From NCBI GenBank assembly GCA_049697115.1, contig JBAVVD010000048.1:18151-82150 (forward strand): DNA of 64,000 nucleotides, read 5' to 3'. Below the pieces are notes generated by a model. That model had not been told where the DNA came from, did no database searches, and worked only from the letters and a program-made list of their open reading frames with translations. Shown here one piece after another: positions 1 through 64,000 of this stretch. The position numbers and the translations under genes are program-made. Every line of letters begins with the position of its first letter. Positions within the stretch are counted from its first letter, which is position 1. Source of the DNA: Candidatus Aminicenantales bacterium (lineage in GTDB: Bacteria; Acidobacteriota; Aminicenantia; Aminicenantales; UBA4085).

Positions 1-492
1 CGTTCCAAGAAAATCTGGGAGCTGGCCAAAAAAAAACTCCTGCTTCTCCCCCAGAAAATACTCAGGCAGGAACAGGCATTCGAAAGGGCTCTCAAAATCG
101 AGGAAAAGACCATCCGGATCTATCACGGCGGGCATCTGGAAGAAAAACGAATAAAGCATAAATTCTATTTTTTCCTCCAGCGGCAGAGGACAAAGCATAT
201 ATTCCTCCTCGTCGGAGAAACGCTGTTCCTTCCGGTCAGCGGGCTCGCCGCTCTCCTCCCGGGCCCCAACGTTTTTTTCGGAGCCCTGGCTCTCCTGATG
301 CTCACCCACTGGAAAACCCTTCGGGGGATCAACCGCATTCTCAGGAAAAAACCGGAATTTGCCGTTTCCGCCCGATTCGCCGAATGGGAGAACGCGGTTG
401 AATCCAAAAACGAAAATGCGTTCACAGAGATTCTGGGCCACATTGAGAAAGAGCACCGCCTGGAAAACATTCATAAAGTCCTGTGGAAATAA
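1..492 (+). CDS. hypothetical protein, C-terminal part; the reading frame is open from the window edge
   Basis: Frame 1 has no stop from position 1 to the TAA at 490-492. The hydrophobic stretch LLVGETLFLPVSGLAALLPGPNVFFGALALLML suggests a membrane protein. I did not recognise a family. Confidence 0.35.
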   Translation, partial: RSKKIWELAKKKLLLLPQKILRQEQAFERALKIEEKTIRIYHGGHLEEKRIKHKFYFFLQRQRTKHIFLLVGETLFLPVSGLAALLPGPNVFFGALALLMLTHWKTLRGINRILRKKPEFAVSARFAEWENAVESKNENAFTEILGHIEKEHRLENIHKVLWK

Positions 493-541
493 ATCCAACC
501 AATTTGACAAATATCGCTTTTTCCTTTATTTTTAGAACGTT

Positions 542-913
542 ATGCCGCTAACTCTTAATCAAGTCCTGGTTCTCATCATTTCCATTGTCTCTGTCGTTGC
601 CCTCGCTTTTTTGATCCGGCTCTTTATTCAGCTCCGCCAGACGGCAATGGAAGCAGAAAGGACCTTAGCCGAAATCGGAAAACTGGCCAAAGATTTAAGA
701 GAGCTCGACCAGCTTGTCAAAGAAAAAATTGGTGAATTAAGCCAAACCATCGAGGCATCCAAGAAAGCCGCCGCGCATATCTCTGAAGCCTCGTTACTGG
801 TCACGACGAAGATTCTGAAGCCCTCCTCCAACTATCTCCCTCTTCTGATGCCCATCGCTCGGTTTTTTTGGCGGCAATGGAAAAAACGAAAGGAGAAAAA
901 ACATGGGAAATGA
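542..913 (+). CDS. DUF948-family membrane protein (YtxG-like)
   Basis: The product is 123 aa with a single N-terminal TM helix (VLVLIISIVSVVALAFLI) followed by a coiled-coil-like region. It sits directly upstream of a YtxH-like gene, as in the Bacillus ytxG-ytxH pair. Confidence 0.5.
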   Translation: MPLTLNQVLVLIISIVSVVALAFLIRLFIQLRQTAMEAERTLAEIGKLAKDLRELDQLVKEKIGELSQTIEASKKAAAHISEASLLVTTKILKPSSNYLPLLMPIARFFWRQWKKRKEKKHGK

Positions 914-1226
914 AAAAAACTCCTGCGCTTTTGAAGCGACCGTATCTTTTCTTCTCGGGGCCGCCACAGGATTTGTCCTGGGAATTCTCTTTGCTCCGGC
1001 CAGCGGAAAAGAGACCCGGAAAAAAATCAAGGAAGAGGTGGAAAAATCCGGCGATAAGGCCAAAGAGGGTTTTGAAAAAATCGCGAAAGAGGCGGAAAAA
1101 GGAATCCGTGTCGTCAAAGAAAAAACCCAGGAAGGAATGGATGCCATCAGGGACTTCATCGAAAAAAAGAAAGAAGAATTTTTAAAAAAGTCTCCGGAAG
1201 ATTTCCCGGAAGAAGAAATTAAATAA
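903..1226 (+). CDS. YtxH-like protein
   Basis: The N-terminus SFLLGAATGFVLGILFAPASGKETRKK matches the YtxH family signature. The C-terminus is charged and helical. Confidence 0.6.
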   Translation: MGNEKNSCAFEATVSFLLGAATGFVLGILFAPASGKETRKKIKEEVEKSGDKAKEGFEKIAKEAEKGIRVVKEKTQEGMDAIRDFIEKKKEEFLKKSPEDFPEEEIK

Positions 1227-1261
1227 AAAAACATCCGAATCCTTCTTTACAAAAAGTGTGA

Positions 1262-2563
<1,302 letters not shown>

Positions 2564-2575
2564 ATAAAGCAGGCC

Positions 2576-4180
2576 ATGGAAGAGGATCGGGAAAATAAAA
2601 GACACCTCACTCCGTCGGATATTGAAATCGAAAACCTCTACTCAGCCGCAGACCTGAAGGATTTTAATCCTGCCGAAAAACTGGGAAAACCGGGCGAATT
2701 TCCTTTCACCAGGGGCATCTATCCGACCATGTACCGTGGAAAATTGTGGACGATGCGCCAGTATGCCGGCTTCGGCACAGCCGAGGAATCCAATCAAAGA
2801 TACCGCTTCCTCCTCTCCCAGGGACAGACGGGATTGAGCGTCGCCTTTGACCTGCCAACCCAGCTCGGCCTGGACTCCGATTCGCCTCTCGCCAGGGGCG
2901 AGGTGGGGAAAGTGGGAGTCGCCGTCGACTCCCTCGACGATATGGCCGCTCTCTTCAGTCATATTCCCCTGGACAAAGTCAGCGTCTCGATGACCATCAA
3001 TGCCACGGCCGCCATCATTCTCGCCATGTATCTTGCCCTGGCTGAAAAGAAAGGCGTTCGGTGGCCGGCTCTTTCCGGAACGATCCAGAATGACATCCTC
3101 AAGGAATATATCGCACGCGGCACTTATATTTTTCCTCCGCAGGCCTCTCTCCGACTCATCATCGACAGTATTTCCTTCTGTCAGAGGCACGTTCCCCGCT
3201 GGAATACGATGAGCATCAGCGGCTACCACATCCGTGAAGCCGGCGCAACGGCCGTCCAGGAGCTGGCCTTCACCTTTGCCAACGCGATTGCCTATCTGGA
3301 GGCCCTGATCGCGGCGGGGCTGGATGTGGATTCTTTTGCCCCGAGGCTTTCCTTTTTTCTGGCCGCCCACAACAATTTCCTTGAGGAGATTGCCAAATTC
3401 CGAGCGGCCCGCCGCATCTGGGCGAATCTCGTTAGGGACTGGTTTAAAGCCAAAAATCCCCTTTCCTGGAAATTCAGGTTCCACACGCAGACGAGCGGGG
3501 CCACACTCCTCGCCCAGCAGCCGGAAAACAACGTCACGCGGGTTACGCTCCAGGCCCTGGCCTCGGTTCTCGGAGGCACGCAATCTCTCCACACCAATTC
3601 CCGGGACGAAGCCCTAGCCCTTCCCAGTGAAGAATCCGCTCAGATTGCCCTGCGGACCCAGCAGATCATCGCCCATGAAAGCGGCGTGACGAATACCGTG
3701 GATCCGGTCGGGGGCTCTTATTTCGTCGAATGTCTGACGGACGAAATCGAAAAAAGAGTGGACATTTATCTGAAGAAAATCAAAGACATGGGCGGCATGC
3801 TCACAGCCATTGAATCCGGATTCATCCAGAAGGAAATCCAGGAAAGCGCCTATCTGTTCCAAAAGGAGATTGAGCGAAAAGAGCGGATCGTCGTCGGGCT
3901 CAATGAATACAGGAAAGAGGATGAAGCTCTCAGCTTTGAAATATATCATCCACCGAAAGAACTGGAGAAAGCCCAGGTTGAAAAATTACAGCACCTTAAA
4001 CAAAAGAGGTCGAAACATCAGGTTGAGCGGCGGCTCCAGGCACTGAAAGAGGCCATCCCCACGCAAAAAAATCTCATGCCGCCGATCATCGAGGCGGTCA
4101 AAGCGAAAGCGACTCTCGGCGAGATCACTTCCGTCCTCAAAGAAGCCTACGGCGAATACCAGGAAGACGTTTCCCTCTGA
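2576..4180 (+). CDS. methylmalonyl-CoA / acyl-CoA mutase family, large catalytic subunit without the B12-binding domain
   Basis: The 534-aa product contains [37 protein letters not shown], typical of the mutase N-terminal (substrate-binding) domain. No C-terminal cobalamin-binding domain is present in the ORF. Confidence 0.85.
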
Positions 4181-4226
4181 ATCCTGATCTGGATCATTCG
4201 GCGCAATTTGATGAATATCTAAGAAA

Positions 4227-5402
4227 CTATTCACTCCCATAGGGATGGACCACCAAGATTTCCACTCCTTTTTCGGCCGGTAAAATCGCCGCGCTGCCCA
4301 AAACCTCTGTGTAGGCTAAAAAGTCGACCGGTGCTCCAAAGCCAAAATCAAGATCTCGAATGGGTAAACGGGTTAAGTTGGTCACGATGATGCCGTGATG
4401 GGGATGTCTCAGATGGATTTCTTCGATGGCCGCCAGGCCTTTTTGCTGACGAAGATTCTCAAGCGTCTTTAATGAATTAAAAATAGTGTCATTTTTGATC
4501 TTTCCGACTGAAGACCGGACCAGAACGGCCAGGTCTCCCAGAGAGGCCCCTAAAAGGCCGTTGAAATCCACAGATGCCGTTGCAAAACAGAGCGCACAGC
4601 CGAAATAATTTTTTGGGAATCCGTCCAGGGCTTTTCGAAAATCAAATGGACAGGTGACAAATGTTTCAGGATTATCGTTATCTTTTTTCCACATCGGAAT
4701 ATATTTTTTCCAGAGCCAGGCCGTAATCACATCATTTTCCGAGAAAGGGACATTGTGCTCTTTTCTGGCTTCTTCCAGATAGGAACTGATCGTTTCCTCT
4801 GAAATTAAAATGCGTTCTTCATGAACAGGTTCATCCGGCGCTTGACTGCGCTTGCCCCCATAGAAAAGCCCGCATTCGGTATAAATGGCGTCCGGCGTAA
4901 CCGGCGCGGCACCCCGGAGCAAGTCCGACGACCACATGTCCCGCTGAAAACTGGGTTCCATTATGCGGTCCCCCCTGCACACGCGTGCCCAGCTTGAGAG
5001 AAAATGAAAATAACTGAAACCATCCGCTAATGCGTGCGACAGACTCACCGCCAAAACGGATCCATTGGGAGTTTGGGTTAACGCTATTTTTGTGAGGGGC
5101 TTTCCTTCGACAGAGCTTACAGGCGTGATGTATTCCTCAATCCTCCCGGGCTTTTCAAAAGCGGAATTGGATTCTCTCACATCAAATGTCAATCCATCTT
5201 CGGCCACATGAAATTCATAATCCTTTTCGGAAATTCTTTTTAATTGGCTCCGCAATAGAGGGAAATCATCAAGAACCTTATTCAGGCTGTTCCGCAGCAT
5301 ATCCGGATCAAGCCTGTTGAGATATAAAAAAGCAAACGTTATCGGCTGAGATCCAACCCCCGTAAAAACATATTCCACCGGACTGAGCGGAAGCGTCATC
5401 AT
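4227..5402 (-). CDS. HxxxDG-motif acyltransferase (condensation-domain / WS-DGAT / PapA5-like)
   Basis: The 391-aa product has the motif SHALADGFS (HxxxDG) at the position expected for CAT-like condensation-fold acyltransferases. The family assignment is tentative. Confidence 0.45.
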   Translation of the reverse strand: MMTLPLSPVEYVFTGVGSQPITFAFLYLNRLDPDMLRNSLNKVLDDFPLLRSQLKRISEKDYEFHVAEDGLTFDVRESNSAFEKPGRIEEYITPVSSVEGKPLTKIALTQTPNGSVLAVSLSHALADGFSYFHFLSSWARVCRGDRIMEPSFQRDMWSSDLLRGAAPVTPDAIYTECGLFYGGKRSQAPDEPVHEERILISEETISSYLEEARKEHNVPFSENDVITAWLWKKYIPMWKKDNDNPETFVTCPFDFRKALDGFPKNYFGCALCFATASVDFNGLLGASLGDLAVLVRSSVGKIKNDTIFNSLKTLENLRQQKGLAAIEEIHLRHPHHGIIVTNLTRLPIRDLDFGFGAPVDFLAYTEVLGSAAILPAEKGVEILVVHPYGSE

Positions 5403-5495
5403 CGTCCTGCCCTCTCATCATAAGAATATTTTGTAATTCCGTCTACATAATTTTAATACTACGCCTAATAACAGTTACATTTCTTAAGATGATAC

Positions 5496-5524
5496 TTGAC
5501 TATCCATAATCGATTGTATACACT
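5496..5524 (+). promoter_or_regulatory. sigma-70-like promoter of the RelE/RHH TA module
   Basis: TTGACT (5496-5501), a 17-nt spacer, then TACACT (5519-5524). An AAGAGG RBS sits 7 nt upstream of the ATG at 5553. Confidence 0.45.
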
Positions 5525-5552
5525 GTATTACAATGTCATTAAGAGGTGCTTT

Positions 5553-5771
5553 ATGAATACAGTAATTTCAGTCAGGCTTCCCAAAGAACTTGCCGAACAA
5601 CTCGACAATATAGCCAGGGAAACAGAGAGACCACGCTCTTTCATCATACAAAAAGCCTTAGAGTCCTACATCGAAGATTTCGCGGATCTTCAGGTGGCAC
5701 TCGACCGTCTCCACGATAAAAGTGATCCTATCATTTCCGGCAAAGAGCTGAGGAAATCTCTTGGTCTATAA
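5553..5771 (+). CDS. ribbon-helix-helix (CopG/RelB-like) antitoxin
   Basis: The product begins MNTVISVRLPKELAEQLDNIARETERPRSFIIQKALESYIE, an RHH fold signature. It overlaps the downstream RelE-like gene by 11 nt. The listed ORF starts at 5496, but the RBS-supported start is 5553. Confidence 0.7.
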   Translation: MNTVISVRLPKELAEQLDNIARETERPRSFIIQKALESYIEDFADLQVALDRLHDKSDPIISGKELRKSLGL

Positions 5772-6021
5772 TATTGTCTACAAGAAATCAGTCCAACGCG
5801 ATCTCAAAAAGCTGTCAAAATCAGAGGCTAATCGTATTCTCGATCAAATAGAACAGGAGCTTTCAAAGAAACCGGAGTCAAATCCAGCCCTCAAAGGTCA
5901 ATTTGCCGGGCTTCGCAAATTTCGAGTTGGGGAATACAGGGTTATCTACGCATTATTGAGAACAGATGTTCTTATCCTGAGAGTCGGACATCAAAAGAAT
6001 ATCTATAAAAGCGAAATCTAA
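5761..6021 (+). CDS. RelE/ParE-family type II toxin
   Basis: The 86-aa product contains VQRDLKKL...GEYRVIYALLRTDVLILRVGHQKNIY, a RelE/StbE pattern. It is translationally coupled to the upstream RHH antitoxin. Confidence 0.8.
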   Translation: MVYNIVYKKSVQRDLKKLSKSEANRILDQIEQELSKKPESNPALKGQFAGLRKFRVGEYRVIYALLRTDVLILRVGHQKNIYKSEI

Positions 6022-6102
6022 CGCCGGGCATAACCGGTTTTAAAATGCGGGGGCATGAAATGCCGAAGCATTTTAAAATCCGTGTTAATGCCTTTGTTAG
6101 AC
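6016..6102. other. attC-like recombination site (imperfect palindrome)
   Basis: The site reads ATCTAAC(G)...cggttttaaaatgcg...cgaagcattttaaaatccg...GTTAGAC. The R''-like 7-mer is at 6016-6022 and the R'-like GTTAGAC at 6096-6102. It overlaps the RelE stop codon. Confidence 0.5.
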
Positions 6103-6194
6103 CTGTTTTTTGCATTTTATGATACCAAGCCATGTATTAACTGGATCTATATACAGCTCATCACCAAAACCCAGTTCAGCTCTTACAAGTTGCC

Positions 6195-6644
6195 TCAGGT
6201 TATTAGAGCAACTATAGGATTATCCGTATTGCCTGTCACTATCTCCAAGAAACATTTGATTATCTCATTATTATCTATCGTAATTAACAATTCATTATGG
6301 CATTGGCGGGCCTCAACTTCGGTGGTATACTGCTTGTCAATATTTACAGGCCTTCCGTCATTATCTTTGTTTATGATATGATTAAATTGTGCGTCTACAA
6401 TCGTAAGCAGTTTCATACAAGCGTTATATTTTAACTCATATTTTTTCTCGTTAATACGATCAAGTTTGTTTAAATCTATTTTTACAGATTCGACCTTCTG
6501 AGTAATATCCCTTATGTCTTCCTTGGTAGCAAGATTTTCTCCTTTTTTCTTTAGATAACTTGTAAGTGCATTCTTAATCAGTAAGGTTGCTATCCATATT
6601 CCGATGACTATTACTATGTTCAATATCAAAATAATGTAGTCCAT
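6195..6644 (-). CDS. hypothetical membrane-anchored protein (AT-rich cassette ORF)
   Basis: The ORF is open to 6689, but the internal Met (MDYIILILNIVIVIGIWIATLLI, TM helix) avoids overlap with the attC-like site at 6660-6748. I did not recognise a family. Confidence 0.35.
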   Translation of the reverse strand: MDYIILILNIVIVIGIWIATLLIKNALTSYLKKKGENLATKEDIRDITQKVESVKIDLNKLDRINEKKYELKYNACMKLLTIVDAQFNHIINKDNDGRPVNIDKQYTTEVEARQCHNELLITIDNNEIIKCFLEIVTGNTDNPIVALIT

Positions 6645-6659
6645 ATATTCTCCTTGAAG

Positions 6660-6748
6660 GTCTAACGTAAAACTAAGCCGCCCCGCCACAGACCTTTGCC
6701 AAAAACAAACCAGCTTTATTCCGGGTTGGCTTGAGTGATTCGTTAGAT
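6660..6748. other. attC-like site
   Basis: GTCTAAC (6660-6666) pairs with GTTAGAT (6742-6748). The outer stems are cTAACGtaaaACTaAGCC and GGCTtgAGTgattCGTTAG, around a variable centre. Confidence 0.5.
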
Positions 6749-6760
6749 TAGCAGTTCATT

Positions 6761-7213
6761 TTAACAGAAGCCATTTTTTTCTAAGAATTTGATGCCCTTT
6801 TTCAGAGCTTCTTTATATGCATTGCTTTTCCACCAGTTACCATGGCTGTGAATAAGACCGTTTCTCTTTGCATTGAAGTTATTTAGATTACTGTAATCGT
6901 CATAGTTTATTGCGCCCAAGAAATGAGACCATTTGATAAGTTTGTAAGTAGACGTATTAGCTTTGTCTTTTCCATTTTTGCTATTCTCAATTTTGGCCCT
7001 GACCTCAGTTTCTTTTTGATCTTTAAAGGTCTTAACTATTTTATCCCACAATATAGTTTCGATAGCGAGTTGAGCATGCACGAATGCTTCAATAGTTTGA
7101 TTTTTTTTCATCATGTCTCTTATAGCATTGGCGCATTTGTATCTAACGACTTGCAATCTCTCGCCGCCCTCAGCTAAATCAGAAACAGCCATGTCTCTTT
7201 TCTTCTTGTTCAT
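6761..7213 (-). CDS. hypothetical protein with RNxxxH (HEPN-like Rx4-6H) motif
   Basis: The 150-aa, AT-rich product contains the C-terminal motif AKRNGLIHSHG. It is bounded by attC-like sites on both sides. Confidence 0.45.
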   Translation of the reverse strand: MNKKKRDMAVSDLAEGGERLQVVRYKCANAIRDMMKKNQTIEAFVHAQLAIETILWDKIVKTFKDQKETEVRAKIENSKNGKDKANTSTYKLIKWSHFLGAINYDDYSNLNNFNAKRNGLIHSHGNWWKSNAYKEALKKGIKFLEKNGFC

Positions 7214-7225
7214 GTCATTTTTTCA

Positions 7226-7282
7226 ATCTAATGTGCTGATCAGCGGCGGCTGTAAGCCGTCCGCTGGATTAGCTTGTTGGGT
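7226..7282. other. attC-like site
   Basis: The site reads CTAATG...ctgatcagcggcggc tgtaa gccgtccgctgg...ATTAGc ttGTTGGGT. The GTTGGGT core is at 7276-7282. Its stem sequence is related to the sites at 8471 and 11457. Confidence 0.45.
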
Positions 7283-7285
7283 CTG

Positions 7286-7771
7286 TTACTCGTTGTATCC
7301 GGCCTGTTCTAACCTCCTGAGTAAAAGAGACGCGAGTGAGAGGTGATCCAAACATTGATCCGGCGAGTCGCTTATGGAGTATTCATGACCCCTCGGATTG
7401 CGAATTGCCAACATGGCACCCGCGAAAACGAACTGGAAGCCTCTCTGTTCGTCTTGTTCACTTGTCGTGATGTTTGCATTGAGCACCACGCTTGGGGACT
7501 TTCCTCCGAATGCCTGCATCATGAGCTTGAAACCTGCTTCAGTTGAGGCCACAATCTTCTGAATTAGTTTGTCCAGATACTTGAATGCTTCGAATGTTGC
7601 CTGTGAGTAGTGGCCGTTGTCGAATAGTGTTCGGACGATTTGTGGCAATGAATCATGGATATCCCTCTGCTCAAAGGGGTGTTGTATCCCGAGATCGCGC
7701 GCTTCAACTTGAGTAAAACGATATGCTTGGCGGGCAATCCGCTCAAATCGATTCAGACGTGCGTCAGCCAT
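7286..7771 (-). CDS. Abi_C / TIGR02391-like protein (HEPN-like, RNxxxH)
   Basis: The 161-aa product contains GAMLAIRNPRGHE (R-x4-H). It overlaps the upstream gene by 8 nt, so the two form a two-gene cassette. Confidence 0.55.
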   Translation of the reverse strand: MADARLNRFERIARQAYRFTQVEARDLGIQHPFEQRDIHDSLPQIVRTLFDNGHYSQATFEAFKYLDKLIQKIVASTEAGFKLMMQAFGGKSPSVVLNANITTSEQDEQRGFQFVFAGAMLAIRNPRGHEYSISDSPDQCLDHLSLASLLLRRLEQAGYNE

Positions 7772-8444
7772 TCAGGAGATTCTCTCTTATGCTTTTGAAG
7801 ATGCGATCGTAGGTCTCTTGTGTTCCCTCGGCTGGCAGATTGATCTCAATACGCACCGTTAGCCCAACGTCGCGAACCTTCAGACCTCCATTAACACCTG
7901 TCTTTGGTTCTGATTTTTCCTTTGCCTTTGTGACCTCCAGAGGAGTCGCTTTTGCCTGCTTCTTCTTTGGCTTTTTGTCGGCGTCGGTTTTGGATGTGCC
8001 TTTGGCTTCTGGTAACTCATGATGTCCTGACAGGCCGCTCAACGTTAGAAAGGTGTTCGCTTGCCGCTTGCCAACGATAGCACTTGATTGGTCGTTCTGT
8101 CGGAAGAAAGTGATGAGTTGGGATGAATTAAGACCCCAGGTCTTCTCACCGTGGAGCGCAAAGAGCTCCTTGTAGCCCGTTGTTACAAGCTGCGCAAAAG
8201 CTTTCTGGAAGTCTTTATCCTGATGCAGAGAAAATATTTTGCCTGCAGCTTCCGTTTTGCCGCCATCCTTGTCGATGAGGCCAAGGAACCGAAGTGTACT
8301 GATTATGTATGTTTCATTCTTTGGGGCGTAGCCCAACTTCTTCAACGTGTCTGCCGTTAATGATGCCGGAAATGAGCTACGGAGATGGTTTATCACCTGG
8401 ATCAAACCACCAGCGCTTGTTATGTACGGATGTTTGTCCGCCAT
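7764..8444 (-). CDS. hypothetical protein, partner of the Abi_C-like gene (Lys-rich linker; possibly DUF5343-like)
   Basis: The 226-aa product has a lysine-rich low-complexity linker (KKPKKKQAKATPLEVTKAKEK) between two globular parts. It is co-oriented with and overlaps 7286..7771. Confidence 0.45.
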   Translation of the reverse strand: MADKHPYITSAGGLIQVINHLRSSFPASLTADTLKKLGYAPKNETYIISTLRFLGLIDKDGGKTEAAGKIFSLHQDKDFQKAFAQLVTTGYKELFALHGEKTWGLNSSQLITFFRQNDQSSAIVGKRQANTFLTLSGLSGHHELPEAKGTSKTDADKKPKKKQAKATPLEVTKAKEKSEPKTGVNGGLKVRDVGLTVRIEINLPAEGTQETYDRIFKSIRENLLNG

Positions 8445-8470
8445 GTCATCTTCCTCCTTCTTTCTTTTTG

Positions 8471-8531
8471 ACCTAACGTTCCGGTTCAGCGGCAGCGCTT
8501 CCGCGCCGTCTGCTGAAACCGATTGTTAGGC
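8471..8531. other. attC-like site
   Basis: ACCTAACG (8471-8478)...ggttcagcggcagcgc ttcc gcgccgtctgctgaaacc...GTTAGGC (8525-8531), about 61 bp, the classic 59-be size. It overlaps the 3' end of the DUF4365 ORF. Confidence 0.6.
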
Positions 8532-9445
8532 TTCGATATCAAATAGCTCTTTGAAAGGAATGAAATCATGTGCAGCGCTGCCTCAATCTGCTGGCGTCGA
8601 ACCAGTGGCAGCGCCTCTGCGGCGAAGGTTACCTCGATGCCCGCAAACTCGTATCCAGCAGGCAGTTCACGAAGCTTCGGATATGCCATGCAGGCGTGCG
8701 CCTCGAAGGCGGCGAGCCAGGCCCCAATCTCTTTGTGCGCATCGCTGCCGCTAGCCAACAATGAATGCAGTGAGCGTACAGCGGCGAGAGCGTCTCTATA
8801 CTGACACTGCTCGTGCAGCACGAAGAACAGCGCGTCGTGATCTCTGCGAAGCAGGTCAGCAGCATTGGGTTGATTCGGCGCATGGTCGAGTGCCACAAGA
8901 TTCTGCACAGCAACCGCAAGTGCCTCGACAGTGGGAATCAACCTTGCAGCCGAACGGGCCGCATCCAGCGCGGCCCTTAGATTACCATAGTGTCGCTTGA
9001 GGCTATCTTTGATCGCGTCCCATCCTTTCGCGTCAAGCACATTCTGCACTGGGATGCGGATAGACAACGTCTGACTGGCGCAGCTAATCACCTCAGCTGG
9101 TGATGCGAATAGGTCGAGATGCCACGAATACCAAGCACGTCCGTATCCGATGTCTACTGCGATAACAAGCGTAGGCTGGGGCGAAGCAAACCAATAGAAG
9201 ACGGATGAACGAGGTATGCCAGACTTGATAACCCAGCCATCGCGAATCGTTGGATTCTCGGTTGTCTTTACCTGCACCGAGAACTCAGTATTGTGCAATG
9301 GCGAGTGATCGCGAATAACAACCAAACCGTCCTTGCCCACATCACGGCGAGGGGGCTGCCATATCCAGCCTACTGGAAGCTGAGACGCGAACCAGAACTC
9401 CCCTTGGTCGCCGACAGCCCAGTTGCTTTGTCGTTTCGATTCCAT
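8486..9445 (-). CDS. DUF4365-like (PD-(D/E)xK nuclease-like) protein
   Basis: The N-terminal AVGDQGEFWFASQLPVGWIWQPPRRDVGKDGLVVI resembles the DUF4365 GE...GW...D.GiD signature. The gene is roughly 60% GC, far above its neighbours, which indicates foreign origin. Its start codon is only 13 nt from the core site at 9459-9465. Confidence 0.55.
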   Translation of the reverse strand: MESKRQSNWAVGDQGEFWFASQLPVGWIWQPPRRDVGKDGLVVIRDHSPLHNTEFSVQVKTTENPTIRDGWVIKSGIPRSSVFYWFASPQPTLVIAVDIGYGRAWYSWHLDLFASPAEVISCASQTLSIRIPVQNVLDAKGWDAIKDSLKRHYGNLRAALDAARSAARLIPTVEALAVAVQNLVALDHAPNQPNAADLLRRDHDALFFVLHEQCQYRDALAAVRSLHSLLASGSDAHKEIGAWLAAFEAHACMAYPKLRELPAGYEFAGIEVTFAAEALPLVRRQQIEAALHMISFLSKSYLISKPNNRFQQTARKRCR

Positions 9446-9458
9446 CGCTAGTTCGTAA

Positions 9459-9610
9459 GCCTAACTATTAATATACCGCATGCTGTATTTGATACAGATC
9501 TCCCTTCATTGACGTCGTATATTATGTGATTCCATCAAATATCCCCGCAAAGTTGCAGTATTATTTTAAAATTAACCATATTAAATTGCAAGTTGTATAT
9601 TTTACGACGG
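9459..9610 (+). repeat. attI-like/platform repeat copy A (about 150 bp, AT-rich)
   Basis: Copy A begins at the core GCCTAAC (9459-9465). It is about 80% identical to the reverse complement of 10435-10592 (copy B) and shares its first 50 bp with copy C at 19286. It contains a TTGCAA-N17-TAAAAT promoter on the minus strand. Confidence 0.7.
9563..9591 (-). promoter_or_regulatory. outward-facing sigma-70-like promoter inside repeat A (candidate cassette promoter)
   Basis: On the minus strand: TTGCAA (9586-9591), a 17-nt spacer, then TAAAAT (9563-9568). It reads toward the DUF4365 cassette run. Confidence 0.45.
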
Positions 9611-9682
9611 AATTATCCAGCCCGAAAGAGTTGCTTGAACAATAATCAAAAAAACCTCATCGAGTTTGAAGATTTTATAAAG

Positions 9683-10341
9683 CAGTTCCGATTGTCTTAA
9701 CTCGTGAAGAGGTTCATCGCCTCTTTTCCTTTCTTGAGGGGCCCTATCTTCTCATGTCTCAATTGCTCTATGGAAGCGGCCTCCATCTTCTGGAATGCAT
9801 ACAATTGAGAGTCAAGGACATCGATTTTGCCAATAATTTGCTAGTCATTCGGGCGGGAAAAGGAGAGAAAGACAGAACCACCATACTGGCGGACAAGATC
9901 AAGGAGTCTCTGAAAGCCCATTTGAAGAGAATCAAGAAGTTGCATGACCAGGATTTGGCAAAAGGATACAGGGGGACAACGCTTCCTGATGCCCTGGAGA
10001 AAAAATATCCGAATGCCAATAAAGAATGGGCCTGGCAATGGGTGTTCCCCTCGAAAAGCCTGGTGGTCCATCCTAGGAGCGGCAGGGTCATGCGTCATCA
10101 TATCCAACCCAGTACGCTTCAAAGGATGATAAAAGACGCTCTAAGAAAATCGAAGATTTCAAAACCTGCAAGCTGTCACACGCTGCGGCACAGTTTCGCT
10201 ACGCATCTTCTGGAAGCAGGGCATAATATCCGAACGATCCAGGAACTCATGGGCCATAAGAACGTGAATACCACGATGATATACACTCATGTGGCTCGAA
10301 AGAGTTATTCGGACATTTCTAGCCCTTTGGACAAACTGTAA
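9683..10341 (+). pseudogene. intI: integron integrase IntI remnant (5'-truncated; catalytic box I Arg replaced by His)
   Basis: The frame is open from the TGA at 9680. PIVLTREEVHRLFLFLEGPYLLMSQLLYGSGLHLLE...ALEKKYPNANKEWAWQWVFPS...HTLRHSFATHLLEAGHNIRTIQELMGHKNVNTTMIYTHV aligns with IntI1 from about residue 115 to the C-terminus, including the IntI-specific insertion. The first 100 or so codons are missing, and the upstream homologous sequence is interrupted by stops. GMRISE is replaced by GLHLLE. Confidence 0.8.
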
Positions 10342-10434
10342 GAAATGCCGAAAAGACTAAGCGGTTGTTTCCGAGATATCTCACGCTCCGTAAAACTTCC
10401 GCGGCTATCTGGTAAATAATCGCTCCTCTGATGG

Positions 10435-10592
10435 ATATTTGAGTCGTCAAATATACGACTTGCAATTTAATATGGATATTTTTAAGATAAGACTGCAATT
10501 TTGATGGGATATTTGATGGAATCACATAATATGCGACGTTAAAAAAGGAAGATTTGCATCAAATACAGCATGCTGTATAGTAATAGTTATGC
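10435..10592 (-). repeat. attI-like/platform repeat copy B (inverted copy of A)
   Basis: The reverse complement aligns with copy A over about 150 bp. Its outer end is GTTATGC (10586-10592), 42 nt before the ATG at 10634. Confidence 0.7.
10460..10488 (+). promoter_or_regulatory. outward-facing sigma-70-like promoter inside repeat B
   Basis: TTGCAA (10460-10465), a 17-nt spacer, then TAAGAT (10483-10488). It reads toward the right-hand cassette run. Confidence 0.45.
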
Positions 10593-10633
10593 GTCCCCAA
10601 AATAATATGCTTCATTAATTTGGAGGTTGAGAT

Positions 10634-11443
10634 ATGTCTTTTAACATTCAAAGAATATTAGACTCAGTTGTAAAGACTCTAGATCGAATTATTAATATGC
10701 TTGATATAGCTTTGAACGCATTTTACAAATTTTTAGACTATCTCATAAAAACGTTTGAAGAAGTTGCAAAAAAAATACTTGATCTACTTACTAATCTACT
10801 TAGGGTTGTTTTTTATATTCTCCCTTTTATTTTTATGATTATCATTGGTTCTCAAAAGAATTGGTTTTGGATGTCAATTACTGGATGGGCAGTAATCATA
10901 TTTGTTCTCGTTCTTTTCTTCAGAGACTTTATTGCCGAGATTAAGGGTGATAATAAAACTTCAAGCCAAAATATGCCGATTCAATCCAAAAGAGCATTTA
11001 TTGTTATTCTCATACTAAATGTGTTATTAATCTCGTATTCTTTTATTTTTTATTTCGTTGGCATTAGCCCTGAAAAATATATTTTGGAATTTATTACAGA
11101 AGCCCCAGCAAATGAGAAAGCTAATGAGATTCGAGAGGCAGAATATTTGAATATAATTTCGGCAAAAAATAATACTGATTTTTCCTCTACTATATCCACT
11201 ATCTCAAATCTTGGATTGTTAAAATCATCCAAGGCATCTCCAATACTCATTGAAAAACTGAATGGTTTTATAGCAAAAGAATTGAATGAAAACGAAACAA
11301 AAGAAGTAACTGCAATTATTGAAGCCCTTGAAAATATAGGTGGAGAGGATGCTTGCAATTCATTAGTTAAATTTGAGGTAAACTGTAGCAACAATGATTT
11401 AGTTCTTAAAGCAAGAAAAGCGGCTAACAAAATATGTCGTTAA
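10634..11443 (+). CDS. hypothetical membrane protein with C-terminal HEAT-like repeats
   Basis: The 269-aa product is strongly AT-rich. It has TM helices in the middle and ends with AIIEALENIGGEDACNSLVKF...LVLKARKAANKI, resembling HEAT/PBS-lyase repeats. A GGAGG RBS is present. Confidence 0.45.
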   Translation: MSFNIQRILDSVVKTLDRIINMLDIALNAFYKFLDYLIKTFEEVAKKILDLLTNLLRVVFYILPFIFMIIIGSQKNWFWMSITGWAVIIFVLVLFFRDFIAEIKGDNKTSSQNMPIQSKRAFIVILILNVLLISYSFIFYFVGISPEKYILEFITEAPANEKANEIREAEYLNIISAKNNTDFSSTISTISNLGLLKSSKASPILIEKLNGFIAKELNENETKEVTAIIEALENIGGEDACNSLVKFEVNCSNNDLVLKARKAANKICR

Positions 11444-11456
11444 ATATTATTAAAAC

Positions 11457-11515
11457 GCATAACAAGTCATTGCAGCGGACTGCGTAAACGCCGCCGCTGA
11501 ATTCTATCGTTAGAC
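11457..11515. other. attC-like site
   Basis: GCATAAC...cattgcagcggactgcgtaaacgccgccgctg...GTTAGAC (11509-11515). The stem is related to the sites at 7226 and 8471. Confidence 0.5.
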
Positions 11516-11546
11516 TGCAAGAGACATAGAAAGATAGGAGGCAAGG

Positions 11547-11927
11547 ATGTCCCACGAATTCACAGAACGCGGACAAGCGGAAAATGTGCATGGCGAGGTT
11601 GTTAAAGCCACACCCGGAGCGATCGATCCTTCGGAGAAAGACTGGCCCGAGGTACTTGACCGCAGTGTCAATCGGGTCGCGGACGTTATTCAGGAACGGC
11701 AGCAGCTCCAGCATGAGCTAAGTAAGGCCACGATCTCGATCGACAAAGGCCTCCTGCTCGTAATTGGACTTGCCCTACTTGCAACCCTTTTGTTCACGTT
11801 CTATATGCTTGCCCGAGACAAGCTCCAGGCGGTCACTCAGGTACTCTATCCAATCCTCACCGCCTTGCTGGGTTTCATGAGTGGCTACTTTGCTGGGTCA
11901 GGTAGAAAGGGTGCTCGTCAGAAGTAG
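11547..11927 (+). CDS. hypothetical membrane protein
   Basis: The 126-aa product has a C-terminal pair of TM helices. It is followed at once by an attC-like site. Confidence 0.4.
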   Translation: MSHEFTERGQAENVHGEVVKATPGAIDPSEKDWPEVLDRSVNRVADVIQERQQLQHELSKATISIDKGLLLVIGLALLATLLFTFYMLARDKLQAVTQVLYPILTALLGFMSGYFAGSGRKGARQK

Positions 11928-11936
11928 GAGTGAGCA

Positions 11937-12032
11937 GTCTAACCCGGCGCTGCAGCTGGCGGATCACCGTCACGGCCTTTGCAGCCGCAAGGCCCGTGCC
12001 AGGACCCGCAGCTGAGCGCCAGTCCGTTAGGC
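11937..12032. other. attC-like site
   Basis: GTCTAAC (11937-11943)...ccggcgctgcagctggcgg...ccgcagctgagcgccag...CGTTAGGC (12026-12032), about 96 bp. Confidence 0.6.
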
Positions 12033-12073
12033 AGAATGGCCTTGGTGAACCTGCCTCACAGGAGGAGTGCAAG

Positions 12074-12940
12074 ATGCGCCGTTTCCTATTGGCTTGCATG
12101 CTTATCGTTTCAGTCATGCCGAGCTCTGCACCGACGCAGCCAGCTCAATCAGTGCCCATCGAGTTCCTTAGCGGGGGAGAATACGTTAGAGGCCAGTTCT
12201 TCGGGAGCGCAGATGGAGATCCGATAGCAACGCTGGTCCTCCTCCCCGGCTGGCCAGGAGACCCACGCGACGTACTCGGATTGGGGGCCCTTCTTGCGCG
12301 GCTGAACGTGAACGTGCTCATGTTCAACCCGCGCGGTCTGTATCAGAGCGAGGGCACATCGACTTTTGCACACACCCTCGAGGACATCGCCGCATCCCTG
12401 AAGTGGCTCAGACAGGCGGATACGCGTCAGCGGTTCAGGGTCGACATCGACCGTATTGCGTTGGGGGGACACAGCTATGGTGGGGGCATGACCATGGCAT
12501 ATGCGGCTGCCGATCCCGGGATCCGGCGAGTGATCTCGATTGCCGGCAACGACCACGGGGACTTCATCCGTAGGATCCAGAGTGATCTTCAGTTCGCGGA
12601 GGACATGCGGCAGATGTTGGCGAGTACCCGTGCACCAAATGGTCCAGCCAGGTTTGACCTGGAAACTGGACTAAAGGACCTTGCTGATCATCAAGATATA
12701 TATGGCCTCAGAGAGAATGCTCCGCGTCTTGCCGACCGCTCCATTCTGCTTGTTGGCGGTTGGGAAGATGTGCAGGTCACAGTGGAGGACGTGCTTCTTC
12801 CGTTGTATCGGTCTCTGAAGGCTGCCGGAGCGTCCGACGTTACATTCCTCACGTACCATGACGATCATGGGTTTGGGACAGTGCGGCAGCAATTGGCCGC
12901 AGATATCCAGCAATGGCTAGTTCGCCACATGCCCAAGTAG
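12074..12940 (+). CDS. secreted alpha/beta hydrolase (dienelactone-hydrolase-like)
   Basis: The product has a signal peptide (MRRFLLACMLIVSVMPSSAP) and a GGHSYGG nucleophile elbow. The gene is about 62% GC. The ORF listed from 11930 spans the attC-like site, and the RBS-supported start is 12074 (AGGAGG). Confidence 0.65.
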   Translation: MRRFLLACMLIVSVMPSSAPTQPAQSVPIEFLSGGEYVRGQFFGSADGDPIATLVLLPGWPGDPRDVLGLGALLARLNVNVLMFNPRGLYQSEGTSTFAHTLEDIAASLKWLRQADTRQRFRVDIDRIALGGHSYGGGMTMAYAAADPGIRRVISIAGNDHGDFIRRIQSDLQFAEDMRQMLASTRAPNGPARFDLETGLKDLADHQDIYGLRENAPRLADRSILLVGGWEDVQVTVEDVLLPLYRSLKAAGASDVTFLTYHDDHGFGTVRQQLAADIQQWLVRHMPK

Positions 12941-12947
12941 AGCCTCT

Positions 12948-13020
12948 GTCTAACAAGCGCCTGCATCAGTCAGCCGCTTCGCGGTTGCTGGTGAGACGCA
13001 GCGTCAGCTGCGCCAAAACA
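12948..13020. other. attC-like site (weaker)
   Basis: GTCTAAC (12948-12954) is followed by a GC-rich imperfect palindrome, but only a degenerate right end (cGTTTTAGc). Confidence 0.3.
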
Positions 13021-13082
13021 ACGTTTTAGCATCTTGACGTTATAACATTGTGATGCTATGCTTACTTGTGGAGGTGATTTTC

Positions 13083-13316
13083 ATGAGCGAAACTACAAAG
13101 CGTTCAACTATATACTTCAAGCCGGAGCTTCATCGAGCTCTACGAATCAAGGCTATTGATACCCAGCGTAGCTTGTCTGATCTCGTAAATGACGCGGTTC
13201 AAATGGCTCTTCGCGAGGATGAAGAGGACCTCTCTGCATTTGATGAGCGGGCGAGCGAGCCTACGTTGACATATGAAGAACTGCTCAGGGATCTGAAAGC
13301 TCATGGGAAAATATAG
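13083..13316 (+). CDS. antitoxin of a RelE/ParE module (RHH/Phd-like)
   Basis: MSETTKRSTIYFKPELHRALRIKAIDTQRSLSDLVNDAVQMALRE is antitoxin-like. It overlaps the toxin gene by 14 nt. Confidence 0.6.
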   Translation: MSETTKRSTIYFKPELHRALRIKAIDTQRSLSDLVNDAVQMALREDEEDLSAFDERASEPTLTYEELLRDLKAHGKI

Positions 13317-13566
13317 ATTAGTCTTCAAGAAATCGGTCGCGAAGGATCTGCGTGATCTCCCGAAGAAAGATGTCGCTCGCATCCTGAAATATTTCAATGC
13401 GTTATCAGAGAATCCGCGCGCTCCTGGTTGCGAAAAGTTATCTAGCCAGGAAAGATATCGAGTTCGGCGGGGTGTGTACCGTATTATTTATGAAATCAAG
13501 GATGATGTATTGACAGTAATCGTGATAAAAGTCGGCCACAGGCGTGATGTCTATAAGGGCAGCTGA
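13303..13566 (+). CDS. RelE/ParE-family type II toxin
   Basis: The 87-aa product reads LVFKKSVAKDLRDLPKK...GVYRIIYEIKDDVLTVIVIKVGHRRDVY. It is a paralogue of the toxin at 5761..6021. Confidence 0.8.
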   Translation: MGKYRLVFKKSVAKDLRDLPKKDVARILKYFNALSENPRAPGCEKLSSQERYRVRRGVYRIIYEIKDDVLTVIVIKVGHRRDVYKGS

Positions 13567-13612
13567 CTGCAGCGTGCAGCAGCCGAGAGGCACTTCCTCT
13601 TTCAGCGCTTTG

Positions 13613-14023
13613 TTAGCCTCGCGCATTATCCTCATCAATTATTTTGCAGCCTTCGGTCCAATCCGCGTAAACCTGCCAATGCTTGATCTTATCGTTCTCC
13701 ACTATAGCCTTCCAGGCGGCTGGCATTTCAATCCTGTTCTCAGGGACAAGCCCGCGCTTACCGTTGTAAGTCCCGGAAGCGGACCCGAAGACTGCGACGA
13801 GGCCTCTATCTTGGAGCATACTCTGGACTTCGATTCTGTAGTCGGGAAACATGCGGAAGTATTGGTTCCATCCTTTTGTCATGTTTTCGCGGCCCGACTC
13901 GACTTTGCCACTAGAGTCCACAAAGTTGTGGTCTTCCGCCATCAAGCTGGAGAGTTTAGAAATATCACCTTTATTGATAGCGGTAATAAAGGCCTTTACG
14001 ACACCGATCTCGCTTGAATCCAT
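13613..14023 (-). CDS. NTF2/SnoaL-like domain protein
   Basis: The 136-aa product is flanked by the complementary cores GTTAGCC (13612-13618) and GGCTAAC (14040-14046). Confidence 0.45.
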   Translation of the reverse strand: MDSSEIGVVKAFITAINKGDISKLSSLMAEDHNFVDSSGKVESGRENMTKGWNQYFRMFPDYRIEVQSMLQDRGLVAVFGSASGTYNGKRGLVPENRIEMPAAWKAIVENDKIKHWQVYADWTEGCKIIDEDNARG

Positions 14024-14213
14024 CCTGTTTTCTCCCTTGGGCTAACAATTACCATATAATATGCAGTGAAACAATGGACTATCAGGAGATTCTTTTCGAA
14101 ATCAATATCTTTGACTCAGAGCTTAACACATTCCATGAATCGGAAAAGTCCTTCCTCAAAGGAGATTTCGCGCAGGCCGCATCTCCCTGCTTTTAGATTT
14201 TCGCTAAAGCTTT

Positions 14214-14609
14214 TTATTGAGAAGAAGACTCAAATGCTCCATGCGATTTGAAATCAACATTGACATTTTTTTGGTCGAATGAATACCATGCCCCTGTAGC
14301 CGCATCAACAATGATAGGAATTAATCCGGCTAAGACATCCAAAATAACCCATCCCACTCCCACGTGATTATTTAAGTTTATCGTTTTTGTTTGGCCGCCA
14401 TACTTAAACTCGATGACGTATGTTTTTTTTGTTATCAATTTGAAATTTATGGGAGCCCTTCCCATCATTTTGCCATCAACCCATATCTCCGCGCCACTCG
14501 GGTTAGAGCCGAAATTGACTTCTTCCGATGTTCCCTTAAACAGAGTGGCGCAGTTTGTCAGATAAAAACAGAGACAAAATACAAGTAACGCTGAAATTTT
14601 AGCTTTCAC
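14214..14609 (-). CDS. PEGA-domain lipoprotein
   Basis: The product has a signal peptide and lipobox (LTNC) and the PEGA-like stretch SNPSGAEIWVDGKMMGRAP. Confidence 0.45.
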   Translation of the reverse strand: MKAKISALLVFCLCFYLTNCATLFKGTSEEVNFGSNPSGAEIWVDGKMMGRAPINFKLITKKTYVIEFKYGGQTKTINLNNHVGVGWVILDVLAGLIPIIVDAATGAWYSFDQKNVNVDFKSHGAFESSSQ

Positions 14610-14847
14610 CTTTAATTCCTCCTTAAGGAATAAATGATAATTTACGAAATAATTAATGTCAACCGAAGATTATTTATATAGGAGTTCCTCTAAAATAGGG
14701 CTTAAAATTCGCTAGGTCTTTTACATTATTGAATTTATAGGACCTACGATATGCCATGGCATTATGCACGGTACTATATCTGATAATACAGGTAGTAAGA
14801 TTGCCGCAGTTACACCTTGCTCCTGTGTCATGGATATTGTTTGAATG

Positions 14848-14904
14848 GGCTAACAAGGCGCATGCACCGGACGCCGATGGCGCCGGTGATACTTAACATT
14901 AGCC
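14848..14904. other. attC-like site with no adjacent ORF
   Basis: GGCTAAC...caccggacgcc gatg gcgccggtg...ATTAGCC. The 10-bp stem is nearly perfect. Confidence 0.5.
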
Positions 14905-15033
14905 GGTAATAAGAAACTTTCTCATGAGATTCTGTGTATTAAACTAATAATGTAATAACACTTATGGCTTCAATAAACTGATTTGAACTTCTTCTTTCTT
15001 GAAAAGTTACTCTTGTTAGGTGTTTTTGTTTGA

Positions 15034-15236
15034 TTCACAGGCGAAACCAGTTTTATGTTCTGCTGCCTCTTTCAAGATTTTGAAGCCGCCGCGTAGCACG
15101 ACAACTGCGATGACAAAACCAATGACAAGATCGGGATAGCGGCTGCCCAGAGCCCAAACCAGGACGCCGGACAAAATAACGCCAACATTGGCAATAAGGC
15201 CTAACGCCTGAAATAACCCGCACGGTTTTACCGTGT
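15034..15236 (-). pseudogene. cation diffusion facilitator (CzcD-like) transporter gene fragment
   Basis: The minus-strand translation ALGLIANVGVILSGVLVWALGSRYPDLVIGFVIAVVVLRGGFKILKEAAEH resembles the last TM helices and start of the C-terminal domain of CDF transporters. There is no start codon and the fragment runs into an attC-like site. Confidence 0.35.
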
Positions 15237-15258
15237 CGGATTGATGGACTTGTTAGCC
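15199..15258. other. attC-like site
   Basis: GCCTAACG...cacggttttaccgtg...GTTAGCC (15252-15258). Confidence 0.45.
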
Positions 15259-15262
15259 ACTG

Positions 15263-15970
15263 TTATTCCTCAATGGACCCTCCTTTTTCCCGCAAGTGTC
15301 TACGGAACGTATAGGTTGGATCCTTGGATCGCTTCTTTAAGTATTCGTCAAACCGGAGTTGGTCACGAAGCTTTCTTCCAGCCCGTATTTCCTCCGCCTG
15401 TCGTCGCTCCGTTTGCCAAATGATGCGTGCAGTAGAGATAAGTTCATCGGCATGTTGAATTGGGGCGAAAAGAACTCCGTCACCGTCAGCAAAAACAATG
15501 TCCTCCTTTGATACATGGAAATCGCCAAAAAGAGCGGTCGTGAGTGCATCGGCATCGGGTGAATCAAGCCGCTGGGGACCTGTCGGGCAAGTGCCGTAAC
15601 TGAAGATTGGGAAACCAATATGGTTAAGCTCCGCCGTATCTCTGTGACAGCCCCAGACAACGATTCCTGCCAATCCACTCGCTTGAGCCTCCAATGCCGT
15701 TAAATCTCCAATACACCCTTCATCCATTCTTCCTCTATTATCTATGACAAGAATGTCTCCTTGTTGTGCGGTCCCCATGGCTTCAAGAAAGATATCCACG
15801 CTGCCGTAGTGTTTCACGGGCAAGGCTCTGCCAGCAATACGGCTCCCCGCAGGTAATGTACGAATGCCTGGAGGCGCGACGCGAGTGGGCAAGCCCAAAC
15901 GCAAGCAAGCATCCGCTATGAGCGGGGTTGAGAGATCTGATAAAGCACTATTCAAGTCTTGGTTTTTCAT
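15263..15970 (-). CDS. RraA-family protein (RNase E regulator / HMG-CHA aldolase-like)
   Basis: The 235-aa product contains STPLIADACLRLG...GDILVIDNRG...VVWGCHRDT...GFPIFSYGTCP, typical RraA/MenG family blocks. Confidence 0.7.
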   Translation of the reverse strand: MKNQDLNSALSDLSTPLIADACLRLGLPTRVAPPGIRTLPAGSRIAGRALPVKHYGSVDIFLEAMGTAQQGDILVIDNRGRMDEGCIGDLTALEAQASGLAGIVVWGCHRDTAELNHIGFPIFSYGTCPTGPQRLDSPDADALTTALFGDFHVSKEDIVFADGDGVLFAPIQHADELISTARIIWQTERRQAEEIRAGRKLRDQLRFDEYLKKRSKDPTYTFRRHLREKGGSIEE

Positions 15971-16062
15971 TCAAAGCTCCGTTGTGACCAACTGCAAGGC
16001 TCAGGGGCGCAAGGGCTTACTCGCATCCGCATACCAAAAACGCACAGAAACAGATGCAGTGT

Positions 16063-16120
16063 GTCTAACATTCATGTTTTCAAACATCGCCTTTGCATCC
16101 ACCGTAAACGATTGTTAGGC
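16063..16120. other. attC-like site
   Basis: GTCTAAC (16063-16069)...ATGTTTTCAAACAT...GTTAGGC (16114-16120), 58 bp. Confidence 0.55.
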
Positions 16121-16121
16121 A

Positions 16122-17342
16122 TTATTTTGATTTAACATTCGTCGCTATTTCAATTTCTGAAAATTCTGTCGCCTGTTTTATTAAGTCAATATCTGGTTGT
16201 TCCATAAGATATTTGTCAAAGAAAGCCAAGACGAGCACATTCATGATCTCGACGGTTTTTTTCCCATTGATAGATCCTAGAAGAAATTTGACTGCCGAAA
16301 TAGGATAGACGGAATAGTCAGATAAATTGTAGTGATCTGAATCTTTTACACTTAAGGAGTAACAATCCATCTTGGATTTACTTGTGAATATTTTACCGTA
16401 CCCTAAAAACCGTTTACTATTCAGAAACATGGTAGGTGTTTGAATTTCCCTCTCCAATGATGAACCGATTAATCCGCCATCCATATTGACGCATGCCTTG
16501 ATTCTTTTATCTGAAAGACAAATTTCACTTGATGCAATCCCCCCCATCGACATTCCGAATACCCCAATTCTATCAAGGTTCAATTTTTCTTTAAATATTT
16601 TGTTTTCATTGTTCATACCCTCTAATTGATCCATGAAAAATGAAATATCTTCTGCCCAATACCTTGGACTTTCTGTTAGAGCAGTGGGCAAAACATTGTT
16701 TATATCCACAAAAACTTGTCTACGCTCCTCGTCATTGCCGGCTTGATACATTTTTCGCATCAATTCCATGGCTTTGGGGTTTGTCATCTCTTGCATAATT
16801 TTCTGAAACCTAAGACTTTTCATGTCAATATAGATGAGCCGCCCATCTGGAAATGATGAAAATTTACATTCATAATGATGAGAAATACTAAAAACGATAT
16901 AGCCATGGCTTGCCAATTCTTCCATCAAGATTGAATTTTGTGAATAATGCTCACCCCACCCGTGAGAAAATATCAATATTGGGTATTTGTTTTCTTTGGA
17001 TGACACAGGTACATCACGACTTGAGTTTGTTTTCAAGTCCTTGTATATCTCTGGAAATTGAAGATACCTCATGACAAATTCTGCTTCGGCCTTCAGAAAA
17101 TAGGGTTCAGGATTGGATTTATGATCTGAGGGATACCATGCCTTCACTGTAATTTCTCTGTGACTTTCCTGATTGTTGTCAAATAATTCTTTTCGATTAT
17201 CATCAATAAAACTGAGGTAAGTTATTCCGACAAAATGTTTCCCCGTAGGTTTTGGTAATGTGTTGGTTTGTATTTGACCGGAATTACTTTGACCGCAATT
17301 AAATATCAGGCTGCAAAGAAATAAGATAAACATACGTCTCAT
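16122..17342 (-). CDS. alpha/beta-hydrolase lipoprotein (PAF-acetylhydrolase-like)
   Basis: The product has a lipobox (LFLCSLIFNCG), an oxyanion-hole-like FSHGWG and a GMSMGG nucleophile elbow. The gene is AT-rich. Confidence 0.5.
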   Translation of the reverse strand: MRRMFILFLCSLIFNCGQSNSGQIQTNTLPKPTGKHFVGITYLSFIDDNRKELFDNNQESHREITVKAWYPSDHKSNPEPYFLKAEAEFVMRYLQFPEIYKDLKTNSSRDVPVSSKENKYPILIFSHGWGEHYSQNSILMEELASHGYIVFSISHHYECKFSSFPDGRLIYIDMKSLRFQKIMQEMTNPKAMELMRKMYQAGNDEERRQVFVDINNVLPTALTESPRYWAEDISFFMDQLEGMNNENKIFKEKLNLDRIGVFGMSMGGIASSEICLSDKRIKACVNMDGGLIGSSLEREIQTPTMFLNSKRFLGYGKIFTSKSKMDCYSLSVKDSDHYNLSDYSVYPISAVKFLLGSINGKKTVEIMNVLVLAFFDKYLMEQPDIDLIKQATEFSEIEIATNVKSK

Positions 17343-17426
17343 TTTGTTTTTCCTTTCAAATTAAAACCTGACGATTTAAGCCATCGGGGGAAATAAGCCG
17401 TCCGTTGGAGTGGTTTGTGTTTCGCT

Positions 17427-17789
17427 CTATATTTCTTCAAATTCCTTTAGTGTCTTTTTAGTTATTATATCACCTGTATGTTTTATTTTCGATGATTCTA
17501 AAACGACCATCCACGTTTCCTCATCAGCGAATGGCCTATGCTTTTTCCCTTTTGGGATGACCGCCAATTCTCCTGGATTTAATTCAATGATTCCTTCTTC
17601 TAATTCAATTCTGAATTTACCTTTTATTACATAAAACAATTCATCTTCATCTTTATGGTCATGCCAATCCAATTCACCGTTGACTTTAACAATTTTCACA
17701 TCATAGTTATCAACCCGACTAATGACTTTCGGGCTCCATAATTCATCAAACTTTCTGAATTTATCCTCGAGGTTTATTACATTTATCAT
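17427..17789 (-). CDS. cupin-domain protein
   Basis: The 120-aa product contains HDHKDEDELFYVIKGKFRIELEEGIIELNPGELAVIPKGKKHR, a cupin_2 pattern. Confidence 0.65.
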   Translation of the reverse strand: MINVINLEDKFRKFDELWSPKVISRVDNYDVKIVKVNGELDWHDHKDEDELFYVIKGKFRIELEEGIIELNPGELAVIPKGKKHRPFADEETWMVVLESSKIKHTGDIITKKTLKEFEEI

Positions 17790-17811
17790 AGTATACCTTT
17801 CATCTTATTGC

Positions 17812-17901
17812 ACATAACGGCGAAGCTCACCGGCGGCGAAACGTAGCGGAGAGAACCGAAAAGCGAAGCTTTTTGGCGTCCGATTGACCGATTTGTTAGC
17901 G
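17812..17901. other. attC-like site
   Basis: ACATAAC (17812-17818)...GC-rich imperfect palindrome...GTTAGCG (17895-17901). Confidence 0.4.
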
Positions 17902-18342
17902 CTGCTCAATAATTTTCCTTTTGACTTCTTGAACTTCGCCGTAGACTTGAAGTGTCCTCATTACTAGAGGTTTTGTCCTGGTCTTCAAGTCCGAAAGGCG
18001 AGTATACTCGTTTTTTATATATTCTTTGTCAGACTGCTCTTCAAAGGTTATGATGTAAGCCTGATGCACTAGCTTGTTTCTCTCTTTTTGGAGAGGTCGA
18101 AGCTTTTTTACTAAGTCATGATCGGCATTAATCTTTACGAATCGATCCAAGAGCTTTCCAAGTGGTTCATTTTCGACATCCTTCCAACCATATTTGAACG
18201 GCACGACTCCCTTGACTTTAGTAGCGATGATTAAATAGGTCTCCGCTATATACAGCTTTAATCCTAACTCAATGAATTGAAAGTCAAGAAGTATTTTCTG
18301 AACTAAATCCAAATATTCAGTGATTGATCTATCTTTGACCAT
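17896..18342 (-). CDS. hypothetical protein with RNxxxH (HEPN-like) motif
   Basis: The 148-aa, AT-rich product contains QKERNKLVHQAY. It is bounded by attC-like sites. Confidence 0.4.
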   Translation of the reverse strand: MVKDRSITEYLDLVQKILLDFQFIELGLKLYIAETYLIIATKVKGVVPFKYGWKDVENEPLGKLLDRFVKINADHDLVKKLRPLQKERNKLVHQAYIITFEEQSDKEYIKNEYTRLSDLKTRTKPLVMRTLQVYGEVQEVKRKIIEQR

Positions 18343-18365
18343 AATAAGGCACCCACTTCTTAGGT

Positions 18366-18424
18366 GCTAACGTGACAAGTGAGGCATGCATGTTACAGCA
18401 TCGCCTCGACTTGGTTTGTTAGCG
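18366..18424. other. attC-like site
   Basis: GCTAACG (18366-18372)...catgcatg...GTTAGCG (18418-18424). Confidence 0.5.
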
Positions 18425-19273
18425 GATTATGTTGTAATGTCTTCGCCACTGCCTGCGTGGCTCCAGTCGCACCCCTTCAATATACCGATTGAGGCGGTAC
18501 ATATCTCGCCCAGTTCTTTCAACAAGGGTTGGGCGTGCGACTCTATCTCGGATTATGTTGTAGCAACGCGCATAAAATTCCTTGGTCTCGTCTGGCCAAT
18601 TGTTGCAATATCCATTTTCCACTTCGATGAAACGTCTTATACAGTAAATCACAAGATCTGAGAACTGTATCATCGGGTTCCTGCGTAAGTCAATGGCATA
18701 GCTGAACTCGACAATCCACTTCACACGGTGGGTGGCAGCGCCACCGAAGCGGCGCTCCCGCATAATTCGCCCAATGTCATTGTGAAACTGCTCTTTTCTA
18801 TCCAGTATAATCATTCCTCGGGCTGACTGTCCGAGTCGCACTTTGACAAACCAGTTGATATACGTCACCAGATAGTCAAATCCAACAAGGTACGGTCGTT
18901 TCGGGTTATACGTCAATTTCATGCCAAGCGGTATATCTCTCATTCTTCGTTTGTCTATCGCTAAGTAGTGTACGTGGTGGGCTCGGTTAGGGAGTAGACC
19001 CAACACGTCCATGCAGAGTTGGTTTCTTCGGTCTCTGCATTCTCCTTGAAATGGACCGTTACCCTGTGGGCTCAGGAGTTCATCTGCGTGAAGTTCGAAG
19101 TCCGCCGGGAGATTGCCACCGAAGAAACGCTCGAGGCAGTGTTTCAATGCTTCGTGTGTTGCATTCCATCCTTCATCCCGAACGCTGACCCCGCCGATAA
19201 CCATAACTGGCTGATCGGGGTCATCAAGATTAGAACCCGTATCACCCGATTCGTCGATATAGTAGAAGTGCAT
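18419..19273 (-). CDS. DUF3800-family protein
   Basis: The N-terminal MHFYYIDESGDTGS matches the DUF3800 YIDESG signature. The 284-aa product is the first gene read outward from repeat copy C. Confidence 0.55.
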   Translation of the reverse strand: MHFYYIDESGDTGSNLDDPDQPVMVIGGVSVRDEGWNATHEALKHCLERFFGGNLPADFELHADELLSPQGNGPFQGECRDRRNQLCMDVLGLLPNRAHHVHYLAIDKRRMRDIPLGMKLTYNPKRPYLVGFDYLVTYINWFVKVRLGQSARGMIILDRKEQFHNDIGRIMRERRFGGAATHRVKWIVEFSYAIDLRRNPMIQFSDLVIYCIRRFIEVENGYCNNWPDETKEFYARCYNIIRDRVARPTLVERTGRDMYRLNRYIEGVRLEPRRQWRRHYNIIR

Positions 19274-19285
19274 TTCGTTCTTCCT

Positions 19286-19450
19286 CGCTAACTATTAATA
19301 TATTACATGCAGTAAAATGTGAAAAAAACTATTGAAAAAACGTCTTTTCATTGAGGAAGCCATCGATCAACACCTTAAGAATGCTGTAATGTTGTAATAT
19401 ATCTCATGTTATATTACAAGCTGTATATCTAATTTTTCCAATATTCGGCA
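19286..19450 (+). repeat. attI-like/platform repeat copy C (diverged)
   Basis: CGCTAACtattaatatattacatgcagta matches the first 35 bp of copy A, with patchy similarity after that. It abuts the start of the DUF3800 gene with an AGGAAG RBS. Confidence 0.5.
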
Positions 19451-19546
19451 AATCCTATGAATCATAAAGAGGGTGCGGATAAATATTTTGAGATGTATAA
19501 TATAATAATTGTTAGCGCCTATTAAACTTAAACGAAAGAATTAATA

Positions 19547-19717
19547 ATGGCTAAACAAAGAAAACTTTTTTTAACCAATTTGGCTGTAGGAATACTTGGT
19601 ATTTTCGTTGGAATTGAAAATTTGTTTCGATGGTTCTATGATGGATACTATATTCGTAATCTAATTATCGGCTTAATTTGTACTGCGGAATGCGATCAAA
19701 AAAGGTTGGGTTTTTGA
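19547..19717 (+). CDS. small hypothetical membrane protein (56 aa)
   Basis: MAKQRKLFLTNLAVGILGIFVGIENLFRWFYDGYYIRNLIIGLICTAECDQKRLGF has one predicted TM helix. It is below the ORF-track size cutoff, so the call is speculative. Confidence 0.2.
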   Translation: MAKQRKLFLTNLAVGILGIFVGIENLFRWFYDGYYIRNLIIGLICTAECDQKRLGF

Positions 19718-19798
19718 GTGTGCAGCCTTCGGGCCCTGATACCTGATACCCGACCATTAAATCTCTGAAAAATTCAGCTTCAAAGGAGTTTTAAGAAG

Positions 19799-20935
19799 AT
19801 GAAAAGATCAATCCTCGTCGCAACGACTTCCTTACTTTTGATCGGCCATTTGTTTGGAATGACTGATGAAAACACAGCCGGGAAAATTCCTTTTAAAAAA
19901 ATCGCTTATTTTATCTTGGTCACAACAAAAATCAACGATTCCAAGAATGATTACAACTTTATCATTGATACGGGAGGCGTTGCTCTGATTGATAAAGCGG
20001 TCGTTCAAGAACTCGGTCTCAAACAACGCGGACCGATGGCAAAAATAACAACTCTCAATTTGTCTGGATATCAAATAGAAAATGTCTTTTGCTTTACAAC
20101 CTTTGATTTTAACATTTTTAGACAATTAGGGACTCCAATACATGGGATTATCGGGTCAAATCTTATGGAAAGGTTTAAGGTGACGATTGACTTCCAATCA
20201 TGCTCTATCATTTTTTCAACGGATACCACATCCTTGACACCGCCTGATAATGGTATCTTTTTTACCTTTCGGAATCATCCGGTCAATAACGCTCCAATAA
20301 TCAAATTTAAAGTCAATCAGAAAATCATTGAAGGAATGATCGATACGGGTCAGCCTTACCCTGTGGTTTTACCGCTCAAAGATTTTGAACAATATGAAAA
20401 GTCCAACAATCCCGTTTCAATTCGATCGAAAGGTCTAATGATAAAATGGCCACAGACGACTCCGCAATATAATTATTTGACAAGATTAAAATCATGTGAA
20501 TTTGGAAGTTTAAAAATTACGGATGCCCTGGGCATCTTTGGAGAACTGCCTCCCCTGCTCTCAATGCCATTAATTGGTACAGATTTATTATCTCAATTTA
20601 AAATAATTATTAACTATCCCAAGGATGAAATGCTGTTCATTCCAAATCCAGATATTCATTTTGAGAACAATCAATTTTCTCTTGGTTTAAATCTAAATCT
20701 ATCAGAAAAAGATGAAATTTGGGTAGAGGGTGTATGGGAAAATTCTCCTGCGGATAAAGCCAATATACAAGTTGGAGATCAAGTTATTGCATTCAATTCG
20801 AAAAAAGTCACTCCTGAAAATTTGATCGAACTGATGGAAATGATGAAAGATGACCATATAGAATCGATACATTTAGAAATAAAAAATCAAAACGGAATAA
20901 GAAAATTGAAATTAAATAAAACAATGCTGTTTTAA
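19799..20935 (+). CDS. secreted pepsin-like (clan AA) aspartic protease with C-terminal PDZ domain
   Basis: The product has a signal peptide and two DTG motifs (IIDTGGVALI and MIDTGQPYPV), indicating a single-chain pseudo-dimer. The C-terminal PDZ-like stretch reads GVWENSPADKANIQVGDQVIAFN. The gene is AT-rich. Confidence 0.55.
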   Translation: MKRSILVATTSLLLIGHLFGMTDENTAGKIPFKKIAYFILVTTKINDSKNDYNFIIDTGGVALIDKAVVQELGLKQRGPMAKITTLNLSGYQIENVFCFTTFDFNIFRQLGTPIHGIIGSNLMERFKVTIDFQSCSIIFSTDTTSLTPPDNGIFFTFRNHPVNNAPIIKFKVNQKIIEGMIDTGQPYPVVLPLKDFEQYEKSNNPVSIRSKGLMIKWPQTTPQYNYLTRLKSCEFGSLKITDALGIFGELPPLLSMPLIGTDLLSQFKIIINYPKDEMLFIPNPDIHFENNQFSLGLNLNLSEKDEIWVEGVWENSPADKANIQVGDQVIAFNSKKVTPENLIELMEMMKDDHIESIHLEIKNQNGIRKLKLNKTMLF

Positions 20936-21029
20936 CGATTTGCGAAAGGAATGAATATTATACATTCATGTATTTAATATTTTGTGTAATCATTGCATGA
21001 ACACGGATTGAAATGCGTTCCATCAATTC

Positions 21030-21096
21030 CACGTTTATATGTTTTGTGGAATCACATCAATCGGGACGTAACTCTCGGCATTTCAACCGGTTATGC
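21030..21096 (-). repeat. attI-like/platform repeat copy D (partial, B orientation)
   Basis: atatgttttgtggaatcacatcaatcgggacgt matches copy B (atatttgatggaatcacataatatgcgacgt). It ends at GTTATGC (21090-21096), the same core as copy B, 40 nt before the VOC gene. Confidence 0.45.
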
Positions 21097-21135
21097 AAAA
21101 CGTAAGGCGGCACGAAGAGGGAAGAGAAAGGAACA

Positions 21136-21453
21136 ATGAAAAGATATCATCACATCGGAATTCCAACCGAAACAGCCCAGGCTGGGGAGACATACCTTGC
21201 GGAGTACAAGGCGCACTGCACGGATCACAAGCGCAATCCCTTCGGAATTCAGTGGATGCGGTTTGAGACTGACAGTCCGCTTCCGGCGCTCGTAAAAACG
21301 CTTTCGCATGTCGCATTCGAGGTGGATGATCTCGAACGCGCCCTCGCAGGACACGAGGTCATCATTGAGCCCAACAGTCCATCCGCGGGTGTTGTCGTGG
21401 CGTTCATTGTGTGCGACGGGGCGCCGGTGGAGTTCCTGCAATTCTCGAAGTAG
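21136..21453 (+). CDS. VOC / glyoxalase-bleomycin-resistance family protein
   Basis: The 105-aa product has the small betaabbb-module pattern (HIGIPT...HVAFEVDDLERA...VEFLQF). The gene is GC-rich. Confidence 0.6.
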   Translation: MKRYHHIGIPTETAQAGETYLAEYKAHCTDHKRNPFGIQWMRFETDSPLPALVKTLSHVAFEVDDLERALAGHEVIIEPNSPSAGVVVAFIVCDGAPVEFLQFSK

Positions 21454-21586
21454 TCATGTATCGCGGCGATCGGACTAACAACCGGCACGGCCCGACGGCC
21501 GGTGCGGTCATGCGCCTTTCATGTGCATGGTGAGCGCCCGTCCTGTCCGCCCGTCAGCCGGGACTTTATGCCACAGGAGAAATCGG

Positions 21587-22099
21587 ATGACAATTCGCAA
21601 GGAATCATCAAAAGACATTGATGCCATTCACCGCCTCAATGAGCAGGCATTCGGACAATCGCAGGAAGCCGACATTGTGGACAAACTCCGCAATCATTGC
21701 CGGGAAATTCTCTCGCTTGTTGCGCTTCAGGAAGACAAAATAGTCGGACATATACTTTTCAGTCCGGCCGCTATTGAAGGGAATCACGGCATCATCAAAG
21801 GCATGGGCCTGGCTCCTATGGCCGTCATTCCGGAGCATCAACGTCAAGGGATCGGCTCCGCACTGGTCAGAGAGGGAATTCAAATTTTAAAAGAATCGGA
21901 GTGTGCATTCATAATCGTGCTTGGCCATCCGGAATATTACCCTCGCTTTGGATTCAAACCGGCATCCAGATATGGAATCAAAAGTCAGTGGGACGGTGTG
22001 CCCGATGATGTGTTTATGATATCGTGGTTAAATGAATCAGCGGCCAAAGGTGTCTCGGGCGTCGCCAAATATAGAGAGGAATTTAATGACACAATGTAA
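21587..22099 (+). CDS. GNAT-family N-acetyltransferase
   Basis: The acetyl-CoA-binding motif HQRQGIGSALV is present. The listed ORF starts at 21521, and an internal Met at 21587 is more likely the start. Confidence 0.7.
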   Translation: MTIRKESSKDIDAIHRLNEQAFGQSQEADIVDKLRNHCREILSLVALQEDKIVGHILFSPAAIEGNHGIIKGMGLAPMAVIPEHQRQGIGSALVREGIQILKESECAFIIVLGHPEYYPRFGFKPASRYGIKSQWDGVPDDVFMISWLNESAAKGVSGVAKYREEFNDTM

Positions 22100-22147
22100 A
22101 TGCACGACGAATCGCTCAAGAGAGATGCGCCAAAAAGCCGCGGCGAT

Positions 22148-22630
22148 CTAAGAAAACCGCCTTTCGTGCTTCAGTAGCCACTCTTTTTTGCCCAGTCCGC
22201 TCCCATAGCCCACCAGCGACCCGTCGGATCCGATGACCCGATGGCAGGGGACGATGATCCCGATGGGATTGACATGGTTGGCGCCTCCCACCGCCCGCGC
22301 GGCTTTGGGTCTGCCGACGGCGCGGGCAATTTCACCATAGGAAGCCGTCCGGCCATAAGGGATTTTCATCAATTCTTTCCAGACCTTTTTCTGAAAATCC
22401 GTCCCTTCCAGAAGGAGCTTCACAGTGAATTTTTTCCTTTTCCCCTTGAAGTATTCATCGAGCTGCCGGATGCATTCCTTCAAGACGGGAGGCAGGCCTG
22501 TTTGAGACCGGCCGGCCTGAGGTTTTTTTTGTGTGAAACCCACAGAGAGGATTGCCCTTTCTGTGCCCTCAATTTTGAGAACTCCGACTTTCGACATGTA
22601 GAAAGCTTTGTAATTTTTTTCCATAATCAC
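22148..22630 (-). CDS. ogt: methylated-DNA--protein-cysteine methyltransferase
   Basis: The active-site motif IVPCHRVI and the HTH region YGEIARAVGRPKAARAVG are both present. Confidence 0.8.
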   Translation of the reverse strand: MIMEKNYKAFYMSKVGVLKIEGTERAILSVGFTQKKPQAGRSQTGLPPVLKECIRQLDEYFKGKRKKFTVKLLLEGTDFQKKVWKELMKIPYGRTASYGEIARAVGRPKAARAVGGANHVNPIGIIVPCHRVIGSDGSLVGYGSGLGKKEWLLKHERRFS

Positions 22631-22729
22631 TCCCTTCCCAATCTAACAGACTTCCTCTCGCTTATCAAGAAGAGGGATTCAAAATGGATTCAAGAGCACG
22701 CTTGAAAATGATTTCCCGTCGTCTTATGA

Positions 22730-25141
22730 TTGTGGCTCATGCATTTTCCCTTCCTCTTTCTTTGTCTTTCTCTGATTGCGGGAATCTGGGGGGCCTCGGC
22801 ATTTAATCTCTCCACTCCGGCCTCTCACATCGGACTGGCCGTCGGCCTGGCCCTGGCCTGGATTTTCTATCTTTATAAGAAGAACAGAGTCTGCTTCTTT
22901 TTTATTCTCCTCTCCACAGTATGCATCGGCGCCGGTCTCTTCTCCCATCACAACAGGAAATACGAAGAAAATCCCTTGCACAGATGGCAGCAGCCGGGGT
23001 ATGTCGATTTTACCGGCACGCTTGACCGTTCTCCCTCGCCTGGGCTGGAAAGAGATTTTTTATTCATAACGGTTGAAAAAATCGCTTTCCAGAACAGGGA
23101 ACAGAATATCCGGGGCCGACTCCGCGTTTCAATCCCTCACTCCGCAGAATATGCCATGCCCCGGAACCTGTTTCCGGGAGACAAAATCAAAGTCTCGGCG
23201 CAGCTTCAGTCCTTTCAGAAATACAGAAACTTCCAGAAGCCATTTATGATCAACTATCTCAAAAACCGGCGCATTCACAACCTGGCAGCCACAAAAAGCG
23301 GACTCCTCATCCACAAACTCAAGGAGGGAAAGAAATATTCTCCATTCCGGCTGATGGCGCAGCTCCGGTCCGGACTCCGGCAAAAAATCGAACAGCATTT
23401 TCCCTCACCGGATCAAAACTCCCTTTCTCCTGAAGGAGCGGTGCTGGAAGCCCTCGTCCTTGGAGAAAGAGGACGGATGAATCCCGCGACCACCCTCTCG
23501 CTCCAGAAAACAGGACTCTATCATCTTTTTGCCATCTCCGGCGCTCATATCGGGATCATCTGTTTTCTCCTTTTCTCTCTCCTCAAATGGGGGAAAGTCC
23601 CCACGCGCTTCTCCTATGCGGTATTGATCATTTTCCTTGTCTTTTATGCCTTTCTTGTCGAGGGAAGGGCATCGGTGCTCCGGGCGACGATCATGGCCGT
23701 TCTCTTTTTTTTGGGGAAACTCTTCTGGAAGGATGTTCATCTCCTCAACACGATCGCCATGAGCGCTTTTTTCCTGCTTCTGACCAATCCCTTCCAGCTC
23801 TTTGACCTCGGATTTCAATTGACTTTTATCGCCACCCTTTCCATTATTCTCTTCTTTCCGAAAGTCAACAGGCTTTTGCCCCGCCTTCCCCTCAGGCTCA
23901 GCGAAATTTTTGCCCTCTCTCTGACCGCCCAGGCCGGCGTCCTGCCCTTGATTGCCGTCTCTTTCAACAGGATTGTTTTCTCCTCCCTGATCCTCAATTT
24001 CATGGCCATTCCACTGGTCGGACTGATCATGGCGGCCGGATATGTCTTCCTGCCATTGTCTTTTGTCATTCCGGCTCTGGCCAGGCCCCTGGCGGGCGGG
24101 ATCGATTTTCTCATCCAAATTTTCATGAAATCCACGCAAATTCTAAATCCCATCGACTTTCTTTCCTACCGTATCCCAACGCCTCCGCCATGGATAGTCC
24201 TCGGCTACTTCGCCTTTCTTCTTCTGCTGCTCCTGCCCTTGAGGATCAAAAAGATGAAATGGCTCCTGGGCTTCGGCTTCGGAATCTTTTTCATCCTTTT
24301 AATCCTTCATCCCTTTCCTTCCGTATCTAAGGACCTCAAGATCACTTTCCTTGATGTCGGACAGGGAGACTCCATCCTTATCGAGTTCCCGGGAACACAT
24401 AAAATGCTGATTGACGGAGGCGGCCTTCCCACCGGAACTTTTGACATCGGAGAAAATGTGGTCAGCCGTTTTCTCTGGAGAAAGGGCATAAAAAAGATCG
24501 ATTATCTGGTCCTGACCCATTCCCACCCTGACCATCTCAATGGTCTGGTTGCCGTGGCCAGGAACTTTCGAGTCCGGGAGTTCTGGGAGGGCCCGAGTCC
24601 GTCAGATAACACAACATACGGCGCGCTTAAAAAGCAGTTGGATTCGGTTCTCCAGAAAAGAGTTAGCCGGGGATTCAGCCGCCGGGTCGGAGAAATTCAG
24701 ATTGACGTCCTTTCACCCGAAAAAGAAGCTCCGTTCGCTTTTGTATTAGAGAACGATCTGTCCGTTGTGTTAAGGATCACTCACGGTCTGACCTTTTTCC
24801 TGCTCACCGGAGATATCGGCAGGGATGCAGAAAAGGAGATTCTAGACACAGGGGGCAGAGTCAGAAGCCAGGTTCTGAAGTCCTCCCACCATGGGAGCGA
24901 CTCCTCAAGTTCCATGATCTTCCTTGAGTCTGTCGCTCCTCAGGTGGTGGTCGTCTCGGTCGGCAAGAAAAATCCCTACAATCTCCCCAGTCAGGAAGCT
25001 CTGGAGAGATATAGAGAGGTGGAAGCAAGGATTTTCCGTACGGACTTCCACGGGGCCGTAGAAATTATCTCTGATGGCAGAGAAATCTCCGTTCGGACGG
25101 CTTCAGGGGAACTTCTGCCAGGTCTGCGGTCTGCGGATTGA
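22730..25141 (+). CDS. comEC: DNA internalization-related competence protein ComEC/Rec2
   Basis: The 803-aa product is polytopic with a C-terminal metallo-beta-lactamase domain (LVLTHSHPDHLNGL). Confidence 0.85.
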   Translation: MWLMHFPFLFLCLSLIAGIWGASAFNLSTPASHIGLAVGLALAWIFYLYKKNRVCFFFILLSTVCIGAGLFSHHNRKYEENPLHRWQQPGYVDFTGTLDRSPSPGLERDFLFITVEKIAFQNREQNIRGRLRVSIPHSAEYAMPRNLFPGDKIKVSAQLQSFQKYRNFQKPFMINYLKNRRIHNLAATKSGLLIHKLKEGKKYSPFRLMAQLRSGLRQKIEQHFPSPDQNSLSPEGAVLEALVLGERGRMNPATTLSLQKTGLYHLFAISGAHIGIICFLLFSLLKWGKVPTRFSYAVLIIFLVFYAFLVEGRASVLRATIMAVLFFLGKLFWKDVHLLNTIAMSAFFLLLTNPFQLFDLGFQLTFIATLSIILFFPKVNRLLPRLPLRLSEIFALSLTAQAGVLPLIAVSFNRIVFSSLILNFMAIPLVGLIMAAGYVFLPLSFVIPALARPLAGGIDFLIQIFMKSTQILNPIDFLSYRIPTPPPWIVLGYFAFLLLLLLPLRIKKMKWLLGFGFGIFFILLILHPFPSVSKDLKITFLDVGQGDSILIEFPGTHKMLIDGGGLPTGTFDIGENVVSRFLWRKGIKKIDYLVLTHSHPDHLNGLVAVARNFRVREFWEGPSPSDNTTYGALKKQLDSVLQKRVSRGFSRRVGEIQIDVLSPEKEAPFAFVLENDLSVVLRITHGLTFFLLTGDIGRDAEKEILDTGGRVRSQVLKSSHHGSDSSSSMIFLESVAPQVVVVSVGKKNPYNLPSQEALERYREVEARIFRTDFHGAVEIISDGREISVRTASGELLPGLRSAD

Positions 25142-25174
25142 CACGAAAAGGAGCCTGGGTTATCATAACCCCAA

Positions 25175-25765
25175 ATGAAATTCCACAAAATCTGCGTTCT
25201 CCTGTCCCTTCTTCTCTTCTGCATATCTCTGGCCTTCACTCAGGATTTGGTGGAATTGGCAAAAAAGGAAAAGCAGCGGCGTGAAAGCCTGAAGGGAATG
25301 AGACGGATCATCGTCACCAATGCCGATCTGTTGAAGGTTAAAAAAAAGCCTGCACTCTCGACCCCCCCGCCTTCTGAGTCTGAAGAAGTCACAGAGTCTG
25401 AGTTACCTGAAGAAGAGGCGTCTGAAACAGAATCTGCCCCGGAGACGACGCTGGGAGCCCAACAGAATCGGGAACTTCAAATCGCCGCCCAGAAAAAACT
25501 TGAAGAAACGAAAGCGGAATATGAAGAAATATGGAAAAAAGCCACGGAATACAGAGAATTGCTGGGATTGAAAATGAATGCCCTCTGGCAGGAATTCTAC
25601 AGCATGGATGACATGACTCCCCGCGATCTAATCCAGAGGGCCATCAGCGATACCTATCTCAAACTCCAGGGGGCCCAAAATGAGGAAGCTCGGGCCAAAG
25701 AGGAATATGAGAGGTTTGTGGCTCAGGCGGAGAAAGAAAAAACCACTTCGATCTGGTTCCGATAA
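25175..25765 (+). CDS. hypothetical secreted protein (acidic/coiled-coil)
   Basis: The product has a signal peptide, then PPPSESEEVTESELPEEE and a helical C-terminus. Confidence 0.4.
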   Translation: MKFHKICVLLSLLLFCISLAFTQDLVELAKKEKQRRESLKGMRRIIVTNADLLKVKKKPALSTPPPSESEEVTESELPEEEASETESAPETTLGAQQNRELQIAAQKKLEETKAEYEEIWKKATEYRELLGLKMNALWQEFYSMDDMTPRDLIQRAISDTYLKLQGAQNEEARAKEEYERFVAQAEKEKTTSIWFR

Positions 25766-25782
25766 ATCAAAATTCCTATCGC

Positions 25783-26649
25783 CTACCTGAAATAGATAAA
25801 AGAAATCTGAACCCCCAATTCCCTTTCATCCTTGGAATTGGAAATCACCTTGGCGGGCACAAAGGTCTTATCCGTCACCACAGCCAGATAGAATTCATAC
25901 TTATCCCCGAGCGTTTCTTTCTTGATCTTGTAGGACTTCTCGAAAAACCCGTCGGTGGCGATAAATTCGTCTAAAGTCAGCCCGTTGATCTGAAAAATAA
26001 TCTTCTGGTCTTTGACGGCGTCTATGTTGGTCCCTCCCTTGATGACCAACAGGGCATCCTGACCAGGATTATCAATCACGCATCGGGCTTCTCTGCCGGT
26101 CCATCGCCATTGTTTCAGAATGGAATTCTGGTCCACTTCAAGGTCGTACCAGCCGCTCTCGTAAATGATTTCAGGCGTTCCGATAGGAGGAGGGACAACC
26201 TTTAATTTTTTAGACAGCACCTCAAGCTGGGATTTTCCGCTCCGGTCATAGGCATTGTACAATCCGACAGACAGTCTCAGCGTCTCCTCTCCCTTGAATT
26301 GAGGGTCAAACTCATCAATAAAGGTGGGGATGAATATTCTCCGCTTGTAGGTATATTCCTTTCCTTTCTCCCATTTGGAGGTCGGAACTTCAGGCGCATG
26401 ATCGTCCTGGATAAGGAGATTGGTTTTGTGCCAGAAATGCACAAAGATATTGTAGTCCCGGGTTAAGTTCTCAAAGTCACCGGCAATCTTCCAGGTGTAT
26501 TCAACATCCGTGATCAGGTAATCGGTCAGCGTGGGCTCAGAAAAATTTACCGAAAGATCGACCCCCTTGACTTGAGTTTTTTTCTGGCAGCCACACAGGA
26601 TTAAAGAAATGGCCAGTATAAACAATAATGGGTACAGCTCTTTTTTCAT
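25783..26649 (-). CDS. hypothetical lipoprotein
   Basis: The signal peptide carries the lipobox LILCGC. Confidence 0.4.
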   Translation of the reverse strand: MKKELYPLLFILAISLILCGCQKKTQVKGVDLSVNFSEPTLTDYLITDVEYTWKIAGDFENLTRDYNIFVHFWHKTNLLIQDDHAPEVPTSKWEKGKEYTYKRRIFIPTFIDEFDPQFKGEETLRLSVGLYNAYDRSGKSQLEVLSKKLKVVPPPIGTPEIIYESGWYDLEVDQNSILKQWRWTGREARCVIDNPGQDALLVIKGGTNIDAVKDQKIIFQINGLTLDEFIATDGFFEKSYKIKKETLGDKYEFYLAVVTDKTFVPAKVISNSKDERELGVQISFIYFR

Positions 26650-26793
26650 ATTCGGTCTCCTCCTTCATAAATCGAACACGGCGTATTATAAAAAATAACA
26701 GCTTCGATGTAAAGATCGAAGCCCAATCTCATCAATCTCGGAAATAAAAATGCGTACGGACAAAATGTGTGGATTGAAAGAGGAAATTGAATA

Positions 26794-27819
26794 TTGTATA
26801 GTTTCCAGAGGATGAAATTCCTCATCATCGTCTTTTCCCTTTTCTCACGTGCGGTTTGCCGCTTCAAAAATTTTCTGTATGATCGGCATGTCATCGAGCC
26901 TCAGAAGCCACCGCTCCCTGTGATCAGCGTGGGAAACATCACATTCGGAGGCTCTGAAAAAACTCCGCTCGCCATGGAACTGATCCACTTTCTTTTAAAC
27001 CAGGATTTCAAACCCGCCTTCATATCACGTGGGTATCGAGGAAAATGGGAAAAGGACGGAGGGATTCTTTCGGACGGAAAGAATATTCTGGGAACATGGA
27101 CAGACTCCGGAGACGAACCGTATATGGTCGCCAGAAACTTTCCTCAGGCCGGCGTTTTTATCGGAAAGCGGCGGATTCTTTCCTGCCAGAAGGCCAAAGA
27201 CCTGGGTTTTAATATTGCGGTTCTGGACGACGGACTCCAGCACCGCCGCCTGGATCGCGATCTGGAGATTGTTCTCCATAATCCGCGGGAAAAATGGGCT
27301 CTCCGTGAAGGCCCTTCAGCCCTTAAAAGGGCGGACATTCTACTTCTAGATGGAGGAGAGCCGACATCCGGGAAATTGCGCCGGAAGATTCCTTCGGGCG
27401 TTCCCCTCATGGAATATCGCGTCACGGCCAAGCGCCTCAGGCGCCTGGAAAATGAAGAACCGGCCCCTCTCCAAGACTTCAGACAGAAAAGAGTCCTTGC
27501 CTTCTGCGGCATAGCCAGGCCGGAGCGTTTCTTTTCTCTTCTAAAAAAAGAAGGCCTGGAACCTGTCTTTCACACCAAGTTTCCGGATCACTATCCGTAT
27601 TCCCGACGGTCTTTGAAAAAGATTGCGAAAAAATGCAAAGATCTTCAAATAGAGGCCGCCGTAACCACAGAGAAAGACGCCGTCCGGCTTCTGGACCGAC
27701 TTGACCTTCTGAAAGATATTCCCGTTTACTATCTGAAAATCGGGCTTGAACTGGAAAAGTCCTTTACCGATAAAATCCTGTTATTTCTCCAGGCTCAGCC
27801 ACGGAAAGAGAAAAAATGA
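26794..27819 (+). CDS. lpxK: tetraacyldisaccharide 4'-kinase
   Basis: The P-loop-like VISVGNITFGGSEKTP matches the LpxK GNITVGGTGKTP block. Confidence 0.75.
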   Translation: MYSFQRMKFLIIVFSLFSRAVCRFKNFLYDRHVIEPQKPPLPVISVGNITFGGSEKTPLAMELIHFLLNQDFKPAFISRGYRGKWEKDGGILSDGKNILGTWTDSGDEPYMVARNFPQAGVFIGKRRILSCQKAKDLGFNIAVLDDGLQHRRLDRDLEIVLHNPREKWALREGPSALKRADILLLDGGEPTSGKLRRKIPSGVPLMEYRVTAKRLRRLENEEPAPLQDFRQKRVLAFCGIARPERFFSLLKKEGLEPVFHTKFPDHYPYSRRSLKKIAKKCKDLQIEAAVTTEKDAVRLLDRLDLLKDIPVYYLKIGLELEKSFTDKILLFLQAQPRKEKK

Positions 27820-28718
27820 CGAATCCGGCCGTCTTTGTGGAATTTATTATCTATAAAATCCTCAGCGCGCTGTTTTTCTTCATTCCCCGGCCGCTCTGCC
27901 TCCTCATTGGCAGGCAATCCGGCCTTCTTCTGTATTATCTGGATAGGAAACACCGCCGGATCGCCCTCTCAAACCTGAAGATGGCTTTCTTTCGGGAATT
28001 TCCCGAATCCCGATGGATCACAATCGCGAAGAATTCTTTCGCCCACTTCGGCGAGATGACGGCCGACATCCTCAAACTCTCGCACTTTTCCCCCGAGCGG
28101 ATCCAAAAGCTCATCTCCATTGAAGGCCAAGAGCACCTGCATCAGGCCCTGGAAGACGGAAAAGGCGCTCTCCTTTTTTCCGCCCATATCGGGAACTGGG
28201 AAGTCGGGTCTGCGGGAGTCTCACGAATAGCTCCTTTACGCGTTGTGGTCCGCGCCCTCGATAATCCGCTTCTGGAGAAAGAACTTGTCCGGATCCGGGC
28301 GAAGTTCGGCGCCCGCGTCGTCTATAAACAGGAGGCCGCCCGAAAAGTGCTTTCCTCACTTCGACGTAATGAAGCCGTTGCCATCCTTATCGACCAGAAT
28401 GTCCTGCGAAGCCAGGCTGTTTTTGTTGATTTCTTTGGAGCGCCGGCAGCGACAACTCCTTCTCTGGCCGCCTTTTCCATTAAGACGGGAGTGCCGGTCC
28501 TTCCCACGTTTTGCTATCCCTTACCCGGCGGCTTCTTTCGGCTTAAGGTTATGGCGCCTGTGCGCACCGACCTGGAAGGCCCGAATGAGCGGGATGTGTT
28601 GAAAATCACCCAAATATGCACTAAGATTATTGAGAATGAAATCCGGCAAAATCCCAGCCAATGGCTCTGGGTCCATCAAAGATGGAAAACAAGGCCATTC
28701 CAACGCCAAAGGGAGTGA
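27816..28718 (+). CDS. lipid A biosynthesis (LpxL/HtrB-family) lysophospholipid acyltransferase
   Basis: The family motif FSAHIGNWEVG is present. The gene overlaps lpxK by 4 nt. Confidence 0.7.
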   Translation: MTNPAVFVEFIIYKILSALFFFIPRPLCLLIGRQSGLLLYYLDRKHRRIALSNLKMAFFREFPESRWITIAKNSFAHFGEMTADILKLSHFSPERIQKLISIEGQEHLHQALEDGKGALLFSAHIGNWEVGSAGVSRIAPLRVVVRALDNPLLEKELVRIRAKFGARVVYKQEAARKVLSSLRRNEAVAILIDQNVLRSQAVFVDFFGAPAATTPSLAAFSIKTGVPVLPTFCYPLPGGFFRLKVMAPVRTDLEGPNERDVLKITQICTKIIENEIRQNPSQWLWVHQRWKTRPFQRQRE

Positions 28719-28728
28719 ACAGAATTTG

Positions 28729-29469
28729 AGATCATACAATCGCAAGCCCAATGAAATGCGGCCTGTTACAGTCCTCCTCGACTACCTGGACTTCGCCGAC
28801 AGCTCGGCCTACATCGAGGTCGGAAAAACGCGTGTGGTCGTGGCCGCCACAATCGATGAAAAGGTCCCGCCCTTTCTCAAGAATACGGGCTCCGGGTGGA
28901 TCACGGCCGAGTACTCCATGCTCCCCCGCTCCACAGAAAAAAGAAATATCCGGGAAAGAATTCAGGGCCATCCTTCAGGGAGAAGCCAGGAAATACAGCG
29001 TCTCATTGGGCGGGCGCTTCGGGCCGTCACTGACCTCAGGCTCCTTGGGGAAAGGACGGTCATTCTGGATTGTGACGTCATCCAGGCCGACGGCGGAACA
29101 CGGACAGCCTCCATCAACGCGGCCTGCGTGGCGTTCGCTCTGGCCTTAAAAAAAATGATGGATGAAAAAATGATCGCGCATATGCCGCTTCGGCATTTAG
29201 TCGCCGGAATCAGTGTGGGCATCGTGAAGGGGAAATATCTTCTGGATCTGGATTACAAAGAAGATTCTTCAGCCGAAATCGACATGAATATCGTCCAGAC
29301 GGACCGCGGACAGCTCGTCGAAGTCCAGGCATCGGCGGAAAAAGAACCTTTTTCCAGAAATTCCCTTGCCGCTCTACTGCGTCTGGCGGATATGGGGATT
29401 TCGGAAATCATCCAAATCCAGAAAGAGATATTGAAAAAAAAGAGCCTCCTTTTTATGGCCTATGGATAA
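28729..29469 (+). CDS. rph: ribonuclease PH
   Basis: RPVTVLLDYL...GSGWITAEYSMLPRST...GRSQEIQRLIGRALRA...DCDVIQADGGTRTASI are RNase PH blocks. A TTG start at 28729 with an AGGGAG RBS avoids overlap with the upstream gene. The ORF track lists 28630. Confidence 0.8.
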   Translation, partial: RSYNRKPNEMRPVTVLLDYLDFADSSAYIEVGKTRVVVAATIDEKVPPFLKNTGSGWITAEYSMLPRSTEKRNIRERIQGHPSGRSQEIQRLIGRALRAVTDLRLLGERTVILDCDVIQADGGTRTASINAACVAFALALKKMMDEKMIAHMPLRHLVAGISVGIVKGKYLLDLDYKEDSSAEIDMNIVQTDRGQLVEVQASAEKEPFSRNSLAALLRLADMGISEIIQIQKEILKKKSLLFMAYG

Positions 29470-29493
29470 TACTTCCATCCAGGAGAAAGTGGC

Positions 29494-30435
29494 ATGAACA
29501 GGATTTTGGTAACCGGCGGAGCCGGTTTTTTAGGCAGCCATCTCTGTGAATATCTTTTGGGAAAGGGCTCGGATGTCATCTGTATGGACAATTTTTTTTC
29601 CGGCCATAAGGATAATATCCGCCCTCTTCTCTCCCATCCTTATTTTGAACTCATTCGACATGACGTCATCCACTCCTTCTTTGTGGAAGTCGATAGAATT
29701 TATCATCTGGCCTGTCCGGCCTCGCCGATCCACTACCAATATAACTCCATCAAGACGGTCAAAACGAACGTTATGGGAACCATCAACATGCTCGGCCTGG
29801 CCAAGAGAATCAAGTGCCGGATTTTACTGGCCTCCTCTTCTGAGATTTATGGGGATGCCCAGGTCCATCCCCAGCCGGAGAGTTACTGGGGAAACGTCAA
29901 TCCCATCGGGATCAGAAGCTGCTATGATGAAGGAAAACGCGTAGCCGAAACATTGATGATGGATTACCATCGTCAGAATAAAGTGGATATTAAAATTGTC
30001 AGAATTTTCAATACTTATGGTCCCCGCATGGCCATTGACGACGGCCGGGTAGTCAGTAATTTCATCGTCCAGGCCCTGAGAGGGGCCCCTCTGACCGTCT
30101 ATGGGGACGGCCGCCAGACCCGCTCATTCTGCTACGTGACTGACCTCGTCCAGGGGCTTGTCCGGATGATGGAATCCAAAGATTTCACAGGGCCGGTCAA
30201 CCTGGGAAACCCGACGGAGTTCACCATCGCTGAGCTGGCGGAAACGGTTTTAAAACTCACCGGCAGCTCTTCCAAAATCGTTCATAAACCCCTGCCCCAG
30301 GACGACCCTGCCCGGCGCCGCCCGGATATTGCCTTAGCTAAAGGAACGCTCGGCTGGGAGCCAAAAATTTCTTTAGAGGAAGGATTGGTCCATGCCATCG
30401 AATATTTCAAAGCCAAACTCGGTACCAATAAATAA
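29494..30435 (+). CDS. UDP-glucuronate decarboxylase (UDP-xylose synthase), SDR family
   Basis: [14 protein letters not shown] and YDEGKRVAE are present in a 313-aa product. Confidence 0.8.
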
Positions 30436-30452
30436 AATCAAAGGACACGGAT

Positions 30453-31139
30453 ATGAAACTCTCCATTGTCATTCCTGTTTATAATGAAAAACACACCATC
30501 CAGGAAATCGTCTCCAGAGTCCAGGCTGTGGATGTCGGGCTGGAAAAAGAAATCATCATTGTCGACGACTGCTCACAGGACGGCACCCATGAAATTCTGG
30601 AAAAAATTAAAGATCCCCACATCCGGATCATTATCCATTCAAAAAACATGGGCAAAGGGGCGGCCCTCCAGACGGGCTTCTCTGAAGCCCGTGGAGACAT
30701 CGTCCTCATCCAGGATGCCGATCTGGAATATGACCCCAAAGACTATCCCCGGCTTATGGCCCCGATTCTGGATGGCCGAGCGGATGTTGTTTACGGATCG
30801 CGCTTCCTCGGGGGCCCCCACCGCGTCTTCTTTTTCTGGCACTATATCGGAAACAAGCTCCTCACCACTTTTTCCAATATGCTCTCGAACTTAAATTTAA
30901 CGGATATGGAGACCTGCTATAAGGTCTTCAAAAAAGAAGTCCTCTCTAAAATCCGCCTGAAATCCAAGAGATTTGGCTTTGAACCGGAAGTCACCATTAA
31001 AGTGGCCAAGCTGAAATGTAAAATATACGAGGTTCCCATCTCCTATTCCGGAAGAGATTACAGTGAAGGGAAAAAAATCGGCTGGAAGGACGGGATAGCC
31101 GCCATTTTTCACATTATCAGGTATAAATTCTTTAAGTGA
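30453..31139 (+). CDS. GT2-family glycosyltransferase (polyprenyl-phosphate sugar transferase-like)
   Basis: LSIVIPVYNE...DDCSQDGT...QDADLEYDP are GT-A motifs. Confidence 0.75.
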   Translation: MKLSIVIPVYNEKHTIQEIVSRVQAVDVGLEKEIIIVDDCSQDGTHEILEKIKDPHIRIIIHSKNMGKGAALQTGFSEARGDIVLIQDADLEYDPKDYPRLMAPILDGRADVVYGSRFLGGPHRVFFFWHYIGNKLLTTFSNMLSNLNLTDMETCYKVFKKEVLSKIRLKSKRFGFEPEVTIKVAKLKCKIYEVPISYSGRDYSEGKKIGWKDGIAAIFHIIRYKFFK

Positions 31140-31297
31140 TGCTGGAAACCGTATTCTTTTCGGAGAAAAAGCCTGTGACTGTCCCTTATCTTGACAATCA
31201 AAAGAGGCGGTTATACTATAATAAGGCGTAAATAATTTATAAATTATTTTATATGAGGTCAATTGGGTAGAAGAATGACCAGATTAAGGAGGCCATC

Positions 31298-32704
31298 ATG
31301 AGTCTATTATACTGGCTGATTCTTGGCGGCGCTATTGTCGTATTATTCCTCATTATTTTCTTTATCATAGCCAAGCAGTACAAGAAAGTGGGCCCCAATG
31401 AAGCCCTTATCATCTCCGGGGGAAGAAAACGAACGGTCGTTGAACCTGACGGGACAAAGAGAAAAGTGGGGTACCGCTATCGCCTGGGCGGAGGAACTTT
31501 TGTTCTACCGTTCATCGAGACGGTGGATATCCTCCCTATGGAGGTTATCTCCCTGACTATAAAAACACCCGAAGTGCTCACGCACGGCGGAGTTCCAATT
31601 ATGGCTGAAGGCACAGCTCAGATCAAAATTGATCCCAAGGATTGGGCCATTCGCATTGCGTCTGAACAGTTCCTCAGCATCGGAAAAGAAGGGATCCGTG
31701 ATGTGGCGATCAGCGTCCTTGAGGGAAAAATGCGTGAAGTCATCGGCACGATGACTGTTGAAGAAATCTACAGGGGAAGACAGGAATTTTCCTCCAGGCT
31801 CATCGAAGCCGTGCGCGGAGATTTCTCCCGAATGGGCTTGCTCATACTCTCATTCTCCCTGAAAGATATCGGCGACACCCAAGGATATATCGATGCTCTC
31901 AGCCGACCTCTCATATCCGCGGCCAAGCGTGATGCCGCTATCGCTGAAGCGGAGACACAAAAGGAATCCATCATCAAATCCTCACAGGCACGGAAAGAAG
32001 GAGAGGTGGCCCGACTGGCGGCCGAAGCCCTGATCGCTAAAGCCCAATGGGAAAACGAAGGCAAAAAGGCCGAATCCCAGGTCCTCGTGAACCAGAAAAA
32101 AGCTCAGGCCGATTACTCTTATGAACTGGAGCGCTTCAAGATGAGTCAGGAAATAAAAAAAGAAGAGGCGAAAGTCCAGCTGATTGAAAAGGAACAGTCC
32201 ATCAAAATTGAAGAGCTGGAGATCTCCCGTAAAGAGAAAGAACTTGAGGCTAATGTTTTAAAGCCTTCGGATGCCCGAAAATACCAAATCAAGGCCGAAG
32301 CCGATGCTGAAGAATACCGCATCCAGGCCGAGGCCAAGGGAAAGGCAGAGGCCCTGAAGCTTGAAGGCCTGGCTGAAGCCGAGCAATTGAAACAAAAAGG
32401 CTTCGCCGAAGCCGAAGCGATGCTTAAAAAGTCTCAGGCCTGGCAAAAATACAACCAGGCCGCCATTGCGGAAATATACATCAAAGCTCTCCCGGAACTG
32501 GCCAGAGCCGTCTCTGAACCCCTGTCGAAAGTGGAGAAAATCGTTGTCGTCAGCGGAGAGAAGAGCCTGGGGACGACAAAAATCACCGGCCAGGTGGCAG
32601 AGATCTTGGCGCAGATGCCCGAGATTGTTAAGGCTCTTTCCGGCGTGGACTTGAAGAAGATTCTCAAAGGGAAATTCGCGCCAGAAGAAAAAGAAGAGAA
32701 ATAA
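31298..32704 (+). CDS. flotillin-like SPFH/band-7 protein
   Basis: The product has an N-terminal TM helix, an SPFH core, and long Glu/Lys/Ala-rich coiled-coil repeats (EAEAKGKAEALKLEGLAEAEQ). Confidence 0.8.
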   Translation: MSLLYWLILGGAIVVLFLIIFFIIAKQYKKVGPNEALIISGGRKRTVVEPDGTKRKVGYRYRLGGGTFVLPFIETVDILPMEVISLTIKTPEVLTHGGVPIMAEGTAQIKIDPKDWAIRIASEQFLSIGKEGIRDVAISVLEGKMREVIGTMTVEEIYRGRQEFSSRLIEAVRGDFSRMGLLILSFSLKDIGDTQGYIDALSRPLISAAKRDAAIAEAETQKESIIKSSQARKEGEVARLAAEALIAKAQWENEGKKAESQVLVNQKKAQADYSYELERFKMSQEIKKEEAKVQLIEKEQSIKIEELEISRKEKELEANVLKPSDARKYQIKAEADAEEYRIQAEAKGKAEALKLEGLAEAEQLKQKGFAEAEAMLKKSQAWQKYNQAAIAEIYIKALPELARAVSEPLSKVEKIVVVSGEKSLGTTKITGQVAEILAQMPEIVKALSGVDLKKILKGKFAPEEKEEK

Positions 32705-32731
32705 TCCACTGGCAGGGAAAAAAGGGAAGTC

Positions 32732-35080
32732 ATGATCTCAGAAAAAGCAAGCCAAATCGGCACATCTCCGACTCTGAAAATTGCATCAAAAGCCAAGGCT
32801 ATGAAGGCCGAGGGCATCGACATTGTGGACCTCAGCGTGGGGGAGCCGGATTTCCCGACTCCGGAAAACGTGAAAGCTGCGGGGATTAAGGCGATCGAAC
32901 AGAACTACACAAAATATACGGAAAATGAAGGAATCCCCCCACTCAAAAAGGCGATCATAGACCGGCTCAGGGAAGACTTCGGGCTGAGCTATAAGCCCAA
33001 TGAAATCATCGTCTCCACAGGAGCTAAAAGCTCTCTATTCCATCTCATTCAGGCTCTCGTCAATGAGGATGAAGAAGTCATCATTCCTGCTCCTTACTGG
33101 GTCTCCTATCCTCACTTGGTGACCCTGGCCAAGGGCAAAACTGTGATACTGCCGACCAAAGAGGAAAACGGATTCCTCCTGACGGCGGAGCAGCTGAGAG
33201 CCGCCATATCGCCGTCCACCAAGGCCCTGATCCTGAATAATCCATCAAACCCGACCGGCGCCGCCTACAAGAGGGAGGAACTGGAAGCTCTGGCCGAGGT
33301 TATCCGCGAGGAAGACATCTATGTCATGGCCGACGAAATATACGCCAAACTGGTCTACGACAATTTTCCTTTCGTCAGCATTGCTTCCCTGGGTGAAGAT
33401 ATTCAGAGAAAAAGCATCCTCATCAGCGGCGTCTCCAAGTCGTACTCCATGACGGGATGGAGAATTGGATTTGCTGCGGGCCCGGCGGAAATCATCAGCG
33501 GCATGTCAAAAATTCAGAGCCATACCACATCCAATCCGGTATCCATTTCTCAAAAAGCCAGCCTGGAAGCCCTGGTCGGCCCCCAGCATGAAATTTCCAA
33601 AATGGTCTCTGAATTCCAGAGAAGGCGGAACTACGTCCTGATGAGACTCCAATCCATCCCTCAGATCTCCTGTTTCAAGCCTCAAGGGGCGTTCTATACA
33701 TTTCCAAATGTCCGTGCCTACTATGAAAAAGAATTCAACGGCATTCAAATCCGCAACTCCTATGGGATGGCCTATTACCTGCTCAAAGAGGCCAAGGTCG
33801 CCATCGTTCCGGGCGACTCCTTTGGGGCGGACAATTATATCCGCATCTCCTATGCGACCTCTATGGAAAATCTGGAAAAGGGGATGGAAAGGATTACAAA
33901 GGCCCTGTCCCAGCTAACCACAGCGAAAAAGGTCCAGCGCATCGCCCTGAACAATGCGGTCACCCGCGTGAAGAAATCCATCCCTGTGGAAGCCTCGATC
34001 GACATTAAAATCAGGGACGGTCTTGTCGCCGAAGCCGAGGGAATTCTCGGTTTTGAAAAATATTTTGAATGGAACGCCAATATCAACGGACTGATTGTCC
34101 AGCTTCGAACCAATGTGCCGCATCTCTATGATTTCTGGATGGAAAACTGGTTTCCGGCACAACTTGAGTCCGGCCTGGAGCCTCACGGCATCATCTATGC
34201 CGTGGACGGCATCCCGGGACGTGAACCGCGCGCATTTTACAACACAGAGACCAAGACCGGCGTTATCTTTAACAGCGATAACTACGGCCCCCTGCGCAGC
34301 CTGGCGCTGGGCCTGGTCATGGATGCCTCCGAAAGGCTTTTCGGCGTCCACGCGATTCGAGGAATGTCTGTCGATAGGGGAGGAAGCGGACTGGTTTTAA
34401 TCGGGGCTCCAGGAACAAAAAAAACCGAGCTTTTCTTCGAACTGCTGCAAGATCCCGAATTTCGTTTTCATTCGAATGACATCGTCTTTGTGCGGCCGTC
34501 CGGCAAGACGTTCTCTGCCGACAATGTCGAACGCAAAGCCTATATGCCGACAAATACCGTCGTATTGTATCCGCGTCTGGCGTCCCTATTCGACCACAGC
34601 AAAGGCGAAAATATCATTACCCACAAAGAGGAATGCCGGGATGCGGAATGCCAGCGCCAGGAAGACTGCCGTTTGGACCGAGGTTCCCCTTTCTGTTACA
34701 GAGCCTCAAAGGTCGCCCATTCAATGCTCGACCCAAACTGGATTGGAGGCCCTGAAGCTCATGTCCGACATTCGGTCCTTCGCTGGGTCTTTCTCCTGCG
34801 CAACGATGCGATTTCCCCTCCGATCGAGAGAGTCAACGAAGAAGACGCACTGCGTATTCTGGAAGCCGGCGAAAGTCCGGGATTAAAAAAGGAAATCAAT
34901 GTCTCAAAAGCCCAGCCTTTTTTCAATCCTCATCTTCTCTTGACGACTCCTGAACGTCTGGAACTCCAGAAGGCCTTCTTCCAGAAGCTCCTTCACAGCG
35001 CCAGTTTCTTTCTCTTCAACAGTGGAGCGGCCGGAGCGGACCAAATCAGGCAGGTCATACGGGGCGAGATAAAATTATAG
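32732..35080 (+). CDS. class I aminotransferase (aspartate/aromatic-type) fused to a C-terminal P-loop domain of about 380 aa
   Basis: The first 400 or so residues are an AAT-like fold-type I PLP enzyme, with the PLP-lysine block GVSKSYSMTGWRIGF. The C-terminal part has the P-loop-like VLIGAPGTKKTELFFELL and resembles an HprK-like kinase domain. It is a single uninterrupted 782-aa ORF. Confidence 0.7.
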   Translation: MISEKASQIGTSPTLKIASKAKAMKAEGIDIVDLSVGEPDFPTPENVKAAGIKAIEQNYTKYTENEGIPPLKKAIIDRLREDFGLSYKPNEIIVSTGAKSSLFHLIQALVNEDEEVIIPAPYWVSYPHLVTLAKGKTVILPTKEENGFLLTAEQLRAAISPSTKALILNNPSNPTGAAYKREELEALAEVIREEDIYVMADEIYAKLVYDNFPFVSIASLGEDIQRKSILISGVSKSYSMTGWRIGFAAGPAEIISGMSKIQSHTTSNPVSISQKASLEALVGPQHEISKMVSEFQRRRNYVLMRLQSIPQISCFKPQGAFYTFPNVRAYYEKEFNGIQIRNSYGMAYYLLKEAKVAIVPGDSFGADNYIRISYATSMENLEKGMERITKALSQLTTAKKVQRIALNNAVTRVKKSIPVEASIDIKIRDGLVAEAEGILGFEKYFEWNANINGLIVQLRTNVPHLYDFWMENWFPAQLESGLEPHGIIYAVDGIPGREPRAFYNTETKTGVIFNSDNYGPLRSLALGLVMDASERLFGVHAIRGMSVDRGGSGLVLIGAPGTKKTELFFELLQDPEFRFHSNDIVFVRPSGKTFSADNVERKAYMPTNTVVLYPRLASLFDHSKGENIITHKEECRDAECQRQEDCRLDRGSPFCYRASKVAHSMLDPNWIGGPEAHVRHSVLRWVFLLRNDAISPPIERVNEEDALRILEAGESPGLKKEINVSKAQPFFNPHLLLTTPERLELQKAFFQKLLHSASFFLFNSGAAGADQIRQVIRGEIKL

Positions 35081-35096
35081 CCCTCCCATGGACTGT

Positions 35097-35663
35097 TTAA
35101 GGATTTTCCAGCCGGATCTCTATCTCCTGGACGATTAAATGAATCAGCAGAAGATGGACCTCCTGAATTCGAGGAGTTTCACCGGAAGGAAGATCCAGAA
35201 GATAATCGGATAAAGGAGCCGCCTTCCCCCCTCCTTTTCCCGTCAAGGTAATTGTGGTCATCTTTTTCTGCTTTGCCGACTGCAATGCCTGAATGACATT
35301 GGGTGAGTTCCCGCTCGTTGTCAGGGCCAGAGCCACATCCCCGGACTCTCCGAGCGCTTCGACCTGCCGGCTGAAAATGGAGTCAAAAGAAGTGTCGTTT
35401 CCTATAGAGGTCAAAATCGATGTGTCTGTAGTCAGAGCAATGGCCTTCAGCGGAGGCCGGTTGATCAAAAATTTATTAACCATCTCTGAAGCAAAATGCT
35501 GGGCTTCGGCGGCGCTCCCTCCGTTTCCGAAGACAAGGATTTTATGGCCGGCTTTCAGACTGTCCGTGATCGCCTGGATGGCCTGCATGAAAACCGCGCC
35601 TCGGGTTGAGAAAAACTCATCGCCGATCCGCCTCAGTTCAGCGACGACGTCCTTATAGTTCAT
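35097..35663 (-). CDS. gmhA: SIS-domain phosphoheptose isomerase
   Basis: ILVFGNGGSAAEAQHFASEM is the GmhA/DiaA signature. Confidence 0.75.
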   Translation of the reverse strand: MNYKDVVAELRRIGDEFFSTRGAVFMQAIQAITDSLKAGHKILVFGNGGSAAEAQHFASEMVNKFLINRPPLKAIALTTDTSILTSIGNDTSFDSIFSRQVEALGESGDVALALTTSGNSPNVIQALQSAKQKKMTTITLTGKGGGKAAPLSDYLLDLPSGETPRIQEVHLLLIHLIVQEIEIRLENP

Positions 35664-35696
35664 CTTCTTCCCTCCTTTCGGAAGAATCCCCTGGCT

Positions 35697-36401
35697 TCAT
35701 TTCTCCAGCCCGGACTGGATTTCACTTTTCACTCTTTCTATTAGCTCCGGAAGATTTTCCGGATGATAGCCCTTGGCAGGTATGGGCGGATGAAAAGTCA
35801 CCAGAATTTTTCCTTTTTTGACAAAAAAGCTCCCTCTGGGCATGAGCTCATAAGTCCCCTGGATAGAAACCGGCACGATGGGCGCCTGGCTCTGAAGGGC
35901 CAGTAAAAATCCCCCGCGCTTAAACGGCTGGATGCGGCCGTCACGGCTGCGTGTCCCTTCAGGAAAAATCAAGAATGAACAGACTTCTTTTTTCATCATT
36001 CGGGCCGCTTTTTCAATACTGGCCTTCCCTCCCTTGAATCTTCTTCGATCGACAGGAATGAAGCCGACCAGCCTCATAGTCTGTCCGATGATCGGCACTC
36101 TGAATGCTTCCTTTTTCAAGAGCACTCGGACCGTTTGCGGAATCAGCATAAAGAGGAGAGGGCCGTCCATAAAGCTCAGGTGATTGGCCATAAAAACATA
36201 AGAAGTCTTCTTCTCGATTTGCGCCGCACCCCGAACTTCAAGTTGAAGACCCAGGATTCTCTGGGAAAGATGCATGGCCCATTTGCCGATGGCGAAAAAG
36301 GGGCTTCGGATCCTGAAAGGGTAACAAAAGAGGAGAAGAGGACAGAGCAAAAGGGTCAGAAAAAGATATATCAAAAAAAGCGAAATCGTCCTCACCGGCA
36401 T
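35697..36401 (-). CDS. plsC: 1-acyl-sn-glycerol-3-phosphate acyltransferase
   Basis: The HxxxxD motif (ANHLSFMDGP) and FPEGTRS are present. Confidence 0.8.
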   Translation of the reverse strand: MPVRTISLFLIYLFLTLLLCPLLLFCYPFRIRSPFFAIGKWAMHLSQRILGLQLEVRGAAQIEKKTSYVFMANHLSFMDGPLLFMLIPQTVRVLLKKEAFRVPIIGQTMRLVGFIPVDRRRFKGGKASIEKAARMMKKEVCSFLIFPEGTRSRDGRIQPFKRGGFLLALQSQAPIVPVSIQGTYELMPRGSFFVKKGKILVTFHPPIPAKGYHPENLPELIERVKSEIQSGLEK

Positions 36402-36467
36402 TTTTGTGCATTATACTACAAAGGCGGGGCAGACAGAAATTTCTTTGAAAAATGCTGGGGCTACGTC

Positions 36468-37001
36468 TTAAGAACCGGATTGAGCGGCCCGCGGCGCATG
36501 AATCCACTGTCCATTCCACTGGATCAAGTCTTTTCTGAAATCCAGAATGGAATTCAGAGGATAAAAGTCCTGGGGATTCTCCCTGTCATAAATAAATCCC
36601 TCATCCAGCCCATCGCTTCCCAGGGATTGGATCAGATAATCATCATCCCCAACGTCGCCGATTTCGATCCCAAATTCTCCGGATACGGCCGTGCCGGTCC
36701 ATACCCGCAGCGCATTTCCCCATTGGTCATTAATGGGGATGGCCTTGATATGGAAAGGAGCAAGGTCTCTTAAAAACTGATTTCCCGGCGTAATGGCCCC
36801 CTCCGGATTGGTGGGCGCAACGCCGACATCCGAAAGATAGAGAGTGATGGACTTGGCCAGGCTGTGGATATCATACATTGTCCCTTTCTGCCTCGCTTTC
36901 TGCATGGACTCTTTGAAAATGGGAAGAACAATGGAGACAAGGATGCCTATGACGGCTATCACTATAAGAACTTCAATCAGCGTGAATCCCCTCTTCTTCA
37001 T
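36468..37001 (-). CDS. prepilin-type N-terminal cleavage/methylation domain protein (pilin or pseudopilin)
   Basis: KRGFTLIEVLIVIAVIGILVSIVLP is a class III signal sequence. The ORF is open to 37046, but the Met preceding the prepilin motif is taken as the start. Confidence 0.6.
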   Translation of the reverse strand: MKKRGFTLIEVLIVIAVIGILVSIVLPIFKESMQKARQKGTMYDIHSLAKSITLYLSDVGVAPTNPEGAITPGNQFLRDLAPFHIKAIPINDQWGNALRVWTGTAVSGEFGIEIGDVGDDDYLIQSLGSDGLDEGFIYDRENPQDFYPLNSILDFRKDLIQWNGQWIHAPRAAQSGS

Positions 37002-37074
37002 TTTATCCTCTTCAGTGAACAACCGCTCTCTATAACTCGACCTCAAGACTGGAAAGGCCTGAGAAAATGGGCGA

Positions 37075-37108
37075 TACAGTGTGACCCGTATCGCCCATTC
37101 AAGGCTTT
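37075..37108 (-). terminator. rho-independent terminator after the pilin gene
   Basis: AATGGGCGATAC/GTATCGCCCATT is a perfect 12-bp stem followed by a U-run on the minus strand. It lies just downstream of the stop at 37125. Confidence 0.6.
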
Positions 37109-37124
37109 GCTAAATGGCTAGAAC

Positions 37125-37658
37125 TTAGGATCCCGTAGCGCCTGCTCTCGGACAGCGAATGAAGGAGCCGTTGCAATTGATTAAATCTTTTTCGAAATCC
37201 GCTGCCGCGGATATCGTGTACAAACCCACATCAGGATTGGCTGGATCGTAGCTCCATGATTCCAGCACTCCGCCTCGACCATAGGATGAGATCAGATAAT
37301 CATCATCCACAGAGCCGGTCACTCCATAATTCCCGTCACAATCGGTGCCCGTATAGACCATGAAGCTGTTCCCCCACTGGTCTGAAGAGGGAAGAACTTT
37401 AATGTAAAACGGGGAAAGGGCCGTCTTCATAGCGGCGGTGATTGCACCATTATTAGCGGGCGGGGTGGCTTTGTCTGAAATGTAGTCCGCCAATGTGCTG
37501 GCAATCGTGTTGATGTCCTTCTGAGTCCCTCTGACCTTGGCTTTCTGAAGAGCATTCATGGCATTCGGAATAAGCAGTGCCGCCAGAATGCCGATGATCG
37601 CTACAACGATGAGCAACTCAATCAGTGTGAATCCTTTTTCCTTCTTTAACTTTAACAT
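37125..37658 (-). CDS. type IV pilin (PilA-like)
   Basis: MLKLKKEKGFTLIELLIVVAIIGILAALLIP has the G-1, F+1 and E+5 residues. The product is 177 aa. Confidence 0.7.
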   Translation of the reverse strand: MLKLKKEKGFTLIELLIVVAIIGILAALLIPNAMNALQKAKVRGTQKDINTIASTLADYISDKATPPANNGAITAAMKTALSPFYIKVLPSSDQWGNSFMVYTGTDCDGNYGVTGSVDDDYLISSYGRGGVLESWSYDPANPDVGLYTISAAADFEKDLINCNGSFIRCPRAGATGS

Positions 37659-37743
37659 AAAAACCTCCTTTTTCCTTATTGATGGTTAATTATCTAATAA
37701 GGAATTAAAATTTTTATCTAGTGCCATTAGGCAATAATAATTT

Positions 37744-37760
37744 AGCATATTTTGTGCCAA
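37744..37760 (-). promoter_or_regulatory. sigma-54-type promoter (-24 TGGCAC / -12 TGCT) upstream of the pilin gene
   Basis: The minus strand reads TGGCACaaaatATGCT with GG-to-GC spacing of 10 nt. It lies about 85 nt upstream of the pilin start, next to a sigma-54-dependent regulator gene. Confidence 0.5.
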
Positions 37761-37868
37761 TTTACAATTTTGCAACTTATTGATAACAAATTAATTATAA
37801 TAACGTGTCCAAATAATTTACATAAAAAGTGACAATATATGGCGTTTTTATGACAATATGTGTCACTT

Positions 37869-38645
37869 TTAAGAAAATGCCTTGACTTCACTTCTCGCCT
37901 CTCTTCTGAGCACAGTCTTCTTGCGTGTTTTCATGTTGTACTTATTTACGAGATACCGTAAAGAGCGGTATCTTATCCCTAGTAGGGTCGCTGTTTTTCT
38001 CATGTTGCCTCTGGCCGCCACTCTGGCCTCCTGGATACATTTTTTGGAAATTTCGTCCAGATGAGCCTCGAGTTTGAATCCCGGCTTCAGAAGAGACCGT
38101 GTCTCTTCCTGCTTTTTCGTGGCCAGGATATCCACAGGAAGGCTGGCCGCGGTGATCGTCTCCCTGTCCTCCACGGCCACCAATCGCTCAATCACATTTT
38201 CCAGTTCACGGACATTCCCCGGCCAGGAATAAGACTCAAAAAAGCCGATGACTTCCGGAGTCAGCCTCTTCATTTTGCGATCCATCTTCCGGCAGTGCTT
38301 TTGGAGAAAATGAGAGACCAGAATCGGGATGTCTTCAACCCTCTTTCTTAAAGGAGGCATTTCGAAAGAAATGACATTCAGCCGGTAAAAAAGCTCTTCC
38401 CGGAATTTTCCTTCCTCTATTCTTTTTTTCAAATCCTGGTTTGTAGCCGCAATGATCCGGACATCCACAGGGATTTCCTCTGTTCCGCCGACTCTCCGGA
38501 TCTTCCTTTCCTGAAGAACGCGAAACAATTTGACTTGAGTCCAGAGGGACATCTCTCCCACCTCATCCAGAAAAAGAGTTCCGGATTGGGCGGCTTCAAA
38601 CATTCCCCTTTTATCCGAGAGAGCCCCTGTGAAAGATCCTCTCAT
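37869..38645 (-). CDS. sigma-54-dependent Fis-family response regulator, C-terminal fragment (PilR/NtrC-like)
   Basis: The product begins MRGSFTGA (the GAFTGA loop) and has a C-terminal HTH_8. It is separated from the N-terminal part by a single in-frame TAG at 38664-38666. Confidence 0.7.
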   Translation of the reverse strand: MRGSFTGALSDKRGMFEAAQSGTLFLDEVGEMSLWTQVKLFRVLQERKIRRVGGTEEIPVDVRIIAATNQDLKKRIEEGKFREELFYRLNVISFEMPPLRKRVEDIPILVSHFLQKHCRKMDRKMKRLTPEVIGFFESYSWPGNVRELENVIERLVAVEDRETITAASLPVDILATKKQEETRSLLKPGFKLEAHLDEISKKCIQEARVAARGNMRKTATLLGIRYRSLRYLVNKYNMKTRKKTVLRREARSEVKAFS

Positions 38646-38663
38646 GTGGCCGAAGAGCTCGCT

Positions 38664-39287
38664 CTACAGAAGGTTTTCCGGCAGTGCCGCGCAATTGATG
38701 GAGACAAAAGCATTTTCCCGCCGGTGGCCGGTCACATGGATGGCCCGCGCGGCCATTTCTTTGCCTGTTCCGCTTTCCCCCGTGATGATTACCGTTGAAT
38801 CGGTGGCCGCAATCTTTTCAATCAGATTGAAGACGTCTCTCATCACCTTGCTTTTGCCGATCATATTCTCAAAGCTGGACTGATCATTGAGTTTCTTTCT
38901 CAAAAAAATATTTTCCTCTTTGAGCCTCCGCCCCTCCAGGCCATGGGAAACGATTATTTTCAGCTCTTCGATGTCAAAGGGCTTCACGACATAGTCCATG
39001 GCTCCGAATTTCAGGGCCTCCACAGCCTGCTTGATGCTTCCATAGGCCGTGATCATGACGACGGGAATAATCGGCTTCTGTTGCTTGATATGCTTCAAAA
39101 TTTCCATTCCGTCGACCTGAGGCATTTTGATATCACAGATGAGGAGGTCAAAATCCTCTTTGTCAATCAGTTCAAAGACGTTAGGCGAGCCAATGCTCGT
39201 CCTGACCCGGAATCCTTCCTTTTTAAACACGACACTCAACAGGTCAAGGATGCTCTTTTCATCGTCAATGATAAGGATGTTCTCCAT
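38664..39287 (-). CDS. sigma-54-dependent response regulator, N-terminal fragment (receiver plus start of AAA+ domain)
   Basis: A REC domain (DDEKSILDLL...DLLICDIKMP) is followed by ESGTGKEMAARAIH and NCAALPENLL, then the TAG stop. Confidence 0.7.
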   Translation of the reverse strand: MENILIIDDEKSILDLLSVVFKKEGFRVRTSIGSPNVFELIDKEDFDLLICDIKMPQVDGMEILKHIKQQKPIIPVVMITAYGSIKQAVEALKFGAMDYVVKPFDIEELKIIVSHGLEGRRLKEENIFLRKKLNDQSSFENMIGKSKVMRDVFNLIEKIAATDSTVIITGESGTGKEMAARAIHVTGHRRENAFVSINCAALPENLL

Positions 39288-39302
39288 TTCTAATTGATTC
39301 CT

Positions 39303-40580
39303 TTAGCCTTGCAGTTTATTTCTCCCGGTTTTCATCGGCAATGTGATGAGGACCTCCGTGCCTTTCTCAAGTTCAGAGGAAACCTGAATTTTTCCCTGAT
39401 AATCTTCGACGATGCGCTGAATCACAGCCATTCCCAGGCCTCTCCCGTCTCCAAACTGAGAATAAAAAGGCTCAAAAATTCTTTCCCTGACTTCTTGGCT
39501 CATTCCTTTTCCTGTGTCGGCCACTCTCAGTTTGAGTTCATTCATCTTCTCCCGTAGGAAATCGATCGTCAGCACGCCGCCTTCCGGCATGGCCTTGAGC
39601 GCATTTTTGGTCAGATTCCAGAAAATCTGCCTGAATTGATGGCTGTTTCCATAAAAATATATTCCTGCGGCCTCATAATTCCCTTCAATTCGGTAGCGGC
39701 TGTCCAATTCGCCGCTTTTTTGAAACATGATCAACGTCTCTTTCAGGACTTCCGAAAGGTTGATCATGGAAAACACATGTTTTTCCGGCGACGCCAGGTC
39801 CAAGAACTGTTCAATCGACTGGGATGCCCGCTCGGACTCTTTGAGGATGATGCTCATCAAATTCCTCTGTTCTTCATTGAGGGCCAGCTCCTCTTTAAGG
39901 ACTTGAACCGATCCCGAAATGGCGGCCAAAGGATTTCTGATTTCATGGGCAATGAGAGCGGAAACCCGTCCCGCCGTGGCCTGATGCTCTTTGATTTCCA
40001 GCTCCTTCTGAGCCAGCCGCAGCTGCTCTCTTGTTTTTTTCAAATTTCCTTCCAAGTAATTGACCAGAAAGGCGATGACGAAAAAGAGCGCCCAGGAGAT
40101 AAAGATGGTGTAAAAAACGATTCCCAATGAGAGGTCCATCTCCTGATCGCTGCGGAAGAAAGGGATAATTCCATAATACAATCCGTCGACCAGCAGCCCG
40201 AATAATATGGCGGACAGAGAGGCCACGAGATAGGTTGTCCGGCCGGAGAGAATAAGGCCGGCGGCGATGATGGCGAACACATAGAGAAAGTATATGCTGC
40301 TGGACAATCCGCCGGTGATATAGACCAGCGCCGTGATGAGCAGAAGGTCAAAGATAATCTGCATCCCCGCCTGAAAGCCATAATGTTTCTCCCAGACATA
40401 AAGTACAAGATAGACAAGGCTCAGGGCGTAGAACAGCAAAATGATCAGGTAAAAGGGACCGAGGGGGAGAAAAACAGCGGTGGATAATTGGATGATCACC
40501 GCTGAAATGAAAAGGGAAGAGACGACGAGCAACCGGCACAAAATGAGCCAAAAAACATACCTCTTCTCGACGACTCTCAT
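39303..40580 (-). CDS. sensor histidine kinase (PilS-like)
   Basis: The product has six TM helices, a HisKA H-box (LIAHEIRNPLAAI) and HATPase_c (DTGKGM...GLGMAV). Confidence 0.8.
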   Translation of the reverse strand: MRVVEKRYVFWLILCRLLVVSSLFISAVIIQLSTAVFLPLGPFYLIILLFYALSLVYLVLYVWEKHYGFQAGMQIIFDLLLITALVYITGGLSSSIYFLYVFAIIAAGLILSGRTTYLVASLSAILFGLLVDGLYYGIIPFFRSDQEMDLSLGIVFYTIFISWALFFVIAFLVNYLEGNLKKTREQLRLAQKELEIKEHQATAGRVSALIAHEIRNPLAAISGSVQVLKEELALNEEQRNLMSIILKESERASQSIEQFLDLASPEKHVFSMINLSEVLKETLIMFQKSGELDSRYRIEGNYEAAGIYFYGNSHQFRQIFWNLTKNALKAMPEGGVLTIDFLREKMNELKLRVADTGKGMSQEVRERIFEPFYSQFGDGRGLGMAVIQRIVEDYQGKIQVSSELEKGTEVLITLPMKTGRNKLQG

Positions 40581-40585
40581 TGGCT

Positions 40586-41794
40586 TTAGAACTGCTCCAT
40601 AAGCTTAAAGATGGGCAGATACATCGAAAGAACAAGCGTGCCCACCAGCCCGCCCACGAAAATTAAAAGAATTGGCTCCAATATGGAAAGAAGGGAAGCG
40701 ACGGCCGCGCTCACCTCATCATCGTAAAAATCAGCCAATTTATTCAACATCTGGTCCAGAGTTCCTGTCGCTTCTCCGACGCTGACCATCTGAATCAACA
40801 TAAAGGGAAATTGTCCGGTTTCTCTAAAAGAATCCGTAAGGCTTCTTCCTTCGGTCACCGACTTCCGGGCCTTCATGATTCCGCTTTCAATGACGACATT
40901 GCCGGCCGTTGAGGAAGTGATCTTCAGGCTCTCGAGCATGGCCACACCCCCCGAAAGGAGCGTGCTCAGCGTCCGGGTCAACCGGGCAATGGAGACTTTC
41001 TTGAGAAGTTTCCCAAAAAGAGGCGTCTTGAGAAAGGCCCGGTCTGTGGCCCATCTTCCCTGCGGCGTTTTTCGGATGTATCGGAAAAGAAAAATCAAAC
41101 CCATTATTCCCGCGGCAACGAAGACAATATAATTGGAGACAAAATTGCTGAGCTGGACCACCATCGCGGTCAGGAAAGGAAGATCTGCGCCAAGCTCTTT
41201 AAAGATATTGGCAAAAATCGGAATGACTTTCCACAGCAAGAAAATGGACACAAGAATAGCGAAGAGGACAATGGCCGTTGGATAGATCATTGCCTGTTTG
41301 ACCTGAGAGCGAAGCTTGACGGCTTTTTCGATGAATTCCGCCAATCGTTGGAGCATCACATCCAGAGATCCGCTCTGTTCGCCGGAAGCAATCAGATTGC
41401 AGTAAAGGTCATCAAAAGCCTTGGGGAATTTCCTTTTGGCCTGGTTCAGGCTTGACCCGGCTTCGACATCTTCTCTAACGCTGTTGATGACCTTCTTGAA
41501 ATATTTATTTCGGGACTGCTCGGCAAGGATATTCAGGCTCTGAATTAACGGCAGTTCGGCATCGATCAATACGGAAAGCTGGCGGCTGTAGACGGCCAGC
41601 TCCTTGAGCGTTACTTTTTCCCTTTGCAGAAAAGGAATCTTAAGCGCGGGGCGTTTTATGGATATATTCGAAACCGTAATTTGTTCTTTCTGGAGAAGGC
41701 GCGCCATCTCTTCAGGAGAACCGGCCACCCGTTCTCCGCCGACTAAGTCTCCGTATCGATTTTTCCCTTTCCACGCATACAGGGCCATTTTCAA
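40586..41794 (-). CDS. pilC: type IV pilus assembly protein PilC (GspF family)
   Basis: Two T2SSF repeats are present in a 402-aa product. Confidence 0.85.
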   Translation of the reverse strand: MKMALYAWKGKNRYGDLVGGERVAGSPEEMARLLQKEQITVSNISIKRPALKIPFLQREKVTLKELAVYSRQLSVLIDAELPLIQSLNILAEQSRNKYFKKVINSVREDVEAGSSLNQAKRKFPKAFDDLYCNLIASGEQSGSLDVMLQRLAEFIEKAVKLRSQVKQAMIYPTAIVLFAILVSIFLLWKVIPIFANIFKELGADLPFLTAMVVQLSNFVSNYIVFVAAGIMGLIFLFRYIRKTPQGRWATDRAFLKTPLFGKLLKKVSIARLTRTLSTLLSGGVAMLESLKITSSTAGNVVIESGIMKARKSVTEGRSLTDSFRETGQFPFMLIQMVSVGEATGTLDQMLNKLADFYDDEVSAAVASLLSILEPILLIFVGGLVGTLVLSMYLPIFKLMEQF

Positions 41795-41803
41795 CCTCTT
41801 CTC

Positions 41804-42922
41804 TTATTGTTTTTTGGCATTGGCCGCATAGCCGAAAGAAATATGCCGAGAGGATTCTCTCTTTTGAATGATCTCCGTCAATTCCTCCGGAAAGGAGGTG
41901 ACGAACATGGCCGTCTCCAGGGTAATGAGCTTGTTAAAATAAAGATTGGCCAGAGACTGATTGAAGGTCTGCATCCCATATTTCTCCTGCCCCAATTGCA
42001 TGGATGAGTAGATCTGATGAAGTTTGTTCTCTCTGATGAGATTCCGTATGGCCGAATTCGGGATGAGGATCTCCGTAGCCAAAACCCTTCCCTTTCCGTC
42101 TGCCCGGGGCAGTAGAGCCTGTGTCACCACCGCTTCCAGGGTCATGGAAAGCATAATTCTCGCCTGGGACTGGTATTGGGGCGGAAAAATATCTATGATG
42201 CGGGAGATTGTCTCTGAAGCCGAATTGGTATGGAGGGTGGAAAAAGTCAGATGGCCGGTTTCGGCCACGCGTAAAGTCGCCTCCACAGTCTCTAAATCCC
42301 TCATTTCTCCGACAAGGACGACATCCGGGTCTTCACGCAAAACGGAACGGAGCGCATTGGCATAGGATAATGTATCCACATATAGCTCTCTCTGGTTAAT
42401 CAGGGCTTTTTTGGGAGTAAAAAAGTATTCGATCGGGTCTTCGATGGTGACAACATGAACGTCTCTTTCGTTGTTAATATGATCTATCATACACGCCAGA
42501 GTGGTGGATTTTCCGCATCCGGTCGGCCCGGTGATCAGAATGAGTCCGCGCGGCAAATAGCAGAGCTGGGAAACGCGCTGGGGAATTCCCAGTTTTGAAA
42601 AGCTCCACATTTCCGGGAGAAACCTCCGGATAGCCGCGCCCACAGCCCCTTTCTGCATGAAAATGTTGGCCCTGAACCTCCCCAGTTCTTTAATGCCGAA
42701 AGAAAAATCCAGCTCCAGCTTTTCTTCGAACAGTTTCTTCTGTTTGTCCGTTAAAATGCTATAAATGAGCTGCTTGGTCTCCACCGGATTGAGCGGGGGA
42801 TAGTCGATGGACTTGAGCCCTCCATGGACCCTGAGCCGGGGCGGCACATAAGTCGTAATATGCAAATCACTGGCATCCGCATCCACAGCAATCTTGAGTA
42901 ACTCATGAATGGAAAGGCTCAT
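41804..42922 (-). CDS. pilT: twitching motility ATPase PilT
   Basis: ITGPTGCGKSTT (Walker A) and the Asp/His boxes are present in a 372-aa product. Confidence 0.9.
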   Translation of the reverse strand: MSLSIHELLKIAVDADASDLHITTYVPPRLRVHGGLKSIDYPPLNPVETKQLIYSILTDKQKKLFEEKLELDFSFGIKELGRFRANIFMQKGAVGAAIRRFLPEMWSFSKLGIPQRVSQLCYLPRGLILITGPTGCGKSTTLACMIDHINNERDVHVVTIEDPIEYFFTPKKALINQRELYVDTLSYANALRSVLREDPDVVLVGEMRDLETVEATLRVAETGHLTFSTLHTNSASETISRIIDIFPPQYQSQARIMLSMTLEAVVTQALLPRADGKGRVLATEILIPNSAIRNLIRENKLHQIYSSMQLGQEKYGMQTFNQSLANLYFNKLITLETAMFVTSFPEELTEIIQKRESSRHISFGYAANAKKQ

Positions 42923-42934
42923 AGCAAAATCCTC

Positions 42935-44659
42935 CTAATCCTTCACTGTCTCTCGAAGCACCTCATCAATGGAAGTGACGCCGGTCTTAATCTTGACCAA
43001 TCCGCTCCGTCGCAGGGTCGTCATTCCCTGCTCCATCGCCTTCTTTTTAATTTCTTTGGACTGGGCTTTAAGGAGTATGAGTTCTTTTATGCTTGGGGTA
43101 ACTTCCATGACTTCAAAAAGAGCTGTTCGCCCTTTATAACCCGTGTTGTTACACGCCTCACATCCCTTGGGGGCAAGAATGGTGACCGCCTCTGCCTCCT
43201 CATTGGAAAAGCCCAATTCCAAAAGGGTTTGTTGAGGGACATCCTGAGGAACATTGCATTTCTTGCACAGGCGCCTGACAAGCCTCTGGGCCACGATGAG
43301 AATAATGGAATCCGCAATTAAAAAGGGCTCGACATTCATGTTGATCAGTCTGTGAATCGTGCTGGCCGCATCATTCGTATGGACCGTTGAAAAAACCAGA
43401 TGTCCTGTCAGCGCGGCCTTAATGGCAATGTCCGCCGTTTCGGTATCCCTCATTTCTCCGACGAGCATGACGTCCGGATCCTGCCTGAGGAAGGCGCGGA
43501 GAGAGGTGGCAAAATCCAAGTTGATTTCCTCACGGATGTTGACCTGATTGATGCCCGGTATATAGAATTCGACGGGATCTTCAGCTGTCATGATATTCTT
43601 TTCAAGAGCGTTGAGGTTTGAAATCGCCGAATAGAGAGTATTCGTCTTGCCGCTTCCCGTAGGGCCGGTGACCAAGATAATCCCCCAGGGCCTGACAATG
43701 GCCTTCTTGAACACATCGAGAGACTCCGGCTCAAAGCCCAATTGGGTCAAGTCCGTCTTCAGCCCTTCCCGGTCCAGAATTCGAGTCACGACTTTCTCTC
43801 CGAAAATCGTGGGAAGAGAGGAGACGCGCATGTCGACTTCTTTGCGTCCGCCTTTCTCAAGTTTGGCCTTCATTTTAATCCGTCCGTCCTGGGGCAGTCT
43901 CTTCTCGGCAATATTCATGTTGGAAAGGATCTTGATCCGCGAAATCACGGGGTTCTTGAATTTCAAGGGAAGATTCATGGTTTCATAGAGAATTCCGTCA
44001 ATGCGGTACCGCACCCGGAAGGAGCGTTCGTACGATTCGAAATGGACATCGCTGGCCCCTTTTTTAATGGCTTCAATAAGTATGTTATTCACAAGGGTGA
44101 TGATCGGCGCCTCGTCCGATGCCTGTTCAGCTTCTTCGACATCATAATCTTCTTTGGGCTCTTCAATAATGCTGACCCTGGAATCCTCTGCCAGTTCGAT
44201 ATCCTCAATCGCTTTTTTGGCCTTCAGGGCATGAGAGGAGCCGTAGTGTTTATTAATGGCATTCATGATGCCCATTTCTGAAGCAATGACCGGCTGGATG
44301 CTGAGTCCGGTCCGGAAGCGAATATCTTCGATAATCTCCAAATCCGTTGGGTCAACCATGGCTAGGGTCAAAAAGGAACGAATGCGGTGGATGGGCATGA
44401 TTAAATATTTTTTGGCAATTTCCGGCTGGATGAGATTGATCACGTCGGAGTAGACCTCGAACTGATCCAGGTCGATATAGGGGTAGCCAAGCTGCCGGCT
44501 CAAACCCTGGGCCATTTCTTCTCCACTGACATAACCAAGGGCAATAATCGCGCTCCCCAGGGAAACCTCATGTTTCTTTTGGAAGTCCTGAGCGGATCGC
44601 AGCTGCTCCGGAGCTATGATTTTTTCACGGACAAGCACTTCCCCAAGAGTTGAGCCCAT
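42935..44659 (-). CDS. pilB: type IV pilus assembly ATPase PilB (GspE family)
   Basis: An N-terminal T2SE_N domain, VTGPTGSGKTNT and a tetracysteine motif are present in a 574-aa product. Confidence 0.9.
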   Translation of the reverse strand: MGSTLGEVLVREKIIAPEQLRSAQDFQKKHEVSLGSAIIALGYVSGEEMAQGLSRQLGYPYIDLDQFEVYSDVINLIQPEIAKKYLIMPIHRIRSFLTLAMVDPTDLEIIEDIRFRTGLSIQPVIASEMGIMNAINKHYGSSHALKAKKAIEDIELAEDSRVSIIEEPKEDYDVEEAEQASDEAPIITLVNNILIEAIKKGASDVHFESYERSFRVRYRIDGILYETMNLPLKFKNPVISRIKILSNMNIAEKRLPQDGRIKMKAKLEKGGRKEVDMRVSSLPTIFGEKVVTRILDREGLKTDLTQLGFEPESLDVFKKAIVRPWGIILVTGPTGSGKTNTLYSAISNLNALEKNIMTAEDPVEFYIPGINQVNIREEINLDFATSLRAFLRQDPDVMLVGEMRDTETADIAIKAALTGHLVFSTVHTNDAASTIHRLINMNVEPFLIADSIILIVAQRLVRRLCKKCNVPQDVPQQTLLELGFSNEEAEAVTILAPKGCEACNNTGYKGRTALFEVMEVTPSIKELILLKAQSKEIKKKAMEQGMTTLRRSGLVKIKTGVTSIDEVLRETVKD

Positions 44660-45037
44660 TCCTATTCCTTTCCCATTAAAACAAAATTAAATAAATTGAC
44701 AATTTTTGTCAACTTTTCTCCTATAAACTTAAGGACGAATATTTTCTTTGAATTTTCTCTCCTCTATTTAAAAGCATTTTACATAAACTTTTTTGACATT
44801 GGCTTTTATATTGGCCGACATGCTTATTGGGGTCAATCACCATTCAAGAGGATTTATAAGGTGAATTTCTGCCAGAACCTATCACCCCAAAAGGCTATTT
44901 AAAGTCAAATTACCTGTTTTTTTCAATTTTTTTCATGCTATTTCGACTAATTTAATCGCCGAATTATTATTTATTGGATCAGAATCTCAGGTGAGAAAGA
45001 AGAAGAAAGAAAGTGAGTTGAAAAGGAGAAGAAGAAG

Positions 45038-46384
45038 ATGATGACGACCAAAGAACTTTACCGCACCCTCGTTGAAAACGCCTTTGACGGCATATACATC
45101 TCATCCCCTCATGGCTTTGAATTCGTTAACCCCGCCTTTGAAAAGCTGGTTGGCTTCACACTCAATGAAATCTGCCGGAACGGATTCAATTTTATGAATC
45201 TTATCCATCCGGACGACAGAAAGCTCATCCAAACGAGAAAAAACGCGCTGGAAAGAAATGAAACTCTGCCCCCTCTTTATGAATTCCGGATCATTCCCAA
45301 GGAAGGAGGAATCAGGTATGTGGAAGTGAGCACAGTTCCCCTCAACGGAAGCAAAGGAAGAATCCTCGGGCTGATCAGGGATACGACCCGACGCAAACAT
45401 GCCGAACTGGCTCTTTATGAAAGCGAAGAGAAATACCGCTATCTCGTCGAACGCGCCAACGAGGGGATTGCCATCGTTCAGGAGGGAAGGTTCCAGTATG
45501 TCAATCCGAAACTTCTGAAACTTCTGGGCTACTCCATGGAGGAGGTCATTCACCGTTCGTTCACGGACTTAATTCAGATGAACGGACTGGACGACCTGAT
45601 CACTCCCTCTGGACTTCATTCCTCAAGTGAAGAAGCCAACAGGACTTGCGAAGTGACGGCCAGGCGTAAGGACAGCCGAACGATTCCTCTTGAGTTGAAC
45701 GCCGGGATCATCAACTATCAGGGAAAGCCCGCAAGCCTGATATTCTTCCGCGACATCACAGAACGGAAGCATGCTGAAGAAGAGCTCAATCAGACTTTGA
45801 AAAAATTGCGAAAAGCCATTGGGGCAACGATCCAGGCCATCACCAAGACCGTCGAAATCAGAGATCCTTACACAGCCGGTCACCAACGCCGCGTCGCCGA
45901 CCTTGCCCGAGCCATCGCCACCCGGATCGGCCTTTCCAAAGAAAGGATCGATGGGCTCCGGATGGCCGCTTCGATTCACGACATTGGCAAAATATCTGTT
46001 CCCAGCGAAATTCTGAGCAAACCGGGCAAAATTAATGACATGGAATTTACCTTGATCAAAACTCATCCTCAAGTCGGTTATGACATTCTAAAATCCATTG
46101 AATCTCCCTGGCCCCTTGCCCAAATCGTTCTCCAACATCATGAACGGCTGGACGGCTCCGGCTATCCTCAGGGCCTGAAAAAAGAAGATATCCTGTTTGA
46201 GGCTAAAATTCTGGGAGTGGCGGATGTCGTGGAAGCCATGGTATCCCACCGTCCCTACAGGACCGCCCACAAGTTGGAGAGTGCGCTGGAAGAGATTTCT
46301 AGCAACAGAGGAATTCTTTACGACCCTCTCAGCGTCGATGTCTGTCTGGAGCTTTTTCAGGAGAAAAAATTCTTCTTTAAATAA
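45038..46384 (+). CDS. PAS-domain HD-GYP c-di-GMP phosphodiesterase
   Basis: Two PAS repeats are followed by HD (AASIHDIGK) and HHERLDGSGYP. Confidence 0.8.
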   Translation: MMTTKELYRTLVENAFDGIYISSPHGFEFVNPAFEKLVGFTLNEICRNGFNFMNLIHPDDRKLIQTRKNALERNETLPPLYEFRIIPKEGGIRYVEVSTVPLNGSKGRILGLIRDTTRRKHAELALYESEEKYRYLVERANEGIAIVQEGRFQYVNPKLLKLLGYSMEEVIHRSFTDLIQMNGLDDLITPSGLHSSSEEANRTCEVTARRKDSRTIPLELNAGIINYQGKPASLIFFRDITERKHAEEELNQTLKKLRKAIGATIQAITKTVEIRDPYTAGHQRRVADLARAIATRIGLSKERIDGLRMAASIHDIGKISVPSEILSKPGKINDMEFTLIKTHPQVGYDILKSIESPWPLAQIVLQHHERLDGSGYPQGLKKEDILFEAKILGVADVVEAMVSHRPYRTAHKLESALEEISSNRGILYDPLSVDVCLELFQEKKFFFK

Positions 46385-46439
46385 CGGTCTAAAACGGCCG
46401 AAAAGGCGGGAATCTGTCGGCAAAAGAGGGGTAAAATCC

Positions 46440-46519
46440 TGGCGCGCCTGGAGAGACTCGAACTCCCGACCCGCTGCTTAGAAGGCAGCTGCTCTATCCA
46501 GCTGAGCTACAGGCGCACC
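46440..46519 (-). tRNA. tRNA-Arg (anticodon TCT)
   Basis: The minus strand reads GGTGCGCCTGTAGCTCAGCTGGATAGAGCAGCTGCCTTCTAAGCAGCGGGTCGGGAGTTCGAGTCTCTCCAGGCGCGCCA, a cloverleaf with anticodon loop CTTCTAA. Confidence 0.85.
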
Positions 46520-46583
46520 TTTAAACTCCCGTGAAAATTCAGGCTATGTCTTTGATCTTTCTTATTCCTGCCTTGGAGGCAAT

Positions 46584-46656
46584 CGGGGAGGTCGGATTTG
46601 AACCGACGACCTCCTGCTCCCAAGGCAGGCGCGCTAACCAGGCTGCGCCACTCCCC
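46584..46656 (-). tRNA. tRNA-Pro (anticodon GGG)
   Basis: The minus strand reads GGGGAGTGGCGCAGCCTGGTTAGCGCGCCTGCCTTGGGAGCAGGAGGTCGTCGGTTCAAATCCGACCTCCCCGA, with anticodon loop TTGGGAG. Confidence 0.8.
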
Positions 46657-46812
46657 GCTAGTCAATGAAGTAAACCAGGTCACTCTCAATCGAATCGTCC
46701 TGGGAATTTGCCCTGGCCATTGAGGCAGCTAATCTTAACAAAACAGTGGACAGCTTGTCAATTTGAAGAGAGGACTTTCCTCAACTGTCGCCTGGAGGAC
46801 CGTTTTTTCCTT

Positions 46813-48552
46813 CTATTTCCTGCGCAGGCCTTTTTCAATCTGGGCTTTTGTCACCTTGATGAGTACGGGCCGGCCGTGGGGGCAGAGAGAGGGATTGGAC
46901 GTCCGGAAAAGCCTCTCAACGAGATATTCCATCTTTTCCGGGGAAAGCGGCTGGCCCGCCTTGACCGCCGTCTGACAAGCCATGGTGGCCAGGAGTTTTT
47001 CCTTTTTCTCTGAGACTCTCCCTTCCCGGACTTCTTCAAGAAGGGCGAGAAAAACCGCCTGCGCTTCTTCCGGTTTGAAGAGGTCGGGAAACTCCTTTAC
47101 AGAAAAACTTCTTCCGCCCATGGCTTCGATCCTGAATCCCACCTCTTCCAAAAATTTCTGATTGTTTTCAAGGCTCAAAACCTGGGACGGAGACAACTCA
47201 ATGAGAAGCGGCACCAGGCTCATGGCTTGTGGCCACTTTTTCTGACTGTCAATCTCTAAATACTGTTCAAACAGGACCCGCTCATGCGCATTGTGCTGGT
47301 CGATAATCAAAAGGCCGTCCTTATCCTCAGTCACAATGTAGGATTCCAGATATTGTCCAAGAACACGCGGGAAGATTTTTCCCCGGCTGGAAAGAGCGCT
47401 GGAGATATCCGGCTCAAAAAGCGTCCGCCCCTCGGCTACGAAAATGGGCATTTTATGGGACAGATCCCTCTGGGAAGGAGCTGTCATTGGGGGAATCGAA
47501 GACGCATAGATCTCTTTGATCCCCGTCTCATGAAGCACGGCTTTATCTATGCTCCTTAATACAAGGCGAAAAACTGCCTGGGAATCGCGAAAGCGCACTT
47601 CCGCCTTTGCCGGATGGACATTGACATCAACTTCCGAGGGGGGAAGAGTTAAAAAAAGAAACGCTTCGGCAAAAGAGTCTTTTTCCAAGAGCCGCCGAAA
47701 GGCCTGGTTCAGGGCAGAGTGAAGAATTCGATCTTTAACCGGCCGTTTATTGACAAAAAATGTCTGGTTCGCCCGCGTCCGTCTTCCGGAAGGCGGACGG
47801 GAAGAAAAGCCAAAGATGCGGATGCCGCTCTCCTCATGGTCAATTTCCATGAGTTTCTCAAGGAACGCTTTTCCATAGAGCTGAAAGATTCTTTCCCGAA
47901 GGCCTGCAACGGGCGGGCAGTTAAGGCTCTCTTTTTGGCCGTGGTGAAGGGTCAATCGTAATTCCGGATAGGCCAGGGCGACGAGGGTCAAATATTTCAC
48001 AATCAGCCCGAGTTCGGCCTGGTCGCTGCGCAGGAATTTTTTCCTTGCCGGAAAGTTAAAAAACAGATTTTGCACTTCCACGCTTGTGCCGCGGGGAAAA
48101 GCGATGTCCCGTATCGCCAGAAGTCGATCGCCTTCTCGTTCGACCTGAACGGCCTTGTCCTCCAGGCCGTCGGATGTCTTCAGGGTCAGGAGGGAAACAG
48201 CGGAGATGCTGGAGAGCGCCTCCCCGCGGAAGCCCAGAGTGGCAATGCGAAAGAGGTCTTCCACCTTGGAAATTTTGCTCGTGGAGTGCCTTTCAAAACA
48301 AAGGAGGGCATCGTCCCGGCTCATTCCCATGCCGTTGTCCTGAACTCTGATTCGATTTTTCCCGCCCGCCTCAAGCTCCACCCGTATCTCTGAAGCTCCG
48401 GCATCGATAGAATTCTCCCCAAGTTCTTTGACCACAGAGACGGGCCTCTCTACGATCTCGCCCGCGGCAATCTTCCGGGAAATTTCAGGAGGCAGGACTT
48501 TAATACGTTTCATGAAGGATTGTCGCGCTAACAGAATATTTGAATCGGCCAA
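46813..48552 (-). CDS. mutL: DNA mismatch repair protein MutL
   Basis: The GHKL ATPase N-terminus (VKELGENSIDAGA...DNGMGM) is present in a 579-aa product. Confidence 0.9.
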   Translation of the reverse strand: MADSNILLARQSFMKRIKVLPPEISRKIAAGEIVERPVSVVKELGENSIDAGASEIRVELEAGGKNRIRVQDNGMGMSRDDALLCFERHSTSKISKVEDLFRIATLGFRGEALSSISAVSLLTLKTSDGLEDKAVQVEREGDRLLAIRDIAFPRGTSVEVQNLFFNFPARKKFLRSDQAELGLIVKYLTLVALAYPELRLTLHHGQKESLNCPPVAGLRERIFQLYGKAFLEKLMEIDHEESGIRIFGFSSRPPSGRRTRANQTFFVNKRPVKDRILHSALNQAFRRLLEKDSFAEAFLFLTLPPSEVDVNVHPAKAEVRFRDSQAVFRLVLRSIDKAVLHETGIKEIYASSIPPMTAPSQRDLSHKMPIFVAEGRTLFEPDISSALSSRGKIFPRVLGQYLESYIVTEDKDGLLIIDQHNAHERVLFEQYLEIDSQKKWPQAMSLVPLLIELSPSQVLSLENNQKFLEEVGFRIEAMGGRSFSVKEFPDLFKPEEAQAVFLALLEEVREGRVSEKKEKLLATMACQTAVKAGQPLSPEKMEYLVERLFRTSNPSLCPHGRPVLIKVTKAQIEKGLRRK

Positions 48553-48607
48553 ACAGTCTCCCTCTCGGGAGAATGAAATTCCGCTGCAGCCCTGTCATTG
48601 ACGGCCT

Positions 48608-49855
48608 TCAGAGAGAGATGATCTCCCCCTCCATATTTTGGTCATTGATCCGGGTGACTCTGACCCTGACCTCTTCTCCTTCTTCCGTAGGGCAGAAGGA
48701 AAGGAGAATTTTCAAATAATTCGGTGTCACTACCTCGGCGGATCCATTCTTTCTTTTGACGACCAGGGCTTCAAGTTCCTCTCCGAGGAACTGCCGGCGA
48801 AAATTCCTGTTTTTCTTCTTTGAGAGTTCCCTCAAGAGGACAGCCCTTTCCCGCTTTCTCTTTTCCTCGACCTGCGGCCAGCTTGAGGCCGGAGTGTGAG
48901 GTCGGGGAGAGTAGGAAAAGACATGCATATAGGTGAGGGGGGATTCCTCAAGAAAGCGGAATGTCTGTTCAAAATCATCCTCGGTCTCACCCGGAAATCC
49001 GACAATAATGTCCGCGCCTAAAGAAGCCCTGGGAGATCCGCTCCGCAAACGGTCAAGAAGCTTTGCATAAACAGACACACGGCTCATCCGGCCCATCAGC
49101 GCCAGAATTCTGTCCGACCCGCTCTGAAGAGAAATGTGAAAATGAGGACATACTTTCCGGGACGTTGTGATATGCGCAATTAAAGGAGAAGACAGCCATC
49201 TGGGATCGAGTGAGCTCAGCCTGATCTTCTTGAGAAAATCAATTTTTTCCAGCTCTACAAGCAGGTCCAGGAAGCTTCTCCTGGGCTTCAAATCACGGCC
49301 ATAGGAGCAAAGATGGATCCCTGTGAGCACGATTTCGTTAAATCCTTCCTCGGCCAGCCTTTTCACCCGGCTGAGGACCTCCTCGCGGGGAAGGCTCTGG
49401 CTTATTCCCCTGACCTGGGGAATGATACAAAAGCGGCATCGGAGATTGCATCCGTCCTGGATCTTCAAGAGCGCGCGGGAGCGAAACGGCCGGACTTCCG
49501 TGGAACCTCCATGGGCAATTTCCGCAAGCACTTTATCAACCAGAAAATTTTTTTCCCGGTTGGGAACAATCTTCCAGATCACCGGCATTTTCCGGAACTC
49601 TGAAATATCTCTCTCCACCAGACATCCTGTGACAACCACCTTCGCCTGAGGATTCAATCGGGCCATTTTTCTGATAAAGCGCCGAGCATCTCTGTCGGCC
49701 CGGCTTGTGAGGGTGCATGTGTTGACCAGAACTATCTGGCTCCTGCGGAAATCCTTTTCCAGCTTCAATCCATGTTTTTGAAATTCGCCGGCCCACTCAA
49801 AGGCCTCGGCCTGGTTGACCCGGCAGCCGAAATTCTGAATAGAAAAAGATGTCAT
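48608..49855 (-). CDS. radical SAM methylthiotransferase (MiaB/RimO/MtaB family)
   Basis: An N-terminal MTTase domain, the radical SAM motif CNLRCRFC and a TRAM-like C-terminus are present in a 415-aa product. Confidence 0.75.
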   Translation of the reverse strand: MTSFSIQNFGCRVNQAEAFEWAGEFQKHGLKLEKDFRRSQIVLVNTCTLTSRADRDARRFIRKMARLNPQAKVVVTGCLVERDISEFRKMPVIWKIVPNREKNFLVDKVLAEIAHGGSTEVRPFRSRALLKIQDGCNLRCRFCIIPQVRGISQSLPREEVLSRVKRLAEEGFNEIVLTGIHLCSYGRDLKPRRSFLDLLVELEKIDFLKKIRLSSLDPRWLSSPLIAHITTSRKVCPHFHISLQSGSDRILALMGRMSRVSVYAKLLDRLRSGSPRASLGADIIVGFPGETEDDFEQTFRFLEESPLTYMHVFSYSPRPHTPASSWPQVEEKRKRERAVLLRELSKKKNRNFRRQFLGEELEALVVKRKNGSAEVVTPNYLKILLSFCPTEEGEEVRVRVTRINDQNMEGEIISL

Positions 49856-50343
49856 TGGATTTTCTGGATCTTGCTGGAATCCGTCTCCACTTGAGAAGCC
49901 ATTATCTTTCGGTATTCCCTGAGCCTCTTTTCCAGTCGGGGCTGTTTTAAACTCAAAATTTGCACGGCCAGGAGAGCTGCGTTCAACGCTCCCGTCTTTC
50001 CGATCCCCATCGCCGCCACGGGCACTCCCTTCGGCATCTGGGATGTGGATAAAAGAGCGTCCAGGCCGCCCAGCCCGCCGCTTTCAACGGGAACTCCGAT
50101 CACCGGTCGGACTGTATGCGAAGCCACGACACCGGCCAAATGGGCCGCTTTCCCGGCAGCGGCGATGAACACTTCCACCCCTTTTTCTTCCGCCGTGCGG
50201 ACCAGCTTCACCGTCCTTTCCGGCGACCGATGGGCAGAGGTAACCTCCAGCGTAAAGGTAACCTTAAATTCCTTGAGGAGCTCCACGGCTTCTTGAACAA
50301 CCTCATAATCCGATTGACTCCCAATAAAAATGGCAACCTCCAT
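49852..50343 (-). CDS. purE: N5-carboxyaminoimidazole ribonucleotide mutase
   Basis: SAHRSPER...AGKAAHLAGVVAS are PurE signatures. Confidence 0.9.
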   Translation of the reverse strand: MEVAIFIGSQSDYEVVQEAVELLKEFKVTFTLEVTSAHRSPERTVKLVRTAEEKGVEVFIAAAGKAAHLAGVVASHTVRPVIGVPVESGGLGGLDALLSTSQMPKGVPVAAMGIGKTGALNAALLAVQILSLKQPRLEKRLREYRKIMASQVETDSSKIQKIQ

Positions 50344-51620
50344 TAATCCTCCTCTTTAGCGGCCCCGATGTCGCGGCGGAAATGCATCCCTTCAAAATAA
50401 AGTCCCAGAATGGCATTGTAGATTTTCTTCATCGTCTCGGCCAGTGTTTTTTCCGCAGCACCAATCCCCAAAACGCGGCCGCCGCTGGTGACATACTTTC
50501 CTTCTTCCAGTCGTGTTCCGGCATGGAAGATGGTAATCCCCGGCGTTTGTGAAACCTCTTCCAGCCCCTTGATGACCTTTCCCTTCTCATGTGTCCCCGG
50601 ATATCCTCCCGAGGCCAAGATGACACATCCGGAAGCTTTTTTACTCCACCGCACATCCTTATCCAGCAGCTTATTCTCCAGGGCGGACAGGAGGATTTCC
50701 ACCAGGTCGCTCTCCATTCTCAAAACCTGAGGTTGTGTCTCGGGGTCGCCGAATCGGCAATTGTATTCGAGGACCTTTGGCCCATCATCGGTCAGCATCA
50801 GGCCGACATAAAGGGCCCCCTGGTAGCTTCTCCCTTCCTCTTTCATCCGGATAATAGTGGGAAAAACAATTGTGTTAACGATCTCTTGGAAGAGCCTCCT
50901 GTCGAGATAGGGAGAAGGTGATATGGCGCCCATTCCGCCGGTGTTGGGACCCCGGTCTCCGTCGAGAACGGCTTTGTGGTCCATCGTAGTTACCAAGGGC
51001 AGGACCTTGGTTCCGTCTGAAATGACGATAAAGGAAACTTCTCTCCCTTCCAGACATTCCTCGATAAGGATCCGGCTTCCCGCCTCACCGAAGTGTTTAT
51101 CGACCATGATCGATTGAACCGCTTCTTCGGCCCGTTTCATTTCCGGGCAGATGATTACTCCTTTGCCCGCAGCCAGGCCGTCGGCCTTGATCACCAGAGG
51201 AAATTTGAATTCTCCTGAATTCAAAATCGTCCGGGCTTTATCCGGAGTCTCCGCCAACTTGAATCGAGCCGTAGGAATTCTGTGGCGTTCCATGAACTGT
51301 TTGGCGAATATCTTGCTTCCTTCGAGTTCGGCCGCCTTTTTGTTGGGACCGAAAATTTTCAGTCCTTTTTTCTCAAACTCATCCACAATGCCCAGTGTCA
51401 GGGGAAGCTCCGGCCCGACCACGGTCAGGCCGATCTCCTTCTCAGCGGCAAAATCAACCAGGCCCTGAACATCAGAATCACTGATGGCCACGTTCTCCGC
51501 AATGCTTCCTGTTCCTGCGTTTCCAGGAGCGCAAAATATCTTTTCAACCAGAGGACTCTGAGCGATTTTCCAGGCCAGAGCATGTTCCCGCCCTCCGGAG
51601 CCGATGACTAATACTTTCAT
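50343..51620 (-). CDS. purD: phosphoribosylamine--glycine ligase
   Basis: MKVLVIGSGGREHALAWK starts an ATP-grasp enzyme. The product is 425 aa. Confidence 0.9.
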   Translation of the reverse strand: MKVLVIGSGGREHALAWKIAQSPLVEKIFCAPGNAGTGSIAENVAISDSDVQGLVDFAAEKEIGLTVVGPELPLTLGIVDEFEKKGLKIFGPNKKAAELEGSKIFAKQFMERHRIPTARFKLAETPDKARTILNSGEFKFPLVIKADGLAAGKGVIICPEMKRAEEAVQSIMVDKHFGEAGSRILIEECLEGREVSFIVISDGTKVLPLVTTMDHKAVLDGDRGPNTGGMGAISPSPYLDRRLFQEIVNTIVFPTIIRMKEEGRSYQGALYVGLMLTDDGPKVLEYNCRFGDPETQPQVLRMESDLVEILLSALENKLLDKDVRWSKKASGCVILASGGYPGTHEKGKVIKGLEEVSQTPGITIFHAGTRLEEGKYVTSGGRVLGIGAAEKTLAETMKKIYNAILGLYFEGMHFRRDIGAAKEED

Positions 51621-51866
51621 CTCAATATCCCTCTCTCTGGATTTCTTCTTTAAGGAGATCTACCGGACAAAACGATTTTCTTCCCCTCTATTATTCCGCA
51701 AAAAAGATTGTCCAGCCGCACTCATTCTGGCAAAAAAATGCGGTTTCGTCAATGAATGGCCAGAATCTCCAAAACCGTGAAAAATATAAGGTCATGTGGC
51801 TTGCCTTTCAGATATCGCGGATCTGGAAAAGCCTCCAATGAATAGGGGAGATAAAGATTATACCAA

Positions 51867-53312
51867 TCAGGCGCGCGCCCTGGAGATAAGGAGGCTATCA
51901 ATGAATCGTTCAATAAAGCCGGAATAGGGAAAAATGCTCTTGAAGACACGGGCCGCCAGCGGGACAGCCTCTTTCGCGGGAAGGCAGTACTGCATCTCCA
52001 GAAAATTTTGACGGAATTTTTTGACCTCTCCTTTCACTTTTTTATTCCTGACGACCACATCGGCGATGAATCCGGCCAGCTGTTCAAAATCCTTTTCCTT
52101 CATTCCGAAACGCGTCATTTCCTGAACCCCCATGCGGATACCGCTGGAATCGAGAAAAGTCTCATCATCGGGCAGAGCCTGATAATTGGCAACAATATTA
52201 TTCTCTTCAAGGCGGCGGGCAATCTCCTGACTCGTGCCGTAGGATTTCACCCGGATAAGAACCTGATGAGTTTCCGTAAATCCGTCCGTCTCGTCCCCTT
52301 CGACGGGAACACTTCGGTCCTTCAGTGCTCTGGCAAAAGCCTTGGCATTAAGCCTGACCTGCTTCTGATAGGGCTCTTTGAATTCATTCATCTCATAGGC
52401 CGCCATGAGCAGTCCGAGCAGAGTCCCCAAATGATGATTACTCGTGGATCCGGGGAACGCTCTTCCTTTGATGTCAATCCACAAATTACGCAGGGGGCTT
52501 GCCGGAGGAAAATTCCCTGCGATCAAACCTCGCTGCGGACCAAAAAAGGTTTTATGTGTGCTTCCCGTAACTATGTCCGCTCCCTCTTTAAGCGGCGCCT
52601 GGAATGCGCCGTAGAGCCCCAGAACATGGGCCATATCGAACATAATCAACGGACGCTCCTTCCACTCTTTGACCAGTTGAAAGACAAAAGCCACAGGCTC
52701 CTGGTAGAGAAACATGCTCTTGCCGAAGACGATCAGCTCCGGTCTGTGCTGCTCGAGAATGGAAGCCAGAGTCTTGAGGTCGGGCTTGTAGGGATTCTCC
52801 TTCAAAACAGGGAAATGGATCACTAGCTCCTTTCCCGTCTTGGGATCTTCCGCGACAAAATTGAACAGAGCTCCCATGGGCTGAGAACTGAGGTGGCCGC
52901 CCTTGGTCAAATCATTATTCATAACAAGCCTCATTTTTCGTATCGGCTGTCCTTCCGGACGGCTGCGGTTGATAAATTTCACGACTCCTTTGAACACCAC
53001 TTCATTGGCCATCTGGCCGCTGATGGGCCTCAACTCAACTTCAGAGCAGCCGAAAAATCGGCCGATCTCGCGCTGAGTCTCGGCTTCCACATCTCTGATG
53101 AAATCAATTCCCTGATAAAAGTAGACTTCTTCGCCCTTCATCACTCTGTGCTCGGCATAGCGCCCCGAGGGATCCGATATTTCACACATCTTAACCAGGA
53201 GCGAAGGGGTTGTCTCCGAAGGAATAAGATTAAAGGATTCCTTTTGCCTCCAAGTGTTATTTTGGCTGATTTTCTCGAATAAAATCTGGGTTTTTTCATA
53301 AAAAGATGTCAT
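51867..53312 (-). CDS. serine hydroxymethyltransferase-family PLP enzyme (divergent, 481 aa)
   Basis: DIVTGSTHKTFFGPQRGLIAG matches the SHMT PLP-lysine block (TTTTHKTLRGPRGG). Confidence 0.55.
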   Translation of the reverse strand: MTSFYEKTQILFEKISQNNTWRQKESFNLIPSETTPSLLVKMCEISDPSGRYAEHRVMKGEEVYFYQGIDFIRDVEAETQREIGRFFGCSEVELRPISGQMANEVVFKGVVKFINRSRPEGQPIRKMRLVMNNDLTKGGHLSSQPMGALFNFVAEDPKTGKELVIHFPVLKENPYKPDLKTLASILEQHRPELIVFGKSMFLYQEPVAFVFQLVKEWKERPLIMFDMAHVLGLYGAFQAPLKEGADIVTGSTHKTFFGPQRGLIAGNFPPASPLRNLWIDIKGRAFPGSTSNHHLGTLLGLLMAAYEMNEFKEPYQKQVRLNAKAFARALKDRSVPVEGDETDGFTETHQVLIRVKSYGTSQEIARRLEENNIVANYQALPDDETFLDSSGIRMGVQEMTRFGMKEKDFEQLAGFIADVVVRNKKVKGEVKKFRQNFLEMQYCLPAKEAVPLAARVFKSIFPYSGFIERFIDSLLISRARA

Positions 53313-53437
53313 GGTTTCTTCTCCTTCTCAATGGAGTGGAAAAATGTCTCCCTTTGGCCTCTTCCCTGTTTTAAGGACGCGCCACGGAGATAATTCAATA
53401 TTGGATGGTCGACAAACAATGAATCCGTCCCGATAAT

Positions 53438-53887
53438 TTATTTAAAATTCTTTTTTTCGATTTCCCTGATTTTATTAATCCTTCCGAGATGCCGGCCCCC
53501 TTCAAAATCCGTTTCTAACCAGATTTTAACTATGGCTGATGCCTCATCCAAGGGGAGGATTCTTCCGCCGAGAGTCAAGCAGTTGGAGTCATTGTGTTTC
53601 CGGCTCATTTCCGCGGTGTATTCATCCCAGCAGGGAGTCGCCCGAATGCCCCGGAACTTGTTGGCGACCATAGCCATGCCCATTCCTGTCCCGCAAAAGA
53701 GAAGGGCCCGGTCAAAAGCCCCTGAGCCGACTTGTTCAACAGCCTTGACTGCAAAGTCCACATAGTCGACAACCTCCTCAGGTCCGCAGCCAAAATCCTG
53801 ATGGGCAATCCCTTGCTGATTGAGAAACTGGATAATCCCTTGCTTCAGCGCAAATCCGGCATGGTCTGAAGCCAGTGCAATTTTCAT
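53438..53887 (-). CDS. rpiB: ribose-5-phosphate isomerase B
   Basis: MKIALASDHAGFALK and the RpiB/LacAB fold are present in a 149-aa product. Confidence 0.85.
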   Translation of the reverse strand: MKIALASDHAGFALKQGIIQFLNQQGIAHQDFGCGPEEVVDYVDFAVKAVEQVGSGAFDRALLFCGTGMGMAMVANKFRGIRATPCWDEYTAEMSRKHNDSNCLTLGGRILPLDEASAIVKIWLETDFEGGRHLGRINKIREIEKKNFK

Positions 53888-54007
53888 TGGGCCTCCTATC
53901 TGGAAAACGGAATAAAAGCGTCCTTTAGAATTTTGGCAGTCCTCATTGAGCGTCTTTCAGGTCAGTCCTGTTTCCGGCCTCGAAAAAATGGCTCTAAGAA
54001 AAAAACA

Positions 54008-55570
54008 TTATTCAATGAATTTCAGCGCCTCCGGCAATACCTCCAGGGCTTTAAGGATGACGGCGTCTGATTTGCGGTAAGCTTTCATACTCTCCTCTTG
54101 TCCCCAGATAGCGGAATAAATTTCTCGCTCAAGTTCCCTTCGAATTTCACTCTCTGCTTCGAGGAATTTTTTCTGGTTAAAAGCGATCTGATTCAGTTTG
54201 AGATATTTTTTAAAGTCTTCGAGCACATTGAAATCGACCTTGAAGCTCTGGCCGATGCGAATCCTGCCCTGAAGCCTTGAGGCATCTCTGGATGCTTCAC
54301 TGGGAAAAATAAAATTTTGAGACAAGTCCGTCTGGTGATTGAAGAATTTCCGGGCATAGGAAAAGAATGCTCCCCGGACCATCAATTCCACGGTATAAGA
54401 GTGGAGATAAAACTTCACAATATAGTCTGGAGTGATTCCGCCCTGTCCCAATACTTTTCGCCCTTTGGCCGTGAATTTGACCTCTCTTTCCTTTTCTGGA
54501 ACTTCACTGTTGAAGATATAGTCATCCAAATGGGTGTAATCGCGCTGGATGGACCTCCCGCTGGGAGTGAAATATTTGGCCGTCGTCAAAGCGACCGCCA
54601 TATTCGGGGCCAGAGGGAAAATTGTCTGGACCAGCCCTTTACCCCAGGAATCTTCCCCCACGACCAAGCCCCGGTCATTGTCCATGATAGCGCCAGCCAC
54701 GATCTCCGAGGCGCTGGCACTTCCTTGGTTGATCAACACAATCAGGGGTAAACGCTCATACTGATTGTTGCGCTCAGCGAAGAATTCTTTCTCATAATTC
54801 CTATTTCGACCTTTGATAGAAACGATTGGCGCCCCTTTGGGAAGGAACTCATCAGAAACCTCGATCGACTGAAAAAGAGGGCCTCCCGTGTTGCCCCTCA
54901 GATCCAGAATGAGACTCTTCATCCCCTGCAAGGTCAGGGCTCTCATTTTCTCTTCGAACTCACTGGCGGTTGTCTCGGCAAAATAGCGGATAAAGATATA
55001 GCCGACTCCATCCTGAATGCGAAACGCATAAGGGACACTGTAAAGCGGTATTTCCTCGCGGACAACGGTCAGCTCGAGAGGCTTATCGAGGCCCTCGCGG
55101 GCAATGGTGATGTTGACCTTTGTCCCTTTGGGCCCTCTCAATTTTTGAACGGCCTCCCTGTCCGTAATGGGTTTTGTGCTCTCCCCATTGATATGGGTAA
55201 TGATATCTCCCGCTTGAATTCCCAGCCTCCAGGCGGGCGTCCCCTCTATAGGAGAGATGACCATCAACCGGTCATTCTGCTTCTGGATCTGAATGCCCAG
55301 GCCGGAATATCTTCCTTTTTGCTCCTCAAACATACGGGAAAAACTATCCGGGTCCAGAAAATAGGAATGGGGATCCAGCGTCTGGAGCATTCCAATGATG
55401 GAGGAGTAGGTCAGTTTTTCAGGTTCCACATTTTCAAAATAATTGTTTTTGATGAGAGTGGATATGGAGGATATTTTTTCCAGGCCCAGATTCCAGACAT
55501 CCTCATCCCTGGCTCCCAGTTGAATAAATGTCAGGATGAGGACAATCACAAGAAATGCTTTTTTAGTCAT
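54008..55570 (-). CDS. S41 carboxyl-terminal processing protease with PDZ domain
   Basis: A signal peptide, a PDZ domain and the catalytic region LILDLRGNTGGP...SASASE are present. Confidence 0.85.
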   Translation of the reverse strand: MTKKAFLVIVLILTFIQLGARDEDVWNLGLEKISSISTLIKNNYFENVEPEKLTYSSIIGMLQTLDPHSYFLDPDSFSRMFEEQKGRYSGLGIQIQKQNDRLMVISPIEGTPAWRLGIQAGDIITHINGESTKPITDREAVQKLRGPKGTKVNITIAREGLDKPLELTVVREEIPLYSVPYAFRIQDGVGYIFIRYFAETTASEFEEKMRALTLQGMKSLILDLRGNTGGPLFQSIEVSDEFLPKGAPIVSIKGRNRNYEKEFFAERNNQYERLPLIVLINQGSASASEIVAGAIMDNDRGLVVGEDSWGKGLVQTIFPLAPNMAVALTTAKYFTPSGRSIQRDYTHLDDYIFNSEVPEKEREVKFTAKGRKVLGQGGITPDYIVKFYLHSYTVELMVRGAFFSYARKFFNHQTDLSQNFIFPSEASRDASRLQGRIRIGQSFKVDFNVLEDFKKYLKLNQIAFNQKKFLEAESEIRRELEREIYSAIWGQEESMKAYRKSDAVILKALEVLPEALKFIE

Positions 55571-55684
55571 GGCATTCCGCCTGCTTTTGATTCTATCAAA
55601 CCCCTTCCCTGCTGTAAAGTTGTAGTTGACTTCGCTCCGTGTAAGGACTATATTTCATCTACTCTCTGATTTCTAGAAGAACCC

Positions 55685-55930
55685 ATGTTCGGAAATATCG
55701 GATTTCCTGAGCTGTTGATCATCTTGGCCATCGCCCTACTTGTATTCGGCCCAAAAAAACTTCCTGAAGTGGGACGTTCGATCGGCAGAGCGATTCGCGA
55801 ATTCCGCAAAACCTCGGATGAAATCAAAGGCCGGTTTGAAGAACAAATCCGGACCGATGAATTCAAAGATATCAAAGAAGAAATCCAGAAGGATATCGAA
55901 GAGAATGAGGAAGGGAAAAAAATCTCCTGA
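55685..55930 (+). CDS. tatA: twin-arginine translocase subunit TatA/E
   Basis: [42 protein letters not shown] is the TatA signature. Confidence 0.85.
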
Positions 55931-55934
55931 CGAG

Positions 55935-56678
55935 ATGACCTTCCTTGAACATCTCGAAGATCTCAGAAAAAGAATATTTTATTCTTTCCTCTCCATTATT
56001 GTGGTTCTCATTCCGGCCTGGTTCGTTAGCAAAGATGTATACAATATATTGGCCCGGCCCCTCACCCAATACCTTCCAGAAGGGACAAAACTGGCCTTCA
56101 CGGGACTGACCTCTCCATTTATGCTCTATATCAAAGTCGCCTTTTTGACAGCCCTGTTTGCCGTTTCGCCGTTTATCTTTTATCAGCTCTGGCTGTTTAT
56201 CGCGCCCGGCCTCCTCCGGAAGGAAAAAAAAGAGGCCATTCCTTTTGTCCTGCTGACAACCGTGTTCTTCAGTGCCGGAGCGATCTTCGGCTATTTCATC
56301 GTCTATCCATGGGCCTGCCGGTTTTTTTTAAAACTGGGTTCAGAGTTCCAGCCGGTGATCACAGTGGACTCATTTTTCAGCCTCACCATTAAGGTCCTTC
56401 TGGGAATCGCTCTTGTTTTTGAGATGCCGACCCTCATCTATTTTCTTTCCAAACTGGGGATTGTCACCTCCCGCTGGATGCTTAAAAACTTCAAGTATGC
56501 CGTGCTTGCCGTATTCGTAATCGCCGCCATCATCACGCCCACGCCCGATATGATTACCCAGAGCATTATTGCCGTCCCTATGCTGGGGCTGTATACCCTC
56601 AGTATTTTAATCGCCTTTCTCTTTGGAAAAGAGAGAAAAACGAGGAAGAAGAAAGCCACGGAGGGTCCGGCGGGCTGA
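55935..56678 (+). CDS. tatC: twin-arginine translocase subunit TatC
   Basis: MTFLEHLEDLRKRIF opens a product with six TM helices. The listed ORF starting at 55740 runs through tatA in another frame, and the ATG at 55935 is the plausible start. Confidence 0.85.
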   Translation: MTFLEHLEDLRKRIFYSFLSIIVVLIPAWFVSKDVYNILARPLTQYLPEGTKLAFTGLTSPFMLYIKVAFLTALFAVSPFIFYQLWLFIAPGLLRKEKKEAIPFVLLTTVFFSAGAIFGYFIVYPWACRFFLKLGSEFQPVITVDSFFSLTIKVLLGIALVFEMPTLIYFLSKLGIVTSRWMLKNFKYAVLAVFVIAAIITPTPDMITQSIIAVPMLGLYTLSILIAFLFGKERKTRKKKATEGPAG

Positions 56679-56710
56679 GCCGGCTCGAAGAAAAGGCGAA
56701 ATTTATTTAA

Positions 56711-57256
56711 ATGACCAGCAAGAATAGAGTCCGGCTGATCGGTCTCACCGGCACCAATGGCGCTGGAAAAGGAGAAGTGGCGGTTTATTTTCAAAAAAAA
56801 GGATACCAGCACTTCTCTCTTTCTGACGAAATCCGTGAAGAACTGAAGAAGGAAGGAAAGGAGCTGAACCGCGACAACCTCATCCAAAAGGGAAACGAGT
56901 TAAGAAACAAATTTGGACCGGATATCCTGGCCCGTCGGGTGATGAAAAAAGTCAAAGGAAAGGCGCTGATCGACAGCCTCCGCAATCCCGATGAAATCGA
57001 GTTTTTAAGGCGGCGCAAGGATTTTATCCTTCTCGCTGTGGATGCCCCTGTGGAGATGAGGTATGAGAGAGTCCGGAAGCGCGGCCGGAACGAGTCGGCC
57101 TCCTCTCTGGAAGAATTCATCAATAAGGAAGAGGAAGAGATGGGGGGAAGCCCGGAAGGGCAGCAGCTTCACCGCTGTATTCAAATGGCCGATACGGTCA
57201 TCATGAATAACGGCACGCTTGAAGAGTTGCACAGGAAACTGGAGGAATGGATATGA
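56711..57256 (+). CDS. P-loop nucleoside/nucleotide kinase-like protein
   Basis: The Walker A motif is LIGLTGTNGAGKGEV. It is translationally coupled to the dCMP deaminase gene, so it may be a dNMP kinase. Confidence 0.45.
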   Translation: MTSKNRVRLIGLTGTNGAGKGEVAVYFQKKGYQHFSLSDEIREELKKEGKELNRDNLIQKGNELRNKFGPDILARRVMKKVKGKALIDSLRNPDEIEFLRRRKDFILLAVDAPVEMRYERVRKRGRNESASSLEEFINKEEEEMGGSPEGQQLHRCIQMADTVIMNNGTLEELHRKLEEWI

Positions 57257-57768
57257 CATCCGGAAGAATTTCCAAGGAAGAATATTACCTCGGCATTGCC
57301 CGAGAAGTGGCGCGCCGAAGCACCTGCTTCCGGCGCTCCATTGGGGCCATCATCGTCCGTGACGACCAGATTATTTCCACCGGATATGTCGGCGCGCCGA
57401 GGAAGACAAAGGACAGTACCGAACACGGCTTCTGCCTGAGAGACAATCTGGGAATTCCCCACGGCCAGCGCTATGAGCTGTGCCGGAGTGTCCATGCCGA
57501 ACAAAACGTCATCATCAATGCCGCCCGGGCCGGCGTCAGCCTCTTGGGCGGCGACATGTACATCTTCGGCAGGCGCGCTGGCGCCAATGAGTCCATCAAC
57601 GCCTTCCCCTGTTTTATCTGTAAAAAAATGATCATCAACGCCGGCCTGAAACGGGTCATCTGCTCGACCGCAGACAACACATTTAAGATTTTTAAAGTGG
57701 CGGATTGGGTCAAGGACTGGCGCGAAGGAGATATTCTGGATGACATGCATCAATACGGAGAAAAATAG
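57247..57768 (+). CDS. dCMP deaminase (ComEB-like)
   Basis: The zinc ligands HAEQNVI and PCFICKKMIINAG are present. Confidence 0.8.
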   Translation: MDMTSGRISKEEYYLGIAREVARRSTCFRRSIGAIIVRDDQIISTGYVGAPRKTKDSTEHGFCLRDNLGIPHGQRYELCRSVHAEQNVIINAARAGVSLLGGDMYIFGRRAGANESINAFPCFICKKMIINAGLKRVICSTADNTFKIFKVADWVKDWREGDILDDMHQYGEK

Positions 57769-59962
57769 GAAATCGAGAAAAAGATCCTTCGTCCTGGGCC
57801 TCTTTGTCTTCGGCCTAACGGCCTCTTTGACTCCCCGCATCACTCCCACGCCCATCCCTCTGAGACAGGACATCCTCCAAGAGGCTGAATCCGGGGAAAA
57901 TCTTCTTCGATTTCTCGGTATTACGGCCTCTGCAGAATCGATCAGCTTTATCACCAACAAAACCCAGTTCCAGCTCCACACGCTGGTCACTGAACAACGC
58001 CACCCGAAGACCTGGAACCTCAGTGAGAGGATTCAGCGGGACATCCCCGCCGGCTTGCGGATGCTTCTGGCCGTGGATGAAGACGTGACAATCCGACTGG
58101 AAGCGCTGGCGCGGGGAAAGGAAGTTCTGGAACAGATGGCTCTGGAAATAGAGAAAACCCTGCTCGCCGGGGAAAAAATCTACATCTACGGCTGCGGAGC
58201 AACGGGACGGCTGGCCAAGCAGATGGAGAGCACTTTCTGGAGGCCCTTCTGGAAAAAAGTGAAGGGGATGGACGGCCTCTGGGCAAAAGTTAAAACTCAT
58301 CTGGGAGAAAACATCGAAGAGTCTCTCGTCGGCGAAATGACCGGTGCGGATAGAGCCCTCATCAGCTCACTCGAAGGATTTGAGGATCTGCCGCTGATCG
58401 GCCGACTTCAGCTCGAAGACAGAAAGGTCACAAAAGGGGATATCGTTATCTGTGTCACAGAAGGCGGCGAGACCTCCTCGGTGATCGGCACAATCTTGAC
58501 CGCCCACGCGCAGTGGAAAAAAGAATCCGGCTTTGATCCTGAGGAGAGCCGGAAAAAGCTTTATTTTATTTACAACAATCCGGACGAGAAACTCTTTCCT
58601 TTCGAACGGAGCCGGAAAGTCATCGAAGAGAAGGGCATCACAAAAATCAATCTGACTACCGGACCTCAAGCCATCACCGGTTCCACCCGGATGCAGGCGA
58701 CGACCATCGAAACATTTGTGATCGGGAATGTCCTTCAGGCGGCCACAGAACACACCCTGAGAAAATTCCTTTCCAAAAAAGATATGGCCCGGCTCGGCTT
58801 CAAAGAAGAGCTGAAGCTGGAGGAGAAACTGAGAGAATTCCCGCGCCTTCTTCAAGAGATAAAAAGTAATATCCCTTCGCTTTCCGCTCTGACAGAGCTC
58901 GAGTCCCAGACCTACTCTTCACGGCGTTTCGCGACCTATTTTGCTCAGAAAGCTCTGATCACCGTCTTTATCGACAGCACCGAGCGGAGCCCGACATTCC
59001 GGCTTTTTCCTCTGGATACAGTGAAAGAATCCAAAAGAAAATGCTGGATTCAGGTCTGGACAGACGCCCCGGATCTCAAGACGGCCTGGCAGACTTTTCT
59101 CGGCCGGCCTTTCAGGGGGCTTTCTCCGGAACTCTACAGGAGGCCTTTTGAAGAAGAGATCGGTGATTCCTATCTTCAGGCGGCAGCTCTGGAAAGCCTG
59201 AAGCGGGCTGGAAACGACCAGCAATGGCTTTATGATTTCTCCTTCTCCGGTTTCAACATTGAAAAGCGCGGCCCAAAGCCGGGAGACCTTGGAGTCATCA
59301 TCTGCATTTCCCCCGAAGAAGCAATGCTTCAGAGAGAAGGCTCCGCCTTTAAAAAATTTCTGAACCTTTTTGTGACCCAGGGGGCAAAAATCGCCCTGAT
59401 TCTCATTCAGGACAACTCACTCAGAGAGACATCCGGCACAGTTAGGAATCTGGCTTTTCTCAAGGAAGGCGAAAGGAGTCCTTTCACTCTCTGCTGCCTG
59501 GAAGTTTCCAGCAAAAACGATCCTTTTGGTCTCAATCAACAGATTGCCCTCAAGATTCTCCTCAACACCCATTCCACAGCCGTCATGGCGCGTCTGGGAA
59601 AAGTCATCGGCAACACCATGACCAACGTCAGCCCCAGCAATCTCAAGCTCATCGGGAGGGCCACCTACCTGATCCAGTCCCACGTGAATGATGTCCTGCG
59701 CAATCCTCAGTGGGTCCGGCAGAACGGCGTCCGGAGCGCGATCACTTACGGCGAAGCCAACGCCGTCCTCTTTGAAGCCATTGCCTTTCTCAAAGACAAA
59801 TCCCAAGCGGCTGTCCAGGCGGCTGAAGTCCCCCTGTCCATCATTCGCATTCTGGAGTCCCTGCGTCAGAAAAGGGCCATCAGCCAGGAAGAGGCTCTGG
59901 AACTGGTAATAAAGAAAGGTCTCAGCCATTACATTTCCCTGGCGACTTCCACGGAAAAGTAG
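57740..59962 (+). CDS. two-SIS-domain protein of the MurQ/GckR family
   Basis: The C-terminal half, ILLNTHSTAVMARLGKVIGNTMTNVSPSNLKLIGRATYLI, matches MurQ/GckR blocks. The N-terminal half also looks SIS-like (IYIYGCGATGRLA). The first 40 or so residues are hydrophobic, so the true start may be internal. Confidence 0.5.
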   Translation: MTCINTEKNRKSRKRSFVLGLFVFGLTASLTPRITPTPIPLRQDILQEAESGENLLRFLGITASAESISFITNKTQFQLHTLVTEQRHPKTWNLSERIQRDIPAGLRMLLAVDEDVTIRLEALARGKEVLEQMALEIEKTLLAGEKIYIYGCGATGRLAKQMESTFWRPFWKKVKGMDGLWAKVKTHLGENIEESLVGEMTGADRALISSLEGFEDLPLIGRLQLEDRKVTKGDIVICVTEGGETSSVIGTILTAHAQWKKESGFDPEESRKKLYFIYNNPDEKLFPFERSRKVIEEKGITKINLTTGPQAITGSTRMQATTIETFVIGNVLQAATEHTLRKFLSKKDMARLGFKEELKLEEKLREFPRLLQEIKSNIPSLSALTELESQTYSSRRFATYFAQKALITVFIDSTERSPTFRLFPLDTVKESKRKCWIQVWTDAPDLKTAWQTFLGRPFRGLSPELYRRPFEEEIGDSYLQAAALESLKRAGNDQQWLYDFSFSGFNIEKRGPKPGDLGVIICISPEEAMLQREGSAFKKFLNLFVTQGAKIALILIQDNSLRETSGTVRNLAFLKEGERSPFTLCCLEVSSKNDPFGLNQQIALKILLNTHSTAVMARLGKVIGNTMTNVSPSNLKLIGRATYLIQSHVNDVLRNPQWVRQNGVRSAITYGEANAVLFEAIAFLKDKSQAAVQAAEVPLSIIRILESLRQKRAISQEEALELVIKKGLSHYISLATSTEK

Positions 59963-60025
59963 AAACCGACTTCTCGAAGATACGGGCTGCCGTTAAAAAA
60001 ATTCTTGAAAAAGGGCGCGGATGGC

Positions 60026-61138
60026 CTACGGGGAAGGAGGAGAGTTGGTCACTCCGTAGCAGGGAGTGATGTGAGGCCTTTCCCGCCGCCTGTGCTTCTC
60101 CTTGACCTGGGGATAGACAAAGAGATCGCCTGAATAGTTGCGCATCACAACTTGCTTTTCATCCATCGACTGGATATAAGAAGGGATCAGCGGAATCTTG
60201 CCGCCGCCGCCAGGGGCGTCGATCACATAATAGGGAACAGCCAGGCCCGAGGTCCAGCCTCGGAGGGCGTCCATGACCTCCAATCCTTTCTTCACTGTCG
60301 TCCGCAGGTGCTCAGTGCCCTTCACGTAATCCGCCTGGTAAATGTAATAGGGTCTGACACGGACAAGGAGCAATTTATGCATGAGGCGCTTCATCACTTC
60401 CGGATCATCATTGACTCCTTTGAGAAGAACCGTCTGGTTTCCCAGGGGAATTCCGGCATCGGCCAAAAGATTCAGGGCCTGAGCGGCTTCGGGAGTAATT
60501 TCGTCGGGGTGATTGAAATGGACGTTTATATAAAGAGGATGATATCGTCTGAACATAGAGGCGAGCCTCGGCGTAATCCGCTGAGGCAGAAAACAGGGGA
60601 CCCGCGTTCCAATGCGCAAGATCTCGACATGGGGAATTGCCCGCAGCGATCTGAGAATAGATTCGAGACGCCTATCGCTGAGCATCAGAGGATCTCCGCC
60701 AGAGATAATCACATCGCGGACTTCAGAGTGCTCACGGATGTAATTCAATCCGTCTTCGATATAGCGCGGATGAATCTTGCTGGGATCTCCAACCTTTCGT
60801 TTCCTGGTGCAGAAACGGCAGTAGGAAGCACAGAAATGAGAGACCAGAAAGAGGACCCTGTCCGGATAACGATGGACAATGCTCGGAACCGGAGAATCTT
60901 CCTCTTCGCTCAGGGGATCCAAATCGCCGCTGTCTTGTTCCAATTCCGCTGCATCTGGAACAACTTGGCGATAGATGGCGTCGCCTTTGCGCCTGATAAG
61001 GCCGGCATAATAAGGGGTGATTTGTGTTTTGAACATACGGGCAACCTTTCGAATCTCTTCCACATTCAAATTAAAAAATCGAGCAATCTGCTCGGGAGTC
61101 TTGAGGCTGCCCTTCAAAACCTGCGGCCATTCATCCAT
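60026..61138 (-). CDS. kamA: lysine 2,3-aminomutase (KamA family radical SAM)
   Basis: CASYCRFCTRKR, SGGDPL and the HPxYxxxH region align with Bacillus KamA from MDEWPQV onward. The ORF is open to 61288, but the KamA-homologous start avoids overlap with the GNAT gene. Confidence 0.8.
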   Translation of the reverse strand: MDEWPQVLKGSLKTPEQIARFFNLNVEEIRKVARMFKTQITPYYAGLIRRKGDAIYRQVVPDAAELEQDSGDLDPLSEEEDSPVPSIVHRYPDRVLFLVSHFCASYCRFCTRKRKVGDPSKIHPRYIEDGLNYIREHSEVRDVIISGGDPLMLSDRRLESILRSLRAIPHVEILRIGTRVPCFLPQRITPRLASMFRRYHPLYINVHFNHPDEITPEAAQALNLLADAGIPLGNQTVLLKGVNDDPEVMKRLMHKLLLVRVRPYYIYQADYVKGTEHLRTTVKKGLEVMDALRGWTSGLAVPYYVIDAPGGGGKIPLIPSYIQSMDEKQVVMRNYSGDLFVYPQVKEKHRRRERPHITPCYGVTNSPPSP

Positions 61139-61151
61139 TTTTTCCACTCCT

Positions 61152-61625
61152 TCAAGCGAAACGCTTAATATACAGAATCCGGTCATCACCCGGCTTGTAA
61201 TAGTCGGCGATGCGGGTAACTTCTTCATAGCCAAAGCGTTGATAGAATTGCCGCGTCGGCTGATATTTGGGCTGAGAGGACGTCTCAATAATGATCATAC
61301 GTCCCCGCTCCTCCTGCACTTTCTTTTCCAGCCAGCCAATCAACTCCCGCCCGTAGCCCTGCCCCTGACGGGAAGGGACAACCGCCACCCAATACAGGTC
61401 AAAAACACCTGTCGCGAACGATGCCGGACCGTAGGACAAGTACCCTATGACTTCTTTCTTTTCATTTTCGGCCACGACAAAAAAATACTCCTTCTGGTCG
61501 GGCCGGGCGAGATAGAAATCGATCATTTCCTGGGCGGCGGATATTTCTTCAGGTATGAACATGCCGGTCGTTCGGTTGATCTCGAAAACCGTCTCTCTGT
61601 CGGCTTCTGTCATCGGGCGAATCAC
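61152..61625 (-). CDS. GNAT acetyltransferase adjacent to kamA (AblB-like beta-lysine acetyltransferase candidate)
   Basis: RQGQGYGRELI is the acetyl-CoA motif. The 157-aa product is encoded immediately upstream of kamA in the same operon. Confidence 0.55.
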   Translation of the reverse strand: MIRPMTEADRETVFEINRTTGMFIPEEISAAQEMIDFYLARPDQKEYFFVVAENEKKEVIGYLSYGPASFATGVFDLYWVAVVPSRQGQGYGRELIGWLEKKVQEERGRMIIIETSSQPKYQPTRQFYQRFGYEEVTRIADYYKPGDDRILYIKRFA

Positions 61626-62635
61626 GCCTTTTCCTTTCTCTTTAGAGCATTTGCAACCATCTGTTCCCAGAACATTTTGTATTCCTTGCCTGACGCTTTC
61701 AGGGCCCTTGCATATCCGGCATTGAGACTGATGTCAGGATTGGGGTTGACCTCGAGAATCGAGATCTGGCCGTCTTTGGCCATGCGAAAATCCACGCGGG
61801 CATAATCCTGGCAACCCATTACCTGGAAGACAGAGAGGGCGGTCTCCTGCAGCCGGTCCCGCAGGGAATCATCGATTTTGGCCGGACAGACAGGAGGCGT
61901 CGCTTTGTAGAGCACATGGTCCTCAAACCATTTGGCTTCGTAGCTGCAGATGTGGGGCACCCCTTTGGGCATCTCTCTGAATTCAATTTCAGAGACCGGA
62001 AGAGCCCGAGGCTCGTGGTTCTCGATGACAGCCACGTTAAATTCGCGGCCGTCGATAAAGGCCTCAACCAGAGCCGGTTGCTGGAAATATTTCAGGATAT
62101 TCTGCACCTGTTTTTGCAGGCTCTCCTCGTTCTGGACCACGGAATCCGGATGAATGCCTTCACTGGCATCTCCGGAATTCGGTTTGACAATCAGGGGAAA
62201 CGGAAGCTCTATCTTTTGGTCCGGAGAGGTGATGAGCTGACCTGGAGCTGTCGGCAGCCCCCAGGAGCTGAGGATGGCTTTGGTTTTAAATTTGTTCTGG
62301 CAGATGGCAAGAGTATGAGAGCCGTTTCCTGTAAAAGGAACGTCCAGAAGTTCCAACGCCGCCGCGACATTGGCCTCGAGTTCTGCACGCCCCAAAAATG
62401 CTTCGCAGAGATTAATGACCACATCGGCGTTTGAAACTCTGATCCTCTGCAAAAAATTCATGAAGCTTTTCTGGAGAGGAATGACGAAGGCCGAATAGCC
62501 CAGCTCAGTGACGGCTTCCAGGACTTCTCTGGCCGTCTGCTCGATCGACTCATCGGACTCGCGTTCAACAGGCTTGCCAATAACCGGGTCATAGGCGTTA
62601 AAGGCGATACCGATCAAAAGGTTTCTTTTTTTCAT
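61622..62635 (-). CDS. D-alanine--D-alanine ligase-family ATP-grasp enzyme
   Basis: Ddl_N and ATP-grasp blocks are present (PFPLIVKPNSGDASEGI). The 337-aa gene overlaps the GNAT gene by 4 nt. Confidence 0.65.
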   Translation of the reverse strand: MKKRNLLIGIAFNAYDPVIGKPVERESDESIEQTAREVLEAVTELGYSAFVIPLQKSFMNFLQRIRVSNADVVINLCEAFLGRAELEANVAAALELLDVPFTGNGSHTLAICQNKFKTKAILSSWGLPTAPGQLITSPDQKIELPFPLIVKPNSGDASEGIHPDSVVQNEESLQKQVQNILKYFQQPALVEAFIDGREFNVAVIENHEPRALPVSEIEFREMPKGVPHICSYEAKWFEDHVLYKATPPVCPAKIDDSLRDRLQETALSVFQVMGCQDYARVDFRMAKDGQISILEVNPNPDISLNAGYARALKASGKEYKMFWEQMVANALKRKEKA

Positions 62636-62639
62636 CTTA

Positions 62640-63782
62640 TTACCTCAATCCCAGCCGCGCTTCTGTTCTTTTTTTCCTGGACTCCGGCCAGCCTTCCGGA
62701 CCAGCCTGTCCAATACCATACCGGGCTCGAGCCTCGTCAACGACGCGCAGAATCAGCTCCGAATAAGAATATCCTGCGGTCCGCGCGGCTTTGGGAAGGC
62801 AGGAATTGTCTTCCGGCTTGGGAAGAATTCCGGGAAGGGGATTGACTTCCAGGATATGAGGTTTTCCTTTTTCATCAAGGCGGATGTCAATGCGGCACCA
62901 GTCTCGGATGCGGAGAACGCGACAGGTCTTTTCCACTATTTTTTCAATGCGGCGTTTTAATCTCAAAGAAATGGAAGCCGGGCACTTAAAAATTTCCAAC
63001 GGCTGTTCAGGTCTGTCCCAAATCCATTTGGCTTCATAGGAATAGATGGGAACGGCTCCATCCGGCAAGAGGCTGTGATCGATTTCAACAATGGGCAGGA
63101 TTTCCAAATGGGGATAATTTCCGAGGACACCCACTGTAAATTCGCGTCCGTTTAAAAAGCGCTCCATAATGACGGGCTGCTTGTAGACGAAAATGACCTC
63201 CTGAATGCGCCGGTACAAGTCGCCCTGGTTGCGGACAACAGAATTATTGCGAATGCCCTTGCTCGAGCCTTCATAAAGCGGCTTGACAATGACGGGCCAC
63301 TCGATGTCCTGCGGTACGTCTGAAGGAGATTTGACAATCCAGAAGGGAGGATTCGGTATCTTGTAATACGACAGAATCTCTTTCGCGCGGGATTTATCAA
63401 GGCAGATGCCAAGCGTCAACGGATCTGAGCCTGTATAGGGAATATCCAGAATTTCACAGAGAGTGGGTATATGGGATTCCCTGTTCGGCCCGATCAGACG
63501 CTCGGCAATATTGAAAACGAGATCAGGCTTTTCTCTTTTGAGACGGTCGAATGCCTTTTCATCAGACTCAATGGGAATCACTTCGTGTATTTCCTGAAGG
63601 GCGTTTTGGACGGCTAGGATTGTTTCATCAGAATCGCACTCGGCGAATAAATCGGGTGGAGGCTCGTCTTCTTCATCCCGCTTGTCGTCCGCAAAACCCT
63701 GATTCAATGAGGAGGCTATTCCGGATTTCGAACTAAAGAGCAAGGCAATCTTCATGGCTGTGTTTCTCTGCTTTGCTTTCAT
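62640..63782 (-). CDS. second Ddl-family ATP-grasp enzyme with an acidic N-terminal extension
   Basis: It is a paralogue of 61622..62635 (WPVIVKPLYEGSSKGI), 380 aa, with a DEEDEPPPD stretch near the N-terminus. Confidence 0.6.
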   Translation of the reverse strand: MKAKQRNTAMKIALLFSSKSGIASSLNQGFADDKRDEEDEPPPDLFAECDSDETILAVQNALQEIHEVIPIESDEKAFDRLKREKPDLVFNIAERLIGPNRESHIPTLCEILDIPYTGSDPLTLGICLDKSRAKEILSYYKIPNPPFWIVKSPSDVPQDIEWPVIVKPLYEGSSKGIRNNSVVRNQGDLYRRIQEVIFVYKQPVIMERFLNGREFTVGVLGNYPHLEILPIVEIDHSLLPDGAVPIYSYEAKWIWDRPEQPLEIFKCPASISLRLKRRIEKIVEKTCRVLRIRDWCRIDIRLDEKGKPHILEVNPLPGILPKPEDNSCLPKAARTAGYSYSELILRVVDEARARYGIGQAGPEGWPESRKKRTEARLGLR

Positions 63783-64000
63783 GGAAATCGATCCCCCACA
63801 TTGAAATCGTTTGAATGATTTTTTTCACATTTTTTTTAAATTCTTAGTTTATATATAAACTTTTTTTTCAAAATGTCAATACTTTTTTTTGAATTTTTTT
63901 TAACAGAATACAATTTGTAGTGGAAAATAATTCTTGAACCCCCAATTATAGAGCTGTAAATTTTCTTGACAGCTTAAAGCAAAAACTTGGCATAAATATA

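Follow-up and report, generated by a model that had tools for sequence, protein, structure and literature searches.

A probable cluster of twin-attI integron platforms in a Candidatus Aminicenantales chromosome

The interval from 5.5 to 22.1 kb of the stretch of Aminicenantales chromosome analysed here (64,000 nucleotides, hereafter the window) is, with a probability that we put at roughly 0.8, a cluster of twin-attI integron platforms, a type in which intI would lie between two inverted attI copies of ~170 nt, each ending at G|TT. We observe the anatomy itself, its conservation in a clade, and the gain of cassettes at both arms in relatives. The region is a genuine chromosomal integron, locally disabled, and sits in a 91.6-kb contig with core genes to either side; those beyond the last unit are MGMT (22148-22630) and ComEC (22730-25141). 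A preliminary description made from the sequence alone had read it as a single degenerate array, perhaps a CALIN. The genuine attC sites, the mobile-cassette structure and the inactivated intI of that reading stand, but the single decayed array or CALIN does not, as inverted attI sites flank the intI remnant on both sides, each heading its own array.

The integrase remnant and its inverted arms

The only intI of the window is a plus-strand ORF at 9682-10341 that belongs to the integron-integrase family, scoring 323.4 bits against the TIGR02249 'integron integrase' profile (cut-off 265) while covering only profile positions 98-315, and that retains the IntI-specific ALEKKYPNANKEWAWQWVFPS segment in alignment. 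The protein is neither complete nor catalytically intact: ~158 residues are gone from the N-terminus, an in-frame stop stands beside it at 9667-9669, and it reads GLHLLE where 16 of 16 aligned relatives read GLRL, so that the first catalytic Arg is replaced by His. The N-terminal deletion junction is common to contigs L003 and L004. From its sequence we judge this gene inactive, in agreement with the preliminary description, which took the truncated intI for the sole integrase and for dead.

Inverted repeats of 161 nt bracket the remnant (9459-9619 and 10432-10592, 86% complementary), each terminating at a G|TT crossover from which cassettes run outward, on the minus strand to the left and on the plus strand to the right. 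The preliminary description had missed these repeats. The left copy, attI arm L1 (9459-9625, minus strand; crossover G9465|TT in the minus-strand reading), matches an arm profile built without the window at E = 1e-46, and the right copy, R1 (10419-10592, plus strand; crossover G10586|TT), matches the same profile at E = 3e-47. R1 holds an outward promoter-like site (TTTGCA-17-TATAGT, 10553-10581), a weak match of 9/12 that falls to ~8/12, by eye, in the arm consensus; each arm probably carries an outward promoter reading into the first cassette. L1, the remnant and R1 make up platform P1 (9459-10592), from which array A (minus strand, four cassettes and a toxin-antitoxin (TA) module) and array B (plus strand, three cassettes) extend.

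attC sites and the permutation of cassettes

The attC sites were located with self-built covariance models, the second of which (R2) was trained only on sites of other contigs and descends from matches of the first, window-trained model; E < 0.01 was taken as significant. R2 returns 12 significant sites, all within 6016-21571, and two weak ones (16063-16120 and 13561-13618), which bears out an earlier claim of at least 14 attC-like palindromes. Elsewhere in the 64 kb there is no significant attC, the best R2 match outside the region having E = 1.7, and Rfam gave no attC-type match. Among 67 other loci R2 finds 175 attC sites beside unrelated intI genes, and it therefore acts as a general attC detector. 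The sites fit the attC form, in which RYYYAAC (R'') and GTTRRRY (R') cores bound an imperfect palindrome of ~55-140 nt. Across 98 distinct related sites, in an alignment made to fit the model and so biased towards the structure, pairing extends to 83% of cells (shuffles, 65%), double-sided changes occur in 267 cells (shuffles, 102; none of 500 attains the observed value), and covariation scores 0.436, slid partners giving 0.04-0.08. In canonical attC sites an extrahelical G and T protrude from the R''-L'' arm once the bottom strand is folded. With strand assigned by the model, that arm has more of the unpaired bases in 50 of the 60 related sites that were informative and in all seven informative window sites, the base identities differing from the canonical G and T.

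In related contigs the better partner of R'' is the R' standing at the 5' boundary of its own cassette rather than the one within the same site (28 against 6, p = 2e-4). In the window, where the junctions compared include 10586-10592 and 14040-14046, the own-boundary R' wins at 10 of 12 sites and ties at the other 2, and six of these are complementary at 7/7 positions (cassettes A1, A4, B1, B2, E1 and C1). Judged by these cores, the window and the related contigs alike carry the circular-permutation signature of gene cassettes.

Cassette arrays and further platforms

Leftward from L1, array A opens with a DUF4365 protein (8486-9445, minus strand, as are all array A cassettes and sites) followed by attC A1 (8471-8531; R2 65.2 bits, E = 1e-13, the plus strand scoring 10.9 bits), whose R'' GCCTAAC matches the attI junction GTTAGGC at 7/7. 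Next come a two-gene cassette (7286-8444) of Hypoth_Ymh (7286-7771) and DUF5343 (7764-8444) with attC A2 (7226-7282; 43.4 bits, E = 2e-8), then two ORFs without a Pfam match, at 6761-7213 with attC A3 (6660-6748; 30.1 bits, E = 4e-5) and at 6195-6689 with attC A4 (6016-6102; 38.1 bits, E = 4.5e-7), whose R'' GTCTAAC agrees at 7/7 with the R' on the 5' boundary of the cassette it belongs to. At the far end lies a TA module (5553-6021, plus strand) of an RHH antitoxin (RHH_1, 5553-5771) and a ParE toxin (ParE_toxin, 5761-6021), reversed relative to array A. The direction switch once placed at 6.0-6.2 kb thus concerns the TA genes only, the attC at 6016-6102 having its top strand on the minus strand like the rest of the array.

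Array B, on the plus strand, begins with a membrane-protein-like ORF of GC 0.30 (10634-11443) and attC B1 (11457-11515; 60.0 bits, E = 2e-12), whose R'' GCATAAC exactly complements the R1 junction at 10586-10592 (GTTATGC). It continues with an ORF at 11547-11927 and attC B2 (11937-12032; 34 bits, E = 5e-6; own-boundary match 7/7), and with an alpha/beta hydrolase (12076-12940) and attC B3 (12948-13009; 40.7 bits, E = 1e-7; R' GTCAGCT). The RHH/ParE module that follows (13050-13566, plus strand) lies between two converging attC sites, the R' of both being G|TCAGCT.

At least one further platform lies in the window. P2 consists of a left arm, L2 (19286-19450, minus strand), its intI lost, which matches the arm profile from other contigs at E = 1e-7 and has the outer end ...CATGTAATATATTAATAG|TTAGCG; it heads array C, with ~7 cassettes on the minus strand, and the plus-strand array D. 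Its counterpart on the right may have its outer end at 19490-19517 (plus strand, ...TATAATATAATAATTG|TTAGCG), a weak 16-nt match (E = 0.44). A third left-type arm may have left the remnant of its outer end, L3, at 14040-14067 (minus strand; a 26-nt match to the outer end of the L168 left arm, 85% identity, E = 0.01), in which case this third platform would have one cassette on either side. A plus-strand fragment at 21039-21096, ending G|TTATGC, resembles the inner block of right arms (..GGAATCACATCAATCGGGACGT..), and direct repeat D13 ties it to 10509-10539 at 74%. The third platform, the P2 right end and this fragment, all of them short matches, are tentative assignments. The similarity in all arms includes a common ...TTTGTATCAAATAAAGCATGTTGTATATTAATAG|TT.

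Left of L3 lies a minus-strand SnoaL-like cassette (13613-14023) with a weak attC, E1 (13561-13618; 13.3 bits, E = 0.56 under R2 and 41.8 bits under the window-trained model), whose R'' GGCTAAC complements the core at 14040-14046 at 7/7. To the right follow a PEGA-domain ORF (14214-14609, minus strand) and attC C7 (14848-14904; 43 bits, E = 3e-8), which has its top strand on the plus strand and which we take to represent the third platform's right-hand array. The minus-strand array C, going outward from L2, holds a DUF3800 cassette (18419-19273) with attC C2 (18365-18424; 27.6 bits, E = 2e-4), whose R'' CGCTAAC matches the L2 junction at 7/7; an ORF at 17896-18342 with attC C3 (17812-17901; 29.7 bits, E = 5e-5); a cupin ORF (17427-17789) followed by a degenerate palindrome (17366-17422), of which 17382-17418 is tied to attC A2 by repeat D9; a PAF-acetylhydrolase-like alpha/beta hydrolase (16122-17342) with the weak attC C5 (16063-16120; 14.3 bits, E = 0.31); an RraA-like ORF (15263-15970) with attC C6 (15199-15258; 49.3 bits, E = 8e-10); and, downstream of C6, a short transporter-fragment cassette (15016-15198). 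On the plus strand beyond L2, where array D lies, a unit at 19547-20935 pairs a small ORF (19547-19717) with an Asp-protease/PDZ protein (19799-20935); after it come an ORF at 21136-21453 with attC D1 (21473-21571; 20.8 bits, E = 0.008) and a GNAT acetyltransferase (21588-22099), the last unit before the core genes.

The inverted arms of P1, the L2 platform and the L3 remnant together account for every direction switch, including orientation changes additional to those first described (9.46-10.59 kb, ~14.04 kb, ~14.9 kb and 19.3-19.5 kb). With outward arrays on each of several neighbouring platforms, arrays converge at ~13.0-13.6 kb and ~14.9-15.0 kb, meeting head-on, once at the ParE/RHH TA module. 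The switches, which had seemed an anomaly for a single array, are built into the twin-attI design. Composition and cargo agree with what had been noted before: GC in 400-nt windows swings from 0.29 to 0.62 across 5.4-22.1 kb, and Pfam confirms a cassette-like gene set, with two RHH/ParE TA modules (5553-6021 and 13050-13566), Hypoth_Ymh, DUF5343, DUF4365 and DUF3800 proteins, SnoaL, RraA-like, cupin and GNAT proteins, two alpha/beta hydrolases and one Asp-protease/PDZ protein. GC skew is negative all through the window. The long arrays of the window are the minus-strand ones.

Conservation in relatives and alternative explanations

All relatives compared here are metagenome contigs, from NCBI, ENA and JGI assemblies of many samples. 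About 25 non-redundant contigs with an IntI at least 72% identical carry both arms, conserved up to G|TT and with variable cassettes beyond, around an intI that is intact in many and decayed in others; a further IntI type (45% identical) comes with a 168-nt arm pair of its own. At ~70 other IntI loci examined we found no flanking inverted repeats, and the control loci with attC (35 of 67 searched) are all one-sided, 22 to the left, 13 to the right and none on both sides. A few contigs within the clade have one arm only (L088, L099-L103, L112/L113 and L131), and solo arms or tandem platforms occur in the window and in L085, L153, L157 and L161. On these comparisons the twin-arm design is a trait of this IntI clade.

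Similarity from arm to arm and from contig to contig ends exactly at G|TT, after which the cassette DNA differs; both arms thus have the properties of attI, adjoining intI, conserved to G|TT and with varying cassettes beyond. At a left arm, L132 differs from L085 by one inserted 770-nt cassette, which brings an attC with an R'' that fits the 5' end of this very cassette, and at a right arm L159 differs from L157 by an 830-nt cassette. The presence or absence of single cassettes, for which the preliminary description had proposed a comparison of neighbouring genomes, is therefore found in relatives with breakpoints at the G|TT of both arms, and such gains indicate that both arms take up cassettes. 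Left of intI, the minus strand carries 56.3 kb of coding DNA and the plus strand 12.3 kb; right of it, the plus strand carries 54.0 kb and the minus strand 9.1 kb. The attC strand, counted with the model trained only on the window, likewise follows side (left 47 minus and 8 plus, right 38 plus and 5 minus; Fisher p = 6e-14). Same-side arms are 0.85-0.99 identical across contigs, and an arm is 0.74-0.84 identical to its own partner; because arms are closer to same-side arms elsewhere than to their partners, both have been kept for a long time, and left and right arms represent separate old lineages.

These comparisons make it unlikely that one ordinary array has decayed here and that the inverted repeats and switches are scars of inversion or duplication in this genome. 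The truncated and mutated intI, several degenerate attC sites and the rearranged look of 14.0-15.0 kb and of the fragment at 21.04 kb would suit such a history, but paired arms surround intact intI in many independent contigs, so that the architecture is no product of decay, the two arms are distinct conserved lineages rather than recent copies of each other, and close relatives have gained cassettes at both. Quite unlikely, too, is that the repeats are the ends of an intI-bearing transposable element inserted into existing arrays: an intI module with inverted repeats of 130-240 nt does resemble a transposon, whose mobility could be reflected in the solo arms and tandem platforms, but the arm-intI-arm unit shows neither a target-site duplication nor unrelated contexts, both flanks are always outward cassette starts (TTRRRY, then RBS and ATG), removal of the element would leave two divergent arrays without attI, and single cassettes are gained exactly at the G|TT of each arm, as at an attI.

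An assembly artefact of repeats in metagenome graphs is highly improbable. All data are metagenome assemblies, and the outer ~35 nt of the arms are near-identical between copies, so that short-read assemblers could join the wrong array to an arm, an error that would still preserve arm-to-cassette orientation. Arms of one contig, however, are only 74-84% identical and would not collapse in assembly, the arrangement recurs in assemblies from all three sources and many samples, and that of the window is embedded in a 91.6-kb contig, flanked on either side by core genes. The alternative of ordinary terminators, raised in the preliminary description, or of REP-like elements, either suggested by the palindromes being GC-rich intergenic hairpins, can be dismissed almost entirely, as the palindromes lack the T-tract of an intrinsic terminator, have RYYYAAC and GTTRRRY cores and the permutation signature, are confined to 6.0-21.6 kb of the 64-kb window and match a model that finds arrays by unrelated intI at 35 other loci.

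Discussion

We propose that in the twin-attI type IntI would insert folded attC cassettes at either attI copy, so that two arrays would grow outward, the left on the strand opposite intI and the right on the intI strand. IntI would bind the arms and, in the window, may be supplied in trans; with the only intI there inactive, any recent cassette turnover must use IntI from elsewhere in the genome. In the literature searched we found no description of such an architecture, which is an unusual and apparently undescribed integron variant.

Canonical integrons, such as class 1 and the sedentary chromosomal integron of Vibrio cholerae, share a TIGR02249-type IntI with its integron-specific insertion, attC hairpins, RYYYAAC/GTTRRRY cores, the G|TT crossover, promoterless cassettes of varied GC and, in chromosomal arrays, TA cassettes. 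They have, however, a single array for each intI and a single attI, which lies upstream of that gene, whereas in the window an inverted attI arm stands on either side of intI and an array runs outward from each. The 'inverted integron-integrase' integrons of the Treponema denticola group have a downstream array only (Cury et al. 2016, PMC4889954). The right-hand array, lying downstream on the intI strand, resembles theirs, as do 13 of our control loci, but the twin-attI type adds the classical upstream divergent array. As in a CALIN (at least two attC sites, no intI nearby), there is no functional intI nearby, and the arrays would depend on integrase supplied in trans; unlike a CALIN, the cluster keeps an intI fragment above the TIGR02249 cut-off and intact attI arms, and is a disabled complete integron rather than an orphan cluster. 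Inverted repeats also bracket the intI module in Tn402-type and MITE-flanked class 1 integrons, but those are transposition ends outside the whole integron, cassettes included, while the repeats of the window separate intI from the cassettes, stop at the recombination core and serve as cassette insertion points. The fim switch and Rci shufflons likewise pair a tyrosine recombinase gene with its own inverted sites; here, by contrast, no contig pair has equal flanks and a flipped module, and thus there is no sign of inversion.

It is conceivable, though we think it doubtful, that twin inverted attI sites do more than give two insertion points, through the opposite polarity of the two arrays relative to replication or through attI x attI or attI x attC flips. 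If so, the array exposing attC bottom strands on the lagging-strand template would turn over fast and the other would serve as a stable archive. Recombination by IntI of both inverted attI sites would flip the integrase module, and recombination of attI with an attC of the opposite array would invert cassette blocks; such inversions would explain the scattered solo arms and tandem platforms.

Results

The intI remnant is bracketed by a pair of 161-nt inverted repeats, a left arm (L1) at 9459-9619 and a right arm (R1) at 10432-10592, which are 86% complementary and which the preliminary description overlooked. At their outer ends the arms read ...TATATTAATAG|TTAGGC (left, minus strand) and ...TATAGTAATAG|TTATGC (right), the bar marking the G|TT crossover point. 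All attC sites in the array to the left of this platform lie on the minus strand (8471-8531, 7226-7282, 6660-6748 and 6016-6102) and all those in the array to its right on the plus strand (11457-11515, 11937-12032 and 12948-13009), and on either side the R'' end core of the first cassette complements its arm junction exactly. Because the repeats end at the junctions, the attC strands run outward on both sides and each first R'' complements its junction, we conclude on sequence grounds that the arms are a pair of inverted attI sites, each at the head of an outward array. The arm consensus holds two TGCAAT-N6-8-GGATAWT repeats that could be accessory binding sites. R1 further carries an outward-pointing, promoter-like TTTGCA-17-TATAGT at 10553-10581, ending 5 nt before G|TT, to which the clade consensus TTTGTA-17-TATATT corresponds as a weaker promoter match; each arm may plausibly carry an outward cassette promoter.

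This first platform (P1, 9459-10592) feeds array A, on the minus strand, with four cassettes followed by a reversed ParE/RHH module beside the core gene, and array B, on the plus strand, with three cassettes. A second platform (P2) has lost its intI and retains a diverged left arm at 19286-19450 (arm profile E = 1e-7), which heads array C, a minus-strand series running from 19285 down to about 15.0 kb (DUF3800, an unknown protein, a cupin, a hydrolase, RraA and a transporter fragment). The plus-strand units of array D are preceded by a possible right-arm outer end of P2 at 19490-19517 and by an arm-like fragment at 21039-21096 that ends in G|TTATGC. A third platform appears to survive as a short remnant at 14040-14067, a 26-nt match (E = 0.01) to the left-arm outer end of a related contig, L168, with a SnoaL cassette on its left (attC 13561-13618, minus strand; R'' 7/7) and a plus-oriented attC on its right (14848-14904). 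The direction switches, previously described as unusual for a single array, thus lose their oddity, since every change of orientation coincides with a platform or with the meeting point of arrays from adjacent platforms. At one such meeting point a second ParE/RHH module (13050-13566) lies between two converging attC sites whose R' end cores are both the atypical G|TCAGCT (13003-13009 and 13561-13567), so that the toxin-antitoxin (TA) segment has palindromic ends (TCAGCTGC...GCAGCTGA).

These arrays fill the interval between core-looking genes for methylmalonyl-CoA mutase (2576-4180) and an acyltransferase (4227-5402) on the left and for MGMT (22148-22630) and ComEC (22730-25141) on the right. 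The GC alternation reported for 5.4-22.1 kb was reproduced (0.29 to 0.62 in 400-nt windows), as was the varied, short, cassette-type cargo, with two RHH/ParE TA modules, Hypoth_Ymh with DUF5343, DUF4365 and DUF3800; further cargo comprises SnoaL, RraA-like, cupin and GNAT proteins, two alpha/beta hydrolases, a PEGA protein and an Asp-protease/PDZ protein. Across the window (1-64000), nearly every 4-kb bin shows a small negative GC skew (mean about -0.04). Were the usual rule to hold, the plus strand would be the lagging one, and the leading-strand template would then carry the attC bottom strands of the long minus-strand arrays.

The palindromes between the units form hairpins of one polarity, 5' RYCTAAC-AA ... 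CG-TTAGRY 3' as read from the window sequence, which we take to be that of the attC(aadA7) top strand. A first covariance model, built on nine window sites, retrieved 118 sites in related contigs, and a second was trained on those related-contig sites only and therefore contains no window sequence. In an unfiltered scan of the entire window, the second model gave 12 matches at E < 0.01 and two weak ones, all within 6016-21571, against a top match of E = 1.7 elsewhere in the 64 kb; the proposed attC sites are genuine. Applied to 67 control loci with unrelated intI genes (66 of the loci being bacterial genomes of many phyla), the same model found 175 sites next to these genes and thus acts as a general attC detector. 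The stems showed covariation among 98 distinct related sites: paired cells made up 83% compared with 65% in shuffles, and changes on both sides of a stem occurred in 267 cells compared with 102, a value reached by none of 500 shuffles in an alignment that was fitted to the model and favours structure; when partners were slid, the signal collapsed. Of the informative sites, 50 of 60 in related contigs and 7 of 7 in the window had their extra unpaired bases on the R''-L'' arm of the folded bottom strand, with the strand set by the model. R'' also pairs better with the GTTRRRY that opens its own cassette at the 5' boundary than with R' of the same site, a signature of cassette permutation that is complete (7/7) for six window cassettes, with junctions taken as 10586-10592 and 14040-14046, and that holds in related contigs by 28 to 6 (p = 2e-4). 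Since this signature depends on direction, it fixes array orientation without recourse to gene strands.

Two other approaches to the sites were abandoned. A strict motif-plus-fold detector, which returned seven sites in the region compared with 0-5 per shuffle, overlooked sites whose R box is unpaired in the array context and was superseded by the covariance models; RNAalifold on a MAFFT alignment of nine sites gave a nearly empty consensus because MAFFT did not align the stems, and the structure was supplied by hand instead. An Rfam scan of the window returned no attC-type match, only two tRNA genes on the minus strand (46443-46516 and 46583-46657, about 70 nt apart, 67-69 bits) that bear no relation to the integron. 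The attC at 7226-7282 and a degenerate palindrome after the cupin gene are 76% identical over 37 nt (7241-7277 and 17382-17418), and the two belong to arrays fed by separate platforms.

The closest proteins to the remnant include full-length IntI of 373-375 aa with 84-90% identity, along with many truncated forms. Inverted repeats of 130-240 nt surround intI, intact or decayed, in about 25 non-redundant metagenome contigs (intact in L001, L085/L087, L089, L090, L091, L095/L002, L096, L104 and others), and an arm profile built with the window left out found an arm on nearly every contig side reached, as well as L1, R1 and a third copy at 19450-19290 in the window. All the arms have a conserved body in common, and their outer end, ...TTTGTATCAAATAAAGCATGTTGTATATTAATAG|TT, hardly varies; whether arms or contigs are compared, similarity breaks off precisely at G|TT, beyond which the DNA differs and usually offers a ribosome-binding site and ATG within 20-60 nt. 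Left arms resemble other left arms, and right arms other right arms, at 0.85-0.99 identity, compared with only 0.74-0.84 for an arm and its own partner, which indicates that the arm duplication is old and that both copies have been maintained. Like the window, L085, L153, L157 and L161 have tandem platforms and solo arms. The comparison establishes, at the level of sequence, that paired arms are a family trait and not a local accident.

A second IntI type of 329 aa, 45% identical, is present on L002 (15129-16612) and L094 (8027-9510) with its own 168-nt inverted attI-like arms ending ...GCTGTATAATATATG|TT; as it shares contigs with the first type, the twin design occurs in two distant IntI lineages within one host. 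The type-2 arms of L002 and L094 had no significant match in the window. About 70 further IntI loci, taken from reference genomes and from metagenome contigs outside the clade, had no flanking repeats, and inverted repeats were absent from L165-L167, whose IntI are 63-70% identical, which sets the limits of the trait. Among 35 control loci with attC matches, 22 had them upstream and divergent, 13 downstream and co-oriented, and none on both sides. On L154 a partial, more distant intI lies inside a 135-nt inverted repeat of 96% identity (633-766 and 2051-2183), which consists of repeated ATGGGCGCTGTCCCTATTTAATCC units and is unrelated to the attI arms of the clade. Cassettes adjoining the intact platform of L001 (1379-4213 and 6028-10690) encode defence-like proteins: a 944-aa TIR-WD40 protein, SLATT, several ThsB-like TIR proteins and a TGT/QueC-like set.

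The presence/absence comparison proposed in the preliminary description revealed single-cassette differences between relatives at each arm. The left arrays of L085 and L132 are 99.9% identical apart from one extra 770-nt unit in L132, placed exactly at the left arm (...TAATAG|TTGGACGG ... CGTCCAAC ... GCCG|TTAGCGGCACG); in this unit, a cassette, R'' and the start of the unit match, and the first cassette of L085 comes next. At the right arm, L159 carries an extra 830-nt cassette relative to L157, and the arm-proximal cassettes of L085 and L132 differ until the arrays rejoin at G|TTATAAGC. These gains in relatives indicate that both arms work as insertion sites. Coding DNA in non-redundant contigs is 82% minus-strand to the left of intI and 86% plus-strand to its right, and attC sites divide likewise (left, 47 minus and 8 plus; right, 38 plus and 5 minus; Fisher p = 6e-14), the exceptions lying mostly kilobases away beside other arms. 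Inversion of the intI module was not seen among all outward flanks compared, which gave only same-side matches and one 82% match to a similar cassette.

The open reading frame at 9682-10341 is an integron integrase (TIGR02249, 323 bits against a cut-off of 265), and the earlier view of it as dead holds as to catalysis: only profile positions 98-315 are covered, His replaces the first catalytic Arg, which is Arg in 16 of 16 aligned relatives, and an in-frame stop (9667-9669) lies just upstream. Recent cassette turnover in the window, if any, would thus need IntI in trans. The truncation junction, including the derived ATAAAGCA, is common to the window (9640-9700) and L003/L004 (L003 1250-1290), and independent N-terminal deletions, each with its own junction, are found in L097, L100 and L168 (5930-6000). 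The left breakpoints of all these deletions fall within about 25 nt of each other, around GAATTTGAAGATTT, and all keep a catalytic-domain frame of about 195 aa open. Comparisons of the truncated intI (window 9688-10338) with L003/L004 and full-length relatives gave an omega of 0.10, equal to that of full-length pairs. We set this value aside as evidence for a functional mini-IntI, since in the catalytic-domain tree truncated alleles are scattered among full-length ones, with the window and L003/L004 in different sub-clades, yet share one deletion junction. We read this pattern as the outcome of recombination, or gene conversion, between copies of the platform; selection on the truncated protein is a less likely alternative. 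In L001 the intI frame is open for about 65 codons 5' of the called ATG (4412-4615; annotated start 4616), and this extension (..PPEKARFYVYWVDRFLKYY..) adds another stretch of the SAM-like N-terminal domain PF13495 to the first; in IntI of this clade the N-terminal domain may be duplicated, and translation may begin at a codon other than ATG.

Discussion

By analogy with established integron biology, IntI would bind each double-stranded arm and recombine it at G|TT with the folded bottom strand of an attC site, and replication would resolve the product. To our knowledge, every description of an integron has a single integrase with a single attI and a single array. The arrangements given in the IntegronFinder paper are limited to the divergent and the "inverted integrase" type (PMC4889954), and our full-text literature search, with subscription journals mostly outside its reach, found no account of two (twin) or inverted attI sites, of arrays flanking intI on both sides, of bidirectional integrons or of integrons from Aminicenantes. 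The twin-attI design thus appears not to have been described previously, though an earlier description is possible.

Two working attI sites with two outward arrays in a natural lineage would change the one-array picture of integrons, as they double the promoter-proximal "first cassette" positions and set the two arrays of one element in opposing polarity to replication, a counterpart in nature to the array-inversion experiments reportedly performed in Vibrio cholerae. Annotation pipelines that assume one array per intI would split such loci or give them wrong labels, such as a complete integron with a separate CALIN. The arms, at about 170 nt, together with their cognate IntI make up a compact set of parts for studying attI recognition and strand choice, and the findings extend well-documented integron biology to Aminicenantia, an uncultured sediment lineage.

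Follow-up and report, generated by a model that had tools for sequence, protein, structure and literature searches.

An inverted pair of attI-like modules with divergent cassette arrays around a deleted integron integrase gene in a Candidatus Aminicenantales bacterium

Results

An inverted pair of 161-nt arms encloses an integrase gene remnant

The window (the whole 64-kb stretch of DNA that was analysed) belongs to a chromosome segment that carries enolase, methylmalonyl-CoA mutase, MutL and PilB. Its enolase shares 100% identity with the one encoded on a 91.5-kb contig of a Candidatus Aminicenantales MAG, whereas exact-sequence look-ups returned no record for an 803-aa ORF or for the 195-aa IntI ORF of the window. 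Positions 9459-9619 and 10432-10592 form the two arms of an inverted repeat, 161 nt each and 86% complementary with a spacer of 812 nt, and no second inverted repeat longer than 37 nt was found in the rest of the 64-kb window. At the outer ends the similarity between the arms is lost abruptly, at GCCTAAC on the left (9459-9465; reverse complement GTTAGGC) and at GTTATGC on the right (10586-10592), the latter having one mismatch to the core GTTRRRY. A preliminary description made from the letters of this DNA had reported an inverted repeat of about 150 bp and about 80% identity whose outer ends lie on cassette cores. Aligning the two copies, a check which that description had proposed, gave the figures above, so the repeat and its sharp ends at cassette cores are real while the size and identity had been put slightly low. 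Its coordinates, cores, flanking ORFs and promoter hexamers were right to within a few bases. The central features are as follows.

9459..9619, minus strand: putative attI/Pc module A, the arm beside the 5' end of intI; its outer end is the core GCCTAAC
9635..10341, plus strand: deleted integron integrase gene (translation and stops, TIGR02249, alignment to full-length loci)
10432..10592, plus strand: putative attI/Pc module B, starting 90 nt past the intI stop; core GTTATGC at 10586-10592
9591..9586 and 9568..9563, minus strand: putative -35 (TTGCAA) and -10 (TAAAAT) of arm A, N17 spacer, pointing outward
10460-10465 and 10483-10488, plus strand: putative -35 (TTGCAA) and -10 (TAAGAT) of arm B, N17 spacer, pointing outward

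The arm pair is symmetric under reverse complement. A profile made from 110 copies of the module (see below) recovered module A with an nhmmer E of 1.5e-45 and module B with an E of 2.6e-45, and module A groups with the 5'-side arms of other loci. The outer half of window arm B is also 5'-side-type sequence, as is the outer half of arm A, and this points more to gene conversion than to a reciprocal inversion.

The sole content between the arms is a 5'-truncated intI that retains the C-terminal catalytic part. It matches Pfam Phage_integrase (2e-37) and the TIGR02249 'integron integrase' model with 324 bits (cut-off 265) over profile positions 97-315. The IntI-specific insertion ALEKKYPNANKEWAWQWVFPS is present together with the HxxR and Y motifs, and the IntI-specific stretch KKYPNANKEWAWQWVFPS and the HTLRHSFATHLL and MIYTHV motifs were all found as well. 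About 14 codons of the long frame are left of the N-terminal part (TTG at 9635 to GATTTT at 9676), followed by an out-of-frame junction at about 9677-9684, after which the coding sequence resumes, out of frame, at about residue 155. The catalytic domain covers 9679-10341, and the residual ORF that starts at an internal ATG runs from 9754 to 10341 (195 aa). Relative to full-length loci 589-595 nt are missing and the N-terminal domain has been lost. The preliminary description had seen the mirror-image pair as enclosing an intI fragment only, and the fragment is indeed alone between the arms, but comparison with relatives indicates that its remnant state stems from a secondary loss of about 590 bp, the unit being otherwise of the standard kind.

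Among the nearest relatives of this IntI (83-89% identity) are proteins of full length (373-375 aa) as well as many truncated forms of 195 aa. A junction that looks the same as that of the window is present in L002, L003, L051 and L060. The remainder of the window intI is closest to the full-length gene of L041 (90.6% at the nucleotide level), and the remainder in L002 is closest to the full-length gene of L026. Locus L006 carries a different, in-frame intI deletion that shares the left breakpoint, and some solo modules meet an attC exactly at the crossover G, at that same breakpoint place. Given this recurrence, the end of GAATTTGAAGA(T/A)TT looks like a breakpoint hot spot. The truncated intI ORF has a dN/dS of 0.09-0.15, which fits constraint after the deletion and divergence before the deletion alike. 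The intI start (9635-9667) has a 33-nt match at 14406-14438, which lies inside a PEGA-domain ORF and was taken as chance.

Outward-pointing putative promoter hexamers

The TTGCAA-N17-TAAAAT and TTGCAA-N17-TAAGAT hexamers that had been described in the two copies, both pointing outward, are present. In the coordinates of the module TTGCAA occupies positions 29-34 and TAAGAT positions 52-57, and the 17-nt spacer is kept in 107 of the 110 copies. Among the arms on the 3' side of intI, TTGCAA was found in 32/32 and TAAGAT in 31/32. A generic promoter scan called the hexamers of arm A and missed those of arm B, and across the region it returned 7 promoters against 3.5 ± 1.9 expected, which is not above chance. 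The putative promoter is supported by its conservation in relatives and not by the generic scan.

Divergent cassette arrays

Sites of attC type were located with a covariance model (R1) trained on 15 sites, all from other loci and none from the window, which separates the two strands of a site by 30-45 bits. It replaced a strict regular-expression and folding scan, whose yield of sites was too low and which left strands unassigned, attC sites being near-palindromic; a sequence-only HMM was less sensitive than the covariance model. Model R1 found four minus-strand attC sites to the left of arm A and four plus-strand attC sites to the right of arm B, which bears out the divergent double array of the preliminary description.

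6016..9458, minus strand: left array, headed by module A (model R1, Pfam)
8471-8531, 7226-7282, 6660-6748 and 6016-6102, minus strand: left attC sites (R1 60.4, 49.0, 35.4 and 32.2 bits)
10593..13009, plus strand: right array, headed by module B (model R1, ORFs, Pfam)
11457-11515, 11937-12032 and 12948-13009, plus strand: right attC sites (R1 48.7, 45.8 and 30.5 bits)
14848-14904, plus strand: fourth right-side attC site (model R1)

On the plus strand, the left attC sites scored 16.4 bits or nothing with R1. As had been described, the first gene beyond arm A is a DUF4365 ORF on the minus strand (9445..8486) and the first gene beyond arm B is the plus-strand ORF that begins at 10634 (10634-11443, 269 aa), and in both cases an attC site on the strand of the gene comes next. 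The left array continues with a DUF5343 plus Hypoth_Ymh cassette and two unknown ORFs. The right array consists of the 269-aa ORF, which encodes a membrane protein, a 126-aa protein and an alpha/beta hydrolase, and a toxin-antitoxin pair (13050-13566) comes after it.

Further platforms in the window

A third, diverged copy of the module and the relic of what appears to be another platform lie to the right of the paired arms.

14041..14217, minus strand: relic of another platform (tblastn and sequence reading; weak)
15199..19285, minus strand: array headed by module C (model R1, Pfam)
18367-18422, 17812-17900, 16063-16120 and 15199-15258, minus strand: attC sites of the module C array (model R1)
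19286..19444, minus strand: module C, third diverged copy (nhmmer E = 2.8e-11, profile positions 4-161)

Module C has no intI alongside and heads a further minus-strand array, in which the first ORF is a DUF3800 gene (19273..18419) that starts 13 nt past the core. The relic joins an outer end of attI-like sequence (14041-14076, GGCTAACAATTACCATATAATATGCAG...) to an IntI fragment of 47 codons (14077-14217), which gives weak tblastn matches to residues 186-214 of the full-length IntI P0004 (E = 1.6e-4) and to a second IntI lineage treated below (E = 4e-4). A SnoaL cassette (14023..13613) lies beyond the relic. With modules A and B, module C and the IntI relic, integron platforms are clustered between about 5.5 and 21 kb. 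Two more stretches, 19445-19516 and 20985-21096, were considered as extra degenerate module copies and were too weak to claim.

Distribution of the module and of the arm pair in relatives

The search of related genomes and metagenomes that had been proposed for this element yielded about 110 module copies from Aminicenantes MAGs and metagenomes, and in at least 16 loci intI lies between a pair of arms. When a 25-nt motif of the repeat was scanned for as an exact pattern, GTDB genomes gave 8 stretches (from MAGs of Candidatus Aminicenantes and from some labelled 'uncultured Eubacteriales') and metagenomes gave 99. The two-armed structure was seen in independent assemblies from NCBI, ENA and JGI.

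The intI ORF between the arms is intact in five distinct loci (L001, L026, L041/L072, L047 and L090); other loci have an intI with stop codons, frameshifts or many different internal deletions, and in L036 the arms lie back to back. In the locus that encodes full-length P0004 (L001) the inverted pair measures 157 nt, is 90% complementary and has a spacer of 1411 nt, and the layout of L004 is alike. Where intI is truncated, as in L002 and L003, about 810-895 nt separate the arms. Around complete intI genes the distance from arm to gene is constant in many independent loci, with about 190 nt separating them at the 5' end of intI and about 95-108 nt at the 3' end.

The orientation of the attC sites follows the arms. 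In a hand tally that covered 19 paired loci and the eight sites of the window, 24/25 attC hits to the left of a minus-orientation arm were on the minus strand, the lone plus-strand exception being accounted for by a second-type module nearby. In the same tally all proximal attC sites to the right of a plus-orientation arm were on the plus strand (33/33). No recognisable attC was found near either arm of L001.

No neighbouring intI was detected for 46 of the 110 copies, and some of these lie within arrays after an attC site. This suggests that modules can exist, and perhaps spread, outside the paired context. Contigs hold at most four copies each and the 64-kb window holds three, and every copy examined either adjoins intI or intI remnants or heads a cassette run.

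Boundaries, constraint and age of the module

Across the 110 copies conservation extends from about position 13 (GATGGATA) to ...TATTAATAGTTA / GTT(A) and then drops to background. The crossover GTT is present in 101 of the 110 copies and is followed by variable, RRRY-like bases, with an ATG within about 40 nt beyond the crossover in most copies. The 32 3'-side arms show 25 distinct first-cassette flanks, and the 32 5'-side arms show 26. A conserved end at GTT with locus-specific sequence beyond it is the signature of an attI crossover joined to varied first cassettes, and it is seen at both arms. The earlier interpretation of the repeat as an attI site plus cassette promoter is strengthened by this collapse of conservation after GTT(A), by the variable flanks and by the near-invariant hexamers.

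The arms cluster by side and not by locus, and the main cluster contains 23 3'-side arms and no 5'-side arm. The 3'-side arms of different loci share a mean identity of 0.90, whereas the two arms within a locus average 0.853. The lineages are thus side-specific, which implies that the duplication is older than the clade and has been kept. Jukes-Cantor divergence of the arms is 0.11-0.29 whereas dS of the adjacent intI is 0.34-1.18, so both arms evolve 3-5 times more slowly than the synonymous sites of intI.

The direct repeats that IntI would bind could not be mapped with confidence; only repeated TGGATA and CTTGCAAT/CTGCAAT motifs and one 16-nt palindrome were found in the module. A structured RNA or riboswitch-like leader was also considered and was ruled out: an Rfam search of the module gave no match reaching threshold, RNAalifold gave no consensus structure (-0.44 kcal/mol), and covariation in the palindromes CTGCAATTTTGCAG and ATACAGCATGCTGTAT was not above that of shuffles.

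A second IntI lineage with its own arm pair

A second intI is present in L004 and L047. Its product is 45% identical to P0004, and the gene is accompanied by a separate inverted pair (184 nt, 79% complementary) with an outer end (...GCTGTATAATATATGTTAGAC) that resembles the first type. This second type also occurs as solo copies at the head of arrays in L001, L003 and L040. Six other IntI loci at 57-70% identity, including those in Deltaproteobacteria, Spirochaetes and Verrucomicrobia MAGs, showed no long pair, though some of the contigs extend only a short way on one side, which makes the absence of a pair there less certain. Judging from these comparisons, the two-armed architecture is lineage-limited, yet it is not confined to one narrow clade.

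Discussion

The data presented here are best explained if the window holds a two-armed sedentary chromosomal integron platform that is typical of its lineage and whose integrase has been disabled, a reading to which we assign a probability of roughly 80%. From the computed features (the repeat, its boundaries, the identity of IntI, the attC strands, the conservation and the arm-specific lineages) we infer how such a platform would operate. One intI sits between two inverted modules of about 150 bp, each of which would combine an attI site with an outward cassette promoter. Crossover would take place at the G|TT of the outer end, with the TTGCAA-N17-TAAGAT promoter about 100 nt upstream of it. 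IntI would bind each module, and circular cassettes would enter either attI via the folded bottom strand of attC. The two arrays would then lengthen outward on either side of the integrase, each being read from the promoter of its own arm. In the window itself, the loss of about 590 bp took away the N-terminal DNA-binding domain and shifted the frame, so the arrays should be frozen unless IntI is supplied in trans.

One alternative concerns the origin of the mirror image, which could have been made by a one-off local rearrangement, in which attI was duplicated in inverted orientation or two integrons took part in an inversion. The preliminary description had suggested that recombination between inverted attI-like copies created the double array, and the break of intI at the edge of arm A does resemble a rearrangement junction at first sight. 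However, that break is an internal deletion which leaves the first 14 or so codons in place, the pair flanks a complete intI at constant distances in many independent loci, and the arms belong to side-specific lineages older than the clade. We regard a local origin as scarcely credible. The same description had raised a MITE-like element, and in a broader form the repeats could be the terminal inverted repeats of a MITE, IS or transposon-like element that carries intI and prefers attC/attI cores. Long terminal inverted repeats around a recombinase gene, sharp boundaries with different flanks at every locus, and solo or multiple same-orientation copies in some contigs (L043, L059, L088 and L109) are all features of the kind that such an element would have. 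Against this, target-site duplications were found in 0/18 pairs, with a mean longest shared flank word of 2.4 nt compared with 2.7 nt in shuffled pairings, and the ends coincide with the canonical G|TT of IntI sites, as seen from the GTT in 101/110 copies. Insertion into a one-directional array also predicts attC sites of the same orientation on both sides, whereas attC sites are mirrored outward in essentially all loci. Copy number is low (three in the 64 kb, four or fewer per contig) and a transposase is absent, and we consider a mobile element of this kind very improbable.

A third rival would have only the 5'-side arm as a working attI, with the 3'-side copy kept as a promoter, a terminator, a regulatory module or an antisense control of intI, and with the genes beyond the 3'-side arm having arrived by other routes. 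Classical integrons do place attI 5' of intI, and the two arms differ in sequence (0.82-0.85 identity). It is the 3'-side arms, however, that show the higher conservation (0.90 between loci), and they share the GTT end and are followed by 25 different first cassettes among 32 copies and then by plus-strand attC sites. This makes a single working attI an unlikely explanation, and the two-armed platform remains our preferred reading.

The two arms of such a platform lie in opposite replication orientation, so one of them should be the more dynamic arm. A weakly negative GC skew runs through the whole window, which gives only a hint that the bottom strands of the right-arm attC sites are on the lagging-strand template. 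Recombination of attC uses the bottom strand and is dependent on the direction of replication (PMC5371416). The opposite replication contexts of the arms would translate into a 'working' and an 'archive' array.

A natural integron with two attI sites or with two divergent arrays around one intI was not found in the searchable literature, the coverage of which is incomplete. We put forward, at about even odds, that two-armed integrons are an undescribed architecture ancestral to at least two Aminicenantes IntI lineages (45% identical), in which one integrase serves two modules, one heading an excision-prone 'working' array and the other a stable 'archive' array. Under this proposal the loss of one arm would be a simple route between the classical and the 'inverted' orientations, which are paraphyletic (PMC4889954), and solo modules may re-seed promoters and insertion points.

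If this proposal is true it would bear on several matters. Textbooks give the integron a single attI and a single array, an assumption that is built into tools and models; annotation that expects attC sites on one side and one strand would split or mis-orient two-armed loci. Such loci would be a natural, built-in experiment on array orientation relative to replication and cassette stability, a relationship that has so far been tested only by engineering or by between-genus comparison (PMC5371416). They would also double the number of promoter-adjacent cassettes and supply a mechanism that links the 'classical' to the 'inverted' orientation of integrons. The conserved 150-bp module is itself a ready probe for the integron platforms of an uncultured phylum.

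Comparison with known systems

The platform shares much with classical integrons, both class 1 and the sedentary chromosomal integrons of Vibrio and Xanthomonas. It has a tyrosine recombinase of the IntI type with the IntI-specific insertion, an attI-like site by intI with a G|TT crossover and an outward putative cassette promoter, and promoterless ORFs each followed by attC, and it is sedentary and chromosomal with toxin-antitoxin cassettes. It differs from them in having two inverted attI/Pc modules, one on each side of intI, with two divergent arrays, and in the length (about 150 bp) and strong conservation of the module, of which extra solo copies occur within and between arrays. In invertible segments of the Hin/hix type, a serine recombinase gene lies between inverted sites and is associated with an outward promoter. 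A recombinase gene between inverted sites with putative promoters pointing outward is also found here, but the recombinase is an IntI tyrosine recombinase and both arms have a putative promoter, so an inversion would switch nothing. No sign of inversion was seen in the data. The third array of the window (15199-19285) and many metagenomic contigs resemble CALINs in having attC arrays without a nearby intI; unlike CALINs, these arrays keep a recognisable attI/Pc head and often have intI remnants beside them. The 'inverted' integrons of Treponema and of archaea have a single attI and a single array, as described in PMC4889954 and PMC9668308. The 3'-side arm of the present platform likewise gives intI, attI and cassettes in one direction, but here the classical divergent upstream arm and its array are present as well.

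Forms of the integrase and its module

At the start of intI, just after GAATTTGAAGA(T/A)TT, lies one breakpoint that is common to three kinds of rearrangement. The first is a deletion of about 590 nt in two lineages, the second, seen in L006, is another deletion that keeps the reading frame, and in the third an attC is joined at this point by its crossover G. The breakpoint sites in the window and in related loci (L numbers) are as follows.

window 9674-9684
L006 about 7950-7965
L043 2205-2215
L059 5100 and 6830
L099 6905
L109 7850

Because insertion by integrase outside att sites has been reported (bioRxiv 10.1101/2022.09.11.507474), the breakpoint may be a secondary IntI target. In L109 (3368-4603), L099 (5392-6625) and L059 (from 5247) the attI/Pc module contains a lipoprotein-like gene of 390 aa that lacks an attC. 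In these three loci the gene is inserted between GATGGAA and (T)CACATAAT, which is module position 90/91, with the 9-nt direct repeat ATTGTCTTA at its two ends.

The 195-aa ORF that retains only the catalytic domain of IntI (window 9754-10341; proteins P0007-P0012 and P0024) is open in three diverged lineages, with 73 member sequences in one 90%-identity cluster and dN/dS of 0.09-0.15. This truncated IntI may be maintained, or it may simply have arisen recently and repeatedly. Integrases of this clade are long: P0004, the full-length protein encoded in L001, has 375 aa from ATG and would possibly reach about 433 aa if started at an in-frame TTG upstream. At the P0004 N-terminus a SAM-like N-terminal motif appears to be duplicated (ARFYVYWVDRFLKYY and EKAYRIWINKFRNHL; L001 4442-4615). 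The N-terminal extension is interrupted by a stop codon in L026, so the true start of IntI is uncertain.

Multiple platforms and their cargo

The window holds a further module copy and an integrase relic in addition to the central platform.

19286-19444, minus strand: third attI/Pc module copy, diverged, with no adjoining intI
15199-19285, minus strand: array headed by the third module copy, with four attC sites
14041-14217, minus strand: IntI relic of 47 codons (…ECVKLRVKDIDFEKNLLIVH-like), with GGCTAACAATTACCATATAATATGCAG, an attI-like outer end, fused straight onto it

The array at 15199-19285 runs head-on toward the plus-strand array of arm B. Arrays of neighbouring modules meet in this way at L041 1-132 with 673-2887, L004 13124-13997 and window 14904-15199, and several platforms of alternating orientation are apparently clustered in these genomes. 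A minus-strand SnoaL cassette lies beyond the attI-like end of the relic, and a single plus-strand attC (14848-14904) lies between minus-strand runs.

A second integron integrase, which shares no more than 45% identity with the first, is encoded at L047 8022-9515 (L004 15120-16486), in L047 7 kb from the first on the same contig. It lies between its own inverted repeat pair (184 nt, 79% complementary), and modules of this second type also occur singly, at L001 497-679, L003 1111-1291 and L040 10068-10249.

In L001, where intI is intact, a 944-aa TIR-WD40 gene lies directly beyond the left arm, and beyond the right arm seven genes extend over 4.7 kb (SLATT, three ThsB-type TIR, TGT-like, Ogg-HhH and QueC-like). 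No attC was detected between the genes of these regions (1379-4213 and 6028-10690), and the cargo at both attI sites looks like a defence type. Both arrays of the central platform have a ParE/RelE-type toxin-antitoxin pair at their distal end or close to it.

5761-6021, plus strand: ParE/RelE-type pair
13050-13566, plus strand: ParE/RelE-type pair

Toxin-antitoxin pairs at such array positions are common in sedentary chromosomal integrons.

Follow-up and report, generated by a model that had tools for sequence, protein, structure and literature searches.

A gene for an aspartic protease that lies between sequences resembling the attachment regions of an integron raises the question of whether the protease has taken the place of an integrase in a recombination platform. 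This question was raised by a first-pass annotation of positions 19286–21096 of the window, i.e., of the 64,000-nucleotide stretch of a Candidatus Aminicenantales genome analyzed here. The annotation had described the sequences at the left (C) and right (D) end of this region as an inverted repeat pair of the same family as the repeats A and B, which enclose an integrase gene farther upstream. The explanation that we consider probable is a different one: C and a short stub facing it (C') are the remnant of a third two-armed platform, the protease is cargo, and D is a candidate attC site. The region would then be where a chromosomal integron island made of two-armed platforms ends on its right, in a decayed state.

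An integron island with three platforms

The chromosomal integron island occupies approximately 5.4–22.1 kb of the window and is located between housekeeping genes, with enolase and methylmalonyl-CoA mutase on its left flank and ogt, comEC, and lpxK on its right. The cassettes are bounded by G|TTRRRY, and the R'' box of each attC complements the start of its own cassette. Their genes include those of DUF3800 and cupin proteins, GNAT acetyltransferases, and toxin-antitoxin pairs. In their attC sites, the R box is paired, the spacer remains unpaired, and the L box contains a bulged base. To our knowledge, Rfam has no attC or attI family. A covariance model trained on 12 local attCs (59–72 nt) matched the minus strand at 6017–8531, the plus strand at 11457–14904, and again the minus strand at 15199–18424, an alternation that is exactly what three divergent platforms predict. 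The model is weak on long attCs; it assigned 15.3 and 9.9 bits to two sites of ~87 nt and missed a 96-nt site at 11937–12032.

The island contains three platforms in tandem, at three stages of decay. Platform 1 (9459–10592, plus strand) comprises arm A (9459–9619), a 5'-truncated integron integrase gene (9685–10341), and arm B (10432–10592); A and B form a 161-nt inverted repeat with 86% complementarity. Its junctions match the R'' boxes GCCTAAC (attC at 8471–8531) and GCATAAC (attC at 11457–11515). The integrase was assigned to TIGR02249 (322.9 bits; profile positions 98–315 of 315), and the dN/dS ratio of the truncated gene (0.10) indicates purifying selection. The remnant of platform 2 (14040–14160) consists of an arm stub (GGCTAACAATTACCATATAATATGCAGT; 14040–14067), which matches the outer-arm profile with E = 0.033, and a piece of intI of 30 codons (14160–14071, minus strand), which was detected by tblastn with the IntI of the related contig L030 (residues 186–214; E = 6e-4). 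The counterpart of its junction, G|TTAGCC, is the minus-strand GGCTAAC at 13612–18, downstream of a SnoaL gene.

A full-length intI adjoining an attI is absent from all three platforms: platform 1 retains profile positions 98–315, platform 2 retains 30 codons, and platform 3 has no intI. In the entire window, a tblastn search with full-length IntI matched only 9688–10338 and 14160–14071 and revealed no full-length homolog. The earlier description of the locus as two mirror-image platforms, only one of them with an integrase, was right in that there is more than one platform and that a single one keeps integrase sequence of any length, but it did not count the third remnant at 14040–14160.

Two-armed platforms in the lineage

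Sequence comparison indicates that the platform of this Aminicenantes lineage is an integrase gene between two mirror-image arms of ~160 nt, each of which ends at a G|TT crossover point. Among the related contigs, inverted arms surround a full-length intI in L030, an intI sequence at full-length spacing in L031 (where the called ORF has only 183 aa), and truncated intI genes in L032 and L033; in L035, a diverged arm is located beside an IntI of 72% identity. Tandem platforms are present also on the contig of L031. The right arms of different contigs are more alike (92–95%) than the left and right arms of the same contig (78–86%), so that the two-armed layout is ancestral. Conservation ends at ...AATAG|TT, and the following 4 nt are different in every arm; the best-conserved portion of every arm is the outer 30 nt (TATTAATATAC...), which abut the crossover point. 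In other phyla, all 66 IntI loci that were compared lacked flanking inverted repeats of this type, and a search of the literature on two-attI or bidirectional integrons and on integrons in Aminicenantes yielded nothing relevant.

Because each arm is followed by its own cassette array, which reads outward and away from the integrase, each arm behaves as an attI site; an outward promoter is probably present in each of them. The motif TTGCAA-N17-TAAAAT/TAAGAT, which is conserved in A and B, is a candidate Pc only. Scans for intrinsic promoters and terminators gave counts no higher than those in shuffled sequences.

Two other interpretations of the arms were considered. The attC model, together with the bulged-base rule, assigned the minus strand to the arrays on the left and the plus strand to those on the right (window, L031, L032, and L035), which identifies both arms as outward attI-type sites and rules out that A–B or C–C' constitutes a single giant attC whose loop contains the integrase. 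An origin of the arms as the terminal inverted repeats of a transposable element, or as a MITE, is not supported: their ends are G|TT cassette junctions, and there are neither target-site duplications nor a transposase.

Arm C and its inverted partner

C (19286–19450, minus strand) is the left attI-type arm of platform 3. Read outward, i.e., to the left, it ends in ...TATATTAATAG|TTAGCG, with the core at 19286–19292. Its proposed membership in the A/B family was borne out by several lines of evidence. C is the best non-self match to the A/B consensus across the whole window and shares 23 of its first 27 nt with A; it matches this consensus at 68 of 139 conserved positions, which exceeds the background of AT-rich sequence (40 ± 5.5). 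An nhmmer profile built on eight arms, which came from the window and from three relatives' contigs, aligned C end to end (profile positions 3–163; 32.9 bits; E = 9e-9), so that the similarity to arms from independent loci extends over the whole ~160 nt. By blastn, C is 69% identical to the arms of L032 and L031 over 144–148 nt (E = 4.5e-4 and 0.006); its identity to other arms is 55–61%.

C has the conserved ...TATTAATAG|TT at its outer end, and the attC of the adjoining cassette carries an R'' box complementary to the junction. As the first-pass annotation had recognized, this is a true cassette junction: G|TTAGCG is the exact complement of R'' CGCTAAC in the attC of the DUF3800 cassette (18365–18424, minus strand; 40.4 bits; E = 1.7e-7). 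The DUF3800 gene (18419–19273, minus strand; PF12686, 9.5e-14) is the first of at least five cassettes in a leftward array, which starts at C and continues via minus-strand attCs at 17815, 17366, 16063, and 15199. No integrase remnant was detected in 19286–21096 by tblastn with full-length IntI. C is a full-length arm of a diverged subtype and a genuine, if eroded, docking site without an integrase.

An inverted partner of similar length across an intI is not present; the only inverted partner of C is 20 nt long and lies 192 nt away. This stub (C'; 19498–19517, plus strand), which had been overlooked previously, would correspond to the outer tip (~20 nt) of the right arm in platform 3. It ends in the core GTTAGCG (19511–19517) and is complementary to the outer end of C (19286–19305) at 18 of 20 positions (90%). 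On its own, this short, AT-rich sequence matches the outer-arm profile (GCTAACAATTATTATAT) weakly (E = 3.7); by eye, it resembles the arm end of L035 (CTAACAATTACTATAT). Because C' is the true partner of C, the platform measures only 232 nt, and the protease lies outside. C–C' is therefore a collapsed platform 3 that is devoid of an integrase. The integrase gene and all of the right arm except C' would have been lost by deletion. An intact C-type platform, i.e., one with C-type arms around an intI, was not found, so that the interpretation of C–C' as a platform remnant draws on the analogy with platform 1, L031, and L035.

It is also conceivable, albeit very improbable, that C–C' is a compact non-autonomous element, a two-faced attI consisting of an arm and a facing core (232 nt), that has been kept for the capture or expression of cassettes via an integrase acting in trans. 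Both outer cores are intact and perfectly complementary (CGCTAAC/GTTAGCG), the leftward attCs are well preserved (up to 50.6 bits), and the low dN/dS of the truncated intI in platform 1 (0.10) suggests that some integrase-related activity may persist. However, no further example of such an arm-plus-stub unit was encountered in about 120 loci, and the rightward side is visibly decayed. Moreover, the candidate outward promoter of C has a poor -10 hexamer (TACAAC), with the promoter scan performing no better than on shuffled sequences, and there is no full-length IntI in the window.

Another reading, also unlikely, is that the island is built from an entire platform class in which two mirror-image arms, each combining attI and promoter, bracket the integrase and allow cassettes to be loaded and expressed to its left and right, and which multiplies in tandem within one chromosome and then decays. 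C–C' would then be an integrase-less mini-platform on which an integrase could still act in trans, e.g., the N-terminally truncated one, which is conserved, or a full-length one encoded elsewhere in the genome. We found no description of such a class.

The hairpin at the right-hand end

D (20995–21096, plus strand) is an imperfect, attC-like hairpin of 102 nt that extends from end to end and is bounded by GCAT(G)AAC and GTTATGC. Its reported likeness to B is real insofar as both share the 11-mer TGGAATCACAT (21047–21057 in D), which is part of a block of ~30 nt (22 of 31 positions in an ungapped alignment), and the 7-mer GTTATGC. In the window, the 11-mer occurs only in A (as reverse complement), B, and D; we estimate the local probability of a chance occurrence in the same orientation to the same 7-mer core at roughly 0.01. 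D may hold a scrap of an A/B-type arm, but it does not qualify as an arm. It has no match at E ≤ 10 to the eight-arm profile and aligns with a ten-arm profile only at positions 50–85 (3.5 bits; E = 2.2). D has the GTTATGC core but lacks the outer 30 nt of the arm family and the conserved stretch TATTAATA. The distance from the start of the 11-mer to the core is 69 nt in B and 43 nt in D. The alignment of C with D scores below the shuffle mean (z = -0.7).

These results speak against a single platform with C and D as its arms, in which the protease unit and the 56-codon ORF next to C' replaced the integrase and D is a heavily eroded right arm. Such an origin would account for the restriction of the 11-mer to A, B, and D, for the alignment of the ~30-nt block (z about 5 versus shuffles), for the identical 7-mer that faces an outward gene, and for the correct orientation of the weak profile match. 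It is nevertheless highly unlikely, because D fails the arm profile, lacks the very portion that is most conserved in every arm, and has its block 26 nt nearer to the core than B. In D, this block follows the A/B arms; C, by contrast, has diverged precisely there, which argues that D is not the partner of C. An inverted partner for C already exists at 19498–19517, and the protease occurs elsewhere as a free-standing cassette without arms or intI. The claim that C and D form an inverted pair had to be abandoned in favor of C–C'.

If the protease cassette has an attC-type site at its 3' end, D is the strongest candidate for it. Its inverted R''/R' boxes (RYYYAAC ... GTTRRRY) close a hairpin within the range of 55–140 nt; GTTATGC has a T in place of the second R, and so does the core of B. 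The minimum-free-energy structure pairs end to end (z = -2.4 on the plus and -3.0 on the minus strand), and only 1 of 200 shuffles folded as well; D was also recovered as a pair in the repeat search. The bulged bases are located on the 5' arm of the plus strand, as expected for a plus-oriented cassette. Other features of D deviate from a typical attC: the bulges follow AAC after 1 and 5 nt instead of the expected ~9 nt, there is neither an unpaired central spacer nor a canonical L-box bulge, and the attC model, which is poor on long attCs, gives no match at E ≤ 10. There is no match between the R'' of D (GCATGAAC) and the beginning of the protease unit, and no R'' matching the core of D follows downstream (GGACTAAC at about 21473).

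The protease as a probable captured cassette

The protease gene (19799–20935; 378 aa) is part of a putative cassette unit with decayed ends (19751–20992, plus strand), and homology to at least 25 related loci is confined to this span. The product has an N-terminus resembling a signal peptide, two DTG lobes, and a C-terminal PDZ domain. The motifs D57-T58-G59 and D182-T183-G184 are invariant in 32 homologs, and each DTG is followed by a hydrophobic-Gly motif (GIIG and LIGTD). Pfam matches comprise PDZ_6 (1.1e-7), PDZ (3.6e-7), Asp_protease_2, and RVP; the pepsin family is not among them. When the protein is aligned with itself by BLAST, only the post-DTG motif is recovered (E = 7e-4), so that the evidence for two lobes comes from the motifs and the predicted fold. 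In the AF2 model (pLDDT 92.4, pTM 0.86), both lobes are predicted with high confidence, and Foldseek retrieved PDB 9iy9 (4e-13), members of the pepsin family (plasmepsins and renin; ~1e-9), and a tethered HIV-1 protease. The domain matches, the invariance of both DTG motifs, and the two-lobed model uphold the original description as a double-DTG pseudo-dimer with a PDZ domain. The protein is a genuine single-chain, two-lobed aspartic protease; its catalytic activity and secretion are predicted.

The family comprises about 194 homologs of uniform length (44–85% identity), which are known only from Aminicenantes metagenomes. The G+C content of the gene is below that of its flanks in 13 of 14 relatives compared, which identifies it as a property of the gene itself. 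Vertical inheritance as a core gene with conserved synteny was rejected because the contexts differ in every contig. An ogt-like gene is present near the protease also in L004, albeit in a different arrangement.

In the closest relative with flanking sequence (L002; 84% nucleotide identity), the gene lies between G|TTATAC and R'' GTATAAC, with a palindrome ending in G|TTAGCC next to it; the cassette after the protease closes with R'' GGCTAAC in a 56-bit attC. In L015, the gene begins at G|TTATAC directly after a model-scored attC, and attC matches are found near the gene also in L008, L013, and L021. The window versions of the core sites of L002 are mutated (CG|ACCATTA at 19751 and GTGTAAT at 20984). 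No intI was detected at any of 25 protease loci, and no arm at the other protease loci. The complete cassette with its own attC in L002 and the cassette start in L015 substantiate the suggestion that the protease is cargo, whereas the idea that it replaced a second intI is contradicted by its self-contained nature in relatives and by the absence of intI and arms from its other loci. The putatively secreted protease is probably captured cargo without a role in recombination.

A probable decayed array beyond the stub

Rightward of C', the bookkeeping of cassettes fails: its G|TTAGCG is not followed by an attC with R'' CGCTAAC. The segment would represent the wreck of a rightward array, comprising a truncated membrane-protein gene, the protease cassette, D, and two small genes, beyond which core genes follow. 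The first of these is a 3'-truncated copy of a gene for a small protein with two transmembrane helices (19526–19683, plus strand; called as a 56-codon ORF at 19547–19717). Its two homologs (72–73% identity) encode 70–80 aa; DNA homology stops at 19683, and the reading frame differs from that of the homologs beyond this point. The spacer 3' of the homolog in L116 ends in GCGTTAGGC, yet the attC model gives no score, and we therefore do not claim that the gene is a cassette there. The two small genes (21136–22099, plus strand) encode a 105-aa protein (21136–21453) and a GNAT acetyltransferase (ending at 22099); they are followed by ogt (22148–22630, minus strand) and comEC. The outward-reading genes that were said to flank C and D exist (DUF3800 on the minus and the 105-aa ORF on the plus strand), but the designation of the latter as VOC is not supported by any Pfam or NCBIfam match. 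The attC model detects nothing in the spacer at 21466–21562, whose intergenic fold is not significant (z = -0.8), and has no match anywhere in 19517–22148. The decay of the putative rightward array is documented by the truncation of the small ORF relative to its homologs and the lack of a model-grade attC in 19517–22148.

The same lack would also be expected if the island stopped at C', with the right attI empty, the 56-codon ORF, the protease, the 105-aa ORF, and the GNAT gene as ordinary chromosomal neighbors, and D as a terminator or a hairpin of other origin. Members of the protease family occur throughout the lineage, most of its contigs (including the complete genome CP070825) have no adjoining attC, and a G+C content that is intrinsic to the gene (13 of 14 relatives) is compatible with such an ending. 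We regard it as improbable, because a complete protease cassette exists in L002 and the same TTATAC start in L015, the G+C content swings from 0.32 to 0.56 across the four small genes, the small ORF is a truncated gene fragment, and D forms an end-to-end hairpin with complementary core-like boxes that is better than 199 of 200 shuffles.

Comparison with known systems

The outcome is in part corrective: there is no protease-centered second platform, the protease is not an integron component, and a tempting link between proteolysis and recombination is removed. Like other single-chain, two-lobed members of clan AA (pepsin family A1, tethered dimers of retropepsins, and 9iy9, a putative endopeptidase of Bacteroides fragilis), the protein has two DTG motifs, each with a hydrophobic-Gly motif. 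It differs from the pepsins in that its lobes are retropepsin-sized, with TM-scores of only about 0.45, and by the addition of a C-terminal PDZ domain.

The attC sites of integrons are imperfect palindromes of 57–141 nt with R''/L''/L'/R' boxes. D resembles them in its length (~102 nt), its complementary end boxes, the end-to-end fold, and the position of the bulges on the expected strand, but differs by the absence of an unpaired central spacer and of the canonical L-box bulge 8–9 nt after AAC.

The architecture of interest is the pair of facing attI-type arms per integron in this lineage. Sedentary chromosomal integrons, such as those of Vibrio and Xanthomonas, comprise intI, attI, Pc, and an array of attC cassettes and are detectable by IntegronFinder. 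The island shares with them an integron-type tyrosine recombinase (TIGR02249), G|TTRRRY cassettes, the attC architecture, and typical cassette genes. By contrast, its intI lies between two mirror-image attI-type arms of ~160 nt, each with an outward array, and three platforms are arranged in tandem in one island, the third without intI. If both arms were active attI sites, each integron would have two "first positions" beside promoters and possibly head-on arrays, which would change models of cassette order and expression and the delimitation of integrons and CALINs by IntegronFinder.

In the 2016 categories of Cury et al., CALIN reportedly denotes clustered attC sites that lack an integron integrase, and In0 a platform without cassettes. 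The third array together with C resembles a CALIN, as a cassette cluster without an adjoining integrase, presumably via the loss of intI. However, a CALIN by definition comprises only attCs, and an In0 has an intI, whereas an attI-type arm and a facing arm stub have been kept here. The C–C' remnant illustrates a concrete route that may lead from a complete integron to a CALIN.

A probable collapsed platform at the right-hand end of an integron island

The positions of the attC sites, the core genes on both flanks, and the cassette-type cargo place the region 19286-21096 at the right-hand edge of a chromosomal integron island about 17 kb long; this DNA also occurs in a Logan assembly. The island is bordered by the genes of enolase and methylmalonyl-CoA mutase on the left (1.3-4.2 kb) and by ogt, comEC, lpxK, and the RNase PH gene on the right (from 22.1 kb on). 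The genes between these flanks (DUF4365, DUF3800, cupin, GNAT, ParE/RHH, SnoaL) are of kinds typically carried by cassettes, and the G+C content there varies between 0.34 and 0.58. A covariance model was built from 12 hand-oriented attC sites; in it, the R box is paired, a spacer of 6 nt is unpaired, the L box has a bulged base, and 10 of 15 pairs have compensatory changes. The model places attCs on the minus strand at 6017-8531, on the plus strand at 11457, 12948, and 14848, and on the minus strand again at 15199-18424; beyond about 6-18.5 kb of the window, it yields three matches only, each with E of at least 4. The arrays also contain a toxin–antitoxin-like RHH/ParE pair (13083-13566); a second such pair, two overlapping small ORFs at 5496-6021, opposes the orientation of its own array.

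The alternating orientations of the arrays are explained by three platforms in tandem. In a platform of this type, the integrase gene (intI) stands between two mirror-image arms, attI-type sequences of about 160 nt that end at the G|TT crossover point, and each arm heads an outward cassette array of its own. The count of two platforms in the first-pass annotation was too low, because a further remnant is located at 14040-14160, where arrays of opposite orientation meet. It consists of an arm stub (GGCTAACAATTACCATATAATATGCAGT, 14040-14067; E = 0.033 with the outer-arm profile) and, abutting it on the minus strand, a remnant of IntI of 30 codons (E = 6e-4); the junction of the stub, G|TTAGCC, corresponds to GGCTAAC at 13612-13618 on the minus strand, downstream of the SnoaL gene. 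Platform decay occurs also elsewhere in the island.

The assignment of repeat copy C to the same family as arms A and B of platform 1 holds. C has 23 of its first 27 nt in common with A, is the top non-self match in a scan of the window with the A/B consensus, and aligns with positions 3-163 of an eight-arm profile (E = 9e-9), with an identity of 55-61% to every other arm; the arm of the related locus L035 is equally distant. On the minus strand, the outer end of C reads ...TATATTAATAG|TTAGCG and is followed by the DUF3800 gene and an attC (40.4 bits) whose core box R'' is CGCTAAC; this outer end is a real cassette junction. The profile match, the identity values, and the matching junction show that C is a true arm, though one belonging to a diverged subtype, and that it stands at the head of the leftward array 3.

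An inverted copy of the last 20 nt at the outer end of C (CGCTAACTATTAATATATTA) is located at 19498-19517 (TAATATAATAATTGTTAGCG), with 18 of 20 positions matching and 192 nt between the copies; by our estimate, the chance probability of such a match to a specified 20-mer within 1 kb is about 1e-4. The inverted copy, C', terminates in the complementary core GTTAGCG and resembles, by eye, the L035 arm at its outer end. C' is short but the leading candidate for the right arm of C's platform, reduced to a stub. With C' as the partner of C, the platform is confined to 19286-19517, which contains no integrase sequence. The region thus probably holds a collapsed, integrase-less platform with a protease gene as neighboring cargo, not a protease-bearing platform.

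A hairpin and a probable protease cassette outside the platform

The first-pass annotation had regarded element D as a partial arm copy and as the partner of C; the part concerning C stands, the part concerning D does not. D has no match to the eight-arm profile at E ≤ 10, and its match to a second arm profile (E = 2.2) is confined to profile positions 50-85. The outer 30 nt kept by every arm are wholly missing from D, and its alignment score with C is below random. What D has in common with B amounts to GTTATGC and the 11-mer TGGAATCACAT, which is part of a roughly 30-nt block. The 11-mer occurs in the window only in A, B, and D, and the distance from its start to the core is 69 nt in B vs 43 nt in D. 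Because this block belongs to the A/B type, and C has diverged precisely there, D would be a poor partner for C.

D folds as an end-to-end hairpin (20995-21096) with the closing boxes GCAT(G)AAC and GTTATGC. On either strand, 199 of 200 shuffled sequences fold less well than D, and the hairpin bulges on the arm expected of a plus-oriented attC; it has no unpaired spacer and receives no score from the attC covariance model, which is weak on long sites. From the failed arm profiles together with the fold, D is most likely an attC-like hairpin, possibly carrying a scrap of arm sequence, rather than an arm. A direct repeat, ATRTTTTGTGKAATCA, occurs at 20977-20992 and, 62 nt further on, at 21039-21054. 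Its first copy corresponds to the R'' region that the protease cassette has at the related locus L002, its second includes the 11-mer, and part of D may stem from local duplication.

The protease gene (19799-20935) encodes a 378-aa product identical to an NCBI entry annotated as 'PDZ domain-containing protein' (Candidatus Aminicenantales bacterium). Its earlier description as a double-DTG, pepsin-like pseudo-dimer with a PDZ domain is borne out by motifs, structure, and domains. Among 32 homologues, there is no or almost no variation in the DTG motifs at D57 and D182 or in the GIIG and LIGxD motifs behind them, the Pfam domains are PDZ and Asp_protease_2, and the AlphaFold2 model (pLDDT 92.4) matches a putative endopeptidase of Bacteroides fragilis (9iy9; 4e-13), pepsin-family enzymes (about 1e-9), and a tethered dimer of HIV-1 protease in Foldseek. 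Among about 194 homologues, all named ones are from Aminicenantes or unclassified Acidobacteriota.

At 25 related loci, DNA homology to the window is restricted to 19751-20992, and none has an arm or intI. In L002 (84% nucleotide identity), the protease unit starts at G|TTATAC and ends in R'' GTATAAC, a palindrome with the canonical bulge, and G|TTAGCC, where the next cassette begins; R'' of that cassette, GGCTAAC, is part of an attC of 56 bits. The unit in L015 has the same start directly behind a model-scored attC, and attCs are present in the vicinity of the gene in L008, L013, and L021. By these boundaries, the protease gene is a mobile cassette in the relatives; the window counterparts of both cassette boxes are mutated (CG|ACCATTA, GTGTAAT). 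The nearest nucleotide relatives (88-89%; L023 5928-6626 and L025 5928-6479) have an internal deletion that joins window positions 19862 and 20333 and removes the first lobe; they are likely pseudogenes. Immediately upstream of the L002 cassette, an ORF (3-452) resembles the N-terminus of an IS110-family transposase on reading of the sequence. IS1111-type members of this family are known to target attC sites.

Also to the right of C' are a 56-codon ORF, which is a 3'-truncated copy of a two-TM protein of 70-80 aa (homology spanning 19526-19683), and the ORF at 21136-21453, previously labeled "VOC", which has no Pfam or NCBIfam match at the thresholds used. Because of the truncated ORF and the lack of model-grade attCs in 19517-22148, the region reads as a probable decayed array: a fragment, the protease cassette, hairpin D, and two small genes, followed by the chromosome.

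Two-armed platforms in related loci

Platform 1 has the two-armed layout, with arms A (9459-9619) and B (10432-10592) as a 161-nt inverted repeat of 86% complementarity. Between them is a true integron integrase reduced to its C-terminal two thirds, which scores 322.9 bits with TIGR02249 over profile positions 98-315 of 315. On independent metagenome contigs, L030 (4269-5993) has 157-nt arms (90% complementary) and a full-length IntI of 375 aa, and a first platform of L031 (7020-8735) has 142-nt arms 1432 nt apart, a full-length spacing, with a called ORF of just 183 aa. L032 (1001-2130) and L033 share the truncated IntI and the 810-nt spacing of the window, and the diverged L035 arm (7753-7914) adjoins a 72%-identical truncated IntI. 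A second platform of L031 (15124-16617), 6.4 kb from the first, encloses an IntI of 329 aa (45% identity to the L030 IntI) between inverted arms of 184 nt (79% complementary); these arms are unrelated to the first pair, indicating that the layout is not bound to one arm sequence family.

Arm conservation extends to ...TATATTAATAG|TT, and the following four bases differ in each arm. The junctions of A (G|TTAGGC) and B (G|TTATGC) correspond to R'' of the attCs at 8471-8531 (GCCTAAC) and 11457-11515 (GCATAAC), as expected of cassette junctions, and attC strands diverge away from both arms in the window, L031, L032, and L035. The identity among right arms across contigs (92-95%) exceeds that between left and right arms within one contig (78-86%), which makes the arm doubling older than these lineages. 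Together, these observations indicate that the arms are working recombination sites in an old layout. Near their outer ends are short perfect palindromes (ATACAGCATGCTGTAT in B, 10563-10578; CTGTATTTGATACAG in A, 9483-9497), and the motif ATATTTGAYR recurs in the arms in both orientations; both are candidate protein-binding sites.

Many contigs (clusters P0127-P0132 and P0143, one of them with 73 members) carry the integrase in N-terminally truncated form as an intact ORF of 195 codons. Among them are the window (9754-10341), L032 (1293-1880), L033 (205-792), and L035 (8001-8588). The deletion junction of this ORF is identical in the window and L032, and the dN/dS of 0.10 (at dS 0.79) between the two suggests that selection maintains the truncated protein.

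Inverted repeats around intI are present at none of 66 IntI loci of other phyla with usable flanks, vs four of four controls, and no description of a two-armed integron layout was found in the searchable literature. The two-armed platform, with three copies in one island, seems to be an undescribed architecture; it is where the interest of the locus lies and pertains mainly to the observation on A and B.
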